In this document: positions 1 through 32,000 of the stretch, in pieces
How the letters are laid out: the number at the start of each line of letters is the position of its first letter
Numbering within the stretch: position 1 is the first letter of the stretch
Assembly (NCBI RefSeq): GCF_014280195.1
Contig: NZ_CP047960.1
Span: forward strand, 420,001 to 452,000
DNA length: 32,000 bases
Reading direction: 5' to 3'
Source: Synechococcus sp. A15-24
GTDB taxonomy: Bacteria > Cyanobacteriota > Cyanobacteriia > PCC-6307 > Cyanobiaceae
Position numbers and translations under genes: made by a program
Notes under the pieces: model-generated
What the model was told of the DNA's origin: nothing
Seen by the model: the letters and a program-made list of their open reading frames with translations, nothing else
Database searches by the model: none

Positions 1-344
1 TAGCTATAAAAACTTCTCTTGGCAGTTACCCATGAACACTTCCCAGATGCTGATCGCATTCCTTGCGTTCGGTGCCTCTGCTAGTTCAATCGTCGCTTGG
101 CGGTTTGCCGCGTCCAGAATCTGGAGCGATGATCAATGATTCCTGTATCTGCTGTCGCGCTGACAGTGCTCCTCAAGCCTCTGCGGGCCATCGCTGCTTG
201 GCGTGACGGCTTTTTTAAATCACCTAAGCGGTTAGAGGAAAATCACACGTTGCGTTGATGCGGCTTAAAGCTTTTGTTTGGTGAGATGTGATACGACTTC
301 CTCCGAAAGAGCAGGCCTAGACCAAAGTAAATAAGGTTTTACCC

Positions 345-670
345 ATGACGATCCACATCACCAACGCCCAATCGATTGGAAGTCTCATCGTTGAGGGTAA
401 ACACAGCCCGTTTCATGCTTTGGCCTGCCCACTAGTAAGTATCTCTCGTGAAGTTGATTTTGTGGAAGTTTTCGCTGAGAAAACTTTCAGCGTACAGGAT
501 CTGCCACGGCCACTTGATGTGAGGCGTGCGATACCGGTGGCCTGAAGCGCATCCCGAAGGGGCTGGTGCTTGCTGCTGTTCAGGTGACAGCAGAAGTGGC
601 ATCACTCTCTTTCCTCCCAACACACACACCACTACACACAGCCCATATCAAGAGAAACACCCGTCAGTGA
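345..670 (+). pseudogene. Copy A of a small three-member gene family, apparently frameshifted
   Basis: ORF 345-545 (MTIHITNAQSIGSLIVEG...) resembles the N-terminus of copy C (MTIDKQQELKVIPTLIVGA...). The family's C-terminal block GGLKRIPKGLVLAAVQVTAEV is read in another frame, from 536 to the TGA at 668-670. Confidence 0.3.
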
Positions 671-730
671 CTGCAATTATGTGCGGCCCATATCTCATGA
701 CCCGAATGGCCTACGTCCAGAATTTATGGG

Positions 731-756
731 CCTCCCCCCTTTTACAAGGGGGGAGG
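731..756. other. Perfect 11-bp G/C-rich hairpin with a 4-nt loop
   Basis: CCTCCCCCCTT (731-741), TTAC loop (742-745), AAGGGGGGAGG (746-756). The arms are exact reverse complements. There is no adjacent U-tract on either strand. It lies between family copy A and parA. Confidence 0.6.
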
Positions 757-1095
757 GGCGGTAAAAACTTTTGCCCCCCTACAGCAGGCACGATCTCCTG
801 TCCTTTGGATTTGCCGATCCTTGACGCCACGGTTGCGAGGCAAGCTTTCAAGCCATTGGACGTAGTCGCGATTCATCTTCTGTGGCTAGTAATGGAACTG
901 AGACTCGTCCGCAAGTGGTGTTGCGGACTTGGCTCAGGCGATACGCCATGAGAATGCGGCGGATTGCCCTGTCAGGAAAGGAGTGGAGGCAAGCGCGACC
1001 AACCAACACTTTCATCGTTAAAAAAGGGCATAAACACGTATTGCCTTGCCGGGAATCAATGCGATCCTTATAAAAATGCCTCTAGCCGCTGCTTC

Positions 1096-1791
1096 ATGTT
1101 CATCACTGTCTTTGGTCAGAAGGGTGGTGTTGCCAAAACATGTACCAGTGTGCATCTAGCAGCATGCTGGAGCCATCAGCAAAAACGAGTGATCCTGGTT
1201 GATGCTGACCGCAACCGCTCAGCAACTGCTTATGGAGCCAGAGGTCTCTTACCTTTTCCAACAGTGCCAATTGAAGCTGCAGCCAAAGCCACTCGATCGG
1301 CAGAGATTGTTATTACAGATGGACAAGCAAGCAGTAACGAAGAAGAGATGAAAAACTTAGTGGAGGGGGCTGATTGCATTGTGCTACCAACGACCACCCA
1401 GAGCAGATCAGTCGAATTGACAGTCGAGATGTCACAAATGCTGAGGCAATACAAAGTCCCCTATGCTGCACTACTTGTCAAAGTGGATGCACGCAAAGAA
1501 GCTGCAGCGATGCAAGCGAAAGATTTACTCCAGGGATTTGATATCAAAGTTTTAATTGCACAAATTCCACTGCTTAGCGCCTTTGAACAAGCAGAAACAG
1601 AAGGGGTAACGGTTGATCAGGCAATTGATAAGCGTGGACGTGCGAATCCGCGTAGAATGATGGGTTGGACTGCATATAGTAATGCCTGCAAAGAAATTGA
1701 AGGTATATTTGAGGGGCTCCGTAAACAGGATCAAAGACAGTCGCCAATCGGGTGGGACTTCACTCCCATAGAAAAACGCAACGCGGCATAA
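1096..1791 (+). CDS. ParA/Soj-family partition ATPase; no parB-like partner recognised next to it
   Basis: Has the deviant Walker A GQKGGVAKT directly after the ATG at 1096 (MFITVFGQKGGVAKTCTSVHLA...), then VILVDADRNRSA and VITDGQ. I prefer ATG 1096 to the TTG at 964 because ParA proteins start just before the P-loop. Confidence 0.85.
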   Translation: MFITVFGQKGGVAKTCTSVHLAACWSHQQKRVILVDADRNRSATAYGARGLLPFPTVPIEAAAKATRSAEIVITDGQASSNEEEMKNLVEGADCIVLPTTTQSRSVELTVEMSQMLRQYKVPYAALLVKVDARKEAAAMQAKDLLQGFDIKVLIAQIPLLSAFEQAETEGVTVDQAIDKRGRANPRRMMGWTAYSNACKEIEGIFEGLRKQDQRQSPIGWDFTPIEKRNAA

Positions 1792-2103
1792 TACTATTGT
1801 CGCTGAATCAAATTTCCTCACGATTGAAGAGGAAAAGCTTGGCGGTCTGTTGGACGATTAGGCGTGAACTGCAAGTTGCCGCAATTTCGCTTGCGACTGT
1901 TTGACTCCGCAGCCACTACTCCGTCAGCACACGTCACAATGACGAAATGAAACGACCCCTGCTGCATGCGCTATTGGCTACTCCTCGCCTGAAGTGGTTC
2001 GCCGTTACCGCGCTGAAATGTTTGGAGAAGAGCAGATCCAGCGTGTCACGGCCAGCAGCAAGGGGCGACCACAGCACCACTACTACCGCCCGTAGGACTT
2101 TTC

Positions 2104-2283
2104 CTACTTGGGGAGACACCCCTTGTTGTTTGTTGTTCTGTGGTCATGCTGCGCCAGACTGGATTCATGAAACAGCTCCTTCGGGATGCGCTTCAGCCCA
2201 CCGGCAACGTATGCCTCCCAGCAATCGCCCACGTCGCCAACGATCAGGATTGGGATGACTGTCCCTTTGTGTTGAACGGACAT
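2104..2283 (-). CDS. Copy B of the small gene family; intact 59-aa ORF just below the track cutoff
   Basis: My translation is MSVQHKGTVIPILIVGDVGDCWEAYVAGGLKRIPKELFHESSLAQHDHRTTNNKGCLPK. It shares the VIPxLIVG block (2241-2260 vs 2868-2887, 19/20 nt) and the GGLKRIPKEL block (2173-2204) with copies C and A. Confidence 0.35.
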   Translation of the reverse strand: MSVQHKGTVIPILIVGDVGDCWEAYVAGGLKRIPKELFHESSLAQHDHRTTNNKGCLPK

Positions 2284-2496
2284 GGTGGCCGGTTTTTACT
2301 CCATTCAGACTTGTAACGAGAGCTACAGACACTGACCATTTGTCCTAGACCAAGGTCATATACAAAGAGGAACAGATGTTCCACGAAGTTTTTCTCACCA
2401 CAACACTGTGCTTGGCCATCGTTGGCGCCATGGCTCTCTTCTATGGAGAGCTTCTGCTGCTGAAACACGCCCGTTAGTTAGTCAGCTCCTGATCTT

Positions 2497-2916
2497 TCAC
2501 AGCAGCCCTGCACCTGTGAAGGCTTTGATCACTTCTGCTGTCATCTGATCAGCAGCATGCACAATCTCCTTCAGGATGCGCTAAAGCCCAGCAGGATCAA
2601 GGTGCGGACCGCACGTTGAAAAAAGGATAACTGGATCACAGAATCCACAGCCCAGAAGGTGTAGAAAGTCAACCGCAGATTCAGTGTCGTATAGGTCGTG
2701 ACTCACTTCCTGACGTTGATGATCGGTTTTGGCTTTGGAGTTGCTGTAGCGACCATTAGGAGCAACAACCGTCAGGTACTTAGACGTCGATCCAGATATC
2801 TGTTCAGGCGTATCAATAGACACTAAATTTGCCACCTCCAGTAGCGCAGAGGTAGCGAAAGCGCCGACGATCAGGGTTGGGATGACTTTTAGCTCTTGTT
2901 GCTTGTCAATTGTCAA
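2497..2916 (-). pseudogene. Copy C of the small gene family, with an in-frame TAG where A and B have AAG (Lys)
   Basis: ORF 2581-2916 ends ...DPAGL then TAG (2581-2583). The same frame continues RILKEIVHAADQMTAEVIKAFTGAGLL to a TGA at 2497-2499. Copies A and B read GGL-K-RIPK at the equivalent position. Confidence 0.35.
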
Positions 2917-3145
2917 CTAAAGTAAAAATTCTCATGGCAGGAGTAATTAAGATTCTTGACATAACATATTACTGGCGCCCGCCTGATTCCCCGATTCCTG
3001 AGACGTGTCGACGGATGGCTAGACACAAGGCCATTGAGGCTTGGGAGATAATGGTCAAAACCGGATGGCGGCGATGTTCACCGCCTGTCAGATAAGCAGA
3101 CACCTGCCTAAATCCATGGAAGACTCAGGCACCGCCTGAGAGCCA

Positions 3146-3535
3146 ATGGCCCGTTTCGACAAGTCCACACCCTTCATGTTGCTGGCGCGAATGCACGTCA
3201 AGCCAGATTGTGTTGACCAATATCTGGAGCTTGCCCGCATCACCGACGCAGCTGTTCAGGCGACTGAGCCGGGCATGATTCACCACACCTTTGATCAGGA
3301 CCCAGACGATCCCTTGGCTTTTGTGTGGTCCGAGGTTTACGCCAACGATGAGGCGTTTAGCGCCCACGTCTCTAACCCACCTGTTCAGGAGTACATGCAG
3401 AAACATGCTGAGCTTGGAGATGGCTTCAGCGTTGAGGTCTACGGCACTGTTGGTGATGAGTGTCGGCAACTGATGGAGTCGTTCGGCCTTCCGCTCAAGT
3501 TCTTTCAAACCAAGCTTGGTTACAGCAGGGTTTAG
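3146..3535 (+). CDS. ABM (antibiotic biosynthesis monooxygenase-like, ferredoxin-fold) domain protein
   Basis: ATG start. The pattern MLLARMHVKP...HHTFDQDPDDPLAFVWSEVYANDEAFSAHVSNPPVQEYM matches the usual ABM layout (Y/H..D..DP..F...E.Y.D..A...H..S.H...F). I prefer it to the antisense ORF 3125-3571. Confidence 0.7.
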   Translation: MARFDKSTPFMLLARMHVKPDCVDQYLELARITDAAVQATEPGMIHHTFDQDPDDPLAFVWSEVYANDEAFSAHVSNPPVQEYMQKHAELGDGFSVEVYGTVGDECRQLMESFGLPLKFFQTKLGYSRV

Positions 3536-3767
3536 GGGGGCTGGAGACGCTGCCTGATGAGATCGACTCACAGCACTGCAAGGAAATGCAGCAGCGGTGT
3601 GTGGTGCGGGACTGCCCTGAAGGCGTGCTGGGAATGTTATGGCGGTGGGTTAGTCGTTAGGTCTGCAGCGGGGAACACTTCAGGCAGTCACGTCTGACCA
3701 ATGCTTCAAGACACCCGCATCGCCCTGTTCCTTTAGGAGGGGTGATGTCAAGAAATAGTCACATTGA

Positions 3768-3795
3768 TTGACTCAGCGTAAGTCAATTCTAATAT
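3768..3795 (+). promoter_or_regulatory. Sigma70-like promoter candidate for the metzincin gene
   Basis: TTGACT (3768-3773), a 16-nt spacer, then TAATAT (3790-3795). It sits about 21 nt upstream of the ATG at 3817. The -35 element lies in a short inverted repeat TTGACT/AGTCAA. Confidence 0.45.
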
Positions 3796-3816
3796 TTTGT
3801 ATGTTGCAAATTAACA

Positions 3817-4980
3817 ATGAAACAGATTGAGCCAATTGAGCTAATTATGTCTCAAGGCGAAATTGACGATATGAAGTCTGTTGTCGGCAGCGACTTAATC
3901 CTGAACATATATATATCACCAGGAGGAGAGCCTCACACAGCATGGGATGATAGAGCGCAAGAGGACGTGAAAACTATAACTAAAAAGCCGGCTGAATGGC
4001 AATATAAAGTAATGCGTGAAGCCATGGAGATAGTCAACACGGAATTTGATATTACCCTTAACGAGGTGGAATATGAACAGCTTTCAGACACACAAATAAA
4101 GCTAACGACCGTTCCTAATGCGGATGCCGTTAATGGCTGGTGGATTCGTCCCTGGGACGGCATTACTGATATTTATTTATCAATGACATATCAATCCGGC
4201 CTGGACGGTAGTAAATATCCAGATGCCCATGACAATCCCGATAATTACACGCATGACGAATGGGAAAAATCCGAGTGGAAAAAGATTTTTATTCATGAAC
4301 TTGGCCATTTGCTTGGCCTCGAACATCCTTGGGACAAAGATGATGGAGACTGGGCAGTTGATGGACCAGACGATATGACTGAATACACATTAATGGGATA
4401 TGAAAGTTTAGATGCCAGCGGTAAAACGATGGATTGGTTCCAGGATGTAGATCAGCGCGCTTTGAGACAAATATGGGATGCATCAACAGTTACTCCAGAA
4501 CCAACTCCTGCTCCGGTTCCAACACCTACTCCAGAACCTGAACCTGAGCCCAACCCAGAAGCTAAGCCGGAACCTTATGACGGCATCATTGAATCGGTTA
4601 GTGGCAAAGGTAAATTAAAAGGAACGAAGGTTGCAGATGCCTTCACTTTCGATTCATTTGAAGCATTCACAAAGCAATCTGCTGACAATATCATTGGATT
4701 TAATGCGTCGCAAGGCGACACAATTGCCGTCAGTTACATTGCTTTCCCTGGCTTGAAAGGTGTCTCCGATATCAGCTTTGCATCGACTAGGAGTAAGAAG
4801 GAATTCAAACAAATGTCCAAGGAGGATTACGACTTTGTATATTTTGCGAAGAAAGGTCGCCTCTACTTCGATGGAAATGGCGCAGAGAAGAACTGGGGAA
4901 ACAGTGATGAAGGCGGTCTTGTGGCAATCCTGAAGGGAAAGCCTGAGCTAACTGTTGAAGACATCACACTGCTTGCTTGA
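3817..4980 (+). CDS. Metzincin-type zinc metallopeptidase with a Pro/Thr/Glu linker and a T1SS-substrate-like C-terminal domain
   Basis: Zinc motif HELGHLLGLEHP (HExxHxxGxxH) followed by a Met-turn-like YTLMGY. Linker TPEPTPAPVPTPTPEPEPEPNPEAKPEP. C-terminus has ADAFTFDSF...ADNIIGFNASQGDTIAVS and GRLYFDGNGAEKNWGNSDEGGLVAILKGKPELTVEDITLLA, as in serralysin/RTX-type tails. The N-terminus is acidic and shows no Sec signal. GC is about 43-47% by hand count. Confidence 0.8.
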   Translation: MKQIEPIELIMSQGEIDDMKSVVGSDLILNIYISPGGEPHTAWDDRAQEDVKTITKKPAEWQYKVMREAMEIVNTEFDITLNEVEYEQLSDTQIKLTTVPNADAVNGWWIRPWDGITDIYLSMTYQSGLDGSKYPDAHDNPDNYTHDEWEKSEWKKIFIHELGHLLGLEHPWDKDDGDWAVDGPDDMTEYTLMGYESLDASGKTMDWFQDVDQRALRQIWDASTVTPEPTPAPVPTPTPEPEPEPNPEAKPEPYDGIIESVSGKGKLKGTKVADAFTFDSFEAFTKQSADNIIGFNASQGDTIAVSYIAFPGLKGVSDISFASTRSKKEFKQMSKEDYDFVYFAKKGRLYFDGNGAEKNWGNSDEGGLVAILKGKPELTVEDITLLA

Positions 4981-4995
4981 TAAAGCTTCAACTGC

Positions 4996-5031
4996 AAACC
5001 CATAGCCCCGTCAGCAATGGCGGGTTTTTTA
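4996..5031 (+). terminator. Rho-independent terminator candidate after the metzincin gene
   Basis: Imperfect stem AAACCC..GCC / GGC GGGTTT followed by TTTTTTA (5025-5031). It starts 16 nt after the stop codon. Confidence 0.5.
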
Positions 5032-5080
5032 TTACCTCTTGCGCTTAGCCGGTTGCTTCTGGTGACTCATCGCATCTTGA

Positions 5081-6094
5081 CTAACTTGCCTTCGCGAATG
5101 CTTTCCGAACACTTCGCCACTCTGAGGTTCGGTAGCTGCGGTGATGCACTTCAACGGTGTGGCCCATGGCTGCAGCGATCAGGGTGTCGTCCTTCACGAT
5201 CCCGTGCGCTCGGACGCTGAAGGTGTCCCTGAATGAGTAGGGCCGGAGCCACTCGCCTCTTGCTTTGTACTCGCCCATCAGCTTTTGCCAGTAGGGCAGG
5301 CGTCGTAGGACATTACCCAGGGTTTTGCCGCTGACAGTGGGCGGCAGCTTGAGCTGATCCCAACTTTCCACCAGGTTGAAGGTGCTGCCATCGACGGCCA
5401 CGGCCTCCAGCCATCGTGGGTCTGTCTCCTCTTTCACTCCACCGCGGGTGTTGTAGGTCTTGCCCTTTGTGACACGGAGCTGGGGTTCGTCGTCGTCGTT
5501 GGTGGCTCTTGTGATGAACGCCACCTCCCATGAGCGGACACCGAAAACCCGGCAGATCTTGATGATGTTGCCCCAGGTCTCCGGGAGCACTCGGATCAGC
5601 TCCAGCACCTCGGCATCGGTGAGGACGGCCTTTTTCCTGCTCTTGCCATCAGCGCCACGGATCCTCAAATAGTCCTTCTCGGGAACAATGAACGCCTGAG
5701 GTTGCCGGTGCTCAGCGACCGCATATTCCAGGTACTTTTTCAGCGCCAGGCAGCACTCCAGCCGGGACTTTGGCATTTCGATCCAAGGTTTGAGTTCCTC
5801 GCCGTGTTTCTTGCCTGGCTTCTGATTGAACCTCGGATGGGTCAGCACCTTCTCCATCAGCTCCTTGCCCGTCTGGGCAGCTTTCCGGCCTTGTAGATGC
5901 ACCAGGGCCACACTCAGATAGCGCCCATAGCTGGCCTCAAAGGTCTTCGGTGCGATGCGGTTTCCGAGGTTGATCTTGTGGTGGCGAAAGGCGTTGAAGA
6001 TGCCAGGCCAAGGGGTCATGACCTCCTCTGCTTTGTGATCGCTGATCGCGAGCACGTCGGCGATGGCTGCCATGAGAGTCACGCCACCTTCCAT
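5081..6094 (-). CDS. Tyrosine recombinase / phage-type integrase
   Basis: The C-terminal catalytic region has FGVRSWEVAF (box I Arg), LRPYSFRDTFSVRAH and MGHTVEVHHRSYR (His-x-x-Arg ... Tyr). Confidence 0.85.
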   Translation of the reverse strand: MEGGVTLMAAIADVLAISDHKAEEVMTPWPGIFNAFRHHKINLGNRIAPKTFEASYGRYLSVALVHLQGRKAAQTGKELMEKVLTHPRFNQKPGKKHGEELKPWIEMPKSRLECCLALKKYLEYAVAEHRQPQAFIVPEKDYLRIRGADGKSRKKAVLTDAEVLELIRVLPETWGNIIKICRVFGVRSWEVAFITRATNDDDEPQLRVTKGKTYNTRGGVKEETDPRWLEAVAVDGSTFNLVESWDQLKLPPTVSGKTLGNVLRRLPYWQKLMGEYKARGEWLRPYSFRDTFSVRAHGIVKDDTLIAAAMGHTVEVHHRSYRTSEWRSVRKAFAKAS

Positions 6095-6552
6095 GACTGG
6101 CCCATAGATGCGGTTCAGAAGCCCTTGAACCGGCCCAATGGATGTTTCGTCCCAGGGATAGGGAAGCGTTGCTGAAGCGTTTGCGACACAAGCGCCTGGT
6201 GGGAATTGAAGCTTGAGGCGGACCTCCCGTAGTGCTCAGACAGGCCCCAACCACGCCAATGCGCCGTGGCTTGCAGCGCTCTCTCCCAAGGCTGCTTCTT
6301 GGACTGCCGAGGCACGTTTCGGGATAAAACTCGGGATAAAACTACTCTCCGCGACTCTCCAGCGCAACTGACAGCTATCTAGAACTACAGTGCTGGAAAG
6401 GCTTTGTCCTGAAACGCGTTGCGCTGACTGAGCTAATTTCAGTGCTATCACCCAAATGACTCATGGGGCCTGGAAGGGCCCTTTTCAATCTTTAAGGGAT
6501 AAGGCCGCACTGCTCAGTAGGCTGATCGTTGGCGAACTGAAAGGGCGAAGGA

Positions 6553-6855
6553 ATGGCCGCTGATCACGCGCTTCTCAAAGAAGTCGCATTGGAGCTGTGG
6601 AACACGACCAAGAAACTGCGGCCTGGGCTGCCGAAGGCGCCTCGCGCTCAGCTTGTTCTCAAAGCCCTGATGATCATTGGTGATGTCAGTGATCAACTGG
6701 AAGCTGCCATGGTCCTTGGGCTGATCGCCGACCAGGAGCCGGATGATGAGACCGAGCAGCTGGAGGATGGGGAAGACAAAACTGTCGAGCAAGACGAGAG
6801 CGACAACAGCCGGTCGACGCCGCGGGTTGTGCGCAAGCGCTCTGGTTCTCGCTGA
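6553..6855 (+). CDS. Hypothetical acidic protein (100 aa)
   Basis: ATG start and an acidic tail (EPDDETEQLEDGEDKTVEQDESD). No recognisable motif. An antisense ORF of similar size exists, so the coding call is weak. Confidence 0.3.
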   Translation: MAADHALLKEVALELWNTTKKLRPGLPKAPRAQLVLKALMIIGDVSDQLEAAMVLGLIADQEPDDETEQLEDGEDKTVEQDESDNSRSTPRVVRKRSGSR

Positions 6856-6898
6856 AGTGATTCATCTCTCCCCACTTGATCAGGGTGAGGGAGATTGA

Positions 6899-7603
6899 TC
6901 AGTTGAGCTGACCGCGACTGAGATGGTCTAGGTCGATATCGCTGTAAAACAGCTTCAGATCGTTGTCATAGCGATCAGCGACGAGATGGACGAGTCCTGA
7001 GTCTTCGAAGTACCGAACGACGTCGTTGTGATCGTCACCTCGACGACGATTCTTTTCGGGAAGATTGCCGAGAGTTGGCAATCGTTCTTGTCTCAAGCGT
7101 CGTTGCAACTGTTGCCAATCGCTCTCCATGGTTTCCAGGCGTCCAATGAAACTGGGGATGAGTTGACCATCGAGGCAAAGGATGTTGCTTTGAGGTAGCA
7201 GATGCACATCAAGGTCAGCATCGCTCGTCGTCGCAATGCATTCCAGAAAAGCTGAAAAAGCCATGCCGTGCTTCAGTCCCATGGCTTGCATTGGCCCAGG
7301 GACGTCATCCAATTCCAAAATCTTGTTGTTGTAGGCGGATACCAGTCGATCAAATGGATTGCGCACGAAGCTGAAGCTGAAGTGCGTGCCACGGCACATG
7401 CGTGCGGAGTGATTGTCCACCATGGAGGTCTCTCCATGGGTGCCTTTGCTCCAGAACGCGTCCGAGGTGGTGCGTAATCCCTTCTCGGGTGAAGTCGTCA
7501 GTAACCGGTAGAGACAAGCTTTGATCGAGCTGTTCGCAACTTTTGGGACTCGGCCATAAAGCAGAGGCAGGTCGCGAAACTGAATGAAATGACGCTCGCT
7601 CAC
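6899..7603 (-). CDS. Sulfotransferase, Sulfotransfer_2-like (carbohydrate sulfotransferase type)
   Basis: LLYGRVPKVANSSIK (5'-PSB-like loop, compare vPKvgsTt) and SFVRNPFDRLVSAYNNK (3'-PB-like RNP.dR..S). It is a paralog of 8439-9215. Its GTG start overlaps the upstream stop (GTGA). Confidence 0.8.
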   Translation of the reverse strand: MSERHFIQFRDLPLLYGRVPKVANSSIKACLYRLLTTSPEKGLRTTSDAFWSKGTHGETSMVDNHSARMCRGTHFSFSFVRNPFDRLVSAYNNKILELDDVPGPMQAMGLKHGMAFSAFLECIATTSDADLDVHLLPQSNILCLDGQLIPSFIGRLETMESDWQQLQRRLRQERLPTLGNLPEKNRRRGDDHNDVVRYFEDSGLVHLVADRYDNDLKLFYSDIDLDHLSRGQLN

Positions 7604-8442
7604 AGGTCCCAGTAATCGCTGGGTTTTCCCATATATGCCAGCATTTGTAGGCTGTCAGGGCGGATACGTCGCAGAACTCGGCGTTTCAATCCGTCGTTCC
7701 ACTGTGGTTTCTCAACGTGACCTCGCCCTTTGTCTCCGGCCTGATTTTCTTTGGGCAGTTGACCATTGGCGTCTAAAAGTCTCTTAACCCTTGGTTTGAC
7801 GCCAAGAAAGTGCATCATGCTGCGTAGTGAACGCCGGGGTGAGCTGAGGAGATCTTCGAAGGTCATGCAATAAATCTGGTCATCTGGGTAAAAACGACGG
7901 AAGGCAGATAGGCGCTGGTAGTACATCGAGCAGCCAACAATCAGCTTGCGCAGGTGGCGGTCACGCATCAGTTCGCTGAAGTCAGCGCAGTCTGGATTGC
8001 GACCTCGGTAGTGACGCCATTGGGACACAATTCGGTCTAGCGGGTGACGAACGATATAAATCAATTTGAGATCTGGCAGGTATCGATGCATTAACTCTGG
8101 TGTTCGACTAAAGGAGTGCAGGCCACTGGCGTACATCGTGCTGCCTTCTCCCCTCAACGGAAAATCTTTGCCCTTTCTGAATCTCGAGGCATACCAGTCC
8201 CAGCCCTTTTTGTAATAACGACCGAAGAATTTGGGCTCCTTGGGTTTGCTGATGAAGACGTCTGGATGTTGCGGCAGGATTGTTGTGAGGGTTGTTGTGG
8301 CAGATTTGGCGGCGCCAATAACGATGAAATTGGGGAGAGAATCATGATGCTGAGCTACGATTTCGGCATGCTTGCCGCGAAGTCCAATGCGGATCAATTT
8401 TATGGAACTCGAGTTGGATGTCATATCAAATGTGTTGATCAA
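7600..8442 (-). CDS. Sulfotransferase, Sulfotransfer_1/3-like (P-loop-type PAPS binding)
   Basis: FIVIGAAKSATTTL (5'-PSB G..KsGTT-like) and IVRHPLDRIVSQW (3'-PB R.P.DR..S). The start is ambiguous: TTG at 8442 or ATG at 8424. Confidence 0.8.
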   Translation of the reverse strand: MINTFDMTSNSSSIKLIRIGLRGKHAEIVAQHHDSLPNFIVIGAAKSATTTLTTILPQHPDVFISKPKEPKFFGRYYKKGWDWYASRFRKGKDFPLRGEGSTMYASGLHSFSRTPELMHRYLPDLKLIYIVRHPLDRIVSQWRHYRGRNPDCADFSELMRDRHLRKLIVGCSMYYQRLSAFRRFYPDDQIYCMTFEDLLSSPRRSLRSMMHFLGVKPRVKRLLDANGQLPKENQAGDKGRGHVEKPQWNDGLKRRVLRRIRPDSLQMLAYMGKPSDYWDL

Positions 8443-9215
8443 GCATTTTGTTTTGTGCGTTGACGCTTCTTGGCCTTGACCACGCCTCGTTGGAGAGGGG
8501 GTAGCTTGTTAAGTTGATGGCCGTCGAGCAGGGCGTCGACGCTGTAGTCACCATAGAAGTGCTTGAAATCCTCTTCATAGCGTTCGATGACTCTGTCAAT
8601 CAGCGCTGCGGAATGGAACAGCACGCGAATATCACTACGCCCTTCGCGACGGACATTTTTCTGTGGGATGGCCCCAAGCGTGGGGAGACCCTCCAATTTC
8701 ATCCGGCGACGTAAGCGTCTCCAATGATCATTCATATGTTCCATGCGCCCGACAAATTTGGGGACGAGTTTGTTCGCACAAAGCAACATCTCGGCCTGCG
8801 GACGAACATGGTTGTCCATCAGCTCAGGATCGGACTTGCAGACAATTTCGATGAAATGATCAAAGGCCATGCCGTGGTGGAGGCCCATTGTTTTCATGGG
8901 CATCGGCACATCCTCAATTTCCAGAATCTTGTTGTTGTAGGCGGCTACTAGCCGGTCGAACGGATTACGAACAAAGCTGAAACTGAAGTGGCTAGAACGC
9001 AGTCGTCTGGCCTGCTGAGGAGTGACCAACTGGGTCTCACCATGGGTGTTTTCACGCCAGAATCGATCAGCAGTCGTTTTGATCCCTCCATCGGGACGAT
9101 TGGACAACAGTTTGCACAGCGTGGTTTTGATCGAGGAGTTGGCCACTTTCGGGACGCGCCCGTACAACAGCGGAATGTCCCGAAACAGGATGAAGTGCCG
9201 AGGCGACTTGCTCAT
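8439..9215 (-). CDS. Sulfotransferase, Sulfotransfer_2-like, paralog of 6899-7603
   Basis: LLYGRVPKVANSSIK and SFVRNPFDRLVAAYNNK. It shares an identical 20-nt string AATCTTGTTGTTGTAGGCGG with the paralog. It has a basic C-terminal tail KAKKRQRTKQNA and an ATGA overlap with the neuB stop. Confidence 0.8.
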   Translation of the reverse strand: MSKSPRHFILFRDIPLLYGRVPKVANSSIKTTLCKLLSNRPDGGIKTTADRFWRENTHGETQLVTPQQARRLRSSHFSFSFVRNPFDRLVAAYNNKILEIEDVPMPMKTMGLHHGMAFDHFIEIVCKSDPELMDNHVRPQAEMLLCANKLVPKFVGRMEHMNDHWRRLRRRMKLEGLPTLGAIPQKNVRREGRSDIRVLFHSAALIDRVIERYEEDFKHFYGDYSVDALLDGHQLNKLPPLQRGVVKAKKRQRTKQNA

Positions 9216-11476
9216 GCCGTCGCAGCTGCTTCGAGTAGTTCGAGGGCCAGCCAGGCAGCCTCACCCCCGTTTTTATGACCCTGCCAGATCTCGGGGATAA
9301 ACGAGGCCTTGGGGCAATGGTGATGAATCTGCTCGAACAGCTGCACCCAGTCGATGTCACCATCGTGAATTTGTAACCCTTCACCGTCCACATCCTTGGC
9401 ATCCGCCAGATGCAGGTGGGCTGTGAACGGCAGGATCTGATCGAGGAACTGACGAAATGGAATGTGTTGATGATTGCAGGCGAGTTTTGAGTGGGAGACG
9501 TCTAGGCAGACCCGCATGCCCTGCTCTTCACAGAACTGGCGGATGAAATCCTGGTCCACGAACAGGTTGTGAAAGCGTTGCCCACCGAAGTGCCAGGGAA
9601 AGGGGGGCATCGTCTGGGGAATGATCTCTACTTCGCCAGCGGTGTTGAGTTGCTGCAAGCTCGCAATCAATCGCTCGCGCAGGGGCTCACGCTCGTTGCG
9701 GTTGAGGTGATGGTGTTCAGAGAAGCCGCCCACATTGGTCACCAGCAACACCGGATCTGGGCATTGGAAGCGAGTCCTCAGATCCCTGGAGATGTCGATT
9801 ACACGCTGCAGTTCGGCGATCGAGTGGTCCCGATAGATCGAGTCCTCCGTGCAGAGGTCCAAGGTGTGGTCGCCGGCGAATAGCTCCGGTGCGTGAACCA
9901 CCAGGCCGATGCCTTGCCGATCCGGAAGGACCTGATTGAGGTCAACTTCCAGATCTTTGTAGCTGAGGTGGATCTCCACCAGATCGAGGTTGCTTACATC
10001 AGAAAAGACCTTGATGTCGTGATATCGAACGGGCAGACCAAACGGTTGTTTGAAGCGGTAGTGGCGTGGAGTCGCCGCCGGCGTTTCCAGATCGGATGGG
10101 AAGAACACCTCTCCCTGAGCCTTGGCCACGGGTAAGCGCCGACCGATCAGATCTTTCAGCCGGTTGGGTTGCAGACCCTGGCCCGGGCTCTGGATGCGCA
10201 CCATCGCTTCGGTGATCTCCGTCCCGGCCGGCACATCACATGCAGCCACGAGGCTTTTGGCCAGCACCTCACGGTTCATCATCTCGCCCTGGCTGATGCT
10301 GCGTTCGCCGCCCTGGCCCATGGATTCCTCCACCCGCCGGATGCCTTGCATCATCTGTGCGAATTCATCAGGCAACAGGCTCACTTTGTGGTCGTTGCCC
10401 TCCATGCCCCGATCGATGGTGATGTGTTTTTCGATCACCGAGGCCCCCATCGCCACCGCCGCGATCGGCACCTCAATCCCCCGCTCGTGGCCCGAATAGC
10501 CCACTGGTGCATCCGCCAGTTCCCGCAGACGTTCCAGGTAGCGCAGGTTCACGTCCTTGAACGGCGTGGGATAGGTGGAATTGCAGTGCAACAGCACGTA
10601 ATTCGCCCCTTCCTGCTGCAGATGACGGATGCCGGAGCGGATCTCCAGTTCGCTGGCCATACCGGTGGAACAGATCAGCGGTTTGCCGGTGGCGGCCAAC
10701 TGGCTGATCAACGCGTGGTTGGTGAAATCGGCGGAGGCCACCTTGAACCCCTCCATGCCCCAGCCATTCAGCTTCTCCAGGCTGGTCTCATCCCAGGGGG
10801 TGCACAGCGGCACGAGCCCTTTTGAGGCGGCGTAGTCGAAACAGCGGAACAACTCATCGTCGCTCAGCTGGAACCGTTCCAGCAGATCCAGGGTGTACTG
10901 GGTCCCCAGATCCGAGGCCATGTCATTGCTGTTGCCGGCGTTGCTGTACAGCTTCGACATGTCCCGCATCTGGAACTTGGCGCAGTCCGCACCAGCCGCA
11001 TGGACGGCATCAATCAGCTGAAGCGCTATTGCAACATCACCGTTGTGATTGTTGCCGATTTCGGCAATCACGAAACTGGGCTCTCCATCACCGATTCGGC
11101 GGGAGCCAAGCTGCAAACCGTCTGTGGCTGGTAACGCGACCGCCACGATCCGGCCGTGGCTGTCCAGCAATGGCAGGGCAATGATCCGCGACGTCAGCAG
11201 ACCTGCAAGTTCTGCAGGAGGCGTGCCCTCAGCAGCGTTGCGGCAGTCGGGGTTCATCGCCGCCGTTACCGGACGGTTCAAATCGATGTCACCGCAACTT
11301 GCAATCCAGCGACGGAAATCGCCATCGGTGAGAACACCCTGCAAGATGCCGGACTCCGACACCACAAAAATCAGCCGCGACTGATTGGCGGTGATTTTGC
11401 TGAGGGCGGAGAGGATCGTGTCTTCAGCGAATACGACGAACTGCGTGAAGTTCCTCTCGATCTGGATCCCCTTCAC
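9212..11476 (-). CDS. neuB: Nonulosonic (sialic-acid-like) acid synthase fusion: CBS pair + NeuB + SAF + xylose-isomerase-like TIM barrel
   Basis: N-terminus is CBS-like (ILQGVLTDGDFRRW). The NeuB core is FVIAEIGNNHNGDVAIALQLIDAVHAAGADCAKFQ. The SAF region is LVAACDVPAGTEITEAMVRIQSPGQGL. The C-terminal roughly 265 aa (about 9215-10009) has AP_endonuc_2/TIM-barrel-like HAPE...DVSH...HLAD...EIW blocks. GTG start. Confidence 0.85.
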   Translation of the reverse strand: MKGIQIERNFTQFVVFAEDTILSALSKITANQSRLIFVVSESGILQGVLTDGDFRRWIASCGDIDLNRPVTAAMNPDCRNAAEGTPPAELAGLLTSRIIALPLLDSHGRIVAVALPATDGLQLGSRRIGDGEPSFVIAEIGNNHNGDVAIALQLIDAVHAAGADCAKFQMRDMSKLYSNAGNSNDMASDLGTQYTLDLLERFQLSDDELFRCFDYAASKGLVPLCTPWDETSLEKLNGWGMEGFKVASADFTNHALISQLAATGKPLICSTGMASELEIRSGIRHLQQEGANYVLLHCNSTYPTPFKDVNLRYLERLRELADAPVGYSGHERGIEVPIAAVAMGASVIEKHITIDRGMEGNDHKVSLLPDEFAQMMQGIRRVEESMGQGGERSISQGEMMNREVLAKSLVAACDVPAGTEITEAMVRIQSPGQGLQPNRLKDLIGRRLPVAKAQGEVFFPSDLETPAATPRHYRFKQPFGLPVRYHDIKVFSDVSNLDLVEIHLSYKDLEVDLNQVLPDRQGIGLVVHAPELFAGDHTLDLCTEDSIYRDHSIAELQRVIDISRDLRTRFQCPDPVLLVTNVGGFSEHHHLNRNEREPLRERLIASLQQLNTAGEVEIIPQTMPPFPWHFGGQRFHNLFVDQDFIRQFCEEQGMRVCLDVSHSKLACNHQHIPFRQFLDQILPFTAHLHLADAKDVDGEGLQIHDGDIDWVQLFEQIHHHCPKASFIPEIWQGHKNGGEAAWLALELLEAAATA

Positions 11477-11514
11477 AGTTCGCCCCGCAGGTGCCTAAGC
11501 AGAACCAGTGGACA

Positions 11515-12828
11515 CTACCCCACGTCCCTGTAAGTCAGGCTCAGCAGCAGGCGCCTGATGATCCGGTTCCGTTGCTGCACAGCCCGTGAGCGGCGAGCCA
11601 CATTGCGATGGGTCGGTCGCATCAGGCTCCCGAGTTGCAACAGGCTCTGTGCTTCCTGCCAATTCTTTTGACGGATGGCTCGCTCAGCGTCGCGTCGCAG
11701 CTGCGTGAAGCTGAGATTGGCGTTGGAAAGATATCCCGATGTTGTGCTGAGGCGTTCAGGTGGATCGGCACGCAGCTGGCGTAGGGCCTCGATCAGCTCC
11801 ACAGGGTCGAGATTTGTGCCGTAGCCCATCCAAGCCAGCCAGTCGGCGTCTGGCGAGGGCAGTGAATGATCAAGAGCATCAAGGTCCTCGACCTCATCAA
11901 GGCAGCGCCAAACGCCCGATCCCGCGAAGACATGGCTGCCGTTGGCAGGATTGATGCCGAAGTCGGCTATCACCAGGGGCCTGCAGCCCATATCCAATGC
12001 GTCGAAAAAGGCGGTGGATGAAATGGTGGCCATCAGCCTGGCCTGACGCAGCAGGTCGGGCAAAGCCCGGTAGTCGAATTTCAGGTTGTCGGGGGGGTGG
12101 CCAAGGGTCTGCAGCAATGTTGTGCTGATGTGGTCTTTGATGCTGTGGAAGGTTGTCTCTCCAGGGGCAATACGCGGTTTGATCAACACCTCCCAGTCCG
12201 GGGAACGCCGGGCAAGGTCCGCCAAAATCCGCACCATCTCAGCGCGGTCAATGGGGTTTGAAGGCATCACCACCTGTTCCGCGAACACCAGTTGCTTGCG
12301 CCTCTGTTGTTGGTCGAGGAGCTGATCATCTGAGATCTCCTGGCGGTGCAATCCGGTGAGAACCGTGCGCTGACCGGCAAACGGACTTCCCTCCAGCATT
12401 CGGTCCAGCGCCTCACGATCCCGTGGGCCACTGAGGCAGACGAGGTCGTAACCCAGCCGCCAGCTCATGCCTTCCATGAACTTCTCCAGCACTACGCCGT
12501 TGAAGCCGCAGAACAACAGCGGTCGCTCACGACTGGGCAGCAATCCCAACGCCAGTCGAAAATCACTGACCTTGCTGCCGGTGAGGTACACACCAATGGC
12601 ATTGAACTGGCGCAGCTCGGGGTGAGTCAGCAATTGCCCCATGTCCAGCCGCCAAAGGTCACCAAGGGCAGCAGCCCGCTGCAGAATCGAATCGGGTGTT
12701 CCCTCACGCGGAATGGCGTTGATGGTGACCTGAATGTTGAGGTCCGACGGGAAGCGACATAGCGCTTCACAGGCCAACAATTGGCTGTCGCTGTCGCCGA
12801 TCAGCAACAGTTTGAACGGACCATTCAT
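11515..12828 (-). CDS. Paralog 1 of 3: putative CMP-sugar-dependent GT-B glycosyltransferase (polysialyltransferase/KpsS-like motif layout)
   Basis: VLIKPRIAPGE, then about 55 aa, then MATISSTAFFDALDMG. This mirrors hhKxHP ... SS/T..h.EA in KpsS, KpsC and NeuS. Clear paralogy to 12825-13880 and 13877-15208. It has a basic amphipathic C-terminal tail. Existence of the CDS is solid; the function is inferred. Confidence 0.6.
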   Translation of the reverse strand: MNGPFKLLLIGDSDSQLLACEALCRFPSDLNIQVTINAIPREGTPDSILQRAAALGDLWRLDMGQLLTHPELRQFNAIGVYLTGSKVSDFRLALGLLPSRERPLLFCGFNGVVLEKFMEGMSWRLGYDLVCLSGPRDREALDRMLEGSPFAGQRTVLTGLHRQEISDDQLLDQQQRRKQLVFAEQVVMPSNPIDRAEMVRILADLARRSPDWEVLIKPRIAPGETTFHSIKDHISTTLLQTLGHPPDNLKFDYRALPDLLRQARLMATISSTAFFDALDMGCRPLVIADFGINPANGSHVFAGSGVWRCLDEVEDLDALDHSLPSPDADWLAWMGYGTNLDPVELIEALRQLRADPPERLSTTSGYLSNANLSFTQLRRDAERAIRQKNWQEAQSLLQLGSLMRPTHRNVARRSRAVQQRNRIIRRLLLSLTYRDVG

Positions 12829-13880
12829 GGCAGCAACTCCACCAGGCGGCGGATCAGGCGCGCGGCGCCGTCATGCACCCCCCAGCCCATGGACTGCAGC
12901 CAGGACGTATTGACGGGTGGCAAACCCAGCAGTTGATCCATGTGGTCGATCGACTGCAGGCGATGCATCAGTCCGCTGCCGAAGAACGTCGTTGTGTCTT
13001 GATCGGAGTGGATGCCGTAATCGCCGATGAGCAGGGTTGGTCGGCCCCAGGCCATAGCAGTCAGGCTCCAGGGGGAGCTGACGCTGAGACAGGCGCTGCA
13101 GCTGGCCAGCTGGCTCAGGAGCTGACCAGGTGCACCAAACACCAGGTTGTCGGGGAAGGTCCAGTCGCTGGATTTGAACTTGGAGATCCAGGGCTGACCT
13201 TTCTCCCAGGCGTGGTCGCGTTGGATCACAATCGACCACTCCGGGGACGTTTCAGCCCAGCGGATCAATTGCTGCAGCAACTGTGCCTTGGCACCGATCT
13301 GGGTGGGGATGCCCTCCTGAACCAGAGCGAGCAGGGTATGGGGCGGTTTTGCGGTTCCGCCTTTGAGAGCTCCGAGGGGAGGACGTTCCGGAGAGAACCA
13401 ATGCCCGATCGCCACGATTGATGGACTGGCCACGCTCTCGGGCCAGAACTGTGTGATCGCCTCAAGCTCCCGTCGCTGACGATCCCCTGGCACCACCAAG
13501 AGATCACAGCATTGGCGGTCGCTCAGCTGATGAACCAGGCTGTCACCAAGGGAGGCCTGGAGAGGACCGCTGAACACCACAGCTGGCTGCACACCACGCT
13601 GCCGGGCGAGGTGTCGGTGAGCATGGGTAAAGAGCTCAAGGTGGTCGCTGCGACGGATGAACAACCCAACGGCGCTGGCGGACTCCAACAGCTCATGGCC
13701 CAGCAGATCCATCAGGGTCAGTGGGATTTGCGGGGTGACGGAAGGCAGAGGGCTGTCTCGGCTTGTGGACAGCGCCGGTCCAATGGTCAGGCAGGACTGA
13801 CCGCGCTGCTCAAGCTGCTGTTGCAGCAGCTGGCAGGCCATAGCGCTGCGGTCGTCATCACTGACCAGAAGGATTGTCAT
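12825..13880 (-). CDS. Paralog 2 of 3: divergent member (IVIQRDHAWEKG instead of KP[HR])
   Basis: SPEWSIVIQRDH...CLSVSSPWSLTAMAWGRPTLLIGDYG aligns with paralogs 1 and 3. I prefer ATG 13880 (MTILLVSDDD), which gives an ATGA overlap with the upstream stop, over GTG 13895. Confidence 0.55.
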   Translation of the reverse strand: MTILLVSDDDRSAMACQLLQQQLEQRGQSCLTIGPALSTSRDSPLPSVTPQIPLTLMDLLGHELLESASAVGLFIRRSDHLELFTHAHRHLARQRGVQPAVVFSGPLQASLGDSLVHQLSDRQCCDLLVVPGDRQRRELEAITQFWPESVASPSIVAIGHWFSPERPPLGALKGGTAKPPHTLLALVQEGIPTQIGAKAQLLQQLIRWAETSPEWSIVIQRDHAWEKGQPWISKFKSSDWTFPDNLVFGAPGQLLSQLASCSACLSVSSPWSLTAMAWGRPTLLIGDYGIHSDQDTTTFFGSGLMHRLQSIDHMDQLLGLPPVNTSWLQSMGWGVHDGAARLIRRLVELLP

Positions 13881-15208
13881 CGCTCCCTTAGCCACCGAGA
13901 CAACCAGCCAAAGCCCACCAGCCCATCGCGGAGTCGGCGCAGAAGGGTGCGGGTTTTGTGCCGTTTTTGCTGGCTGGAGCGCGCACCACCGCTGCTGAGC
14001 ATGCGGCGGCCGCCGTGACGGATGGCGTAGGTCTGCCAGCTGCGGCTGCCCCAGCTGGCCGGTCCAAGACCATCGCTTTGCAACGGGGGCCGCTCGCCAT
14101 GCAGTTGTTTCAACAGGGCTGTCAGAAAGATCTCCTGCCCTTGGGGTTGGTGGCCGTGGCGTTGCAACCAGTCGACCTTGTGAACGGGTGTGAACGGGTC
14201 ACGACAGATTGCCGCGAAGTCCGCAACGGCCCCTGATTCCGCAAAAAAGTGATTGCCCAGGGTCTCGGTGACACCGAGATCGCCCACAATTCGAGTGCTC
14301 ACGCCCATGGCCATGGCCTCAAGGGCTGCCGTTGACGAGACGGTGATGGCGCAGCCGCATTGCCGCAGCAGCCGCGTGGCTGGCTTGAAACTGAGTTGCA
14401 AATTGGGGACCGTGTCACTCATTCGCTCGATCACACCAGCCATTTCGCCGTGGCGACGGTGCAGGGTGCTCTCGATGCTGGAGGTTCGCGGTTTGAAGAT
14501 CACCGGATGATTGGGCCAGGCTTCCGCCAGCTCCTTGAGTTGCTTGCAGATGTAGCGCCGTTGCAGCGGATGGACCGGTATCGAGGGCTGCTCGAAGAAC
14601 ACAATCGATGGGTTGTCGGGCAAGGGTTGCTCGGATCTGGCGTTCCAGAGCAACGGCAAGCCCGTTACTACGGCGTTATCGCTGGTTAGCCCCAGGGCCT
14701 CACGGCCGCGCCGGTACTGGGCGAAATCCTGATCACTGTTGAGGCAGAGCAGATCAGCCCCGGAGCGATCCAGCATGCCCTCCAGGGCAAAACGGAAGAG
14801 AATGCCCGGATAGGCGCTGACAAGAACCGGGCGGTCCGTGCGGCGATGCCACTCTTTCGACAGCATCAGTAGCGCATCACGGCCGCGGAGACCGTCCAAG
14901 CCCAGAATCAGCACATCGGTATCACCGGCCATGGCGGCGGTGAGGCTGCGGAAGTCACCCCATGCTCCTTTTTTAATTGTGGTGCGGCGGTCCGTGCGGC
15001 TGATCTCCAGGCGTTGGCGGCGAGAGAGGGCCCGGTTGGACACCTGCAGCAGATGCAAGGTTGTCTCAGCTCCCTCACTCCGGCAGGCGGCGAGCAAGGT
15101 CATGGCCACCTTGCCGAAGGAGTCGAAGCAGGCGACGGCGGCCACCTTTCTGCCGGAGAGGCGCTTATCGGCAGCGGGCGCCATCGTCGGGCTCCGGGAA
15201 TCTGGCAA
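13877..15208 (-). CDS. Paralog 3 of 3: putative CMP-sugar-dependent GT-B glycosyltransferase
   Basis: VIFKPRTSSIE ... AITVSSTAALEAMAMGVSTRIVGDLG, and VLVSAYPGILFRFALEGM matching LLFCGFNGVVLEKFMEGM of paralog 1. The C-terminal tail is basic (KRHKTRTLLRRLRDGLVGFGWLSRWLRER). The start is TTG 15208 or ATG 15184. Confidence 0.6.
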   Translation of the reverse strand: MPDSRSPTMAPAADKRLSGRKVAAVACFDSFGKVAMTLLAACRSEGAETTLHLLQVSNRALSRRQRLEISRTDRRTTIKKGAWGDFRSLTAAMAGDTDVLILGLDGLRGRDALLMLSKEWHRRTDRPVLVSAYPGILFRFALEGMLDRSGADLLCLNSDQDFAQYRRGREALGLTSDNAVVTGLPLLWNARSEQPLPDNPSIVFFEQPSIPVHPLQRRYICKQLKELAEAWPNHPVIFKPRTSSIESTLHRRHGEMAGVIERMSDTVPNLQLSFKPATRLLRQCGCAITVSSTAALEAMAMGVSTRIVGDLGVTETLGNHFFAESGAVADFAAICRDPFTPVHKVDWLQRHGHQPQGQEIFLTALLKQLHGERPPLQSDGLGPASWGSRSWQTYAIRHGGRRMLSSGGARSSQQKRHKTRTLLRRLRDGLVGFGWLSRWLRER

Positions 15209-15210
15209 AA

Positions 15211-15891
15211 CTAACTGGCAGTGAGAGCCGCAAGGCTGCGGCAGAGGGCCAGATCGGCCGGTGTATCGATCTCCGGCCCCGAGTCCTCGATCACCACCGG
15301 TTGCCAGGGGGCACAGAAGCGGCTGCCTTCGGCGCGGAAACAGGCGGTGCTCATGGCGTAAATCGCACCGGTTTCCAGAAAGGCTGGCTCCAGGTCCTGC
15401 CGCCGTTGACGGGGTTGTTGGGGGTCGTGGTTGATCCCGCGGCCGTCACTGCGCCAGAGAAAGCCATGCCATGGCGCGACGGCGAAGGCACTGTTGATCT
15501 CTGGGTTCTCAAGTGCTGTCAGCACCTGGTCGATCTGCGCACCGCTGGTGAAAGGAGACGTGCACTGCAGGAAGACCAGCAGGGGAGGCAGTGGCCCTTG
15601 CTGTTCCAAGGTGTCCAGGGCATGCAGCAGGGCTGACTCGGAGCTGGCCGTGTCACCGGCGATGGCGACCGGACGACACACCACCTCAGCACCATGGACC
15701 TGGGCTTCCATGGCGATGGCGTCATCGTCGGTGCTGACCACCACCCGATCCACCCCGCGGCTAGCGAATGCAGCCTGCACACTGCGAGCCACCAGGGAGA
15801 GCCCGCCCACCTTCTGCAGATTCTTGCCGGGAATCCCTTTGGAGCCGCCCCGCGCTGGAATCACAGCCAGGGCTCCAGCGGTCGCGCTCAT
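15211..15891 (-). CDS. neuA: Acylneuraminate cytidylyltransferase (CMP-nonulosonate synthetase)
   Basis: LAVIPARGGSKGIPGKNL is the NeuA-type CTP_transf_3 N-terminal motif, not the KdsB-type IPAR..S.RLPGKPL. Size is 226 aa. Confidence 0.85.
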   Translation of the reverse strand: MSATAGALAVIPARGGSKGIPGKNLQKVGGLSLVARSVQAAFASRGVDRVVVSTDDDAIAMEAQVHGAEVVCRPVAIAGDTASSESALLHALDTLEQQGPLPPLLVFLQCTSPFTSGAQIDQVLTALENPEINSAFAVAPWHGFLWRSDGRGINHDPQQPRQRRQDLEPAFLETGAIYAMSTACFRAEGSRFCAPWQPVVIEDSGPEIDTPADLALCRSLAALTAS

Positions 15892-15925
15892 CAGAGAGGA
15901 TTCAGGTCGCTCCCCCTCCTACCCG

Positions 15926-17911
15926 ATGATTCAGCGCTTCGGGGTGCCGGAGACCGGTCTACTGGCCCATCGCACGGTGCCGGCGCTGCTGGCTCCGGCG
16001 CAGTTGCTGCCGGGCCGGCGGCGGGATGTGGAGGTGTTGCTGGCCTGGGGGCGACGCCCCAGTGCCCGGCGGGTCGAGCGCTTGGGGCGGCGCTGGCAGC
16101 TACCGGTGTGGCATTTGGAGGATGGTCTGCTGCGCTCCTTGGCCAAGGGCCGCCAGCATCCGCCGCTGGCGCTGTTGGTTGATGACCTGGGGGTTCATTT
16201 CGATGCCACTCAGCCCAGCCGGATGGAGCAGCGGATTCAGCAACCGCTGACCCCTGCACAACACAACCGGGCCCGTGAACTTCAGCAGCGGTGGTGTGCA
16301 CAGCGGCTGAGCAAGCTCAACCCCGCCCGGGAATCACCGGCTCCAGCCGAGCCTTTTGTGCTGGTTGTGGACCAGTCCGCCGGCGACTGCTCCATCGGCC
16401 TCGGGCAAGCCGGGCCGGAGAGCTTCCGGCGCATGTTGCAGGAGGCGCTGCGGGATCAGCCGGACTGTCTGGCGGTGGTGAAGGTGCATCCGGATGTGAT
16501 CCGGGGCCGCGCCCGGGGCCATTTCCGCCGGCAGGATCTGCAGCACCCGCGCATCCGCGTTTGCGCTGACGGATTGCACCCTGCCGCCCTGTTGGAGCAG
16601 GCCCAGGCGGTGTATGTGGTGACCTCCCAGATGGGCTTCGAAGCACTGCTGTGGGGGCGAACGGTCCACTGCTTTGGCATGCCCTTCTATGCCGGTTGGG
16701 GGCTGACCCATGATCGTCTGCCGGCTCCGGTCCGTCGGGGGCAGATGGTGCCTTTGGAAGCGCTGGTGCATGCAGTGCTGGTGGCGGGCACCCGTTGCGT
16801 GGATCCCCATCACCATCAGCCCTGCCCGATCGAAACGTTGATGGATGCCATCGGGCTGCAACGCCGCCTGCAGGTGGCGGATCCTCAGCGGGTGGAAGCC
16901 TTCGGGTTTACGCCCTGGAAGCAACGCAGCCTCAAGCGCTTTCTGGCCGGCAGTGAGCTGCGCTTCCGCCTGCCGCGGGCGTGGCCGGGGCGGCGGGCGG
17001 AGGCCGTGGCGGTGTGGGGGCGGCGGGCGCGACCACGCCTGCTGGCCACGGCGCGCCAACGGTCGCTGCCGCTGCTGCAGGTGGAGGACGGCTTCCTGCG
17101 TTCGGTGGGGCTGGGGGCGGATCTGATCGATCCGATCTCCTGGGTGGTGGACCTCCGGGGGATGTATTACGACGCCACGGAGAGCAGCGATCTGGAGCAT
17201 CTTCTGGCCACCGCTGACTGGAGTAAGCCGCAGTTGCAGCGGGCTGAGGCCCTGCGCCAACAGCTGGTGGAGCAGGCGATCACCAAGTACAACCTGTCGG
17301 GAGATGGGTGGCAGCGCCCCAAGGGGGTCCGGCGGGTGGTGTTGGTGGTGGGCCAGGTGGAAAGCGACGCTTCAATCCGCTACGGCGCTCCCGGGATCAC
17401 CACCAACCTGGCTCTGCTGGAGGCTGTTCGGGCCGCTGAACCGGATGCTTTTGTGGTTTACAAGCCCCATCCGGATGTGGTGGCGGGCCTCTGCCGCTCT
17501 GGGGAAGGGGAAGAGCGGGCTGGGCAGGTCTGCGATTACCTGTTGGTTGATGGTTCGATCCATGCCCTGTTTGAGCAGGTGGATGCCCTGCATGTGCTCA
17601 CCTCACTGGCGGGATTTGAGGCGCTGCTGCGGGGGGTGGAGGTGCACTGCTGGGGACTGCCCTTTTATTCGGGTTGGGATCTGACGCATGACCGGTTGTC
17701 GTCTCCCCGGCGGGGGCGGCCGCTGCCATTGGCGGCTTTGGTGCATGCCGCCTTGATTGATTACCCCCGCTACGTCAGCCGTCACAGCGGTTGGTTCATC
17801 ACTCCAGAGCAAGCCATTGAGGAGCTGGTGGCCTGGCGGGATGCACCTGCAGCTCCACGCACCCTGGTGCAGGCCCTGTTCCGCCACTGGGGGCGACTGC
17901 GCCGCCGCTGA
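15926..17911 (+). CDS. kpsC: KpsC-like capsule beta-Kdo transferase (tandem Capsule_synth domains)
   Basis: Colinear with E. coli KpsC as I recall it. Shared blocks are MIQRFG.. start, LAWGRRPSA, WHLEDGLLRS, VVKVHPDV, VYVVTSQMGFEALLWG..CFGMPFYAGWGLT. The second repeat has LQVEDGFLRSVGLGADL, YYDATESSDLE, KYNL, VGQVESDASI, VVYKPHPDV, VLTSLAGFEALLRG..CWGLPFYSGWDLT. The track ORF start at 15431 is an antisense-overlap artefact; ATG 15926 is in frame. Confidence 0.9.
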   Translation: MIQRFGVPETGLLAHRTVPALLAPAQLLPGRRRDVEVLLAWGRRPSARRVERLGRRWQLPVWHLEDGLLRSLAKGRQHPPLALLVDDLGVHFDATQPSRMEQRIQQPLTPAQHNRARELQQRWCAQRLSKLNPARESPAPAEPFVLVVDQSAGDCSIGLGQAGPESFRRMLQEALRDQPDCLAVVKVHPDVIRGRARGHFRRQDLQHPRIRVCADGLHPAALLEQAQAVYVVTSQMGFEALLWGRTVHCFGMPFYAGWGLTHDRLPAPVRRGQMVPLEALVHAVLVAGTRCVDPHHHQPCPIETLMDAIGLQRRLQVADPQRVEAFGFTPWKQRSLKRFLAGSELRFRLPRAWPGRRAEAVAVWGRRARPRLLATARQRSLPLLQVEDGFLRSVGLGADLIDPISWVVDLRGMYYDATESSDLEHLLATADWSKPQLQRAEALRQQLVEQAITKYNLSGDGWQRPKGVRRVVLVVGQVESDASIRYGAPGITTNLALLEAVRAAEPDAFVVYKPHPDVVAGLCRSGEGEERAGQVCDYLLVDGSIHALFEQVDALHVLTSLAGFEALLRGVEVHCWGLPFYSGWDLTHDRLSSPRRGRPLPLAALVHAALIDYPRYVSRHSGWFITPEQAIEELVAWRDAPAAPRTLVQALFRHWGRLRRR

Positions 17912-17931
17912 GGCGTGCCAGGATCTTCTCA

Positions 17932-19959
17932 GTGCTGGACGGCGATTTGGGCAGGGGACGGGCGCCGGCGCTGGTGCAGGTGCGCATCGAAGGACCGGTT
18001 CTGCTGCTGATGGGCCCGATCGGGCTGTTCTTTGCCCGCTTCAGCCGATACCTGCAGGGATGTGGCATCCCGGTCACCAAGGTGCGTTTTCCTTTGCGGG
18101 AATTCGGCTTCCCTTCGGACGTGTGTGTGCCGTTTCAAAAGCCGATGGAGGCCTGGCGGCCCTTCCTGCGTCAGCTGCTGCAGGAGCGCGGCATCCGACA
18201 CATCTTCATGTATGGGGACTTCATCATTCCCCACCGGATTGCCATCGAGGAGGCTCGCGACCTGGGGGTGGAAGCCTGGGTGTTCGAACTCGGATACCTG
18301 CGCCCCAACTACGTGACCCTGGAGCGGGATCGGGTCAACGCCCGCTCCAACCTCAACCAACCCGCGGCCTTCTACCGCAACCTGCCACCGGTGGATCAGC
18401 TGCCGCCGGAGATTGTGCTGGATCCGGGCTGGCGCTGGCGCAAGGCCTGGAAGGCTCCCACGTTCATTCAACACGCCTTCACCCGCTACCCGATCATTGA
18501 GGGGGAGCACAAACTGCAGCCCAATCCGGGCTTCCTCTGGTGCCAGCTGCGCGGCAGCTGGCGTTACTGGCTGTACCGCTGGCAGGAGCGCAACCTGAAG
18601 CGCCGGCTGCTGGAGCACCTGTCCTTCTTCCTGGCGGTGCTGCAGGTGTCCAGTGATTCCCAGATCCAGCTGGGGTCGCCCTACCGCGGCATGCACGACT
18701 TCATCGAAGACGTGATCCGCTCCTTTGCGGACCATGCCCACAGCTCCGACCATTTGGCTTTCAAGCACCACCCGCGGGACCGGGGCTACAACCATTACGG
18801 CAGCCTGATTGGTGTGCTGGCGCGCCGCTACGGCGTCTGCGGGCGGGTTCACTACTTCCACGACGGTGCCCTCAGCCGCTACCTGCGCACCTGCCGCGGT
18901 GTGATCACGGTGAACAGCACGGTGGGCCTCCAGGCCCTGTTCCATGCGGTGCCCACCAAAACCATGGGCAATACCTTTTACAACCTGGAGGGGCTGACGG
19001 ATCAGAAGCCCCTGGATGGGTTTTGGCGGGACCCCCAGCCCAGTGACCGAGCGCTGTTCTGGCGGTTTTACCACCACCTGGTGATGACCACCCAAGTGAA
19101 CGGCAATTTCGACGGGGACTTCCCCTTCCGGATCACCTTCCCGATCGGCCTTGAGGCTCGCCAGCTCGAACCGCAGCCGCAGTTGCCGCCGCTGCGTCCA
19201 CGGCCACGGATAAACCCCCTGCTGCTGCCGGTGCGGGTGCTGGCTCGCCTGGGTTGGGCAGCCCTGGGGTTTGTCTTGTACGGCCTGCAGCTGCCAGCGG
19301 TGCTGCTCCGCCGATCGGACTGGGCGGCTCAGCTGATGACCTGGGCGTCTGCTGTGGCGTTGCGGGCGCTTGGGGTGCAGGTGGTGGTTGATGACAGCCA
19401 GCCCAGTGAGCCAGCTGTGGTGCCCCTGGTGCATATCTTCAACCACCGCAGCCCCTGTGATGGCCTGGTGATTCAGGGGGTGTTGCGCCTGCCGGGCATG
19501 ACCACGGCGCAGCTGCATCTGAAGTGGGTGCTGCCTGGCTATGCGGCTGCGGCCCGCAATGCCGGCTCGGCCGTTCTCGATCATCGCCAGCCCAGTTCGC
19601 GGCTGGAGGGAATGATGCGGGCCTCAGCGTTGTTGCGCGATCACGGCCAGATCATGCTGGCCCCCAACGGCTCCCTGGTGACGCCGATCGAACAGCGGGT
19701 CTCCCCCAGCGCCTGGATGCTGGCTCAGCATTACAACGGTTCGGTTGTGCCCTGGCTGTTCCGCTACGACGGGCTGGAGGGGGCCGTGGGAGCCCGGTAC
19801 AGGCCTTGGGCGCTGCTGCTCAGCCGGTTGACGGCTCCACTTGGAACGATTCACTGTCGCCGCGGGCGCTCCCAGGATCTGGTTCTGCCTAAGGATCCTC
19901 GGGACCGGGAGGGGTTTAGCCGGGCTGTGCAGGCGTACTACCAGCAAGTACAAGACTGA
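17932..19959 (+). CDS. kpsS: KpsS-like Kdo transferase fused to a C-terminal PlsC/LPLAT-type acyltransferase domain
   Basis: KpsS blocks are LLLMGPIGLFF, FELGYLRPNYVT, FFLAVLQVSSDSQI, LAFKHHPRDRG, VITVNSTVGLQALF, MTTQVNGNF. These are followed by a Pro-rich linker and a hydrophobic segment. Next come the HX4D box FNHRSPCD (His codon 19444-19446, Asp codon 19459-19461) and APNGS (19660-19674) in the position of the FPEGT block. GTG start. Confidence 0.85.
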   Translation: MLDGDLGRGRAPALVQVRIEGPVLLLMGPIGLFFARFSRYLQGCGIPVTKVRFPLREFGFPSDVCVPFQKPMEAWRPFLRQLLQERGIRHIFMYGDFIIPHRIAIEEARDLGVEAWVFELGYLRPNYVTLERDRVNARSNLNQPAAFYRNLPPVDQLPPEIVLDPGWRWRKAWKAPTFIQHAFTRYPIIEGEHKLQPNPGFLWCQLRGSWRYWLYRWQERNLKRRLLEHLSFFLAVLQVSSDSQIQLGSPYRGMHDFIEDVIRSFADHAHSSDHLAFKHHPRDRGYNHYGSLIGVLARRYGVCGRVHYFHDGALSRYLRTCRGVITVNSTVGLQALFHAVPTKTMGNTFYNLEGLTDQKPLDGFWRDPQPSDRALFWRFYHHLVMTTQVNGNFDGDFPFRITFPIGLEARQLEPQPQLPPLRPRPRINPLLLPVRVLARLGWAALGFVLYGLQLPAVLLRRSDWAAQLMTWASAVALRALGVQVVVDDSQPSEPAVVPLVHIFNHRSPCDGLVIQGVLRLPGMTTAQLHLKWVLPGYAAAARNAGSAVLDHRQPSSRLEGMMRASALLRDHGQIMLAPNGSLVTPIEQRVSPSAWMLAQHYNGSVVPWLFRYDGLEGAVGARYRPWALLLSRLTAPLGTIHCRRGRSQDLVLPKDPRDREGFSRAVQAYYQQVQD

Positions 19960-21181
19960 TGTTGTGACCGCCGAAGCCGAAGGCGTTTTTGAGCAGCAGG
20001 CGTTGGCCTTGATCAGAAGACAGCTCAACAGGACCCTGGTTGGCCACCGCCAGCTCCACCTCAGGATCCAGGGGATCGGCATTTAGGCTGCCGGGTAACA
20101 CTCCGTGACGCAGGGCCTGCAGGGCCAGGATGGTTTCTACCGCTCCGGCGCCCCCCAGCAGATGGCCGAGTTGGCCTTTGGGGGCGCAGACCGGCAGATG
20201 ATCGGCGGCACTGCCGAGGCTGCGCCGCAATGCTCTGGCCTCCGCCAGGTCGCCGAGGCTGGTGCCGGTGGCATGGGCCTGAACGCCGCAGAGGTCCGAG
20301 GCGCTCACATCCGCCCGGCGCAGGGCATCATCAATGGCACGGCTGGCCTGTAGCCCCTGGGGTTCGGGGGAGACGATGTGATGAGCATCGCTGCTGCTGC
20401 CGCTGGCCAGCAACCAACCCAGATCCGCTCCTGCTGGCGTGTCCCGCTGCCGCATCAGGGCCAGGACGCCGGCGCCTTCGGAGAGCACAAAGCCATCTCT
20501 ATTGAGCCCATAGGGACGGGAGGCCTGATCGGGGGCGTCGTTGCGGCCGGAGAGGGCGCGCATGGCAGCAAAGCCCACAAGCCCCAGTCGGTTCACTGGT
20601 GCTTCGCTGCCTCCGGCCAGCACCAGATCGGCGCGGTCGTCGTTGAGCAGCATCTGGCCCAGCATCAACGCTTCGGCGCCCGAGGCGCAGGCGGACACCG
20701 GGGTGTGGGCACCGCCGAGCAGACCGAACTCGATGGCGACCTGACCAGCGGCAGCATCGGGGATCAGCATCGGCACGGTGAGGGGGTTGACCCGGCTCGG
20801 TCCCCCTGCGCTGAGTTGCGTGTGCTGCTCGTGCATCGTGGCGAGGCCGCCGATGCCGGTGCCGATCACCACAGCGATCCGACTTGGATCGAGCCCTTGT
20901 GTGATGGACCCGGCCATGGCCCAGGCCTGCCGCGCGGCCACCAGGGCAAGCTGGGCACAGCGATCGGAGCGGCGGCGGAGCAGGGGCGGCAGGCTGTCGA
21001 GGGCCCTCGTTGGGACGCAACCGGCCAGGCGCACGGGCAGATCCTCGGTCCAGGCAGCCTGGAGGGTCTGGATGCCGCTGTGACCAGCGATCACCGACGT
21101 CCAGGTGCTGTCGGCATCGGCACCAAGGGGGTTGAGGGAACCCCAACCCACCACTGCGGTGGGCTCAGCTCGGGAAGCCAT
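19916..21181 (-). CDS. Beta-ketoacyl-ACP synthase (FabF/FabB-like elongating KAS, Cys-His-His)
   Basis: Active-site contexts are PVSACASGAEAL, VQAHATGTSLGD, KGQLGHLLGGAG, and the C-terminal NAFGFGGHN. The 3' end overlaps the convergent kpsS-fusion gene by 44 nt. Confidence 0.85.
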   Translation of the reverse strand: MASRAEPTAVVGWGSLNPLGADADSTWTSVIAGHSGIQTLQAAWTEDLPVRLAGCVPTRALDSLPPLLRRRSDRCAQLALVAARQAWAMAGSITQGLDPSRIAVVIGTGIGGLATMHEQHTQLSAGGPSRVNPLTVPMLIPDAAAGQVAIEFGLLGGAHTPVSACASGAEALMLGQMLLNDDRADLVLAGGSEAPVNRLGLVGFAAMRALSGRNDAPDQASRPYGLNRDGFVLSEGAGVLALMRQRDTPAGADLGWLLASGSSSDAHHIVSPEPQGLQASRAIDDALRRADVSASDLCGVQAHATGTSLGDLAEARALRRSLGSAADHLPVCAPKGQLGHLLGGAGAVETILALQALRHGVLPGSLNADPLDPEVELAVANQGPVELSSDQGQRLLLKNAFGFGGHNISLVLAGSTPAQPG

Positions 21182-21446
21182 CGGCCGGGCTGGGGCTCAA
21201 GGACTCCAGGTGCTGCTGAATGTCCGCAACGGTGCGGAACCGGAGTAGTTCCTCCTCTTTAATCCGGATTCCGAAGTTGGTGTCCGCCTCGATCAGGATT
21301 TCGTAGAACCCAAGGGAATCAATTCCCACGTCCTCCATCAGCCGGGCGTTAGGGGTGATCACGGCTGGGTCGGCGCCGGAGATGCGATGCAGGATCTCGA
21401 TCAGCCGTCCCTGCAGCTCTTGCTTGTCAGGGCAGCTCTCTCCCAA
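21165..21446 (-). CDS. Acyl carrier protein (dedicated, locus-encoded)
   Basis: The phosphopantetheine attachment context is DVGIDSLGFYEI. Size is about 93 aa. TTG start, with no upstream ATG. It overlaps the KAS start by 17 nt. Confidence 0.7.
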   Translation of the reverse strand: MGESCPDKQELQGRLIEILHRISGADPAVITPNARLMEDVGIDSLGFYEILIEADTNFGIRIKEEELLRFRTVADIQQHLESLSPSPADGFPS

Positions 21447-21491
21447 CGCACAACCTCTTATTGAGTAGCCAAAGTACCAGTGATGGTGGGA

Positions 21492-22403
21492 TTACACGTC
21501 GCCTCGGTACCAGCTGAAGCGTTGGTAGACGGGCTGATGGGGGAGGTCGATGAAGAGTGCCAGTCGTTCTTGAGGGAGTTTCCTCAGATCTGCAGCCATC
21601 AGGATTTCAGTGATCTGGTTGAAGTCCAGGGCCAGGGACAGATCACAGACTTCCGCCTGCATCAAGTTGACGTACTGACGCAGCAGCACCGGTAATCGGA
21701 AATTGTCGGAGAGGGTCTGGCGGATCTCCTGTTCCAGGGCCTGGATGTGGCCGCTGGGATGGGGGGTGTCATCAGCGCGAATGCCTGGGACGGGATGGCG
21801 TGGGGCCGGTAAGGGGGTGTCAAGGCGCCGATAGGGGGGACGCAGCAGGGCGCTGAGGAAAGCGCTGTTCACGGCGTCGCTGTGGGCGAAGTGGTTGTAG
21901 GAGACCAACCCGTGCAGCAACTCGTAACCGCTGCGGGCAGCGATCAGCAGACCGCCGCGGAACAGGGCCATCAGCGAGTGGGGCTGGCGTTGGAAGCGTT
22001 CCGCCAGGGCGACCCTGCCGATTTCGAGGTGGTTGGTGCGGCTGGCCAGGTCCGCCTTGATGCCGGGATAGACGTGTTCGAGATAAGAGCCGCTGCTGCC
22101 GGGTAAGGGGGTGGCGCCGACGGGGATGAACTGCAGGCGGGCGGAGCCGGCGAGATCGCCGCTGCTGCGTTCCACCAGCAGCAGATGGTCGTAATCGGGA
22201 TCGCGACCATCCAGGTCCCGCTCGTCTCCCGACCCGGACAACTGCTTGCGGTACGTTGATTCGCGAAGCTGTCCAACGGCATCGGCCACAGCGTAGAAGG
22301 CGCTGCCTGCGATCAGGTGCAGATCGAGGTCGTCAATCGTGAGTAAGCGTGTTTCCGTCGCCGAGGCCACGTCGGAAGGGATGGACGGACCAGACAGCGT
22401 CAT
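21492..22403 (-). CDS. GNAT-fold N-acyltransferase of the OlsB / hemolysin-like (Acetyltransf_5) type
   Basis: The blocks DGRDPDYDHLLLVE, LEIGRVALAE and LPVLLRQYVNLMQAEV resemble the OlsB-family blocks D.FD..C.HLLV, ELSRF.V and PPLLKGYLRLGA (from memory). It is first in an operon with ACP and KAS. Confidence 0.65.
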   Translation of the reverse strand: MTLSGPSIPSDVASATETRLLTIDDLDLHLIAGSAFYAVADAVGQLRESTYRKQLSGSGDERDLDGRDPDYDHLLLVERSSGDLAGSARLQFIPVGATPLPGSSGSYLEHVYPGIKADLASRTNHLEIGRVALAERFQRQPHSLMALFRGGLLIAARSGYELLHGLVSYNHFAHSDAVNSAFLSALLRPPYRRLDTPLPAPRHPVPGIRADDTPHPSGHIQALEQEIRQTLSDNFRLPVLLRQYVNLMQAEVCDLSLALDFNQITEILMAADLRKLPQERLALFIDLPHQPVYQRFSWYRGDV

Positions 22404-22458
22404 CGTTGTACCTAACTGTCTCAGTCTGGGGGCAGATTAGACCCGCTGGTTCGAGCTT

Positions 22459-23571
22459 TTGTCGTTTCCCACTGCCTTGATCCCTTTCTCTTCGCGCTCT
22501 GCTGCTGTGGTCTGCACCCGGCTGATCGCCGGTCTGGCGGCCACTGCGACGTGCTTGGTGGTCGGCCCGCTTGCAGCTGTTGCAGATCCAGTGACCTCTG
22601 CCAGAAGCTCACCGAGCAGCGGCCAAGAGGTGTTTCGCTACCGACTGGGACCTGGCGACAGTCTGGCTATGTCGGTATTCAAGATGAGCGGTTACCAGGC
22701 AAATGTGAAGGTGCTGAGCGATGGCACCATCAACCTTCCGCGCATCGGCACCATTGAGGTCTGGGGACTGACTTTAGAAGAAGCGCGTCAGCGCATCAGC
22801 GCGGCCTATGAGGTCTTTCTGCGTCGGCCGATCGTCTACCTCGATCTGGTGACCGCCCGTCCGGTGAAGGTCACAGTGACCGGTGAAGTGGAACGTCCAG
22901 GGGTGTTCAGCCTGCCGACCCAAGCGGAGGGGGGCTGGCCGACGCTGGTGGATGTGGTGCAGAAAGCTGGTGGTGTGTCCGCCAGTGGTGATCTGTCCCG
23001 TATTGAAGTGCTGCGTCCTGCCGTGCGCCGCGGTGGCTCGATGCGTCGTTATCAATTCGATTACCTCACGGTGCTTCGCGAGGGTGGGCATGCCCCGAAC
23101 CCCCTGATTTACGACGGCGACAGCATTCGCTTGTACAAAAACGAAGAAGTCGATAACGCTGACCTGATCACGACGGCGGCCTCCAACTTCGCTCCCGACA
23201 CGATCCGCGTGAACGTGATCGGGGAAGTGGCTAAGCCAGGCATCCAGCAGGTGCCATCCAATGCGCCGTTGTCCCAGGCGATCTTTGCGTCGGGCGGCAT
23301 CACCCGTCGCGGCAGCATCAGCACAGTGGAATTGGTGCGTATGGATGGCGAGGGTGAGCCGACGGTCAAAGTGATGAGCTTTGCCCCCAGCGCCGTGCTG
23401 AGCAGCCCGACTAACCCACCGCTCCGTCAAGGAGATGTGATTGTGGTGAACCGCTCAGCTCTCGCGAGGGTGACCGATGGCCTGACCGATGCTTTTTCAC
23501 CGCTCACGCCGATCGTCAATGCCGCCTCGATTTTCCGGATCCTTGGCTTGCCCTCAGTGATTGGCAACTGA
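22459..23571 (+). CDS. Polysaccharide export protein (Wza/KpsD-like: Poly_export + SLBB domains)
   Basis: N-terminal signal-like segment (LIAGLAATATCLVVGPLAAVA). The Poly_export motif is YRLGPGDSLAMSVF...LSDGTINLPRIGTIEVWGLT. SLBB-like repeats are VTVTGEVERPGVF and VNVIGEVAKPGIQ. The start is TTG 22459 or GTG 22507. Confidence 0.8.
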   Translation: MSFPTALIPFSSRSAAVVCTRLIAGLAATATCLVVGPLAAVADPVTSARSSPSSGQEVFRYRLGPGDSLAMSVFKMSGYQANVKVLSDGTINLPRIGTIEVWGLTLEEARQRISAAYEVFLRRPIVYLDLVTARPVKVTVTGEVERPGVFSLPTQAEGGWPTLVDVVQKAGGVSASGDLSRIEVLRPAVRRGGSMRRYQFDYLTVLREGGHAPNPLIYDGDSIRLYKNEEVDNADLITTAASNFAPDTIRVNVIGEVAKPGIQQVPSNAPLSQAIFASGGITRRGSISTVELVRMDGEGEPTVKVMSFAPSAVLSSPTNPPLRQGDVIVVNRSALARVTDGLTDAFSPLTPIVNAASIFRILGLPSVIGN

Positions 23572-23596
23572 GGAACGTGTTCAATCAACCGTGGAT

Positions 23597-24910
23597 TCAG
23601 ATTCCCAGTCGCTCCCAGATCACCCCAAGGTTGGCCTGATGCAGTTCGGTGCTGAAGCATTCCGCTAATTGGTCGGCTGACAGGCGACTGCAGACATCCG
23701 CGTCGGCTTCCAGGTTGGCGCGGAAGTCTCCACCTTCATGGTTCCAGGCGGTGTGGGCGTTGCGCTGCACGATCCGGTAAGCCTCTTCGCGGCTCATGCC
23801 GGTGCCCACCAGGGCCAGCAGCACCCGCTGGCTGAACACCACACCGCCGTAGACGTTCATGTTGCGGCGCATGTTGTCGGGATACACGCCGAGACCCTTC
23901 ACCACGCTGGTCATCTCATGCAGCATGAAATGGAGGGTGACGGAACAGTCCGGCAGCATCATTCGTTCGGTGGAGCTGTGACTGATGTCGCGCTCGTGCC
24001 AAAGAGCAACGTTCTCCAGTGCCGCCACCACGTAGCTGCGCAGCACGCGGGCCAGGCCGCTGATGCGTTCGCTGCGGATCGGGTTGCGCTTGTGGGGCAT
24101 GGCGGAACTGCCCTTCTGGCCCTTAGCGAAGTTCTCCTCCACCTCGAGCACATCGGTGCGCTGCAGGTTGCGGATCTCCGTCGCGAAGCGATCGAGGGAG
24201 GCGCCCACAAGGGCCAGGGTCTGAACGTAGTCGGCGTGGCGATCGCGGGAAATCACCTGGGTGCTGGCGGTATCCGGCGTCAGGCCAAGGATTTCACAGG
24301 TGATGGCTTCCACCTGGGGGTTGGTGTTGGCGTATGTGCCCATGGCCCCACTGATCTGCCCGACGGCCACCTCTTCTTCCAGCCGCGCCAGGCGGCTGCG
24401 GTTGCGTTCGGTTTCCGCCAGCCAGCCGGCGAGCTTGAAGCCAAAGGTGATCGGCTCCCCATGAATGGCATGGGAACGGCCAATCATTTCGGTGGCTTTG
24501 TGCTCACGGGCCAACGCCCGTAGGGCGTCGGCCAAGGCATCCAGCTCCTGTCGGAGCAGGGCAACGGACCGCTTCAGCTGCAGTGCCAGGCCGGTGTCCA
24601 GTACATCGCTGCTGGTCATGCCCACGTGAATGTGACGGCCGGCATCACCGACGTGTTCGTTCACGTTGGTGAGGAAGGCGATCACGTCATGGCGAACTTC
24701 CGCTTCGATTTCGAGGATCCGCTCCACGGAGAAGTCAGCCTTGGCCTTGATCGTGTCCAGCGCATCCTGGGGGACACATCCGAGGCGGCAGTTGGCTTCT
24801 GTGGCGGCGATCTCCACATCCAGCCAGCTCTGGAACTTCGCCTGCTCACTCCAGACGGACCCCATCTCGGGAAGGGTGTAACGCTCGATCAACTGCTTGC
24901 GCGCTCGCAC
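23597..24910 (-). CDS. purB: Adenylosuccinate lyase
   Basis: Fumarate-lyase signature GSSAMPHKRNP. The N-terminus IERYTLPEMGSVWSE is typical of PurB. The real start may be the TTG at 24892 (MIERYT...) rather than the GTG at 24910. Confidence 0.95.
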   Translation of the reverse strand: MRARKQLIERYTLPEMGSVWSEQAKFQSWLDVEIAATEANCRLGCVPQDALDTIKAKADFSVERILEIEAEVRHDVIAFLTNVNEHVGDAGRHIHVGMTSSDVLDTGLALQLKRSVALLRQELDALADALRALAREHKATEMIGRSHAIHGEPITFGFKLAGWLAETERNRSRLARLEEEVAVGQISGAMGTYANTNPQVEAITCEILGLTPDTASTQVISRDRHADYVQTLALVGASLDRFATEIRNLQRTDVLEVEENFAKGQKGSSAMPHKRNPIRSERISGLARVLRSYVVAALENVALWHERDISHSSTERMMLPDCSVTLHFMLHEMTSVVKGLGVYPDNMRRNMNVYGGVVFSQRVLLALVGTGMSREEAYRIVQRNAHTAWNHEGGDFRANLEADADVCSRLSADQLAECFSTELHQANLGVIWERLGI

Positions 24911-25355
24911 AACCTGACAACTCTATGAAGTTGCCGGACACTGCAAAGCTGAATCGAGGAGAGGAGGGTGAAAGCAGAATTGAAAGTGAGCACCGAATTA
25001 GATGTAAATTAATATTTAGTGAGATTAAGGGCCTGGACCGGCTTCACTTTCACTCTGGCTGTTATTAGGGGGAATTAAAATGAAGTCAGAAGTTATTTCG
25101 TTAGGGAATGAAAGTCGGACAGCAAAGTCGCAGCTGTTTGTCAAGTAGAGGATTGCGAGGCTATGGGTATTGCACGAATATCAAGAAGTCGAAGAATTTA
25201 TGTTACCCAGGGTGCCATTTCTTTGGGTATAAAGGGCCTAGACTTGAGGCCTGGAGACAATTGGTTTTGCAGTGCGCTATACATATCTCTGGTCGAAAAT
25301 ATAAATGTATCTAAGATCAGGATCCGCGATTTATTTGGAGGTGAGTCGTTTCGAC

Positions 25356-25826
<471 letters not shown>

Positions 25827-25828
25827 CT

Positions 25829-28150
<2,322 letters not shown>

Positions 28151-28240
28151 CGCCTGATCCAGTAGCGCTTCGCTGGTCTGGGCCAGGTCCGAGAGCAGCA
28201 GCAGGGCGTCCAGTGGTGGCCTTACGTCAGGAAGATCAGC

Positions 28241-29443
28241 CTATCGAGACTTCCGCGCCCGCCCGCCGATCAATCCGGTGGATTCCAGGGAGCAACGCAC
28301 CAGCAGCCCCAGGATCACCAGGCTGGACATCAGTGAATTGCCTCCGTAACTCACTAATGGCAGTGGCAGTCCGGTGGTGGGCATGGCCCCGGAGGCGACG
28401 GCGATGTTGAGGATCGACTGGCCCACCAGGATCGTGCAGCAGCCGATCGCCACCAGCCGGGTCTGGTTGCAACGGCAGCGCAGGGCCACCCGCAGCCCCA
28501 CCCAGGCCACCAGCATCAGAAACAGCAGCAGCACTACTGAGCCCACAAAGCCGAATTCCTCAGCGAACACCGCATAGATGAAATCGGTGCTCTGGATCGG
28601 CAGATATTGCAGCTTTTGGGTGGAGAGGCCATAGCCCTGGCCTGTGAGCCCGCCGGAGCCGATGGCCAGCAGGCTTTGCACCAGCTGATAGCCGTCCCCC
28701 ATCGGATCAGCCCAGGGGTCGAGGAACGACACCACCCGCAGCCGTTGGTATTCATTGATCAGGATGCTGGTGGCGCCCAAGGCGCCACCAGCAATGGCGG
28801 TGCCCAACAGGCTGCACCAGCGGATGCCAGAGGCCAACGCCACCATCCAAAGGGTCAGGCCGATCAATGCGGCGGTTGAAAGGTTGGGTTGCTTGAGGAT
28901 CAACAGCAGCAACCCCCCGAAGCTGCCAAGCCACAGCAGCTTTTGATCCAGACGCATCCGGCACCAGGGGGCAAACAGGTTGGCCGCCTGCAGCACCACA
29001 AACGGCTTCACCAGCTCCGATGGCTGGATCTGCAGCGGCCCCAGCACCAGCCAGCGGCTGGCGCCGTTCACCGTGGTGCCCATCACCAGGGTGGCGGCGA
29101 TCAGCAGGCAGCCCATCCACAAGGCTGGGCCGGCCCAGCGCAGGCAGCGCCTCAGGTTGGCGGTTACCGCCAGGCTGAACAGACTCCAGCTGGCGATCAG
29201 CCAGATCGCCTGGCGCTTCACGTAGAAGGCACCATCGCCGATCTCCCGGGCGGCCACCCACCAACTGGCGGAGCCCAGCACCAGCAATCCCGCCAGGCTC
29301 CAGAAGGCGGCCAGGCCCACCAGTAGCCGTGCTTCCGCTGGCCAGAGGGCCCAGGGCAGGGGCATCAGCCGCTGGATCAACCCAGGGCGCTGCTGAACCC
29401 GTTCAGGGGCAGTGCGGCGGCGAGGGGCTGTGGCGGTGACCAA
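28241..29443 (-). CDS. ftsW: FtsW/RodA/SpoVE-family peptidoglycan glycosyltransferase (cell division)
   Basis: Multi-TM protein with GQGYGLSTQKLQYLPIQSTDFIYAVFAEEFGFVG and GLPLPLVSYGGNSL. The TTG start at 29443 is uncertain. Confidence 0.9.
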   Translation of the reverse strand: MVTATAPRRRTAPERVQQRPGLIQRLMPLPWALWPAEARLLVGLAAFWSLAGLLVLGSASWWVAAREIGDGAFYVKRQAIWLIASWSLFSLAVTANLRRCLRWAGPALWMGCLLIAATLVMGTTVNGASRWLVLGPLQIQPSELVKPFVVLQAANLFAPWCRMRLDQKLLWLGSFGGLLLLILKQPNLSTAALIGLTLWMVALASGIRWCSLLGTAIAGGALGATSILINEYQRLRVVSFLDPWADPMGDGYQLVQSLLAIGSGGLTGQGYGLSTQKLQYLPIQSTDFIYAVFAEEFGFVGSVVLLLFLMLVAWVGLRVALRCRCNQTRLVAIGCCTILVGQSILNIAVASGAMPTTGLPLPLVSYGGNSLMSSLVILGLLVRCSLESTGLIGGRARKSR

Positions 29444-29541
29444 CGGGAGCTATTGCAACATTCGATGCCCCATTGAGCCGCGTCATTGACGCTTTGCCAA
29501 GCCATTGGTTATCAACAAATCATGGCCTTGAGGCCTTGGCA

Positions 29542-29748
29542 TCAGGCGGCCCGCAGCCGTTCGTGCTCCACTTCCCATTGCACAAATTGACCCCAAGCCT
29601 GCTGACGCACCCAGCAGCGACCGCCTCGGCATTGAATTAATTGAAACGGCGGCAGGTCGGCGGGTTGGTTGTCGAGCGTCACAAAGGTTCCCGGCCGCAG
29701 AAGCGGCACCACCTTGGCGGGTTTGGGGCGGTGATCAGACACGTCCAA
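29542..29748 (-). CDS. Hypothetical small protein (about 66-68 aa)
   Basis: The ORF has only TTG (29748) or GTG (29742) as possible starts. It has no recognisable motif and fills an otherwise empty core-region gap. Confidence 0.35.
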   Translation of the reverse strand: MDVSDHRPKPAKVVPLLRPGTFVTLDNQPADLPPFQLIQCRGGRCWVRQQAWGQFVQWEVEHERLRAA

Positions 29749-29924
29749 AGGGTGGCTTGCAGCGATCCTCCCGGCGGATCGCTAGCCGCCGGATGGATCG
29801 CCGGTTTTCTTCGGGATCGGTGCGGTTTTTATGACGGAATGGCACAAATGCAGGGTTCCGGTGCGGAGCTGCTGACGTCTTTTCCCCTTGTTTGCACACT
29901 TGGCTTCAAGCCAGAGCCTCAGTA

Positions 29925-30515
29925 ATGGCGGCCACGATCTATCTGCACTGGACCGCCACCGGTTATGACTGGATCCGCCCCGGTCATTACCACCGGATCA
30001 TTGGCGGTGATGGCCGCGTCCATCGCCTGCATGCCCTAACGGCAGATCTGCCGGCCCACACCTGGCGGCGCAACAGCAACAGCATCGCCCTGGCCTGTGA
30101 CTGCATGGGCGGTCAACCCGATCCCTGGACGCTGTCGCCCACGGCGGCTCAGCTGCACAGCCTGTGCCAGGAGGTGGCGGCCATCGCCCGTAGCTGGGGC
30201 TGGACGGCCGCCGACATCACGATCCAGTCGGTGATGACCCGCGCGGAAGCCGCCTCCAACCGCGACGGCCGCTGGATGCATGACAACTACGGACCTGTGA
30301 TCTGGGGCGGCACCGGGGAGCGCTGGGATCTGCTGCAGTTGGAGCAGCACGGGCCCAGTGATGGCGGTGAACAGCTGCGGCAGCGGATTGCGGCCTTGCT
30401 GAGCGGAGATGAGCTGGCGCTGCCGGCGAGCGATCGGCTGGCGTTCCGCGGCTTCACCAGCATCGAAGCCCGCGGTAAGAAGCTATCGATGCCGATGGCC
30501 GCTCCTGGGCGTTGA
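29925..30515 (+). CDS. Amidase_2 / PGRP-like (T7-lysozyme-fold) domain protein
   Basis: IYLHWTAT, GHYHRIIGGDGRV, NSNSIALACDCMGG and LSPTAAQLHSLCQEV parallel the T7 lysozyme blocks IFVHCSAT, GYHFIIKRDGTV, NHNSIGVCLVGG and FTPAQMQSLRSLL. I prefer ATG 29925 to TTG 29892. Confidence 0.65.
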   Translation: MAATIYLHWTATGYDWIRPGHYHRIIGGDGRVHRLHALTADLPAHTWRRNSNSIALACDCMGGQPDPWTLSPTAAQLHSLCQEVAAIARSWGWTAADITIQSVMTRAEAASNRDGRWMHDNYGPVIWGGTGERWDLLQLEQHGPSDGGEQLRQRIAALLSGDELALPASDRLAFRGFTSIEARGKKLSMPMAAPGR

Positions 30516-30817
30516 TGGTGGACCTGTTGCAGCGCTACGACCTCTCTCCCCAGTGGGATGCCAATCAACGCCGGGTTTTGATTGCGGCAAACGATGTGGC
30601 CCCCACCTACCGGGACGATGCCGTGCAGGCGACCGTGGGTTGGCCGCTGGTGGAGATGGCCCTGCAGAGCGGCCAGACCCCAGTGATCCTTACGGGCATT
30701 CTTCGTCCTTCGCCCGACGGGGATCGGGCCTGGTGCCGCGTGCTGGAGTTCGCTGAGGAGTTCGGTATCAGTGTCAGCTTTGAGCCGTTGCTGCTCGGGG
30801 AACGGCGTGGGGGCTAA
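30512..30817 (+). CDS. Hypothetical protein (about 100 aa)
   Basis: Its start overlaps the upstream stop (TTGATG). It is on the same strand as its neighbours. No motif recognised. A competing antisense ORF (30287-30826) has Arg/Pro/Gly-rich shadow composition. Confidence 0.4.
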   Translation: MMVDLLQRYDLSPQWDANQRRVLIAANDVAPTYRDDAVQATVGWPLVEMALQSGQTPVILTGILRPSPDGDRAWCRVLEFAEEFGISVSFEPLLLGERRGG

Positions 30818-30867
30818 GTCCCTCAATGCCCCGTAGGGTGAAGAATCTGGTCGTTGTTCTCTAAGCG

Positions 30868-31683
30868 ATGGCCGCGAAACAGCGTCTGGATCTGGAGCTG
30901 CTGAGCCGTGGGCTGGTTGCCTCGCGGCAACAGGCGCAGCAACTGATCCGGGCCGGCAAGGTGCGCGATGGCGCCGGCACCTTGCTGGACAAGCCCGGCA
31001 CTGAGGTTGCTGCAGCGCTGGAGCTGCGGGTGGAGCAGCCCCCCCGCTTCGTCTCGCGCGGCGGCGAGAAATTGCTGGCCGGCCTGCAGGCCTTTCCGAT
31101 CGCCACTGAAGGCCGCGTCTGTCTGGATGGCGGCATCTCCACCGGTGGCTTCACCGATTGCCTGCTTCAGCACGGCGCCTCCCGGGTGTACGGCGTGGAT
31201 GTGGGCTACGGCCAGACCTCCTGGAGCCTGCGCACCGATGAACGGGTGGTCTTGCGGGAACGCACCAATCTGCGCCACCTGCAGCCCGAGCAGCTGTACG
31301 GGGCGGAGGATCCCTGGCCCAGTCTGGCGGTGACCGATGTGTCGTTCATTTCCCTGCGCCTGGTTCTGCCGGCCTTGCGACGCCTGCTGAAGCCAGCGGA
31401 TGGGGCCTGCCCTGAGGCTCTGGTGTTGGTGAAACCTCAGTTTGAAGTGGGTAAGGATCGGGTGGGCAAGGGCGGCGTGGTGCGCAATCCGGCGGCCCAC
31501 CGCGATGCGATTGAGCTGGTGATGGCGTCGGCCGCTGAATTGGGTTGGCATCCGCAAGGCATCGTGGCCTCGCCGATCACCGGCCCGGCTGGCAACCACG
31601 AGTACGTGCTCTGGCTGGCGGAAGCAGAGGGCGCCTTGCTGCCGGATCTCGAATCATTGGTCGCGACCACTCTGGCCAGCTGA
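30868..31683 (+). CDS. tlyA: TlyA-family rRNA (cytidine-2'-O)-methyltransferase
   Basis: N-terminus is S4-like (RLDLELLSRGLVASRQQAQQLIRAGKV). Then FVSRGGEKL and the FtsJ-type SAM-binding motif CLDGGISTGGFTDCLLQHGA. Confidence 0.9.
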   Translation: MAAKQRLDLELLSRGLVASRQQAQQLIRAGKVRDGAGTLLDKPGTEVAAALELRVEQPPRFVSRGGEKLLAGLQAFPIATEGRVCLDGGISTGGFTDCLLQHGASRVYGVDVGYGQTSWSLRTDERVVLRERTNLRHLQPEQLYGAEDPWPSLAVTDVSFISLRLVLPALRRLLKPADGACPEALVLVKPQFEVGKDRVGKGGVVRNPAAHRDAIELVMASAAELGWHPQGIVASPITGPAGNHEYVLWLAEAEGALLPDLESLVATTLAS

Positions 31684-31693
31684 TGGACAACAA

Positions 31694-31720
31694 AAAGCCC
31701 GACTGCAGGGGCCGGGCTTT
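31694..31720. terminator. Bidirectional rho-independent terminator between convergent tlyA and apcC
   Basis: AAAGCCCG (31694-31701), an 11-nt loop, CGGGCTTT (31713-31720). The U-tract is better on the minus strand (TTTTTGTTG) than on the plus strand (TTTTC). Confidence 0.65.
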
Positions 31721-31740
31721 TCAATTGATCGTTTTTGAGA

Positions 31741-31941
31741 TCAGTTACCGACGTTGACCTGACGGTCGCCGGTGCAGAGCTCCACCTTGATGATGCGGCC
31801 CCCTTGCTTCTGAATCCGCTGTTGCTCAGCGAACCAGCTGTCGTAGGGGACCCACTTGGTGAAGAAGGTGTTCTGCAATTCGCGCTGCGTCCGCACCTTT
31901 TCAGGGCTGGGGATGCAGGCGGTGACTTTGAACAACCGCAT
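31741..31941 (-). CDS. apcC: Phycobilisome core linker Lc7.8 (CpcD-like domain)
   Basis: MRLFKVTACIPSPEKVRTQRELQNTFFTKWVPYDSWFAEQQRIQKQGGRIIKVEL closely matches ApcC sequences I recall. It lies 5 nt downstream of the apcB stop. Confidence 0.95.
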   Translation of the reverse strand: MRLFKVTACIPSPEKVRTQRELQNTFFTKWVPYDSWFAEQQRIQKQGGRIIKVELCTGDRQVNVGN

Positions 31942-31946
31942 GGGCC

Positions 31947-32000
31947 TCAGTTGCCCAGACCGGAGCAGATGTAGTCGAAGTACACACCCATTTCCTTGCC
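31947..32000 (-). CDS. apcB: Allophycocyanin beta subunit, 3' end only (runs off the window)
   Basis: The minus-strand translation ...GKEMGVYFDYICSGLGN then stop (TGA at 31947-31949) matches the ApcB C-terminus. Confidence 0.8.
   Translation of the reverse strand, partial: GKEMGVYFDYICSGLGN

Follow-up and report, generated by a model that had tools for sequence, protein, structure and literature searches.

The capsules of Escherichia coli are anchored by lyso-phosphatidylglycerol, and to our knowledge their loci include no dedicated lipid genes. In Sinorhizobium, the rkp-1 and rkp-3 loci combine KpsS/KpsC-like genes with dedicated fatty-acid/polyketide-type and acyl carrier protein (ACP) genes, which presumably supply the lipid carrier; the rhizobial enzymes are RkpA, a large protein of the PKS type, and RkpG, which resembles alpha-oxoamine synthases. 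Pseudaminic acid comes from a separate module in Sinorhizobium, and we know of no sulfotransferases involved in the rhizobial rkp loci. In cyanobacteria, Synechan is reportedly made from ordinary hexoses by a Wzx/Wzy-type pathway. No aminolipid is known to us from picocyanobacteria. The K-antigen (KPS) of Sinorhizobium is a lipid-anchored capsule rich in Kdo or nonulosonic acid (PMC5539429), beta-Kdo transferases are defined by the motifs QXXXD and HP (PMC10148158) and OlsB homologues have been reported mainly in Nostocales (review PMC12971839). Synechan, encoded by the xss cluster of Synechocystis PCC 6803, is a characterised cyanobacterial sulfated exopolysaccharide (PMC8205485).

In the consulted parts of two studies, a 'Kps cluster' was described in clade III/WPC1 Synechococcus as Syn-eCAG_008/009 in the island region Syn_GI125, and its biogeography was mapped (Doré et al. 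2020, PMC7522525; Doré et al. 2023, PMC10119275). No Prochlorococcus and no clade I Synechococcus had it, and its occurrence in clade II was patchy (PMC7522525). The published gene list contains kpsD, an N-acyltransferase, ACP, fabF2, kpsS, kpsC, neuA, a GT-like gene, two hypotheticals, neuB and a sulfotransferase. These parts cover no more than annotation, phyletic pattern and biogeography; they mention neither a KpsS-acyltransferase fusion, an OlsB-type N-acyltransferase and a NeuB-epimerase fusion nor the freshwater class B loci described below, nor do they treat the DUF6716 'hypotheticals' as KpsC relatives. We analysed a window of 32,000 nucleotides (the whole stretch of DNA, at its full length) from strain A15-24, and GI04_Syn_A15-24 is listed under Syn_GI125; the locus studied here is therefore the published Kps cluster. 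A first-pass annotation of the letters alone had correctly expected a picocyanobacterial host, which is the clade III Synechococcus sp. A15-24. Its view that this was not a characterised cyanobacterial system holds for the biochemistry, but the cluster had already been reported.

The tight packing seen in that annotation reflects a real cluster: positions 6899-23571 contain 14 genes, with 194 bp between genes in total out of 16,673 bp. HMM searches against Pfam and NCBIfam recovered every family that it had named. The start-stop overlaps read as ATGA at 13877-13880, 12825-12828 and 9212-9215 and as GTGA at 7600-7603 were found in the sequence, whereas the overlap claimed at 8439-8442 reads TTGA. 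Because a start at the ATG at 8424 gives the same length as the 274-aa ortholog in A15-28, which has the same 14 genes, this is the likely start of the sulfotransferase gene at 7600..8442, and the junction would be a gap of about 15 bp without overlap.

The HMM searches placed the region 15926-19959 in the KpsC/KpsS family (Capsule_synth, NCBIfam KpsS). KpsC (15926..17911, plus strand; Capsule_synth 4.4e-76 in four stretches) is a dual-module beta-Kdo glycosyltransferase with QSAGD and VHPD in the N-module and QVESD and PHPD in the C-module, kept in 74-75 of 75 orthologs. Both of its modules and KpsS retain the QXXXD and HP motifs, in support of a Kps-type locus. The next gene (17932..19959, plus strand; NCBIfam KpsS 2.6e-82) had been called simply KpsS; this is right for its first part, which continues into a hydrophobic linker, but the PlsC-type acyltransferase domain at the C terminus had been overlooked (PF01553 1e-6, a weak match of 29 bits). 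The motifs QVSSD, HHP and HX4D of this fusion (KpsS-AT) are kept in 86-87 of 87 orthologs (HX4D in 86/87). Among the best 150 matches listed by an exhaustive search, full-length fusions fall into 3-4 representative clusters at 50% identity.

Beside kpsS lie three minus-strand genes for acyl chemistry. The beta-ketoacyl-ACP synthase II paralog fabF2 (19916..21181; KAS II) has the N and C ketoacyl-synt domains of Pfam, reaches 382 bits with NCBIfam fabF, below the cut-off of 493.75, and overlaps the convergent kpsS 3' end by 44 bp. It is followed by ACP (21165..21446; best NCBIfam ACP model 7.5e-13) and by a GNAT-type N-acyltransferase (21492..22403; Acetyltransf_5, PF13444 5e-10) that resembles OlsB and the C-terminal part of OlsF. 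It aligned with residues 304-568 of the 570 of NCBIfam OlsF (1.6e-14), at 53 bits far under the cut-off of 620, and its gene adjoins KpsS-AT in 77/77 related loci. The presence of these three genes had been recognised earlier, but not that with the PlsC domain they look like a dedicated lipid-anchor module. The exporter predicted as Wza/KpsD-like is an outer-membrane polysaccharide exporter (OPX; 22459..23571, plus strand) with Poly_export (7.5e-19), SLBB and SLBB_2 domains, and was present in 62/62 related loci.

For the sugar, two enzymes are informative. The gene at 9212..11476 (minus strand; Pfam NeuB 3.5e-79) encodes a protein identical to QNJ28195.1 of A15-24, in which a CBS pair, a NeuB-type PEP-condensing synthase, a SAF domain and a C-terminal TIM barrel (AP_endonuc_2) resembling metal-dependent sugar epimerases/isomerases are predicted. 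The NeuB domain scored 308.6 bits with NCBIfam NeuB (cut-off 399.65) and 227.4 bits with PseI (cut-off 340.25), is about equidistant from NeuB, SpsE and PseI of the PDB and carries Ser where the essential Arg314 is expected. The AF2 model of the C-terminal domain (pLDDT 86.5) gave ketose-3-epimerase-like proteins, UlaE and YcjR as best Foldseek matches (TM about 0.65), and E145, D187, H215 and E257 (domain numbering) are invariant. A NeuB synthase lacking Arg314 and fused to a predicted ketose-3-epimerase-like domain is new here. The second enzyme (15211..15891, minus strand; CTP_transf_3 2e-22), identical to QNJ28199.1, had been named NeuA, and it is closer to NeuA (PDB 1eyr, 1.7e-31) than to KdsB (about 1e-6); its best NCBIfam match is PseF with 123 bits, below the PseF cut-off. 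A nonulosonate, as had been proposed, is plausible but no more than a candidate, given the scores below the cut-offs, the Ser for Arg314, the epimerase fusion and a locus without NeuC, Pse or Leg precursor genes.

Three minus-strand paralogs of DUF6716 (PF20471) lie at 11515..12828 (4.8e-52; weak Capsule_synth match of 0.0025), 12825..13880 (3.7e-17) and 13877..15208 (6.6e-59). They always occur together and share 21-24% identity; paralogs 2 and 3 matched in hhalign with 99.3%, and paralog 1 has profile homology to the KpsC N-module. The combined profile matched this module with 95.7% probability (E=8.5e-9), in a test that gives no more than 79.5% for KpsS and KpsC, which are known to be homologous. 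The AF2 model of paralog 3 (pLDDT 83.5) has a GT-B fold that is nearer to ordinary GT-B enzymes and UDP-GlcNAc 2-epimerases than to KpsC or WbbB. In 114/115 sequences Pro replaces the Asp of QXXXD, and the HP motif has likewise lost its His. Profile and model together indicate that the DUF6716 proteins are GT-B-fold KpsC relatives without its catalytic Asp and His, a relationship that is new here. Since both residues are missing and the model is unlike KpsC and WbbB, their donor and even their glycosyltransferase activity stay putative. The three sulfotransferases announced earlier were all found on the minus strand: ST_a (6899..7603; Sulfotransfer_2, PF03567 3.5e-38), ST_b (7600..8442; Sulfotransfer_1/3, PF13469 5e-18 and PF00685 3e-17; 274 aa from the likely ATG) and ST_c (8439..9215; Sulfotransfer_2, PF03567 7e-36). 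ST_a is a paralog of ST_c, with which it shares a 129-nt direct repeat at 78% identity, and has an ortholog in A15-28.

We then compared the related loci. KpsC, KpsS-AT, the OlsB-like enzyme and OPX were found in all loci long enough for the test, KpsC being missing in 1/74, and the sugar genes vary around them; this constant core with variable sugar genes is new here, as is the same gene order next to purB in marine and freshwater picocyanobacteria. Among 35 class A loci, which range from marine Synechococcus to freshwater Cyanobium, 34 sit next to purB. Some class A loci (L042/L043) have a KdsB-KdsC fusion between the NeuA-like gene and kpsC (kdsB 196.7 bits, cut-off 155.2), as would suit a linker made from CMP-Kdo and a chain made from another CMP-sugar. 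In L033, KpsC, KpsS-AT, KAS, ACP, the OlsB-like enzyme and OPX are kept, and the NeuB set gives way to glycosyltransferases of the GT2/GT1 families and to an ORF with weak, below-cut-off similarity to sulfotransferases (Sulfotransfer_3, E=0.0046), suggesting a modular 'region 2'. In class B loci, KpsM-like, KpsT-like and BexC/CtrB/KpsE-family (6.6e-67) genes immediately adjoin those for KpsC, KpsS-AT, the OlsB-like enzyme and OPX, from which it follows that the core operates with an ABC transporter.

The locus had been placed next to an integrase in a surface-modification island. It is indeed dispensable, given the many strains without it in Prochlorococcus, clade I and part of clade II, but its chromosomal position is fixed. 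The putative integrase (5081-6094) had no match in Pfam or NCBIfam and a weak one to the PHROG_1 integrase (E=1.6e-6). Since in A15-28 ordinary transporter genes come after the 14 genes, with no integrase among them, and window positions 1-7057 had no nucleotide match in any related locus, it lies outside the locus and belongs to a separate strain-specific insertion (1-6898).

The analysis establishes which families the proteins belong to, their catalytic motifs and folds, and the synteny and co-occurrence of the genes; from these we infer all substrates, the product and the order of steps. With a probability of roughly 65%, the locus supplies the biosynthetic half of a surface polysaccharide system of the ABC-transporter-dependent ('group 2/3-like', Kps-type) kind. 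The product would be a capsule that contains an unusual ulosonic acid, is sulfated and relies on a dedicated module for its lipid anchor. ACP, KAS II, the OlsB-like enzyme and the PlsC-type O-acyltransferase of KpsS-AT would make or remodel a lipid acceptor, which the KpsS domain would prime with the first beta-Kdo and the two-module KpsC would extend to a short Kdo linker. The NeuB fusion may join PEP to a sugar, probably not ManNAc, and the resulting non-canonical nonulosonic (or related ulosonic) acid would be CMP-activated by the NeuA-like enzyme. The three DUF6716 enzymes might build the serotype-specific chain, to be O-sulfated by the three PAPS-type sulfotransferases and exported by OPX with KpsM/T/E encoded elsewhere in the same genomes. 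Against this reading, no KpsM/T/E genes were found in the window or within 10 kb of class A loci, and no gene for CMP-Kdo supply in the A15-24 locus; the residues missing from DUF6716 and NeuB and the low NeuB, OlsF and PlsC scores also speak against it. In its favour, in the consulted parts of the datasets, kpsM/E/T of marine strains have the phyletic pattern of kpsC/S (PMC7522525 Table S4; PMC10119275 dataset). The product is most likely a lipid-anchored, sulfated, sialic-acid-like surface polysaccharide; of the lipid-anchored sulfated nonulosonate polymer first proposed, the Kps type, the NeuA-like enzyme, the sulfotransferases and OPX stand, and the nonulosonate is a plausible candidate.

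An unlikely alternative is a short, defined glycolipid that is sulfated: a lipo-oligosaccharide whose Kdo-lipid primer bears a few ulosonic acids and on which each DUF6716 enzyme would act once. Three such distinct paralogs, three different sulfotransferases that would fit site-specific decoration, and a locus in which no processive polymerase (GT38/NeuS-type or other) was recognised all agree with it. However, OPX, KpsE and KpsMT are typical of polymer export, and polymerases of several alternating enzymes are frequent in group 2 capsules. Still less probable is that the acyl genes modify chain sugars by N- or O-acylation and not the anchor, for instance by placing an N-(3-hydroxyacyl) group on a diamino-nonulosonic acid, a decoration found in certain glycans of rhizobia and Legionella. 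Nonulosonic acids frequently bear unusual N-acyl groups, and KAS and ACP are confined to class A (46/46 loci, 0/31 of class B). But class B loci, which have no NeuB or NeuA, still carry the OlsB-like gene and the PlsC domain (31/31), and L033 retains KAS and ACP without the NeuB set. Moreover, PlsC-family enzymes use lipid acceptors, and here the domain forms one protein with KpsS, which itself contacts the lipid acceptor. Ordinary LPS synthesis (core or O-antigen), with no separate capsule-like layer, is very improbable: it would suit the housekeeping neighbours purB, ccsB/resB, ccdA and ftsW in many genomes and the role of Kdo transferases in LPS, but neither the dispensability of the locus, nor the KpsMTE and OPX genes of class B, nor KpsC and KpsS, which are retaining beta-Kdo enzymes of capsule linkers and not of the WaaA type.

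Like the group 2/3 capsules of E. coli and those of Neisseria meningitidis (such as K1 and serogroup B polysialic acid), the A15-24 locus has KpsS and a dual-module KpsC with intact QXXXD and HP motifs, NeuB/NeuA-type genes, OPX and KpsMTE in the same genomes, and a conserved core with a variable region 2. Unlike them, it has KpsS fused to a PlsC-type acyltransferase, an OlsB-like N-acyltransferase in the core of every locus tested, with ACP/KAS added in class A, three sulfotransferases and unlinked transporter genes; it lacks KpsF and KpsU and has three DUF6716 proteins instead of a GT38 polysialyltransferase. With rhizobial rkp-1/rkp-3 it shares the pairing of KpsS/KpsC with dedicated acyl genes and ACP but, compared by gene type, has the OlsB-like enzyme and the PlsC domain in place of RkpA/RkpG. 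Ornithine-lipid synthesis (OlsB with OlsA, or bifunctional OlsF) likewise combines a GNAT N-acyltransferase with a PlsC-type O-acyltransferase bearing HX4D, and the A15-24 enzyme aligns over the full length of the OlsF C-terminal domain; yet it scores far below the equivalog cut-offs, and its O-acyltransferase partner is fused to KpsS, not to the N-acyltransferase as in OlsF. Synechan xss is also a cyanobacterial surface polysaccharide locus with sulfotransferases, but is not known to have KpsC/S, NeuB/NeuA or a lipid module. The lipid-anchor genes of A15-24 thus differ from those in textbook capsules.

The locus at window positions 6899-23571 is a Kps-type capsule-like system that has been catalogued before. 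The ORF listing and the HMM searches bore out almost exactly the gene list that the first-pass annotation had given for its 14 genes. The minus-strand string runs from 15891 to 6899 and encodes a NeuA-like cytidylyltransferase (15211-15891), three DUF6716 paralogs (11515-15208), a 754-residue NeuB fusion with the domain order CBS-NeuB-SAF-AP_endonuc_2 (9212-11476) and three sulfotransferases. On the plus strand, the two-module KpsC (15926-17911) is followed by KpsS (17932-19959). The genes for a KAS II (fabF2, 19916-21181), an ACP (21165-21446) and an Acetyltransf_5 N-acyltransferase (21492-22403) are convergent to kpsS, and the last gene, a Poly_export/SLBB exporter (22459-23571, plus strand), is divergent and has its stop 25 bp ahead of purB. 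Intergenic DNA amounts to 194 bp of the 16,673 bp. Four of the five start-stop overlaps that had been quoted for the minus-strand string were exact, whereas 8439-8442 reads TTGA; the probable start of the gene at this junction is the ATG at 8424, matching the 274-aa ortholog of Synechococcus sp. A15-28. The kpsS-acyltransferase and KAS II genes converge, and their 3' ends share 44 bp (19916-19959). The divergent gaps at 15892-15925 (34 bp) and 22404-22458 (55 bp) leave too little room for a usual pair of promoters, which are therefore likely to lie inside coding sequence. No tRNA and no Rfam family were found within the window. Identical protein records of Synechococcus sp. A15-24 were retrieved for the NeuB fusion (QNJ28195.1), the cytidylyltransferase (QNJ28199.1) and FtsW (QNJ28212.1).

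The assignment of 15926-19959 to the KpsC/KpsS family was upheld by the HMM searches, in which KpsC matched Capsule_synth in four stretches and KpsS matched the NCBIfam KpsS family at 2.6e-82, under the equivalog cut-off. KpsC consists of two GT107-type modules, each with a QXXXD and an HP motif (QSAGD/VHPD in the N-module, QVESD/PHPD in the C-module), and these are kept in 74-75 of 75 orthologs. A QXXXD motif with the Asp nucleophile and an HP motif with the His define the retaining beta-Kdo transferases (PMC10148158). Both are present in the single module of KpsS as QVSSD and HHP, kept in 86-87 of 87 orthologs. The outer-membrane exporter is of the KpsD/Wza (OPX) type and carries Poly_export with SLBB and SLBB_2 domains.

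We then followed KpsS-AT, in which KpsS is joined to a PlsC-type acyltransferase, into other genomes. A KpsS-AT profile scan of species-representative genomes gave 126 genomes, and 80 loci were kept, all of them picocyanobacterial apart from a few MAGs under other taxon names that are probably mislabelled. When the window proteins were mapped onto 87 related loci, two classes were observed. Class A, with KpsS-AT at least 59% identical, was found in marine Synechococcus, Cyanobium, Vulcanococcus and Aphanothece; the gene order of the window is complete there, and purB is the neighbour in 34 of 35 loci. KAS and ACP were present in all 46 class A loci, and the NeuB, NeuA and three DUF6716 genes occurred all five together in 31 of 34. 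Class B, with KpsS-AT about 50% identical, is freshwater Cyanobium-like and has the order GT2, KpsE-family (6.6e-67), KpsT-like, KpsM-like, KpsC, KpsS-AT, OlsB-like N-acyltransferase, a 330-aa protein and OPX, so that KpsM-, KpsT- and KpsE-type genes adjoin the core, and it is devoid of NeuB, NeuA, DUF6716, KAS and ACP genes. By tblastn, KpsM and KpsT of the ABC transporter and the co-polymerase KpsE were found neither in the window nor within ±10 kb of the class A loci. In L033, one of the class A loci, the place of the NeuB set is taken by GT2/GT1 glycosyltransferases and by an ORF with a weak sulfotransferase match under the Pfam cut-off. The OlsB-like gene was present in 77 of 77 loci and the OPX gene in 62 of 62. 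The two classes and L033 together point to an invariant core of KpsC, KpsS-AT, OlsB-like protein and OPX beside a variable "region 2". The proposition that the locus is syntenic and invariant in all relatives held only for its order, which is the same where the locus is present, but the locus is far from universal.

Several differences between individual loci were observed. In Synechococcus sp. A15-28 (L086, 6129-7061) an additional 310-aa ORF with no Pfam match lies between kpsS-AT and kpsC and has no equivalent in the window. In Cyanobium usitatum str. Tous (L087, 17623-21302) two sulfotransferases stand at the distal end of the locus, and in place of a third one come an unknown protein of 652 aa and Glyco_transf_7C/61-like genes; the sulfotransferase end of the locus thus varies. 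In the window, a 129-nt direct repeat of 78% identity (7256-7384 and 8862-8990) lies inside the two Sulfotransfer_2 genes, which indicates a Sulfotransfer_2 duplication with the Sulfotransfer_1/3 gene between the copies. The GC content of the sulfotransferase segment is 0.50-0.53 vs 0.57-0.69 in the rest of the locus.

The acyltransferase part of KpsS-AT comprises a hydrophobic linker and a PlsC-type domain (PF01553) at residues ~430-675, which scored 29 bits against a cut-off of 23 and has its HX4D motif kept in 86 of 87 orthologs. The first-pass annotation had named the KpsS family correctly but had overlooked this fusion at the C-terminal part. From end to end, the neighbouring N-acyltransferase (303 aa) matched the C-terminal half of OlsF, which is OlsB-like (1.6e-14), at 53 bits against the OlsF cut-off of 620. 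In OlsF the other half belongs to the PlsC-type O-acyltransferases, the same domain type that is joined to KpsS in this locus. Neither the acyltransferase domain nor the OlsB-like protein found a match in PDB sequence searches. When 1.84 billion representative proteins were scanned exhaustively with HMMER, 560 KpsS relatives came out at E≤1e-30; among the best 150 of these, both domains were matched in only three or four representative clusters, and the remaining matches were ~400-aa KpsS proteins or other fusions. Since the fusion is rare and the OlsB-like neighbour is constant, we regard the pair as a picocyanobacterial speciality. Three distant KpsS relatives (P0529, P0530 and P0439) were fused to an ABC-2 permease (KpsM-like), a UDP-glucose dehydrogenase N-terminal domain and DUF2279, and from such varied fusions in other lineages KpsS appears prone to fusing with capsule-pathway partners.

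From these sequence comparisons, we read the KpsS-AT fusion and its OlsB-like neighbour as a dedicated module that would make or remodel the lipid acceptor. With a probability of about one in four, the Kps polysaccharide of picocyanobacteria may be anchored on a phosphorus-free acyloxyacyl aminolipid and not on (lyso)phosphatidylglycerol. This lipid would come from the OlsB-like enzyme and the PlsC domain, joined in class A by a dedicated ACP/KAS pair. If this were true, KpsS would be physically coupled to the making of its own acceptor, and an aminolipid together with sulfate and carboxylate charges in place of phosphate would give a phosphorus-sparing capsule in lineages that dominate P-depleted oceans. 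The near-exclusive KpsS-acyltransferase fusion beside an OlsB-like enzyme offers a handle on the origin of the lipid terminus in ABC-transporter-dependent capsules.

For the supply of CMP-Kdo, KpsF and KpsU genes were not found in the locus, where the sole cytidylyltransferase is NeuA-like. This enzyme matched the NeuA structure 1eyr in the PDB at 1.7e-31 vs ~1e-6 for KdsB; with NeuA closer by 25 orders of magnitude, its identity as a KpsU/KdsB was ruled out. The CBS pair of the NeuB fusion matched KpsF/GutQ over the CBS part only. In two class A loci (L042, at 5692-7011, and L043) a KdsB-KdsC fusion gene, which the window does not have, lies between the NeuA-like gene and kpsC and scored over the kdsB equivalog cut-off. 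KdsB is the CMP-Kdo synthetase and KdsC the Kdo-8-P phosphatase. The presence of this fusion in two class A loci fits a Kdo linker and a chain built with a second CMP-sugar.

The NeuB domain is genuine, since the NeuB-family PEP-condensing domain scored 266 bits with PF03102 against a cut-off of 22.1. It fell under the NCBIfam equivalog cut-offs of both NeuB_NnaB (308.6 vs 399.65 bits) and PseI (227.4 vs 340.25) and was equally far from the PDB structures of NeuB, SpsE and PseI. In the SAF domain of NmNeuB, Arg314 reportedly contacts the acetamido sugar. At this position the fusion has a Ser (IQSPGQG), nearly invariant in 21 orthologs, and the PseI structure 8h2c carries an Arg. The human enzyme, which accepts phosphorylated Man and ManNAc, likewise is without the equivalent Arg in the alignment. 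The C-terminal TIM barrel was predicted with confidence (pLDDT 86.5), and its invariant E-D-H-E set would fit a metal site. Its model resembles ketose-3-epimerases, L-xylulose-5-P 3-epimerase and 3-keto-glucoside 4-epimerase (TM ~0.65); a PDB sequence search with this domain gave no matches. Neither Pfam nor NCBIfam matches to the precursor genes NeuC, PseB/C/H/G or LegB/C/H/G were obtained in the locus. Tentatively, the sugar might be an ulosonic acid of a non-canonical kind, perhaps one that is Kdn-like and has no acetamido group, and the NeuB-epimerase fusion may make an undescribed ulosonic acid.

The three DUF6716 paralogs are mutually homologous (99% hhalign probability). Their combined profile matched the KpsC N-module over 193 columns (95.7%, E=8.5e-9), better than KpsS matched KpsC in the same test (79.5%), and paralog 1 matched Pfam Capsule_synth at 0.0025. 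Of the QXXXD motif the Gln is kept in 112 of 115 sequences, with Pro at +4 in 114 of 115 and a 4-residue deletion; the His of the HP motif is absent, and 'FK-PR' stands there instead. With neither the QXXXD Asp nor the HP His, membership in GT107 was ruled out. The AF2 model has an ordinary GT-B fold (pLDDT 83.5), and its nearest PDB structures are UDP-GlcNAc 2-epimerases and GT-B transferases. A paralog acting as a NeuC-like epimerase is a candidate on account of this resemblance to 2-epimerases, but the Epimerase_2 match of paralog 3 was non-significant (E=0.25). The sole PDB profile match was the beta-Kdo transferase WbbB, also non-significant (E=0.74). Judged by profiles and the model, the DUF6716 proteins are best called putative, divergent KpsC-related GT-B enzymes. 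As KpsC relatives without its nucleophile, they are candidate enzymes offered by the locus. The earlier reading as a locus for a lipid-anchored, sulfated nonulosonate polymer is confirmed in what had been observed and partly supported in its interpretation.

The position of the locus next to an integrase had been read as fitting a surface-modification island. This did not stand, because in A15-28 the same 14 genes, the three sulfotransferases included, are followed by ordinary transporter genes (Mem_trans and SBP) and no integrase over the ~3 kb read. A recently imported island bounded by the integrase was ruled out by synteny and by this comparison. The window stretch 1-6898 has a low GC content (0.44-0.58) and no counterpart in A15-28 or any of the 87 related loci, and 1-7057 likewise gave no match in any of the 87. 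A strain-specific insertion, the stretch 1-6898 adjoins the locus at its variable end. It contains a ParA-like ORF (964-1791), an ABM monooxygenase-like ORF (3146-3535), a metzincin-like protein with a Pro/Glu-rich linker (3817-4980) and a weak tyrosine-integrase-like ORF (5081-6094; PHROG_1, 1.6e-6). Three copies of a ~60-85-nt repeat at 514-598 (plus), 2166-2224 and 2530-2598 (both minus) bracket the ParA-like gene; the core GCTGAAGCGCATCCCGAAGGAGCTG...CTGCTGT-loop-ACAGCAG forms a 7-bp hairpin, and the repeat had no Rfam or tRNA match.

According to Table S4 of Doré et al. 2020 (PMC7522525), kpsT/E/M/D2/C/S, the N-acyltransferase, fabF2 and a GT-like gene share one common phyletic pattern; the Kps genes are absent in all the Prochlorococcus and clade I strains listed there and patchy in clade II. 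In Doré et al. 2023 (PMC10119275), Syn-eCAG_008 comprises the genes of the window and Syn-eCAG_009 comprises DUF1997-kpsM-kpsE-kpsT. Both lie in the island region Syn_GI125, which includes GI04_Syn_A15-24, and the Kps genes are significantly rarer in low-Fe than in Fe-replete waters and absent from CRD1. Pereira et al. 2015 noted only that the distribution of KpsS/KpsC in cyanobacteria is confined. Neither biochemical nor genetic work on the locus came up in our literature searches, and they returned no use of the term 'DUF6716' and nothing relevant on nonulosonic acids in Synechococcus or on a picocyanobacterial capsule with sulfotransferases. Listed in the literature with no functional study found, the cluster is therefore catalogued but uncharacterised. 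Marine Synechococcus are among Earth's most abundant phototrophs, and their cell surface governs phage adsorption, grazing, aggregation and carbon export. A capsule of this sulfated, acidic kind, carried by only some clades (III, WPC1, parts of II), would rank as a major surface trait that has so far escaped measurement.

In proteobacterial capsule loci, a variable "region 2" likewise stands beside a constant core, as in the picocyanobacterial loci. What sets the locus apart from the characterised systems is the lipid module, together with the glycosyltransferases, the synthase fusion and the sulfation.

Follow-up and report, generated by a model that had tools for sequence, protein, structure and literature searches.

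Three tandem genes in a capsule locus of Synechococcus sp. A15-24, here called P1, P2 and P3, encode new members of an already known, uncharacterised protein family, Pfam DUF6716, to which NeuE of E. coli K1 also belongs. P1 and P3 are probably inverting CMP-nonulosonate transferases of this locus, and P2 their degenerate partner. The window, that is, the whole stretch of DNA that was analysed, comprises 32,000 nucleotides (positions 420,001-452,000 of NZ_CP047960.1), and all coordinates given below are counted from its first letter.

Three Paralogs of a Known Family

The region 11515-15208 holds three adjoining open reading frames, all on the minus strand: P1 (11515..12828, 437 aa), P2 (12825..13880, 351 aa), and P3 (13877..15184, 435 aa). 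Orthologues of 351 and 435 aa place the starts of P2 and P3 at the ATG codons 13880 and 15184, respectively, the latter replacing the TTG at 15208 of the listed reading frame. Stop and start codons overlap as ATGA at both the P3/P2 and P2/P1 junctions, and the three genes are translationally coupled. Their paralogy, proposed in an earlier sequence-only reading of this DNA, is verified by BLASTP similarities far beyond chance (P1-P3, 30% identity, E 6e-29; P1-P2, E 3e-11; P2-P3, E 7e-6) and by one shared Pfam model, PF20471 (DUF6716), which is matched far over threshold by P1 (E 4.8e-52), P2 (E 3.7e-17), and P3 (E 6.6e-59). The same reading had assigned the proteins to an unclassified family, and this has to be abandoned: Pfam holds the family as DUF6716, NCBI uses that name, and E. 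coli K1 NeuE is a member. NeuE of strain UTI89 is annotated in RefSeq as a DUF6716 protein, scores 56.6 bits against the model (cut-off 27), and aligns with the family profile with an hhalign probability of 97.7% (E 1.7e-12); by BLASTP, E. coli K1 NeuE matches P3 (E 4.6e-16), P1 (E 8e-10), and P2 (E 2.7e-5).

Both P1 and P3 are NeuE-family GT-B proteins, of the 'FAEQV' and 'FFEQP' type, respectively. These are two ancient subtypes that are paired in other phyla too, with P1-type and P3-type genes found together in loci L050, L052, and L056, L057 being a less clear case. P1 ends in a basic TPR-like extension and P3 in a basic helix, the net charge of the final 60 residues being +11 and +13; the same check of charge and hydrophobic moment found no basic tail of this kind in P2, a divergent paralog. 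Of the basic amphipathic tails suggested earlier for P1 and P3, the basic character stands for both and the amphipathic peak for P1, where the hydrophobic moment is highest in the terminal 18-residue windows, but not for P3, where the top windows lie elsewhere than at the C-terminus. The tails of both proteins are predicted to be membrane-directed.

Fold and Conserved Residues

The AF2 model of P3 is confident (pLDDT 89.4, pTM 0.87) and consists of two Rossmann-like alpha/beta domains in a canonical GT-B arrangement. A Foldseek search of the PDB with this model returned solely GT-B proteins, with E-values down to 5e-9, in agreement with the fold that a glycosyltransferase assignment implies. 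UDP-GlcNAc 2-epimerases rank first both for the whole model, which they align with end to end, unlike KpsC/KpsS, and for the C-terminal domain alone; KpsC, WbbB, and any sialyltransferase are absent from the top 50 of either search, and the family profile had no match among PDB sequences.

All motif peptides quoted in the sequence-only reading were found in the translations, namely LVFAEQ, EVLIKPRIAPGE and MATISSTAFFDALDMG in P1, IVFFEQ, PVIFKPRTSSIE and AITVSSTAALEAMAMG in P3, SIVIQRDHAWEKG and CLSVSSPWSLTAMAWG in P2, FKHHPRDRG ... VNSTVGLQAL in KpsS of the window, and VKVHPDV ... VTSQMGFEAL in KpsC. The E. coli NeuS motifs cited there also proved correct, since UTI89 NeuS has IFIKPHPKE (K285, H287, P288) and LTSSSLVYA (S337). 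The spacing from the motif lysine to the S-S block is 52 residues in P3, 53 in P1, and 48 in P2, compared to 47-48 and 46-47 in the two modules of KpsC, 51 in KpsS, and 52 in NeuS.

The motif correspondence with KpsC and KpsS holds in a profile-profile alignment (hhalign probability 89.6%, E 1.9e-6), in which, by P3 numbering, Q199 falls on the Gln of QxxxD, K231 on the Lys and R233 on the His of (K/R)xHP, S283/S284 on T-S, and FFAESG on FYAGWG. When single Kps modules are taken as targets, the probabilities are merely 13%-57%. Capsule_synth appears as a secondary Pfam match in 32 of the 108 family members (best E 4e-6) and, weakly, in P1 itself (E 0.0025). Judged from sequence profiles, the C-terminal domain of the family is detectably homologous to that of KpsC/KpsS (GT107, Capsule_synth; relatives WbbB of GT99, KrkA of GT140, and KpsS1 of GT118). 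The four motif blocks occur in the same order and at similar spacing, and the Gln that binds the sugar carboxylate, the Lys that contacts cytosine, and the Ser/Thr-Ser pair that binds phosphate (PMC12887879) are conserved. In contrast, the Asp nucleophile of QxxxD is replaced by Pro, His-Pro by Arg and a variable residue, and the Capsule_synth scores of the family are under threshold.

The His-to-Arg replacement noted earlier in P1 (K217-P-R219, codons 12172-12180) and P3 (K231-P-R233, codons 14486-14494) is indeed present, but it is no peculiarity of these proteins: Arg occupies this column in about 135 of 154 diverse family members, NeuE included, and K-x-R / Q-x-x-x-P is a signature of the family as a whole. 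The orthologues of P1 and P3 show little or no variation at K-P-R, Q, P, S-S, D-x-G, E238, and H242, all of which are near-universal across the 154 members. In the P3 model the near-universal residues map to the C-terminal Rossmann domain, where they are assigned to the C-terminal ends of its beta-strands.

P2 had been described as more divergent, which is true but understated. It lacks eight of about 17 tabulated family-universal residues (S22, N149, D153, E198, K231, R233, H242, and T285 by P3 numbering) and retains Q, P, N, S-S, D-x-G, F-x-G-S-G, and W. Its dN/dS of 0.13-0.23 indicates purifying selection, and P2 is thus maintained as a gene. Most likely it is a partner of P1 and P3 that either has no catalytic activity or has specialised differently.

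The Capsule Locus

The position of the trio between neuA and neuB is confirmed. On one side lies a NeuA-like CMP-ulosonic acid synthetase (15211..15891, minus strand, 226 aa; Pfam CTP_transf_3, E 2e-22), whose best NCBIfam model is PseF (123 bits, cut-off 206), the KdsB models scoring lower. On the other side is a NeuB-family nonulosonate synthase fusion (9212..11476, minus strand, 754 aa; Pfam NeuB, E 3.5e-79, with AP_endonuc_2, SAF, and CBS) that has a CBS domain at its N-terminus, a SAF domain, and, at its C-terminus, a TIM barrel resembling xylose isomerase; its scores against the NeuB and PseI models of NCBIfam are under their cut-offs. Three sulfotransferase genes on the minus strand follow (6899-7603, Sulfotransfer_2; 7600-8442, Sulfotransfer_1/3; 8439-9215, Sulfotransfer_2), and they are syntenic in related genomes. 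Upstream of the NeuA-like gene, on the plus strand, are KpsC (15926..17911, 661 aa; Capsule_synth, E 4e-76), whose two beta-Kdo-transferase-type modules each have intact QxxxD and K-x-H-P motifs (VVDQSAGD/VKVHP and VVGQVESD/YKPHP), and a fusion of KpsS with a PlsC-type acyltransferase (17932..19959, 675 aa; Capsule_synth, E 6.5e-54, and Acyltransferase) with intact QVSSD and FKHHP, which matches the NCBIfam KpsS model with E 2.6e-82, under its cut-off. The flank 19916..23571 contains genes assigned by Pfam and NCBIfam to a beta-ketoacyl synthase (19916-21181, minus strand), an OlsF/GNAT-like N-acyltransferase (21492-22403, minus strand), and a Wza/KpsD-like polysaccharide export protein (22459-23571, plus strand), and its gene order is kept in about 40 picocyanobacterial loci. 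The locus as a whole is syntenic in about 45 picocyanobacterial species genomes, and P1 has orthologues in about 45 genomes. It is a kps-type, ABC-transporter-style capsule locus conserved in marine and freshwater picocyanobacteria; kpsM, kpsT, and kpsE are absent from the window, as are neuC and the genes of the Leg and Pse pathways. No NeuS homologue or further glycosyltransferase was found in the window, and P1-P3 are the sole candidates in the capsule cluster for attaching a sialic-acid-like sugar.

Comparable Systems

The association with neuB and neuA extends across phyla. One or both of these genes adjoin distant homologues in five of the nine contexts examined (L049, L050, L052, L056, and L057), a GT38 polysialyltransferase adjoins the homologue in L053, and neuC and neuS flank NeuE in E. 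coli K1. In L054 DUF6716 is fused to a GT8 domain, which is consistent with a glycosyltransferase role.

NeuE, encoded in region 2 of the kps/neu polysialic acid cluster, shares Q-x-x-x-P, K-x-R, S-S, F-x-x-S-G, and W with the P1-P3 family, and its locus resembles that of the window in having kpsC, kpsS, neuA, and neuB. Its C-terminus is membrane-directed too, by a hydrophobic anchor instead of a basic tail. However, it is a single-copy protein beside the GT38 polymerase NeuS, whereas the window has three paralogs and no NeuS, and it is divergent, lacking R140, D144, H242, and D-x-G of the family. The biochemical role of NeuE is still described as enigmatic (PMC2408645, PMC5517516, PMC5654933). 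In Streptomyces coelicolor, SCO4879, described as NeuE-related, forms an operon with NeuA (SCO4880) and NeuB (SCO4881); the product of this cluster is a Kdn polymer, teichulosonic acid, and NeuS is not mentioned there (PMC3479208, PMC13011467). The logic of a NeuE relative with NeuA and NeuB is the same as in the window, a likeness by description and not by sequence, and the polymer belongs to a Gram-positive cell wall, in contrast to the kps capsule.

P1 and P3 have in common with the bacterial GT-B sialyltransferases (GT38 NeuS/MhPST, GT52, and GT80) the metal-independent GT-B fold, the capsule context, and the predicted inverting chemistry, and with GT38 NeuS the layout h-h-K-x-[H]-...-S-S, at a spacing of 52-53 against 52. 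Still, Arg stands in place of His, no D/E-D/E-G base motif was identified, and no sequence homology to GT38, GT52, or GT80 was detected (no Pfam match to PF07388; hhalign against a GT38-like protein, 0.2%).

Alternative Roles

Several other roles were weighed against that of nonulosonate transferases. It seems rather unlikely that P1-P3 lack catalytic activity and serve as accessory or scaffold proteins that tether or stabilise the true polymerase and couple it to export, their conserved residues being structural or binding polymer or lipid. NeuE has been regarded as a membrane protein with an accessory function: polysialic acid is still formed inside neuE mutants, NeuS overproduction suppresses the defect, and the genetics were taken to indicate a role that is accessory, structural, or in export (PMC2408645). 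The maintenance of P2 despite its degenerate site, the tails of P1 and P3, and the NeuE anchor fit the same reading. However, neither the window nor its syntenic relatives encode a polymerase to assist, NeuS-type or other, and the proteobacterial loci consist of neuB, neuA, two DUF6716 genes, and little else. Moreover, the near-universal residues map to the place where GT-B enzymes bind their donors and correspond in the profile alignment to residues that bind CMP in KpsC, the GT8 fusion resembles bifunctional polymerases, and elsewhere NeuE is called a putative priming sialyltransferase (PMC5517516). It is less probable still that the three proteins are CMP-Kdo-dependent transferases, either lengthening or decorating the poly-Kdo linker or assembling a repeat that contains Kdo. 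KpsC/KpsS are the nearest sequence family, the Kdo-carboxylate-binding Gln is conserved, phmmer weakly matches P3 with WbbB, a beta-Kdo transferase (E 0.22), and the repeat units of group 2 capsules often contain Kdo (PMC12887879); against this, the Asp that defines retaining Kdo transferases is replaced by an invariant Pro, the family accompanies neuB/neuA and not kdsA/kdsB in five of the nine distant contexts as well as in E. coli K1, and the sole cytidylyltransferase encoded by the locus scores higher with PseF than with KdsB models.

The Foldseek ranking, together with the missing neuC and weak Epimerase_2 matches in 11 of the 108 members (best E 0.008), could indicate that one or more of the three is a UDP-GlcNAc 2-epimerase-like NeuC analogue supplying hexosamine to the NeuB fusion. 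We regard this as very improbable: Epimerase_2 reaches 10.6 bits against a threshold of 30.6 and covers the generic C-terminal domain alone, NeuC and NeuE adjoin in E. coli K1, where the family is no substitute for NeuC, and a soluble epimerase fits neither the two to three paralogs per locus nor the GT8 fusions and membrane tails. TagF-like transition transferases reportedly occur in other group 2 capsule loci, a separate Glyphos_transf gene is present in L050, and TagF appears at rank 44 (E 1.7e-3) in the Foldseek list for the C-terminal domain. Nevertheless, there is hardly any chance that P1-P3 are CDP-glycerol or CDP-ribitol phosphotransferases building a teichoic-acid-like linker, as TagF matches no better than GT-B proteins in general, Glyphos_transf is outside the 25 commonest secondary Pfam families of the 108 members, and genes for CDP-glycerol or CDP-ribitol synthesis are absent from the window.

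Proposed Mechanism

For P1 and P3 as nonulosonate transferases, a mechanism can be suggested from the roles of the aligned residues in solved structures (PMC12887879, PMC10148158, PMC5517516). In P3, K231 would read cytosine, S283/S284 would hold the phosphate, and Q199 the sugar carboxylate, while R233, in place of the His of (K/R)xHP, would stabilise the CMP phosphate leaving group. That His is essential in KrkA (PMC12887879), and its replacement in P1 and P3 could also mean that CMP does not bind here. P203 is the invariant Pro found where retaining Kdo transferases have the Asp nucleophile; therefore single-displacement, inverting chemistry is predicted, and double-displacement retaining chemistry at this position is ruled out for the family. 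The general base may be one of three conserved acidic residues of the N-terminal domain, D144, D153, or D21, or else D302.

At the level of the locus, the NeuB fusion and the NeuA-like enzyme would produce a CMP-activated nonulosonic acid, most likely Kdn or a Neu5Ac-like sugar because the window has neither Leg or Pse pathway genes nor NeuC. KpsS and KpsC would build the glycolipid primer, to which, and to the growing chain, P3 and P1 would transfer the nonulosonate from CMP, possibly as polymerising or branching enzymes. The resulting polymer would then be decorated by the three sulfotransferases.

NeuE-type genes in a conserved capsule locus

P1, P2 and P3 belong to a protein family that already has a name, and they are unexceptional within it. 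All three match the Pfam model PF20471 (DUF6716 putative glycosyltransferase; 177.5, 62.8 and 200 bits, respectively, with a gathering threshold of 27) over about 230-330 of its 342 positions, and their Synechococcus orthologues already carry the DUF6716 name at NCBI; NCBIfam holds no model for P1, P2 or P3. An exhaustive profile search retrieved 1,064 cluster representatives of the family (E <= 0.001), of which 407 reach E <= 1e-30; alphaproteobacterial proteins are among the named examples. Its founding member is NeuE of the E. coli K1 capsule, whose genetics have been studied for decades. In E. coli K1 UTI89, neuE sits between neuC and neuS and is annotated as DUF6716 in RefSeq; its product reaches 56.6 bits with the Pfam model, aligns with the family profile at an hhalign probability of 97.7 % (E 1.7e-12), and retrieves P3, P1 and P2 by BLASTP (E 4.6e-16, 8e-10 and 2.7e-5). 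Thus P1-P3 are NeuE-family genes, and the "unclassified family" proposed in the sequence-only reading has to be given up. The paralogy proposed there is borne out by pairwise comparison (30 % identity and E 6e-29 for P1-P3, E 3e-11 for P1-P2, E 7e-6 for P2-P3); all peptides quoted there were found, including those of KpsC and KpsS of the window, and the NeuS peptides are present in the UTI89 protein.

The three genes lie on the minus strand. P1 occupies 11515-12828 (437 aa), and the open reading frames of P2 and P3 extend over 12825-13895 and 13877-15208. Orthologue lengths of 437, 351 and 435 aa place the true starts of P2 and P3 at 13880 and 15184, respectively, so that both the P3/P2 and the P2/P1 junctions become ATGA stop/start overlaps. 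Close homologues occur in Synechococcus sp. A15-28 and similar strains. On one side of the triplet are a CBS-NeuB-SAF-TIM-barrel fusion (9212-11476, minus strand) and three sulfotransferases (6899-9215), and on the other a NeuA-like cytidylyltransferase (15211-15891), KpsC (15926-17911, plus strand, divergent from neuA) and a KpsS-acyltransferase fusion (17932-19959), followed by a ketoacyl synthase, an OlsF-like N-acyltransferase, a Wza/KpsD-like exporter and then purB. No further glycosyltransferase, NeuS-type polymerase or neuC is present in the window. A search for related loci with P3 orthologues only showed that about 45 species-level genomes of marine Synechococcus, Cyanobium, Vulcanococcus and freshwater Prochlorococcaceae share the order purB-Wza-GNAT-KAS-KpsS-KpsC-NeuA-P3-P2-P1-NeuB-sulfotransferases; the locus is therefore old and conserved, not a strain-specific island.

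Several features of the surrounding genes were noted. The high GC content of this region yields many long spurious open reading frames on both strands; in the mechanical list, KpsC appears at 15431-17911 (plus strand) with 165 extra upstream codons crossing the opposite-strand neuA, whereas the gene actually starts with the ATG at 15926 (MIQRFGV...). The NeuB fusion (754 aa), which combines a CBS domain, NeuB, SAF and a xylose-isomerase-like TIM barrel, is 69-91 % identical across the related loci; both it and the NeuA-like enzyme score under all NCBIfam equivalog cut-offs, including, for the fusion, those of NeuB and PseI. The segment 17932-22403, in which KpsS fused to a PlsC-type acyltransferase is followed by the beta-ketoacyl synthase and the OlsF/GNAT-like N-acyltransferase, is syntenic in about 40 genomes and points to a lipid anchor of its own, perhaps different from the lyso-phosphatidylglycerol that anchors the capsule in E. 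coli. The Wza/KpsD-like gene (22459-23571) is the only export component in the window, and homologues of kpsM, kpsT and kpsE are absent from positions 1-32000; the transporter genes must lie outside it, unless export relies on a different kind of transporter.

To the left of the sulfotransferases, positions 900-6100 form the probable border of a variable island, with a ParA-like open reading frame (964-1791), a stretch of low GC content (0.44 at 4001-5000) that carries a metalloprotease-like one with a Pro/Glu/Thr-rich repeat (3817-4980), and a 337-aa open reading frame (5081-6094) that has no Pfam or NCBIfam match and is integrase-like by appearance only. In a freshwater relative (locus L028, 17665-20980) the locus runs on past the sulfotransferases with GT2-like and GT61-like glycosyltransferases as well as another sulfotransferase-like gene, the third and a distinct one; the polymer composition probably differs between lineages. 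A record titled as a Bradyrhizobium ivorense MAG (L034, CALRKN020000008.1) carries the whole picocyanobacterial locus from purB to the sulfotransferases, with proteins 52-87 % identical to those of the window; a labelling or binning error in this assembly is probable.

Predicted fold and family signature

An AlphaFold2 model of P3, built on an alignment of 108 sequences (pLDDT 89.4, pTM 0.87; C-terminal helices less confident), consists of two Rossmann-like alpha/beta domains with alternating strands and helices. Foldseek comparison of this model with the PDB gave 236 matches at E <= 0.001, and the 50 listed were all GT-B proteins, led by non-hydrolysing UDP-GlcNAc 2-epimerases (E about 5e-9, TM 0.55-0.66) and continuing with assorted GT-B transferases. 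The GT-B fold expected from the sequence is thus confirmed at the level of structure prediction. A separate model of the C-terminal domain (pLDDT 91) again retrieved generic GT-B proteins, with TagF at rank 44, and provided no sharper assignment; phmmer and profile hmmsearch against PDB sequences detected nothing significant (the best match, for P3, was WbbB with E 0.22).

In P3 numbering, the positions invariant or nearly so in the P1 and P3 orthologues are E198, Q199, P203, K231-P-R233, E238, H242, N261, S283-S284 and D302-x-G304. From 154 diverse members we derived the family signature Q-x-x-x-P, [KR]-x-R, S-S and D-hydrophobic-G, whose elements are found in about 145, about 135, 144 and, as D-[FLY]-G, about 145 members, respectively; K-x-H occurs in none. 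NeuE has the corresponding QVNEP, IFKTR, ISSS and FSRSG. To the family-wide set the N-terminal domain adds D21-S22, R118-P119, G127, R140, D144, N149 and D153. All four elements are present in P1 and P3. The replacement of His by Arg that had been singled out in these two proteins is real, but nothing special, being shared by about 135 of the 154 relatives and by NeuE. In the secondary structure of the model, the signature residues of the C-terminal domain follow strands 193-197, 228-231, 276-281 and 296-300, which would place them at the usual GT-B donor crevice.

P2 retains three of the four elements, lacking [KR]-x-R. Its orthologues keep the Gln, P203, N261, S-S, D-x-G, F-x-G-S-G and W339, whereas E198 is replaced by V/I/A and K-P-R by Q-R-D; S22, N149, D153, H242, T285 and the C-terminal tail are missing, and 8 of about 17 universal positions are lost in all. 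P2 is the fastest evolving of the three (28-80 % identity among orthologues, vs 46-82 % for P1 and 54-86 % for P3). A decaying pseudogene is nevertheless rejected by the intact reading frame, the length conserved in about 45 genomes, and a dN/dS of 0.13-0.23, indicative of purifying selection. Since universal positions are lost, yet the gene is maintained and translationally coupled, P2 is likeliest, judging by its sequence, a pseudo-glycosyltransferase partner or a partner with changed substrate.

Relation to KpsC/KpsS and other CMP-sugar transferases

The nearest other family by sequence is Capsule_synth (KpsC/KpsS), the second Pfam match, sub-threshold or marginal, in 32 of the 108 members, with E values down to 4e-6; in 11, Epimerase_2 takes this place (best E 0.008). 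P1 itself stays below the 20-bit threshold of PF05159 (17.7 bits, E 0.0025), and P2 and P3 do not match it. A combined profile of the KpsC-N, KpsC-C and KpsS modules from the window and related loci aligned with the family profile over P3 residues 189-321 (hhalign probability 89.6 %, E 1.9e-6), whereas the single modules gave probabilities of 13-57 %. One GT38-like protein, serving as a rough negative control, gave 0.2 %; likewise, P1-P3 have no match to the GT38 model PF07388 at E <= 1, whereas UTI89 NeuS matches it with E 2.7e-44.

The motif correspondence with KpsC/KpsS noticed in the sequence-only reading is real and is kept in the profile alignment: Q199 of P3 falls on the Gln of QxxxD, the invariant P203 or a gap on the Asp nucleophile, K231 and R233 on the Lys and His of K-x-H-P, S283-S284 on the Thr/Ser-Ser, and FFAESG on FYAGWG. 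In structures of GT99, GT107 and GT140, the Lys/Arg and a stacking Pro contact the cytosine, His and Ser-Ser the CMP phosphate, and Gln the Kdo carboxylate, and Asp makes the covalent adduct (PMC12887879, PMC10148158); in GT38, stabilisation of the departing CMP has been assigned to His, and E153 acts as catalytic base (PMC5517516). Compared with the (K/R)xHP motif of GT107/GT99 and of the sialyltransferases GT29/38/42/52/80, P1 and P3 keep the Lys and have Arg for His, the Pro position is variable, and P2 has Q-R-D. In contrast to the retaining GT107, GT99 and GT140, where the Gln of QxxxD is followed by the nucleophile, P1-P3 keep the Gln but not the Asp, a difference from KpsC/KpsS beyond that of His to Arg. 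None of the conserved acidic residues D21, D144 and D153 stands in the context of D/E-D/E-G, the catalytic base motif in the N-terminal domain of the GT38/GT52/GT80 sialyltransferases, as far as sequence comparison goes.

Genomic context of distant homologues

We surveyed nine distinct contexts of distant homologues, and neuB and/or neuA lie alongside in five of them. These are a Falsiroseomonas locus (L049) with NeuB, NeuA-like, GT8, DUF6716, pyruvyl transferase and GT29-like genes; L050, with KpsD/M/T-like genes, NeuB, a NeuA-phosphatase fusion, two DUF6716 genes, a methyltransferase, a sulfotransferase and a KpsS-like gene; a Chenggangzhangella locus (L052; DUF6716, NeuA-phosphatase, NeuB, DUF6716, GT4); L056 (DUF6716, NeuB, DUF6716); and L057 (NeuB, NeuA, two DUF6716). 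In a sixth (L053, 8051-11935), a sulfotransferase and DUF6716 accompany a GT38-like polysialyltransferase, resembling the NeuE and NeuS arrangement of E. coli with sulfation added. The others are a 1,110-aa DUF6716-GT8 fusion on an actinobacterial-looking contig (L054, 2593-5925), a cyanobacterial variant with three DUF6716 genes beside KpsC/KpsS (L055), and a 502-aa DUF6716 gene adjoining four flagellin genes and hook genes (L058, 9001-10509), which may be linked to flagellin glycosylation with nonulosonic acids. Two-copy loci have one P1-like (FAEQV) and one P3-like (FFEQP) gene; the occurrence of such pairs outside cyanobacteria indicates that the P1/P3 split is old and wider than this phylum. 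In Falsiroseomonas, the DUF6716 protein (10001-11971) reaches 656 aa, and GT29, which another gene of the locus resembles, is a eukaryote-type sialyltransferase family. S. coelicolor SCO4879, described as NeuE-related, accompanies NeuA and NeuB in the gene cluster of Kdn teichulosonic acid (PMC3479208).

Discussion

On balance, we favor a catalytic role for P1 and P3. Of the initial proposal that all three proteins are CMP-nonulosonate transferases, the GT-B fold, the motifs and the link to neuB/neuA stand, and the family novelty and the Arg-for-His peculiarity do not. An accessory function appears rather unlikely to us, although it has genetic arguments in its favor: E. coli neuE mutants retain intracellular polymer, and overproduction of NeuS suppresses the defect, which was interpreted as an accessory role (PMC2408645). 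Elsewhere NeuE has been called a putative priming sialyltransferase (PMC5517516), and its role has also been noted as undetermined (PMC5654933). Our literature searches revealed no reported activity for NeuE or any DUF6716 protein, and nothing relevant on DUF6716 or on Synechococcus and nonulosonic acid.

Given the likeness to KpsC/KpsS, the donor might also be CMP-Kdo; we consider this improbable, and a retaining Kdo-transferase ranks low because the Asp nucleophile gives way to an invariant Pro or to a gap. Epimerases led the structural matches and TagF was among them, but a NeuC-analogue and a TagF-like enzyme, even taken together, are highly improbable. The former is disfavored by the score of P3 on PF02350 (10.6 bits, E 0.25, threshold 30.6), confined to the C-terminal domain, and the latter by the lack of any match of P1-P3 to PF04464 (Glyphos_transf), a family also missing from the 25 most frequent secondary families of the 108 relatives.

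If P1 and P3 are catalytic, they would bind CMP-nonulosonate with K231 on the cytosine, R233 and S283/S284 on the phosphate, and Q199 on the carboxylate. Because Pro occupies the nucleophile position of retaining Kdo transferases, we propose transfer by direct displacement with inversion, for which an acidic residue of the N-terminal domain or D302 might be the catalytic base. Both proteins may act at the membrane via their basic C-terminal tails, on a glycolipid made by KpsS/KpsC, with P3 and P1 possibly differing in acceptor or linkage, e.g. priming vs elongation, and P2 as a partner of both; the polymer would then be sulfated by the three sulfotransferases. More speculatively, one may combine several claims: that NeuE/DUF6716 proteins are genuine inverting CMP-nonulosonate glycosyltransferases with Arg in the place that the His of the HP motif takes in all other CMP-sugar transferases; that the family is an evolutionary bridge from canonical GT-B enzymes to the aberrant beta-Kdo transferases KpsC/KpsS/WbbB; and that the picocyanobacterial P1-P3 pair with its pseudo-enzyme P2 is a self-sufficient polymerase, making a sulfated poly-nonulosonate capsule without NeuS. 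As a whole, this combination is doubtful.

The part of NeuE in making the polysialic acid capsule has not been settled since the 1990s, both an accessory export protein and a priming sialyltransferase having been proposed. The Synechococcus locus is a cleaner test of this question, since NeuE-type proteins are the sole candidate transferases beside KpsC/KpsS, and since two catalytic-looking subtypes are translationally coupled with one degenerate copy. In a deeply conserved picocyanobacterial kps/neu locus that combines sulfotransferases with three NeuE-type genes and lacks NeuS, the function of NeuE-type proteins becomes directly testable. Were P1 and P3 active, the nonulosonate transferases would gain a new family at the CAZy level, one with an Arg-based leaving-group site, and its likeness to KpsC/KpsS would be informative about where beta-Kdo transferases come from.

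Marine Synechococcus and freshwater Cyanobium-like lineages alike have kept the locus, and its setting gives a hint that abundant marine phototrophs may bear a capsule of sulfated nonulosonate. To our knowledge, a sulfated nonulosonate polymer would be the first in bacteria. It is this setting, rather than the proteins themselves, that deserves the attention of specialists: if true, some of the ocean's most abundant phototrophs would carry a sulfated acidic capsule, which would be relevant to phage adsorption, grazing, aggregation and the marine pools of sulfated polysaccharides.

What the first reader, a model, noticed from the sequence alone, without database searches (positions are those of the whole stretch)
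17932..19959. KpsS fused to a membrane-tethered PlsC/LPLAT-type acyltransferase domain
Seen in sequence: residues about 1-405 follow the KpsS block order (LGYLRPNY, LAVLQVSSDSQI, FKHHPRDRG, VITVNSTVGLQAL, TTQVNGNF). Next come the Pro-rich linker EPQPQLPPLRPRPR and a hydrophobic stretch (LLLPVRVLARLGWAALGFVLYGLQLPAVLL). Then comes an acyltransferase-like module with an HX4D box (FNHRSPCD, 19444-19461) and APNGS (19660-19674). Established knowledge: KpsS puts the first Kdo on a lyso-phosphatidylglycerol acceptor, and HX4D defines glycerolipid/lysolipid acyltransferases, including OlsA. Inference: anchor acylation and the first glycosyl transfer are physically coupled here. That would be a new architecture for the start of capsule assembly.
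Basis: partly seen in the sequence, partly recalled or inferred. Interest (0 to 1): 0.75.

Follow-up and report, generated by a model that had tools for sequence, protein, structure and literature searches.

The report
Capsule starter enzyme fused to acyltransferase
In marine Synechococcus, the enzyme that starts capsule assembly on a membrane lipid is joined in one protein to a lipid acyltransferase and always sits beside an aminolipid-type N-acyltransferase, which suggests (untested) that these very abundant ocean phototrophs build a dedicated lipid anchor for their capsule.

Summary
Window 17932..19959 (+) is one 675-aa ORF. Its N half is a KpsS-like beta-Kdo glycosyltransferase (PF05159, invariant QxxxD). 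A disordered linker follows, then a PlsC-fold acyltransferase (PF01553 above gathering score; NHRSPCD, APNGS, VPW; best fold match T. maritima PlsC).

It is not an assembly artefact. About 160 cluster representatives from independent assemblies, all named ones picocyanobacteria, keep the same single ORF. Both halves are under purifying selection.

New here: the fusion is part of a conserved module of KpsC, KpsS, the PlsC-like acyltransferase and an OlsB/OlsF-C/GlsB-type N-acyltransferase. Synechococcus and Cyanobium add a dedicated ACP and a FabF-like synthase.

In Prochlorococcus, kpsS and the acyltransferase are separate adjacent genes. In some Synechococcus the fused domain has lost its catalytic motifs; in both such Synechococcus loci examined, an intact free-standing copy follows it. 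So the coupling is functional but need not be physical.

The N-acyl plus O-acyl transferase pair is the signature of acyloxyacyl aminolipid pathways (OlsBA, OlsF, GlsBA). My best reading is a dedicated module that builds or acylates the capsule's lipid anchor. The acceptor (lyso-PG or an amide-linked, possibly phosphorus-free lipid) is unresolved.

The architecture already sits in databases under generic names. I found no paper describing it. Verdict: new variant of a known kind.

The parts
17932..19959 (+). Whole ORF: KpsS-like glycosyltransferase fused to a PlsC-fold acyltransferase (675 aa, GTG start 21 nt after the kpsC stop; stop codon 19957-19959)
   Evidence: homologues align from residue 1-6, so the start lies at or near 17932
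17932..19146 (+). KpsS-like beta-Kdo glycosyltransferase module (aa 1-405)
   Evidence: PF05159 E 6.5e-54; NCBIfam KpsS 277 bits, full-length alignment; Foldseek to KpsC 6mgd/6mgb/6mgc/8fux, TM normalised by target 0.49-0.57
18643..18657 (+). QVSSD, the QxxxD motif of beta-Kdo transferases (Q238, D242)
   Evidence: Q238 and D242 invariant in 45 sequences; the motif and the Asp nucleophile are described for KpsC in PMC10148158
19147..19221 (+). Pro-rich inter-domain linker (aa 406-430), variable in length and sequence
   Evidence: pLDDT below 50 at 416-426; gapped, unconserved columns; the Prochlorococcus genes are split at about this point
19222..19368 (+). Two-helix hydrophobic/amphipathic motif (helices 431-458 and 462-479), probable membrane-embedding part of the acyltransferase
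   Evidence: helices; hydropathy maximum 1.65; Foldseek alignment to 5kym spans 258 columns, nearly the whole 232-241-residue chain; free-standing paralogues begin with this segment
19369..19956 (+). Acyltransferase alpha/beta core (aa 480-675)
   Evidence: PF01553 29-32 bits against a gathering score of 23; 5kym by sequence profile E 6e-4 to 5e-5 and by fold E 2e-6, TM 0.56-0.61; model pLDDT 91
19441..19461 (+). Block I NHRSPCD (HX4D: H505...D510)
   Evidence: aligned to ANHQSLMD of T. maritima PlsC; D510 invariant, N504/H505/P508 at least 90%
19576..19587 (+). Block II-like LDHR; the Arg of PlsC 'LDR' is replaced by a conserved His (H551)
   Evidence: HMMER alignment 'lldhr' to 'FLDRK'; H551 at least 90% conserved and invariant across the C-domain family alignments (H127)
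19660..19674 (+). Block III APNGS (FPSGS in the freshwater clade), equivalent of PlsC FPEGT
   Evidence: FPSGS in 100, APNGS in 62 of 163 intact representatives
19744..19755 (+). Block IV VVPW (P607 invariant)
15926..17911 (+). KpsC, two-module beta-Kdo transferase homologue (likely start at MIQRFG; the mechanical ORF starts at 15431)
   Evidence: PF05159, 4 stretches, E 4.4e-76; start inferred from homologues
19916..21181 (-). FabF-type beta-ketoacyl-ACP synthase; its 3' end overlaps the fusion gene's 3' end by 44 nt
   Evidence: PF00109+PF02801; fabF 382 bits, below the equivalog cut-off of 494; Cys/His/His motifs read directly in the translation
21165..21446 (-). Dedicated acyl carrier protein (DSL phosphopantetheine site)
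   Evidence: PF00550 E 3e-10; below every ACP equivalog cut-off
21492..22403 (-). OlsB/OlsF-C/GlsB-type (PF13444) N-acyltransferase homologue
   Evidence: PF13444 40 bits; OlsF model positions 304-568 of 570, E 1.6e-14; 10 of 10 orthologues hit OlsF-C, 8 GlsB, 3 OlsB, 3 FeeM
22459..23571 (+). Wza/KpsD-type outer-membrane polysaccharide export protein
   Evidence: Poly_export + SLBB
15211..15891 (-). CMP-sugar cytidylyltransferase (PseF/NeuA/KdsB-like), divergent from kpsC
   Evidence: PF02348; PseF 123 bits, KdsB models 36-66 bits, all below cut-offs

Best explanation
What is shown. The gene encodes a bifunctional inner-membrane enzyme of an ABC-transporter-type (group-2-like) capsule locus of a marine Synechococcus. 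The N half is a KpsS-type retaining ulosonic-acid (beta-Kdo-type) transferase. It places the first sugar on a membrane lipid, and the adjacent two-module KpsC extends it. The C half is a distinct, picocyanobacteria-restricted member of the PlsC/LPLAT acyltransferase superfamily with an intact His-Asp catalytic dyad. It probably sits on the cytoplasmic leaflet through a PlsC-like two-helix motif, which would also hold the glycosyltransferase at the membrane. Shown here: domain identities, motif conservation, fold, fusion/fission, synteny and purifying selection.

What is inferred. The acyltransferase works on the capsule's lipid terminus, not on bulk phospholipid. It acts together with the always-adjacent OlsB/OlsF-C/GlsB-type N-acyltransferase. 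In Synechococcus and Cyanobium the pair would be fed by a dedicated ACP and FabF-like condensing enzyme.

Most specific version (about 0.3 on its own). The pair would act like OlsB then OlsA. The N-acyltransferase would put a (3-hydroxy)acyl chain from ACP onto an amine. The fused domain would then esterify a second chain, giving an acyloxyacyl, possibly phosphorus-free anchor that KpsS glycosylates. The synthase plus ACP could supply the 3-oxo/3-hydroxyacyl-ACP.

More conservative version. The domain acylates lyso-phosphatidylglycerol or its Kdo derivative. The stated confidence refers to the general claim: a dedicated acyltransferase for the capsule lipid anchor, functionally coupled to KpsS.
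For: Domain identities.

Catalytic motifs conserved. Both motifs are present in 163 of 187 fusion-length representatives.

Purifying selection on both halves: dN/dS is 0.05-0.10 (N half) and 0.05-0.15 (C half) against the closest loci.

Fusion and fission:
- Prochlorococcus SP3034 has kpsS (410 aa) and the acyltransferase (252 aa) as adjacent genes 1 nt apart, followed by the PF13444 gene, a KpsD-like gene, kpsM and kpsT.
- The Prochlorococcus acyltransferase aligns to the window C half at E 5e-35.

The KpsC / KpsS(-)acyltransferase / PF13444 module recurs in 34 genome loci and in three further divergent clades.

Where the fused domain has lost its motifs, an intact free-standing paralogue follows it (L030; L039).

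The neighbour's only named relatives are aminolipid N-acyltransferases: OlsF-C, GlsB, OlsB and FeeM.

The known OlsBA, OlsF and GlsBA aminolipid pathways pair such an N-acyltransferase with an OlsA-type O-acyltransferase (PMC12971839).

There is a precedent for a dedicated acyltransferase making a non-PG anchor in an ABC-transporter capsule: VexE and the diacyl-HexNAc terminus of Vi antigen (PMC8760489).
Against: - There is no biochemical or lipid-structure evidence. The acceptor and the acyl donor are unknown.
- The C domain cannot be assigned to PlsC or OlsA. All NCBIfam hits are weak and far below cut-offs.
- The PF13444 protein is likewise far below the OlsF/OlsB/GlsB cut-offs.
- ACP and the synthase are absent from the Prochlorococcus, L035 and L038 versions, so they are accessory.
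- One lineage (L040) has a degenerate fused domain and no intact acyltransferase in the 9 kb visible. The activity may therefore be dispensable or encoded elsewhere.
- No amine-supplying enzyme is conserved in the module.
- Canonical KpsS uses phosphatidylglycerol (PMC11041684, PMC10148158), and nothing here shows a different acceptor.
- kpsM/kpsT and Kdo-synthesis genes are not in this window.
Confidence: 0.6

Rival explanations
1. The C domain is a lyso-phosphatidylglycerol (or Kdo-lyso-PG) acyltransferase that makes or restores the diacyl PG anchor used by KpsS. The PF13444/ACP/synthase genes serve something else, for example N-acylation of the nonulosonic-acid polymer.
For: - PG-Kdo is the established anchor of KpsS/KpsC systems, and '(lyso)PG' is what was found chemically.
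- The best structural match is a lysophosphatidate acyltransferase.
- The locus encodes NeuB and a PseF-like cytidylyltransferase. From my own knowledge, nonulosonic acids often carry N-acyl groups.
Against: - Blocks II and III, which in GPAT/PlsC are implicated in binding the glycerol phosphate (established knowledge, not tested here), are altered: His for Arg, and N/S for Glu.
- The PF13444 gene stays with kpsS and the acyltransferase in loci whose sugar genes differ: dTDP-sugar genes in Prochlorococcus, DegT in L035. It therefore belongs to the conserved core, not the serotype-specific part.
Confidence: 0.2
2. The C domain acylates a sugar hydroxyl of the glycolipid terminus, as PatA does on phosphatidylinositol mannosides or LpxL/LpxM on lipid A. 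This would add an extra chain that strengthens retention of the capsule in the outer membrane.
For: PatA and LpxM are among the significant fold matches. In Vi antigen, acylation by VexE is needed for surface retention rather than for polymerisation.
Against: PatA and LpxM match much worse than PlsC (TM 0.34-0.40 against 0.56-0.61). This reading does not explain the conserved N-acyltransferase partner.
Confidence: 0.1
3. The C domain is kept mainly as a membrane anchor or scaffold for KpsS, and its catalysis is secondary or dispensable.
For: 24 of 187 fusion-length representatives have lost HX4D and block III yet keep the N-terminal helices and the full length. E. coli KpsC is reported to carry its own C-terminal membrane-anchoring region.
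Against: - Catalytic residues are conserved in 87% of representatives.
- The C half is under purifying selection.
- An intact paralogue accompanies the dead domain in 2 of the 3 loci examined.
- Prochlorococcus keeps the acyltransferase as a separate gene.
Confidence: 0.07
4. Artefact or coincidence: two genes merged by a frameshift or assembly error, or a housekeeping PlsC fused by chance.
For: Split forms exist in Prochlorococcus. NCBI names some members '1-acyl-sn-glycerol-3-phosphate acyltransferase'.
Against: - The single ORF is present in about 160 cluster representatives and in isolate and complete genomes.
- The linker is in frame and of variable length.
- The family is small and isolated: only 29 of 1.84 billion representatives score at E<=1e-30.
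- It scores far below the PlsC cut-offs.
- It degenerates in some lineages, which an essential housekeeping enzyme could not do.
Confidence: 0.03

Closest known systems
KpsS/KpsC (GT107) glycolipid-anchor synthesis of E. coli group 2, Neisseria and Pasteurella capsules
   Same: - PF05159 domain with the invariant QxxxD motif.
- GT-B-like fold matching KpsC crystal structures.
- kpsS directly after a two-module kpsC.
- A KpsD/Wza-type exporter is adjacent.
- In the Prochlorococcus version, KpsM, KpsT, KdsA, KpsF and KdsB are in the same locus.
   Different: - Canonical KpsS is a stand-alone protein of about 390 aa with no acyltransferase.
- This protein scores 277 bits against an equivalog cut-off of 600.
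- No Kdo-synthesis or kpsMT genes are in this window, and the local cytidylyltransferase is PseF/NeuA-like.
- The acceptor lipid is unknown.
PlsC (1-acyl-sn-glycerol-3-phosphate acyltransferase; T. maritima structure 5kym)
   Same: - Best sequence and fold match.
- HX4D, block III P-x-G-(S/T) and block IV V-P.
- Two helices ahead of the alpha/beta core, within the Foldseek alignment that spans nearly the whole 5kym chain.
   Different: - Only 16% identity.
- Below the PlsC model cut-offs.
- Block II Arg is replaced by His, and block III Glu by Asn or Ser.
- Restricted to capsule loci of picocyanobacteria.
- Duplicated or degenerate in some genomes.
OlsB/OlsA, OlsF and GlsB/GlsA acyloxyacyl aminolipid synthases
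   Same: - A PF13444 N-acyltransferase is paired with a PF01553 O-acyltransferase in one locus.
- The neighbour aligns to the whole N-acyltransferase domain of OlsF.
- Acyl-ACP logic is suggested by the dedicated ACP.
   Different: - The O-acyltransferase is fused to KpsS rather than to the N-acyltransferase.
- Scores are far below every equivalog cut-off.
- No aminolipid of this kind is reported from cyanobacteria; OlsB homologues were noted mainly in Nostocales.
- The head group is unknown.
VexE, the dedicated acyltransferase for the diacyl-HexNAc terminus of Vi antigen
   Same: An ABC-transporter-type capsule with its own acyltransferase for the lipid terminus. That acyltransferase carries an extra domain (TPR repeats), which suggests it joins a larger complex.
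   Different: - Vi loci lack KpsS and KpsC, whereas this locus keeps both.
- Homology between VexE and this domain was not tested here.
Dedicated ACP plus condensing-enzyme sets for surface glycolipids in rhizobia (NodF/NodE; AcpXL cluster; the rkp-1 region with a KpsS-like RkpJ). Recalled from memory; my search found nothing usable
   Same: A special ACP and a FabF-like synthase encoded beside surface-polysaccharide genes, thought to supply an unusual acyl chain or lipid carrier.
   Different: No sequence comparison was done. Those systems have no KpsS-acyltransferase fusion that I know of.

Membership tests
KpsS / GT107 beta-Kdo transferase | Capsule_synth (PF05159) domain above the gathering score | tested here: met
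   183.9 bits against 20, aa 91-393
KpsS / GT107 beta-Kdo transferase | Invariant QxxxD motif carrying the Asp nucleophile | tested here: met
   Q238-V-S-S-D242; Q and D invariant in 45 sequences; motif defined in PMC10148158
KpsS / GT107 beta-Kdo transferase | NCBIfam KpsS equivalog cut-off | tested here: not met
   277.2 bits against 600, although the alignment covers the full length
KpsS / GT107 beta-Kdo transferase | Fold like solved beta-Kdo transferases | tested here: met
   Foldseek to KpsC 6mgd/6mgb/6mgc/8fux, E 2e-6 to 5e-5, TM normalised by target 0.48-0.57; WbbB 8csf is also matched
KpsS / GT107 beta-Kdo transferase | Uses CMP-Kdo, with a Kdo supply available | tested here: inconclusive
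   No KdsA or KpsF in the window or within 8 kb in the Synechococcus loci. Both are present in the Prochlorococcus locus. The rest of the genome could not be seen.
KpsS / GT107 beta-Kdo transferase | Phosphatidylglycerol acceptor | not testable with these tools
   Requires enzymology or the chemical structure of the terminus
PlsC / AGPAT (LPLAT superfamily, PF01553) | PF01553 above the gathering score | tested here: met
   29.0 bits in the full protein, 31.9 bits for the C part alone, against 23
PlsC / AGPAT (LPLAT superfamily, PF01553) | Block I HX4D catalytic dyad | tested here: met
   NHRSPCD aligned to ANHQSLMD of 5kym; D510 invariant, H505 at least 90%
PlsC / AGPAT (LPLAT superfamily, PF01553) | Block II Arg and block III Glu (FPEGT), implicated in binding the glycerol phosphate | tested here: not met
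   LDHR has His at the Arg position, and APNGS/FPSGS has N/S at the Glu position. The role of these residues comes from established knowledge and was not tested.
PlsC / AGPAT (LPLAT superfamily, PF01553) | PlsC fold, including the N-terminal two-helix membrane motif | tested here: met
   5kym E 2e-6, TM 0.56-0.61, 258-259 aligned columns; model pLDDT 91
PlsC / AGPAT (LPLAT superfamily, PF01553) | NCBIfam PlsC / AGP_acyltrn cut-offs | tested here: not met
   TIGR00530 scores 12 bits against 103 for the window domain; best family member E 2.5e-7
OlsA (lyso-ornithine lipid O-acyltransferase) | NCBIfam OlsA model | tested here: not met
   Only 4 of 21 family members hit it, best E 2.5e-5; the window domain does not
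OlsA (lyso-ornithine lipid O-acyltransferase) | Genetic pairing with an OlsB-type N-acyltransferase | tested here: met
   A PF13444 gene is adjacent in every locus long enough to show it
OlsB / OlsF-C / GlsB N-acyltransferases (neighbour gene 21492-22403) | PF13444 domain, with alignment to the whole N-acyltransferase domain | tested here: met
   PF13444 40.3 bits against 22.4; OlsF model positions 304-568 of 570; 10 of 10 orthologues
OlsB / OlsF-C / GlsB N-acyltransferases (neighbour gene 21492-22403) | Equivalog cut-offs (OlsF 620, GlsB 300) | tested here: not met
   53 bits for OlsF and 12.5 bits for GlsB
ABC-transporter-dependent (group-2-like) capsule system | KpsC + KpsS + KpsD-type exporter + KpsM/KpsT | tested here: inconclusive
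   KpsC, KpsS and a Wza/KpsD-like protein are in the window. KpsM and KpsT are not in the window. Both are present in the Prochlorococcus locus, and a KpsM-like ABC2_membrane gene is present in L035.

The most novel reading that the evidence does not exclude
Picocyanobacteria, which are known for replacing phospholipids with phosphorus-free lipids, do not hang their capsule on phosphatidylglycerol. Instead they use a purpose-built, amide-linked acyloxyacyl (aminolipid-like, phosphorus-free) anchor. It would be made by an OlsB-type N-acyltransferase and the OlsA-like domain fused to KpsS, from acyl chains supplied by a dedicated ACP and condensing enzyme. KpsS would then be a Kdo-type transferase with a new class of lipid acceptor, and the fusion would channel the freshly made lipid straight into glycosylation.
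Probability: 0.25. Interest if true: 0.85.

Novelty: new variant of a known kind. Interest (0 to 1): 0.65.

Why it matters
How KpsS-type capsule systems obtain and shape their lipid acceptor is still open; the terminus is written as '(lyso)phosphatidylglycerol' in the literature read here. This module gives a natural genetic handle on that question. It links the first glycosyltransferase to one acyltransferase by fusion and to a second by strict synteny.

The module occurs in Synechococcus, Cyanobium and Prochlorococcus, whose cell surfaces govern grazing, phage attachment and aggregation. A 2015 phylum-wide survey concluded that the confined distribution of KpsS/KpsC argued against Kdo-linked anchors in cyanobacterial polysaccharides, or for a different mechanism (PMC4594306). 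This conserved module shows that picocyanobacteria do carry KpsC and KpsS homologues, with an added lipid-building part.

If the anchor proves to be phosphorus-free, it would extend phosphorus-sparing lipid remodelling to surface polysaccharide anchors.

Tried and rejected
I rebuilt the alignment as A3.
- NCBIfam could not tell PlsC-like from OlsA-like for the C domain. All hits were weak.
- A PDB sequence search with the PF13444 neighbour gave only chance-level hits.
- I tested whether the 337-aa protein of unknown function at 5081-6094 is the counterpart of the conserved 334-aa GT-B-like protein of the Prochlorococcus, L035 and L038 loci. It shows no similarity.
- Literature searches for the fusion, for KpsS in Synechococcus or Prochlorococcus, and for rkpJ lipid-carrier work found nothing on this architecture.
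- Frameshift or assembly artefact, and housekeeping PlsC, were considered and rejected (see the rival explanations).
- A single-pass transmembrane tether was rejected as the preferred reading, on topology and on the PlsC-like two-helix model. Hydropathy alone (maximum 1.65) does not exclude it.
- dN/dS against distant loci was discarded because dS is saturated.


Full report

Window 17932..19959 (+) is an uninterrupted 675-codon ORF. It starts at a GTG 21 nt after the stop of the upstream kpsC homologue.

Pfam finds Capsule_synth (PF05159) at aa 91-393 (E 6.5e-54). It also finds Acyltransferase (PF01553) at aa 497-585, at 29.0 bits against a gathering score of 23, or 31.9 bits when the C part is scanned alone. 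NCBIfam's KpsS model aligns over its whole length but scores 277 bits, below the equivalog cut-off of 600.

AlphaFold2 with a 45-sequence alignment gives two folded halves (mean pLDDT 82.5) separated by a disordered linker at 416-426. The C part modelled alone reaches pLDDT 91 and pTM 0.88. Foldseek against the PDB matches the N half to the KpsC beta-Kdo transferases (6mgd, 6mgb, 6mgc, 8fux; TM normalised by target 0.48-0.57). It matches the C half best to T. maritima PlsC (5kym: E 2e-6, TM 0.56-0.61, about 258 aligned columns). Plant GPAT, PatA and LpxM follow, all members of the same acyltransferase superfamily.

A sequence profile of the C part finds 5kym as its only PDB relative (E 6e-4 to 5e-5). 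The four classical blocks line up:
- NHRSPCD with ANHQSLMD
- LDHR with LDRK
- APNGS with FPEGT
- VVPW with V-L-P

**2. Is it an artefact?**

No. A search with the whole protein returns more than a hundred full-length proteins (645-700 aa) at 49-94% identity. Nearly all carry both precomputed Pfam domains. A scan of one genome per species finds 34 loci, all in Synechococcus, Parasynechococcus, Cyanobium or unnamed cyanobacterial bins. They include the complete chromosome of Synechococcus sp. MIT S1220.

In the 45-sequence alignment, D510 is invariant. N504, H505, P508, P578, G580, S581 and W608 are at least 90% conserved, and P607 is invariant. In the N half, Q238 and D242 are invariant. These two residues form the QxxxD motif that carries the nucleophile in beta-Kdo transferases (PMC10148158).

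Against the closest loci, dN/dS is 0.05-0.10 for the N half and 0.05-0.15 for the C half. The C half evolves faster (45-94% against 73-92% amino-acid identity) but is clearly constrained.

**3.

The gene order in the window is:
- three DUF6716 putative glycosyltransferases and a PseF/NeuA-like cytidylyltransferase (minus strand)
- kpsC and the fusion gene (plus strand)
- a FabF-type ketoacyl-ACP synthase, an acyl carrier protein and a PF13444 acyltransferase (minus strand)
- a Wza/KpsD-type exporter (plus strand)
- purB

This order is kept in every one of the 34 loci long enough to show it.

The PF13444 protein aligns to the entire C-terminal N-acyltransferase domain of OlsF (model positions 304-568 of 570, E 1.6e-14). 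Among ten orthologues from four clades, all ten hit OlsF, eight hit GlsB, three hit OlsB and three hit FeeM. All scores are far below equivalog cut-offs. Every named relative is an enzyme that N-acylates an amino acid with an acyl-ACP-derived chain.

**4. Fusion, fission and decay**

Three observations define how tightly the two halves are tied.

(a) In Prochlorococcus sp. SP3034 (L037, and metagenome L036), kpsS (410 aa) and the acyltransferase (252 aa) are separate genes 1 nt apart. After them come the PF13444 gene, a weak GT-B-like protein of 334 aa, a KpsD-like gene, kpsM and kpsT. Before them come kdsB-kdsC, kpsF, kdsA and kpsC. The separate acyltransferase aligns to the window C half at E 5e-35.

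(b) Some Synechococcus (L010, L013, L014) have an intact fused domain and also a free-standing paralogue of about 260 aa directly downstream.

(c) In a subgroup of about 630 aa the fused domain has lost His505 and block III (for example 'VFDGLSLFD'). It keeps its helices and its length. In both such loci examined (L030, L039), an intact free-standing copy follows.

A further lineage (L040) has a degenerate fused domain and no intact acyltransferase in the 9 kb available. It carries a P450 and a weak alpha/beta-hydrolase match instead, but still has the synthase, ACP and PF13444 genes.

Two more divergent fused clades (L035, L038) have kpsC, the fusion gene, PF13444 and the 324-334-aa GT-B-like gene, but no ACP or synthase.

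The conserved core is therefore KpsC, KpsS, the PlsC-like acyltransferase and the OlsB-like acyltransferase. ACP and the synthase are an addition in Synechococcus and Cyanobium. The fusion is frequent but not obligatory.

**5. How isolated is the acyltransferase family?**

An exhaustive profile search of 1.84 billion representatives finds 736 proteins at E<=1e-3 but only 29 at E<=1e-30. Those 29 are the fused forms (three 50%-identity clusters) and the free-standing forms. The rest are generic acyltransferases of about 250 aa scoring near 50 bits.

Named members and flanking genes all point to picocyanobacteria. L035's HisB falls in a 90%-identity cluster with Cyanobium, Synechococcus and Vulcanococcus. 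Two labels, 'Mesorhizobium' for L026 and 'Planctomycetes' for one cluster member, look like binning errors.

NCBIfam cannot place the domain. All 21 members of the C-domain alignment (A3) give weak AGP_acyltrn hits, six hit PlsC and four hit OlsA, none near a cut-off.

**6. Mechanism**

Shown:
- a KpsS-type glycosyltransferase with its catalytic motif
- an LPLAT-fold acyltransferase with its His-Asp dyad
- a flexible linker
- two helices at the start of the acyltransferase, which lie within the Foldseek alignment that spans nearly the whole PlsC chain

Hydropathy of the first helix is borderline for a membrane span (maximum 1.65).

Inferred topology: KpsS needs cytoplasmic CMP-sugar and the acyltransferase needs cytoplasmic acyl-ACP or acyl-CoA. 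A single true transmembrane helix between them would separate them from one of their substrates. A monotopic or hairpin insertion, as described for PlsC (established knowledge), fits better. It would also anchor KpsS at the membrane, which may explain why dead C domains are retained.

Inferred function: the acyltransferase acts on the capsule's lipid terminus. The argument rests on fusion and fission, strict synteny, compensation by paralogues, and the fact that a housekeeping enzyme could not decay.

Which lipid? Two readings remain.

*Conservative reading.* The substrate is (lyso)phosphatidylglycerol, the known KpsS anchor (PMC11041684, PMC10148158).

*Aminolipid-like reading.* The known OlsBA, OlsF and GlsBA acyloxyacyl aminolipid pathways pair an OlsB-type N-acyltransferase with an OlsA-type O-acyltransferase (PMC12971839). 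That is exactly the pair conserved here. OlsB uses 3-hydroxyacyl-ACP. A lone FabF-type synthase with its own ACP would make a 3-oxoacyl-ACP, which is one reduction away from that substrate (inference). The changed blocks II and III fit an acceptor that is not a glycerol phosphate, given the established role of those blocks, but this was not tested.

A precedent for a non-PG, dedicated-acyltransferase anchor in an ABC-transporter capsule is VexE and the diacyl-HexNAc terminus of Vi antigen (PMC8760489, PMC12220298).

My estimates:
- 0.6 for the general claim that the domain acylates the capsule lipid anchor
- about 0.3 for the OlsB-then-OlsA version
- about 0.2 for the lyso-PG version

**7. Comparison and novelty**

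What it works like: a KpsS/KpsC initiation system combined with an OlsBA-like or VexE-like anchor-acylation step.

Membership: the protein belongs to the PF05159 and PF01553 superfamilies. It fails the curated equivalog thresholds for KpsS, PlsC and OlsA, and it differs at two acyltransferase blocks.

The architecture is already present in public databases under generic or misleading names. I found no paper that describes or interprets it. The only cyanobacterial survey treats KpsS and KpsC solely as PF05159 hits.

I rate it a new variant of a known kind, with interest 0.65. The fusion is real, and the conserved partnership with an aminolipid-type N-acyltransferase in the ocean's dominant phototrophs is unexpected. 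It makes the question of the capsule's lipid acceptor testable. No chemistry has been shown, and the simplest outcome, PG acylation, would be a modest finding.

Noticed in passing
L014 10050-10838; L010 2843-3580; L013 10094-10834; L030 8854-9705; L039 7881-8681: Free-standing paralogues (about 260-283 aa) of the fused acyltransferase domain lie directly downstream of the fusion gene in some Synechococcus. The four whose sequences I read (L014, L030, L039/P0209 and P0241) have intact NHxxPxD and APNGS motifs. In L030 and L039 the fused copy has lost its catalytic motifs.
   Followed up: yes
L036 7356-9348; L037 7824-9816 (Prochlorococcus sp. SP3034): kpsS and the acyltransferase are separate genes 1 nt apart. 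They sit in a complete kps-like locus (kdsB-kdsC fusion, kpsF, kdsA, kpsC, kpsS, acyltransferase, PF13444, a GT-B-like gene, a KpsD-like gene, kpsM, kpsT, and a 395-aa possible KpsE) with no ACP or synthase.
   Followed up: yes
L040 132-9030: A variant locus has a degenerate fused domain followed by a cytochrome P450 and a 369-aa protein with weak lipase/alpha-beta-hydrolase matches. Then come kpsC, the synthase, ACP and PF13444. No intact PlsC-like gene is visible. Separately, an alpha/beta-hydrolase (OlsI) is the O-acyltransferase in the third ornithine-lipid pathway.
   Followed up: partly
window 1-32000; 15211-15891: No kdsA, kpsF, kpsM or kpsT is in the window or within 8 kb in the Synechococcus loci. 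The only local cytidylyltransferase is PseF/NeuA-like and lies next to a NeuB-family gene. The donor sugar of KpsS and KpsC in this genome (Kdo or another ulosonic acid) is therefore not established.
   Followed up: partly
window 6899-11476: Three tandem sulfotransferase genes (6899-9215, minus strand) lie next to a 754-aa multidomain protein at 9212-11476 with CBS, NeuB, SAF and xylose-isomerase-like TIM barrel domains. This suggests a sulfated nonulosonic-acid polymer.
   Followed up: no
window 11515-15208: Three paralogous DUF6716 'putative glycosyltransferase' genes lie in tandem. The Prochlorococcus, L035 and L038 loci lack them and have a conserved 324-334-aa weak GT-B-like gene after the PF13444 gene instead. 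These may be the enzymes that extend from the linker.
   Followed up: partly
window 19916-19959: The 3' ends of the fusion gene (+) and the ketoacyl-ACP synthase gene (-) overlap convergently by 44 nt. Similar overlaps appear in several related loci (coordinates).
   Followed up: no
window 1-9000 against 10000-32000: G+C is 44-58% in the first 9 kb and 59-69% afterwards, apart from one 1-kb block at 51% (25001-26000). The low-GC part holds the sulfotransferases, a metallopeptidase-like gene and a P-loop ATPase. It looks like a variable, possibly acquired, serotype-specific region.
   Followed up: no
L026; cluster of P0423: A contig labelled 'Mesorhizobium carmichaelinearum' MAG carries the full cyanobacterial module at 45-73% identity. 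A partial member of another cluster is labelled Planctomycetes. Both are probably binning errors rather than spread outside cyanobacteria.
   Followed up: partly
window 15431-15925: The mechanical ORF for kpsC starts at 15431, inside the divergent cytidylyltransferase gene. Homologues indicate the real start is near 15926 (MIQRFG...).
   Followed up: partly

Follow-up and report, generated by a model that had tools for sequence, protein, structure and literature searches.

The kps-type capsule locus of Synechococcus sp. [quoted passage not shown] While the Synechococcus "Kps cluster" already catalogues these genes (Doré 2020, 2023), with the KAS labelled 'fabF2' (Doré 2023), no functional reading of them as lipid-primer genes was found in the literature searched. 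An initial annotation of the window (the whole stretch of 32,000 nucleotides that was analysed) had proposed that an OlsB-like enzyme, a PlsC-like domain fused to KpsS, and a private ACP and KAS form an aminolipid pathway that supplies the acceptor for KpsS and KpsC. The analysis reported here partly supports that interpretation; we put at about one half the probability that the three genes supply acyl chains and carry out N-acylation within a conserved lipid-primer module of a kps-type (group 2/3-like) capsule system.

Results

Table 1. Features of the capsule locus, with positions in the window
Feature	Position	Strand	Domains and remarks
Cytidylyltransferase (PseF/NeuA/KdsB-like)	15211..15891	-	PF02348
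KpsC-like dual-module Capsule_synth protein	15926..17911	+	PF05159 in 4 stretches, E 4.4e-76
KpsS::PlsC fusion, 675 aa	17932..19959	+	one ORF; PF05159 residues 91-393; PF01553 residues 497-585
FabF-like β-ketoacyl-ACP synthase II paralogue (KAS), 421 aa	19916..21181	-	ketoacyl-synt N and C domains
Specialised acyl carrier protein (ACP), 93 aa	21165..21446	-	PF00550; S44 in DSL motif
N-acyltransferase (GNAT), 303 aa	21492..22403	-	PF13444 Acetyltransf_5; aminolipid superfamily by profile searches (OlsB / OlsF C-half / GlsB)
Wza/KpsD-type outer-membrane polysaccharide export protein	22459..23571	+	Poly_export and SLBB domains; divergent from GNAT gene

All features that the initial annotation had placed between 22403 and 19916 were found there, in the minus-strand order GNAT, ACP, KAS (Table 1) and with domain E-values far beyond chance. 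GNAT and ACP are separated by 45 nt, the KAS start sits within the 3' end of the ACP gene (17-nt overlap with the ACP stop), and no terminator-like site was found on the minus strand within the block. The ACP and KAS are intact, specialised and translationally coupled paralogues. The ACP matches PF00550 (E 3.2e-10, 40.6 bits) and carries its phosphopantetheine serine within GIDSLGFYEI; NCBIfam AcpP-type models all remained under cut-off (best, 48 vs 84). In the KAS, the two ketoacyl-synt domains (E 5.6e-43 and 6.4e-29) hold an intact catalytic triad of C165 (SACASG), H303 (HATGT) and H340 (GHLLG), as well as K335 and an NAFGFGGHN motif; this protein scored 382 bits against TIGR03150, under the cut-off of 494, and its top PDB relatives were T. 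thermophilus FabF and M. tuberculosis KasA, with Synechocystis FabF behind.

With regard to the flanking genes, the export protein gene upstream of GNAT is kept in nearly all loci that were compared. The KpsC-like protein likely starts at the ATG computed at 15926 and not at the listed ORF start, 15431, which falls within the opposite-strand cytidylyltransferase gene. The cytidylyltransferase, which scored 123 bits against TIGR03584 (PseF) and at most 66 bits against KdsB models, all below cut-offs, is predicted to activate a nonulosonic or ulosonic acid of the locus; it is context, outside the lipid module, and its gene was not found in freshwater loci.

GNAT matches PF13444 well above the profile cut-off (E 5.3e-10, 40.3 bits vs 22.4), and its blocks DYDHLLLVE, LEIGRVALAE and LPVLLRQYVNLMQAEV, at residues 70, 126 and 237, coincide with conserved columns of the family alignment. 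Its sole NCBIfam match was the C-terminal N-acyltransferase half of OlsF, covered over the whole domain (NF052615 positions 304-568 of 570, E 1.6e-14), and hhalign aligned it with an OlsF-like protein over 267 columns at 99.3% probability. All seven COG3176/OlsB signature positions (PMC4657338) are present with their spacing kept (R47, Y51, D65, D68, R89, E127 and R130), the closest relatives outside its clade are OlsF-type proteins of ~600 aa, and the AF2 model (pLDDT 87.5) has a GNAT / AHL-synthase / FeeM-like fold. Non-lipid GNAT and autoinducer-synthase profiles, which the initial annotation had named as competing assignments, gave no match. The description "OlsB-like" was thus upheld at the level of the aminolipid N-acyltransferase grouping but not at the level of the enzyme name: neither OlsB nor GlsB models of NCBIfam matched at E<0.01, and GNAT stayed far under every curated equivalog cut-off (OlsF, 53 bits vs 620), so that neither the name OlsB nor an ornithine-type head group can be claimed. 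No head-group biosynthesis gene conserved in the module was found. Its sequence places GNAT, as a divergent enzyme, within the superfamily of aminolipid N-acyltransferases (OlsB / OlsF-C / GlsB), and it is predicted to move an acyl chain from acyl-ACP onto an amine.

The fusion of a PlsC-like domain to KpsS was confirmed as well (Table 1); the fusion and KAS genes converge, with an overlap of 44 nt at the 3' end of the latter. Its product combines a KpsS β-Kdo-transferase-like domain (residues ~22-393; 277 bits against the KpsS model NF050054, which has an equivalog cut-off of 600), a two-helix hydrophobic segment at the hydropathy peaks (residues ~430-486), and a PlsC-like O-acyltransferase domain that carries NHRSPCD (HX4D) and P-x-G-S motifs. 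Of 18 diverse loci sampled, 17 encode the fusion as a single ORF (the script could not resolve L101), and HX4D is present in 113/114 PlsC-like domains. The C-terminal part has a PlsC-like fold, N-terminal two-helix motif included, and its only significant match was to the lysophosphatidate acyltransferase PlsC (5KYM); OlsA and OlsF-N models gave no match to this domain. OlsA, SalA and PlsC all belong to PF01553 (PMC11631085), and the domain could equally acylate a lysophospholipid.

The exclusive match to PlsC and the lack of specific similarity to OlsA and OlsF-N models are among the observations that would fit an arrangement in which phosphatidylglycerol (PG), the substrate of characterised KpsS enzymes (PMC8760489), remains the KpsS acceptor and the role of the PlsC-like domain is limited to re-acylation or remodelling of (lyso)PG-Kdo; GNAT, with or without ACP and KAS, would then make a separate, capsule-co-regulated N-acyl amino acid or aminolipid that helps with capsule export or retention at the outer membrane, or serves as surfactant or signal, without covalent linkage to the polymer. 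The 4 loci with GNAT and KpsS but no PlsC-like domain also favour this arrangement. It leaves unexplained, however, why GNAT lies beside KpsS and KpsC in every informative locus, and even overlaps the kpsS start in two of them (L081 and L142), and a complementary pair of N- and O-acyltransferases fits a two-step aminolipid pathway (PMC11631085); we thus consider a PG acceptor unlikely.

These counts come from 140 related loci (~12 lineages when grouped at 50% identity, the most distant sharing about 25%), with 96 regarded as informative by virtue of at least 3.5 kb of DNA beyond GNAT. KpsS and KpsC each adjoin GNAT in 96/96, the PlsC-like domain is present in 92, and ACP and KAS are present in 41 and absent from 55; neither the PlsC-like domain nor the ACP/KAS pair is therefore obligatory. 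The anticipated co-occurrence with kpsS/kpsC accordingly held for GNAT and, with four exceptions, for the PlsC-like domain, while ACP and KAS fell outside the invariant core, which consists of GNAT, KpsS::PlsC and KpsC with ACP/KAS as accessories. Metagenomic relatives at 24-33% identity show the same linkage, and the GNAT clade is confined to kps capsule loci, which belong to picocyanobacteria or lie on one of a few metagenomic contigs without assignment. Because the loci are related and all named ones come from picocyanobacteria, this synteny is in part inherited rather than independently selected.

The polymer-specific genes differ entirely between marine and freshwater loci: NeuB, three DUF6716 genes and sulfotransferases accompany the core in the former, and GT1, GT2, KpsM and KpsT take their place in the latter, with the core unchanged. 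GNAT therefore belongs to a conserved lipid/linker module rather than to repeat-unit decoration. N-acyl variants are common among nonulosonic acids, and the marine locus has genes for a NeuB-family synthase and a NeuA/PseF-like cytidylyltransferase, as would be expected if GNAT, ACP and KAS N-acylated (e.g., with 3-hydroxyacyl chains) the amino group of nonulosonic acid repeat units in the marine polymer; this is very improbable given that GNAT is kept in loci without NeuB, cytidylyltransferase, DUF6716 and sulfotransferases, is linked to KpsS::PlsC and KpsC and not to polymer genes, and lacks ACP and KAS partners in more than half of the loci. The equal conservation of the module in freshwater Cyanobium-type genomes also makes marine phosphorus economy, the rationale first offered for such a lipid, insufficient.

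NodF, NodE and NodA represent an ACP, a KAS and an N-acyltransferase, and NeuB or DegT-type aminotransferase genes lie near GNAT in some loci. Both observations would suit an anchor of the Nod factor or Vi antigen style, in which GNAT N-acylates the free amino group of a sugar in the linker or reducing terminus with ACP/KAS-made chains and the PlsC-like domain O-acylates it, which would place the lipid on carbohydrate instead of an amino acid; NodF is a specialised ACP (PMC9386255), and the Vi antigen ends in a diacyl-HexNAc whose synthesis involves a dedicated acyltransferase (PMC8760489). Against this, characterised members of the superfamily acylate amino acids, as judged from reviews (PMC11631085) and from the NCBIfam models matched, compact freshwater loci keep GNAT with no amino-sugar synthesis genes found within 10 kb, and KpsS would still require a lipid acceptor, which makes a sugar-linked anchor unlikely, slightly more so than a PG acceptor.

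Discussion

The invariable presence of GNAT with KpsS and KpsC in marine Synechococcus and freshwater relatives suggests that the capsule tether is a custom-made lipid and not the usual phospholipid. Most likely, in our view, a dedicated lipid is synthesised in two OlsB/OlsA-like steps and then glycosylated by KpsS and KpsC. GNAT would first acylate the amino group of a small acceptor, with acyl-ACP donating a fatty acyl chain that is probably 3-hydroxyacyl; the PlsC-like domain would then add a second chain by O-acylation, following the OlsB-then-OlsA logic; and the KpsS domain, physically joined to the PlsC-like one, would together with the later-acting KpsC build a (Kdo-type) linker on the product, which would replace PG as the KpsS acceptor and may be free of phosphorus. 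In marine and some other lineages, the private ACP and FabF-like KAS would supply GNAT, plausibly through one condensation onto malonyl-ACP and reduction by housekeeping FabG to 3-hydroxyacyl-ACP; NodFE is an ACP and KAS pair that depends on housekeeping fatty acid synthesis (FAS) enzymes. Freshwater relatives without ACP and KAS would draw on the housekeeping acyl-ACP pool. Cyanobacteria contain PG, which counts against a dedicated lipid, and reviews from 2024 and 2026 report no aminolipids from cyanobacteria (PMC12971839, PMC11631085).

Among known systems, OlsB/OlsA, OlsF and GlsB-GlsA, which make ornithine, glutamine and glycine lipids, share with the present locus a PF13444 N-acyltransferase whose signature residues and C-terminal extension are the same, a paired HX4D O-acyltransferase of PF01553 (as in OlsA and SalA), and acyl-ACP as expected donor (PMC11631085). 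The present GNAT differs in scoring far below every equivalog cut-off. Its O-acyltransferase partner is joined to the KpsS glycosyltransferase, being neither fused to the N-acyltransferase nor free-standing, and many loci carry a private ACP and KAS.

The proteins of the rhizobial rkp-1 region resemble fatty acid or polyketide synthases, and a phospholipid has been reported as the rhizobial capsule anchor; we know of no OlsB-like GNAT or KpsS::PlsC fusion in this region. [quoted passage not shown]

Group 2 systems of E. coli and Neisseria, in which KpsS and KpsC place β-Kdo on phosphatidylglycerol, share the KpsS-like protein, the dual-module KpsC-like protein and the OPX exporter (PMC8760489), and KpsM/KpsT come after KpsC in freshwater relatives. 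In classical group 2 loci, genes for an acyltransferase, an ACP and a KAS are missing and bulk membrane phospholipid is used, whereas KpsS::PlsC and an invariable N-acyltransferase are found here. The Vi antigen, finally, is a precedent for an ABC-transporter-type capsule whose lipid terminus comes from a dedicated acyltransferase encoded in the locus, VexE, and not from bulk PG (PMC8760489); the Vi system has this single acyltransferase and no kpsS/kpsC, whereas the picocyanobacterial locus combines kpsSC with GNAT and a PlsC-like domain.

Organization of the locus

The window is DNA of a marine Synechococcus. [quoted passage not shown] The features and the position given in the initial annotation are borne out by domain matches, motifs, and the single fusion ORF (see table). 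The ACP and KAS genes overlap by 17 nt (ACP stop, KAS start), with a gap of 45 nt between GNAT and ACP. KAS and kpsS::plsC are convergent and their 3' ends overlap by 44 nt (19916-19959), so that transcription of either gene must continue into the other. A promoter scan gave no match, and the GNAT-ACP-KAS strand carries no terminator-like site, the sole such site being on the opposite strand. With regard to KpsC, the mechanically listed ORF begins at 15431, within the cytidylyltransferase gene of the other strand; translation more likely starts at the ATG at 15926 (MIQRFGVPE...), which lies at a distance of 35 nt from the start of the divergent cytidylyltransferase gene.

Features of the capsule locus and of selected related loci (L-numbers; loci collected around GNAT relatives)
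Feature	Position	Strand	Description
ParA/CbiA-like ATPase	964-1791
Metalloprotease-like gene	3817-4980
Three sulfotransferases	6899-9215
CBS-NeuB-SAF-AP_endonuc_2 protein	within polymer part, 6899-15208		754 aa
Three DUF6716 proteins	within polymer part, 6899-15208		putative glycosyltransferases
Cytidylyltransferase	15211-15891	-	PseF/NeuA/KdsB-like by profile match; sole cytidylyltransferase of the locus, PseF/NeuA-like
KpsC	15926-17911	+	likely start 15926
KpsS::PlsC fusion	17932-19959	+	one ORF, convergent with KAS; Capsule_synth/KpsS at residues 91-393, PF01553 at residues 497-585
KAS	19916-21181	-	421 aa, both ketosynthase domains
ACP	21165-21446	-	93 aa, PF00550, E 3.2e-10
GNAT	21492-22403	-	303 aa, PF13444 (Acetyltransf_5), E 5.3e-10
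Wza/KpsD-type exporter			in the capsule-like island of the window
Housekeeping genes (purB, glnB, others)			beyond the capsule-like island
L081/L142	L081, 274-5859; L142, 8029-13602		distant GNAT-KpsS pair; GNAT overlaps kpsS start, then KpsC-like gene
L082			GNAT, then KpsS
L083			Poly_export, Capsule_synth, cytidylyltransferase, NeuB, GNAT
L085			PlsC-like domain, then GNAT
L086			GNAT-ACP-KAS
L087/L088 (Synechococcus sp. WH 8007)			GNAT, ACP-like gene, KAS, KpsS, KpsC; KpsM/KpsT nearby
KpsS without PlsC-like domain	L087/L088, 13688-16107; L127		alpha/beta-hydrolase and cytochrome P450 between kpsS and kpsC
GT1-like gene	L053, 8886-9833		~315 aa, between Wza and GNAT

In the polymer part of the island, the combination of sulfotransferases, the NeuB fusion, DUF6716 paralogues, and the NeuA/PseF-like cytidylyltransferase suggests a sulfated nonulosonic-acid polymer. 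One DUF6716 paralogue weakly resembles Capsule_synth (E 0.0025). Positions 1-5000 of the window show a GC content of 44-52%, compared to 60-69% across the rest of the capsule region, and contain the ATPase and metalloprotease-like genes as well as ~2 kb with few long ORFs (1791-3817); this segment may represent a foreign insertion or the island boundary.

PF05159 is present in both KpsS and KpsC, with KpsS scoring 277 bits against NF050054, under the equivalog cut-off of 600. No homologue of KpsM or KpsT was found in the window or in the sequence flanking the marine loci, whereas in freshwater relatives they directly follow KpsC; the KpsM/KpsT of the marine strains are presumably located elsewhere in the genome. 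A second capsule gene cluster, Syn-eCAG_009, has been described (Doré 2023).

Family placement of the N-acyltransferase

The GNAT protein had been annotated as OlsB-like, and a profile check for the Acetyltransf_5/OlsB family came out in favor of this placement at the superfamily level. In a Pfam search the protein matched PF13444 with 40.3 bits (cut-off 22.4), and no other Pfam family, autoinducer-synthase and further GNAT profiles included, matched even at E<=10. Its only NCBIfam match was to the C-terminal N-acyltransferase half of OlsF (NF052615; 53 bits, E 1.6e-14), with model positions 304-568 of 570 aligned to GNAT residues 24-284, including the C-terminal extension beyond the GNAT core. 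A comparison, by hhalign, of the clade profile with one OlsF-like protein gave 99.3% probability over 267 columns (OlsF-like residues 281-550). The more specific part of the annotation did not hold, as the 53 bits miss the OlsF equivalog cut-off of 620 and no OlsB (cut-offs 320-350) or GlsB (cut-off 300) model matched at E<0.01; clade relatives scored 27-63 bits.

Residues R54, F58, D75, D78, R99, E132, and R135 of BPSL1375 are conserved throughout the COG3176/OlsB-like family (PMC4657338). The GNAT protein has equivalents at matching spacing, i.e., R47, Y51 (F to Y), D65, D68, R89, E127, and R130, and six of these seven (all except Y51) are invariant or nearly invariant in our family alignments. 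The sequence blocks quoted in the initial annotation lie at residues 70, 126, and 237.

A first homologue search yielded close Synechococcus sequences only (identity of at least 69%), with Synechococcus sp. UW69 and MU1650 as named homologues; the best genomic locus, from the genome scan described below, is that of strain AG-670-A05. Distant relatives were obtained from an exhaustive representative-library search (1.84 billion representatives), in which a small set of ~300-aa GNAT relatives ranked first, followed by ~600-aa proteins that aligned through their C-terminal halves at 26-33% identity. The four ~600-aa proteins that were checked were all OlsF-like (NF052615, 320-371 bits, with weaker GlsB, GlsA, and OlsB matches). 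A homologue search with P0137, a distant GNAT relative, retrieved only P0137 itself.

An AF2 model (pLDDT 87.5) showed a GNAT fold, with acyl-HSL synthases, the CurA GNAT-L domain, and FeeM as the nearest solved structures. A PDB sequence search gave chance-level matches only (PaaC, E 0.01), and neither PDB sequence nor structure searches found an OlsB-type structure among solved structures; acyl-HSL synthases, CurA, and FeeM are thus simply the nearest available folds. The Pfam and NCBIfam matches, the hhalign result, the signature residues, and the absence of other profiles together identify GNAT, at the level of sequence, as a divergent member of the aminolipid N-acyltransferase superfamily (PF13444/COG3176), which includes OlsB, GluB, GlsB, and the C-terminal half of OlsF, while identity as OlsB, OlsF, or GlsB is not demonstrable from these comparisons; the products of OlsF and GlsB themselves were identified through heterologous expression in E. 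coli and lipidomics.

The PlsC-like domain fused to KpsS

The initial annotation also proposed an OlsA-type partner for this enzyme. The C-terminal domain of the fusion matched PF01553 with 29-31.5 bits (cut-off 23), the upper value being reached when the domain was scored alone. PF01553 is the Pfam family of OlsA, SalA, and PlsC (PMC11631085). The NHRSPCD sequence of the fusion represents the HX4D motif, which (as NHxxxxD) was kept in 113 of the 114 PlsC-like domains that covered it in tblastn alignments across related loci; the P-x-G-[ST] motif of PF01553 is also present, and N504, H505, D510, P578, G580, and S581 were invariant in a 15-sequence alignment that extended down to 43% identity. 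A homologue search with the domain returned 30 matches, mostly fragments and all of the same clade.

A structure model of the C-terminal domain only, built from a shallow alignment and of moderate confidence (pLDDT 72), had a sole significant Foldseek match, Thermotoga maritima PlsC (5KYM; E 9.5e-4, TM 0.55-0.59). The model opens with two long helices (model residues 13-40 and 44-61), which match hydropathy peaks of the fusion protein in position (residues 430-486), and this modelled N-terminus resembles the two-helix membrane motif of PlsC. The domain has a predicted PlsC-type fold but shows no specific similarity to OlsA models, the only NCBIfam match being TIGR00530 at E 0.11. Assignment to the OlsF N-terminal type was rejected (hhalign against an OlsF-like N-terminus, 0.6% probability).

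ACP and KAS

The ACP carries its phosphopantetheine serine, S44, in GIDSLGFYEI (DSL) and scored below every NCBIfam AcpP-type cut-off (best, 48 vs. 84), and is predicted to be an acyl carrier protein other than the housekeeping one. The catalytic triad of KAS is intact, with C165 (SACASG), H303 (HATGT), and H340 (GHLLG); the protein scored 382 bits against TIGR03150 (FabF), under the cut-off of 494, and Thermus FabF and mycobacterial KasA rank ahead of Synechocystis FabF in similarity to it. The gene has been named 'fabF2' (Doré 2023). Both ACP and KAS appear, by their sequences, to be specialized paralogues. No reductase or dehydratase genes are encoded in the locus, and steps past condensation would therefore need housekeeping FAS enzymes, for which NodF/NodE offer an analogy.

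Comparison across related loci

A scan of one genome per species yielded 80 loci, all picocyanobacterial except for three in implausibly labelled MAGs, and a metagenome scan with distant relatives yielded 52 further loci; the remaining loci were added by looking up six distant relatives and one cluster-mate individually. The window proteins were compared to all loci by tblastn, with counts restricted to the 96 loci that extend at least 3.5 kb beyond GNAT. Among these loci, which are phylogenetically related to one another, KpsS and KpsC were each found in 96/96, the PlsC-like domain in 92/96, and ACP plus KAS in 41/96. Co-occurrence with kpsS/kpsC, a check suggested in the initial annotation, is thus invariable for GNAT but partial for ACP and KAS, which are not part of the core. 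The PlsC-like domain and KpsS shared one ORF in 17 of 18 diverse sampled loci, the exception (L101) being left unresolved by our script. The GNATs form ~12 clusters at 50% identity, and GNAT relatives of only 24-33% identity keep the same association (see table); four of the loci (L081, L083, L085, and L125) lie on low-GC contigs.

The freshwater loci lack NeuB, the cytidylyltransferase, DUF6716, and sulfotransferases, and instead carry polymer genes for a GT1-like protein, a GT2, KpsM, KpsT, and a conserved 408-aa protein without a Pfam match, but retain the GNAT, KpsS::PlsC, and KpsC core. Because this core persists beside unrelated polymer genes, GNAT is best placed by gene content in the conserved lipid/linker part of the capsule system rather than in a serotype-specific part, with ACP and KAS as accessory components. 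N-acylation by GNAT of nonulosonic acid repeat units, for which the NeuB-type genes of the window would provide a substrate, is largely excluded by the freshwater loci, and decoration of repeat units was rejected as the main explanation.

Several of the loci show further differences. In L087/L088 and L127, where KpsS lacks the PlsC-like domain, the alpha/beta-hydrolase shows weak lipase/thioesterase matches, and together with the P450, homologues of which also occur in several freshwater loci, it may form an alternative lipid-tailoring set. The L081/L142 pair, on a contig of ~42% GC, has at its flanks, in place of KpsM/KpsT, an MsbA-type half-transporter (ABC_membrane plus ABC_tran) and a MAPEG protein, which hints at a lipid-linked product exported by a lipid-flippase-type ABC exporter. 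The GT1-like gene, which has homologues in 81 loci, occurs in the freshwater clade and L087 and not in marine loci; its product could be a linker-to-polymer transition transferase. Finally, the three MAGs, labelled Bradyrhizobium ivorense (L023), Mesorhizobium carmichaelinearum (L046), and Pseudanabaena sp. (L079), share picocyanobacterial capsule-locus synteny with the window, including in L023 an adjoining purB of 85% identity, and are probably mislabelled or contaminated bins.

Proposed pathway and alternatives

Aminolipids are made in two steps, in which a PF13444 enzyme N-acylates and an HX4D acyltransferase then O-acylates the 3-hydroxy fatty acid (PMC11631085). Both enzyme types are present in the locus, the latter fused to KpsS. 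We hypothesize that GNAT would N-acylate a small amine, probably with a 3-hydroxyacyl chain, that the PlsC-like domain would add a second acyl chain, and that KpsS, followed by KpsC, would build the linker on the resulting lipid; to be glycosylated, this acceptor would have to carry a free hydroxyl. In loci that encode ACP and KAS, a single condensation onto malonyl-ACP*, with subsequent reduction by FabG, could supply GNAT with a 3-hydroxyacyl-ACP* of its own; loci without ACP and KAS would use housekeeping acyl-ACP as donor. None of the conserved genes of the module is a head-group gene, which points to a common metabolite as the head group. While gene identities, motifs, fusion, and linkage are observed by computational analysis, every substrate, the step order, and a product that replaces phosphatidylglycerol (PG) as KpsS acceptor are our inference.

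The initial proposal of an OlsB/OlsA-type amino-lipid pathway that supplies the acceptor for KpsS/KpsC appears partly supported, with family placement and co-occurrence as its strong elements; the locus would represent a kps capsule system that includes its own module for lipid-primer synthesis. Its fullest form, in which picocyanobacterial kps-type capsules are tethered by a purpose-built phosphorus-free N-acyl(oxyacyl) amino lipid made by the OlsB-like enzyme and the KpsS-fused PlsC-like domain, is tentative, and we give it a probability of roughly 0.3. A phosphorus-free lipid fits the proposed mechanism but is compatible with the data rather than supported by them; the module is conserved in freshwater as in marine lineages.

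Characterized KpsS/KpsC enzymes use PG (PMC8760489), as they would here if the PlsC-like domain remodelled lyso-PG and the GNAT product were accessory; we regard this arrangement as less likely than the pathway proposed above. Among ABC-transporter capsules, one exception has been described, the Vi antigen, with a diacyl-HexNAc terminus made with VexE in loci without kpsSC (PMC8760489). Acylation by GNAT of an amino sugar of the terminus, as in the Vi antigen or Nod factor, seems a little more doubtful still.

Relation to known systems

The Synechococcus 'Kps cluster', common to clades III and WPC1, has already been described (PMC7522525), and the published listing of its genes offers no functional interpretation of the first three. 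In ocean waters depleted in N and P, its gene set is abundant among Synechococcus populations, and the strains for which island Syn_GI125 is listed include WH8102, WH8103, A15-24, and BOUM118 (Doré 2023). Two recent aminolipid reviews (PMC12971839, PMC11631085) report neither a capsule link nor cyanobacterial aminolipids, and a full-text literature search found nothing relevant that joins KpsS/KpsC with ACP or OlsB. If the amino-lipid reading is true, it would add a third type to the lipid termini known from capsules (PG-Kdo and the Vi diacyl-HexNAc) and provide the first aminolipid from cyanobacteria, a phylum without any reported so far; it would also give an abundant ocean gene set a concrete, testable function. 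For reconstitution, the fusion protein and the compact freshwater loci are simple starting points.

A specialized ACP for a capsule lipid carrier has a precedent in RkpF of the rhizobial rkp-1 region (PMC9386255, PMC4881576). The Vi antigen system combines a dedicated acyltransferase with the absence of kpsSC, whereas the present locus encodes putative acyltransferases together with kpsSC. In the kpsS/kpsC systems characterized to date the polymer is begun on bulk PG, whereas the present kpsSC locus encodes a putative N-acyltransferase and, fused to KpsS, a putative O-acyltransferase; a kpsSC system equipped in this way would show a custom-built lipid primer and thus broaden the model of capsule initiation.
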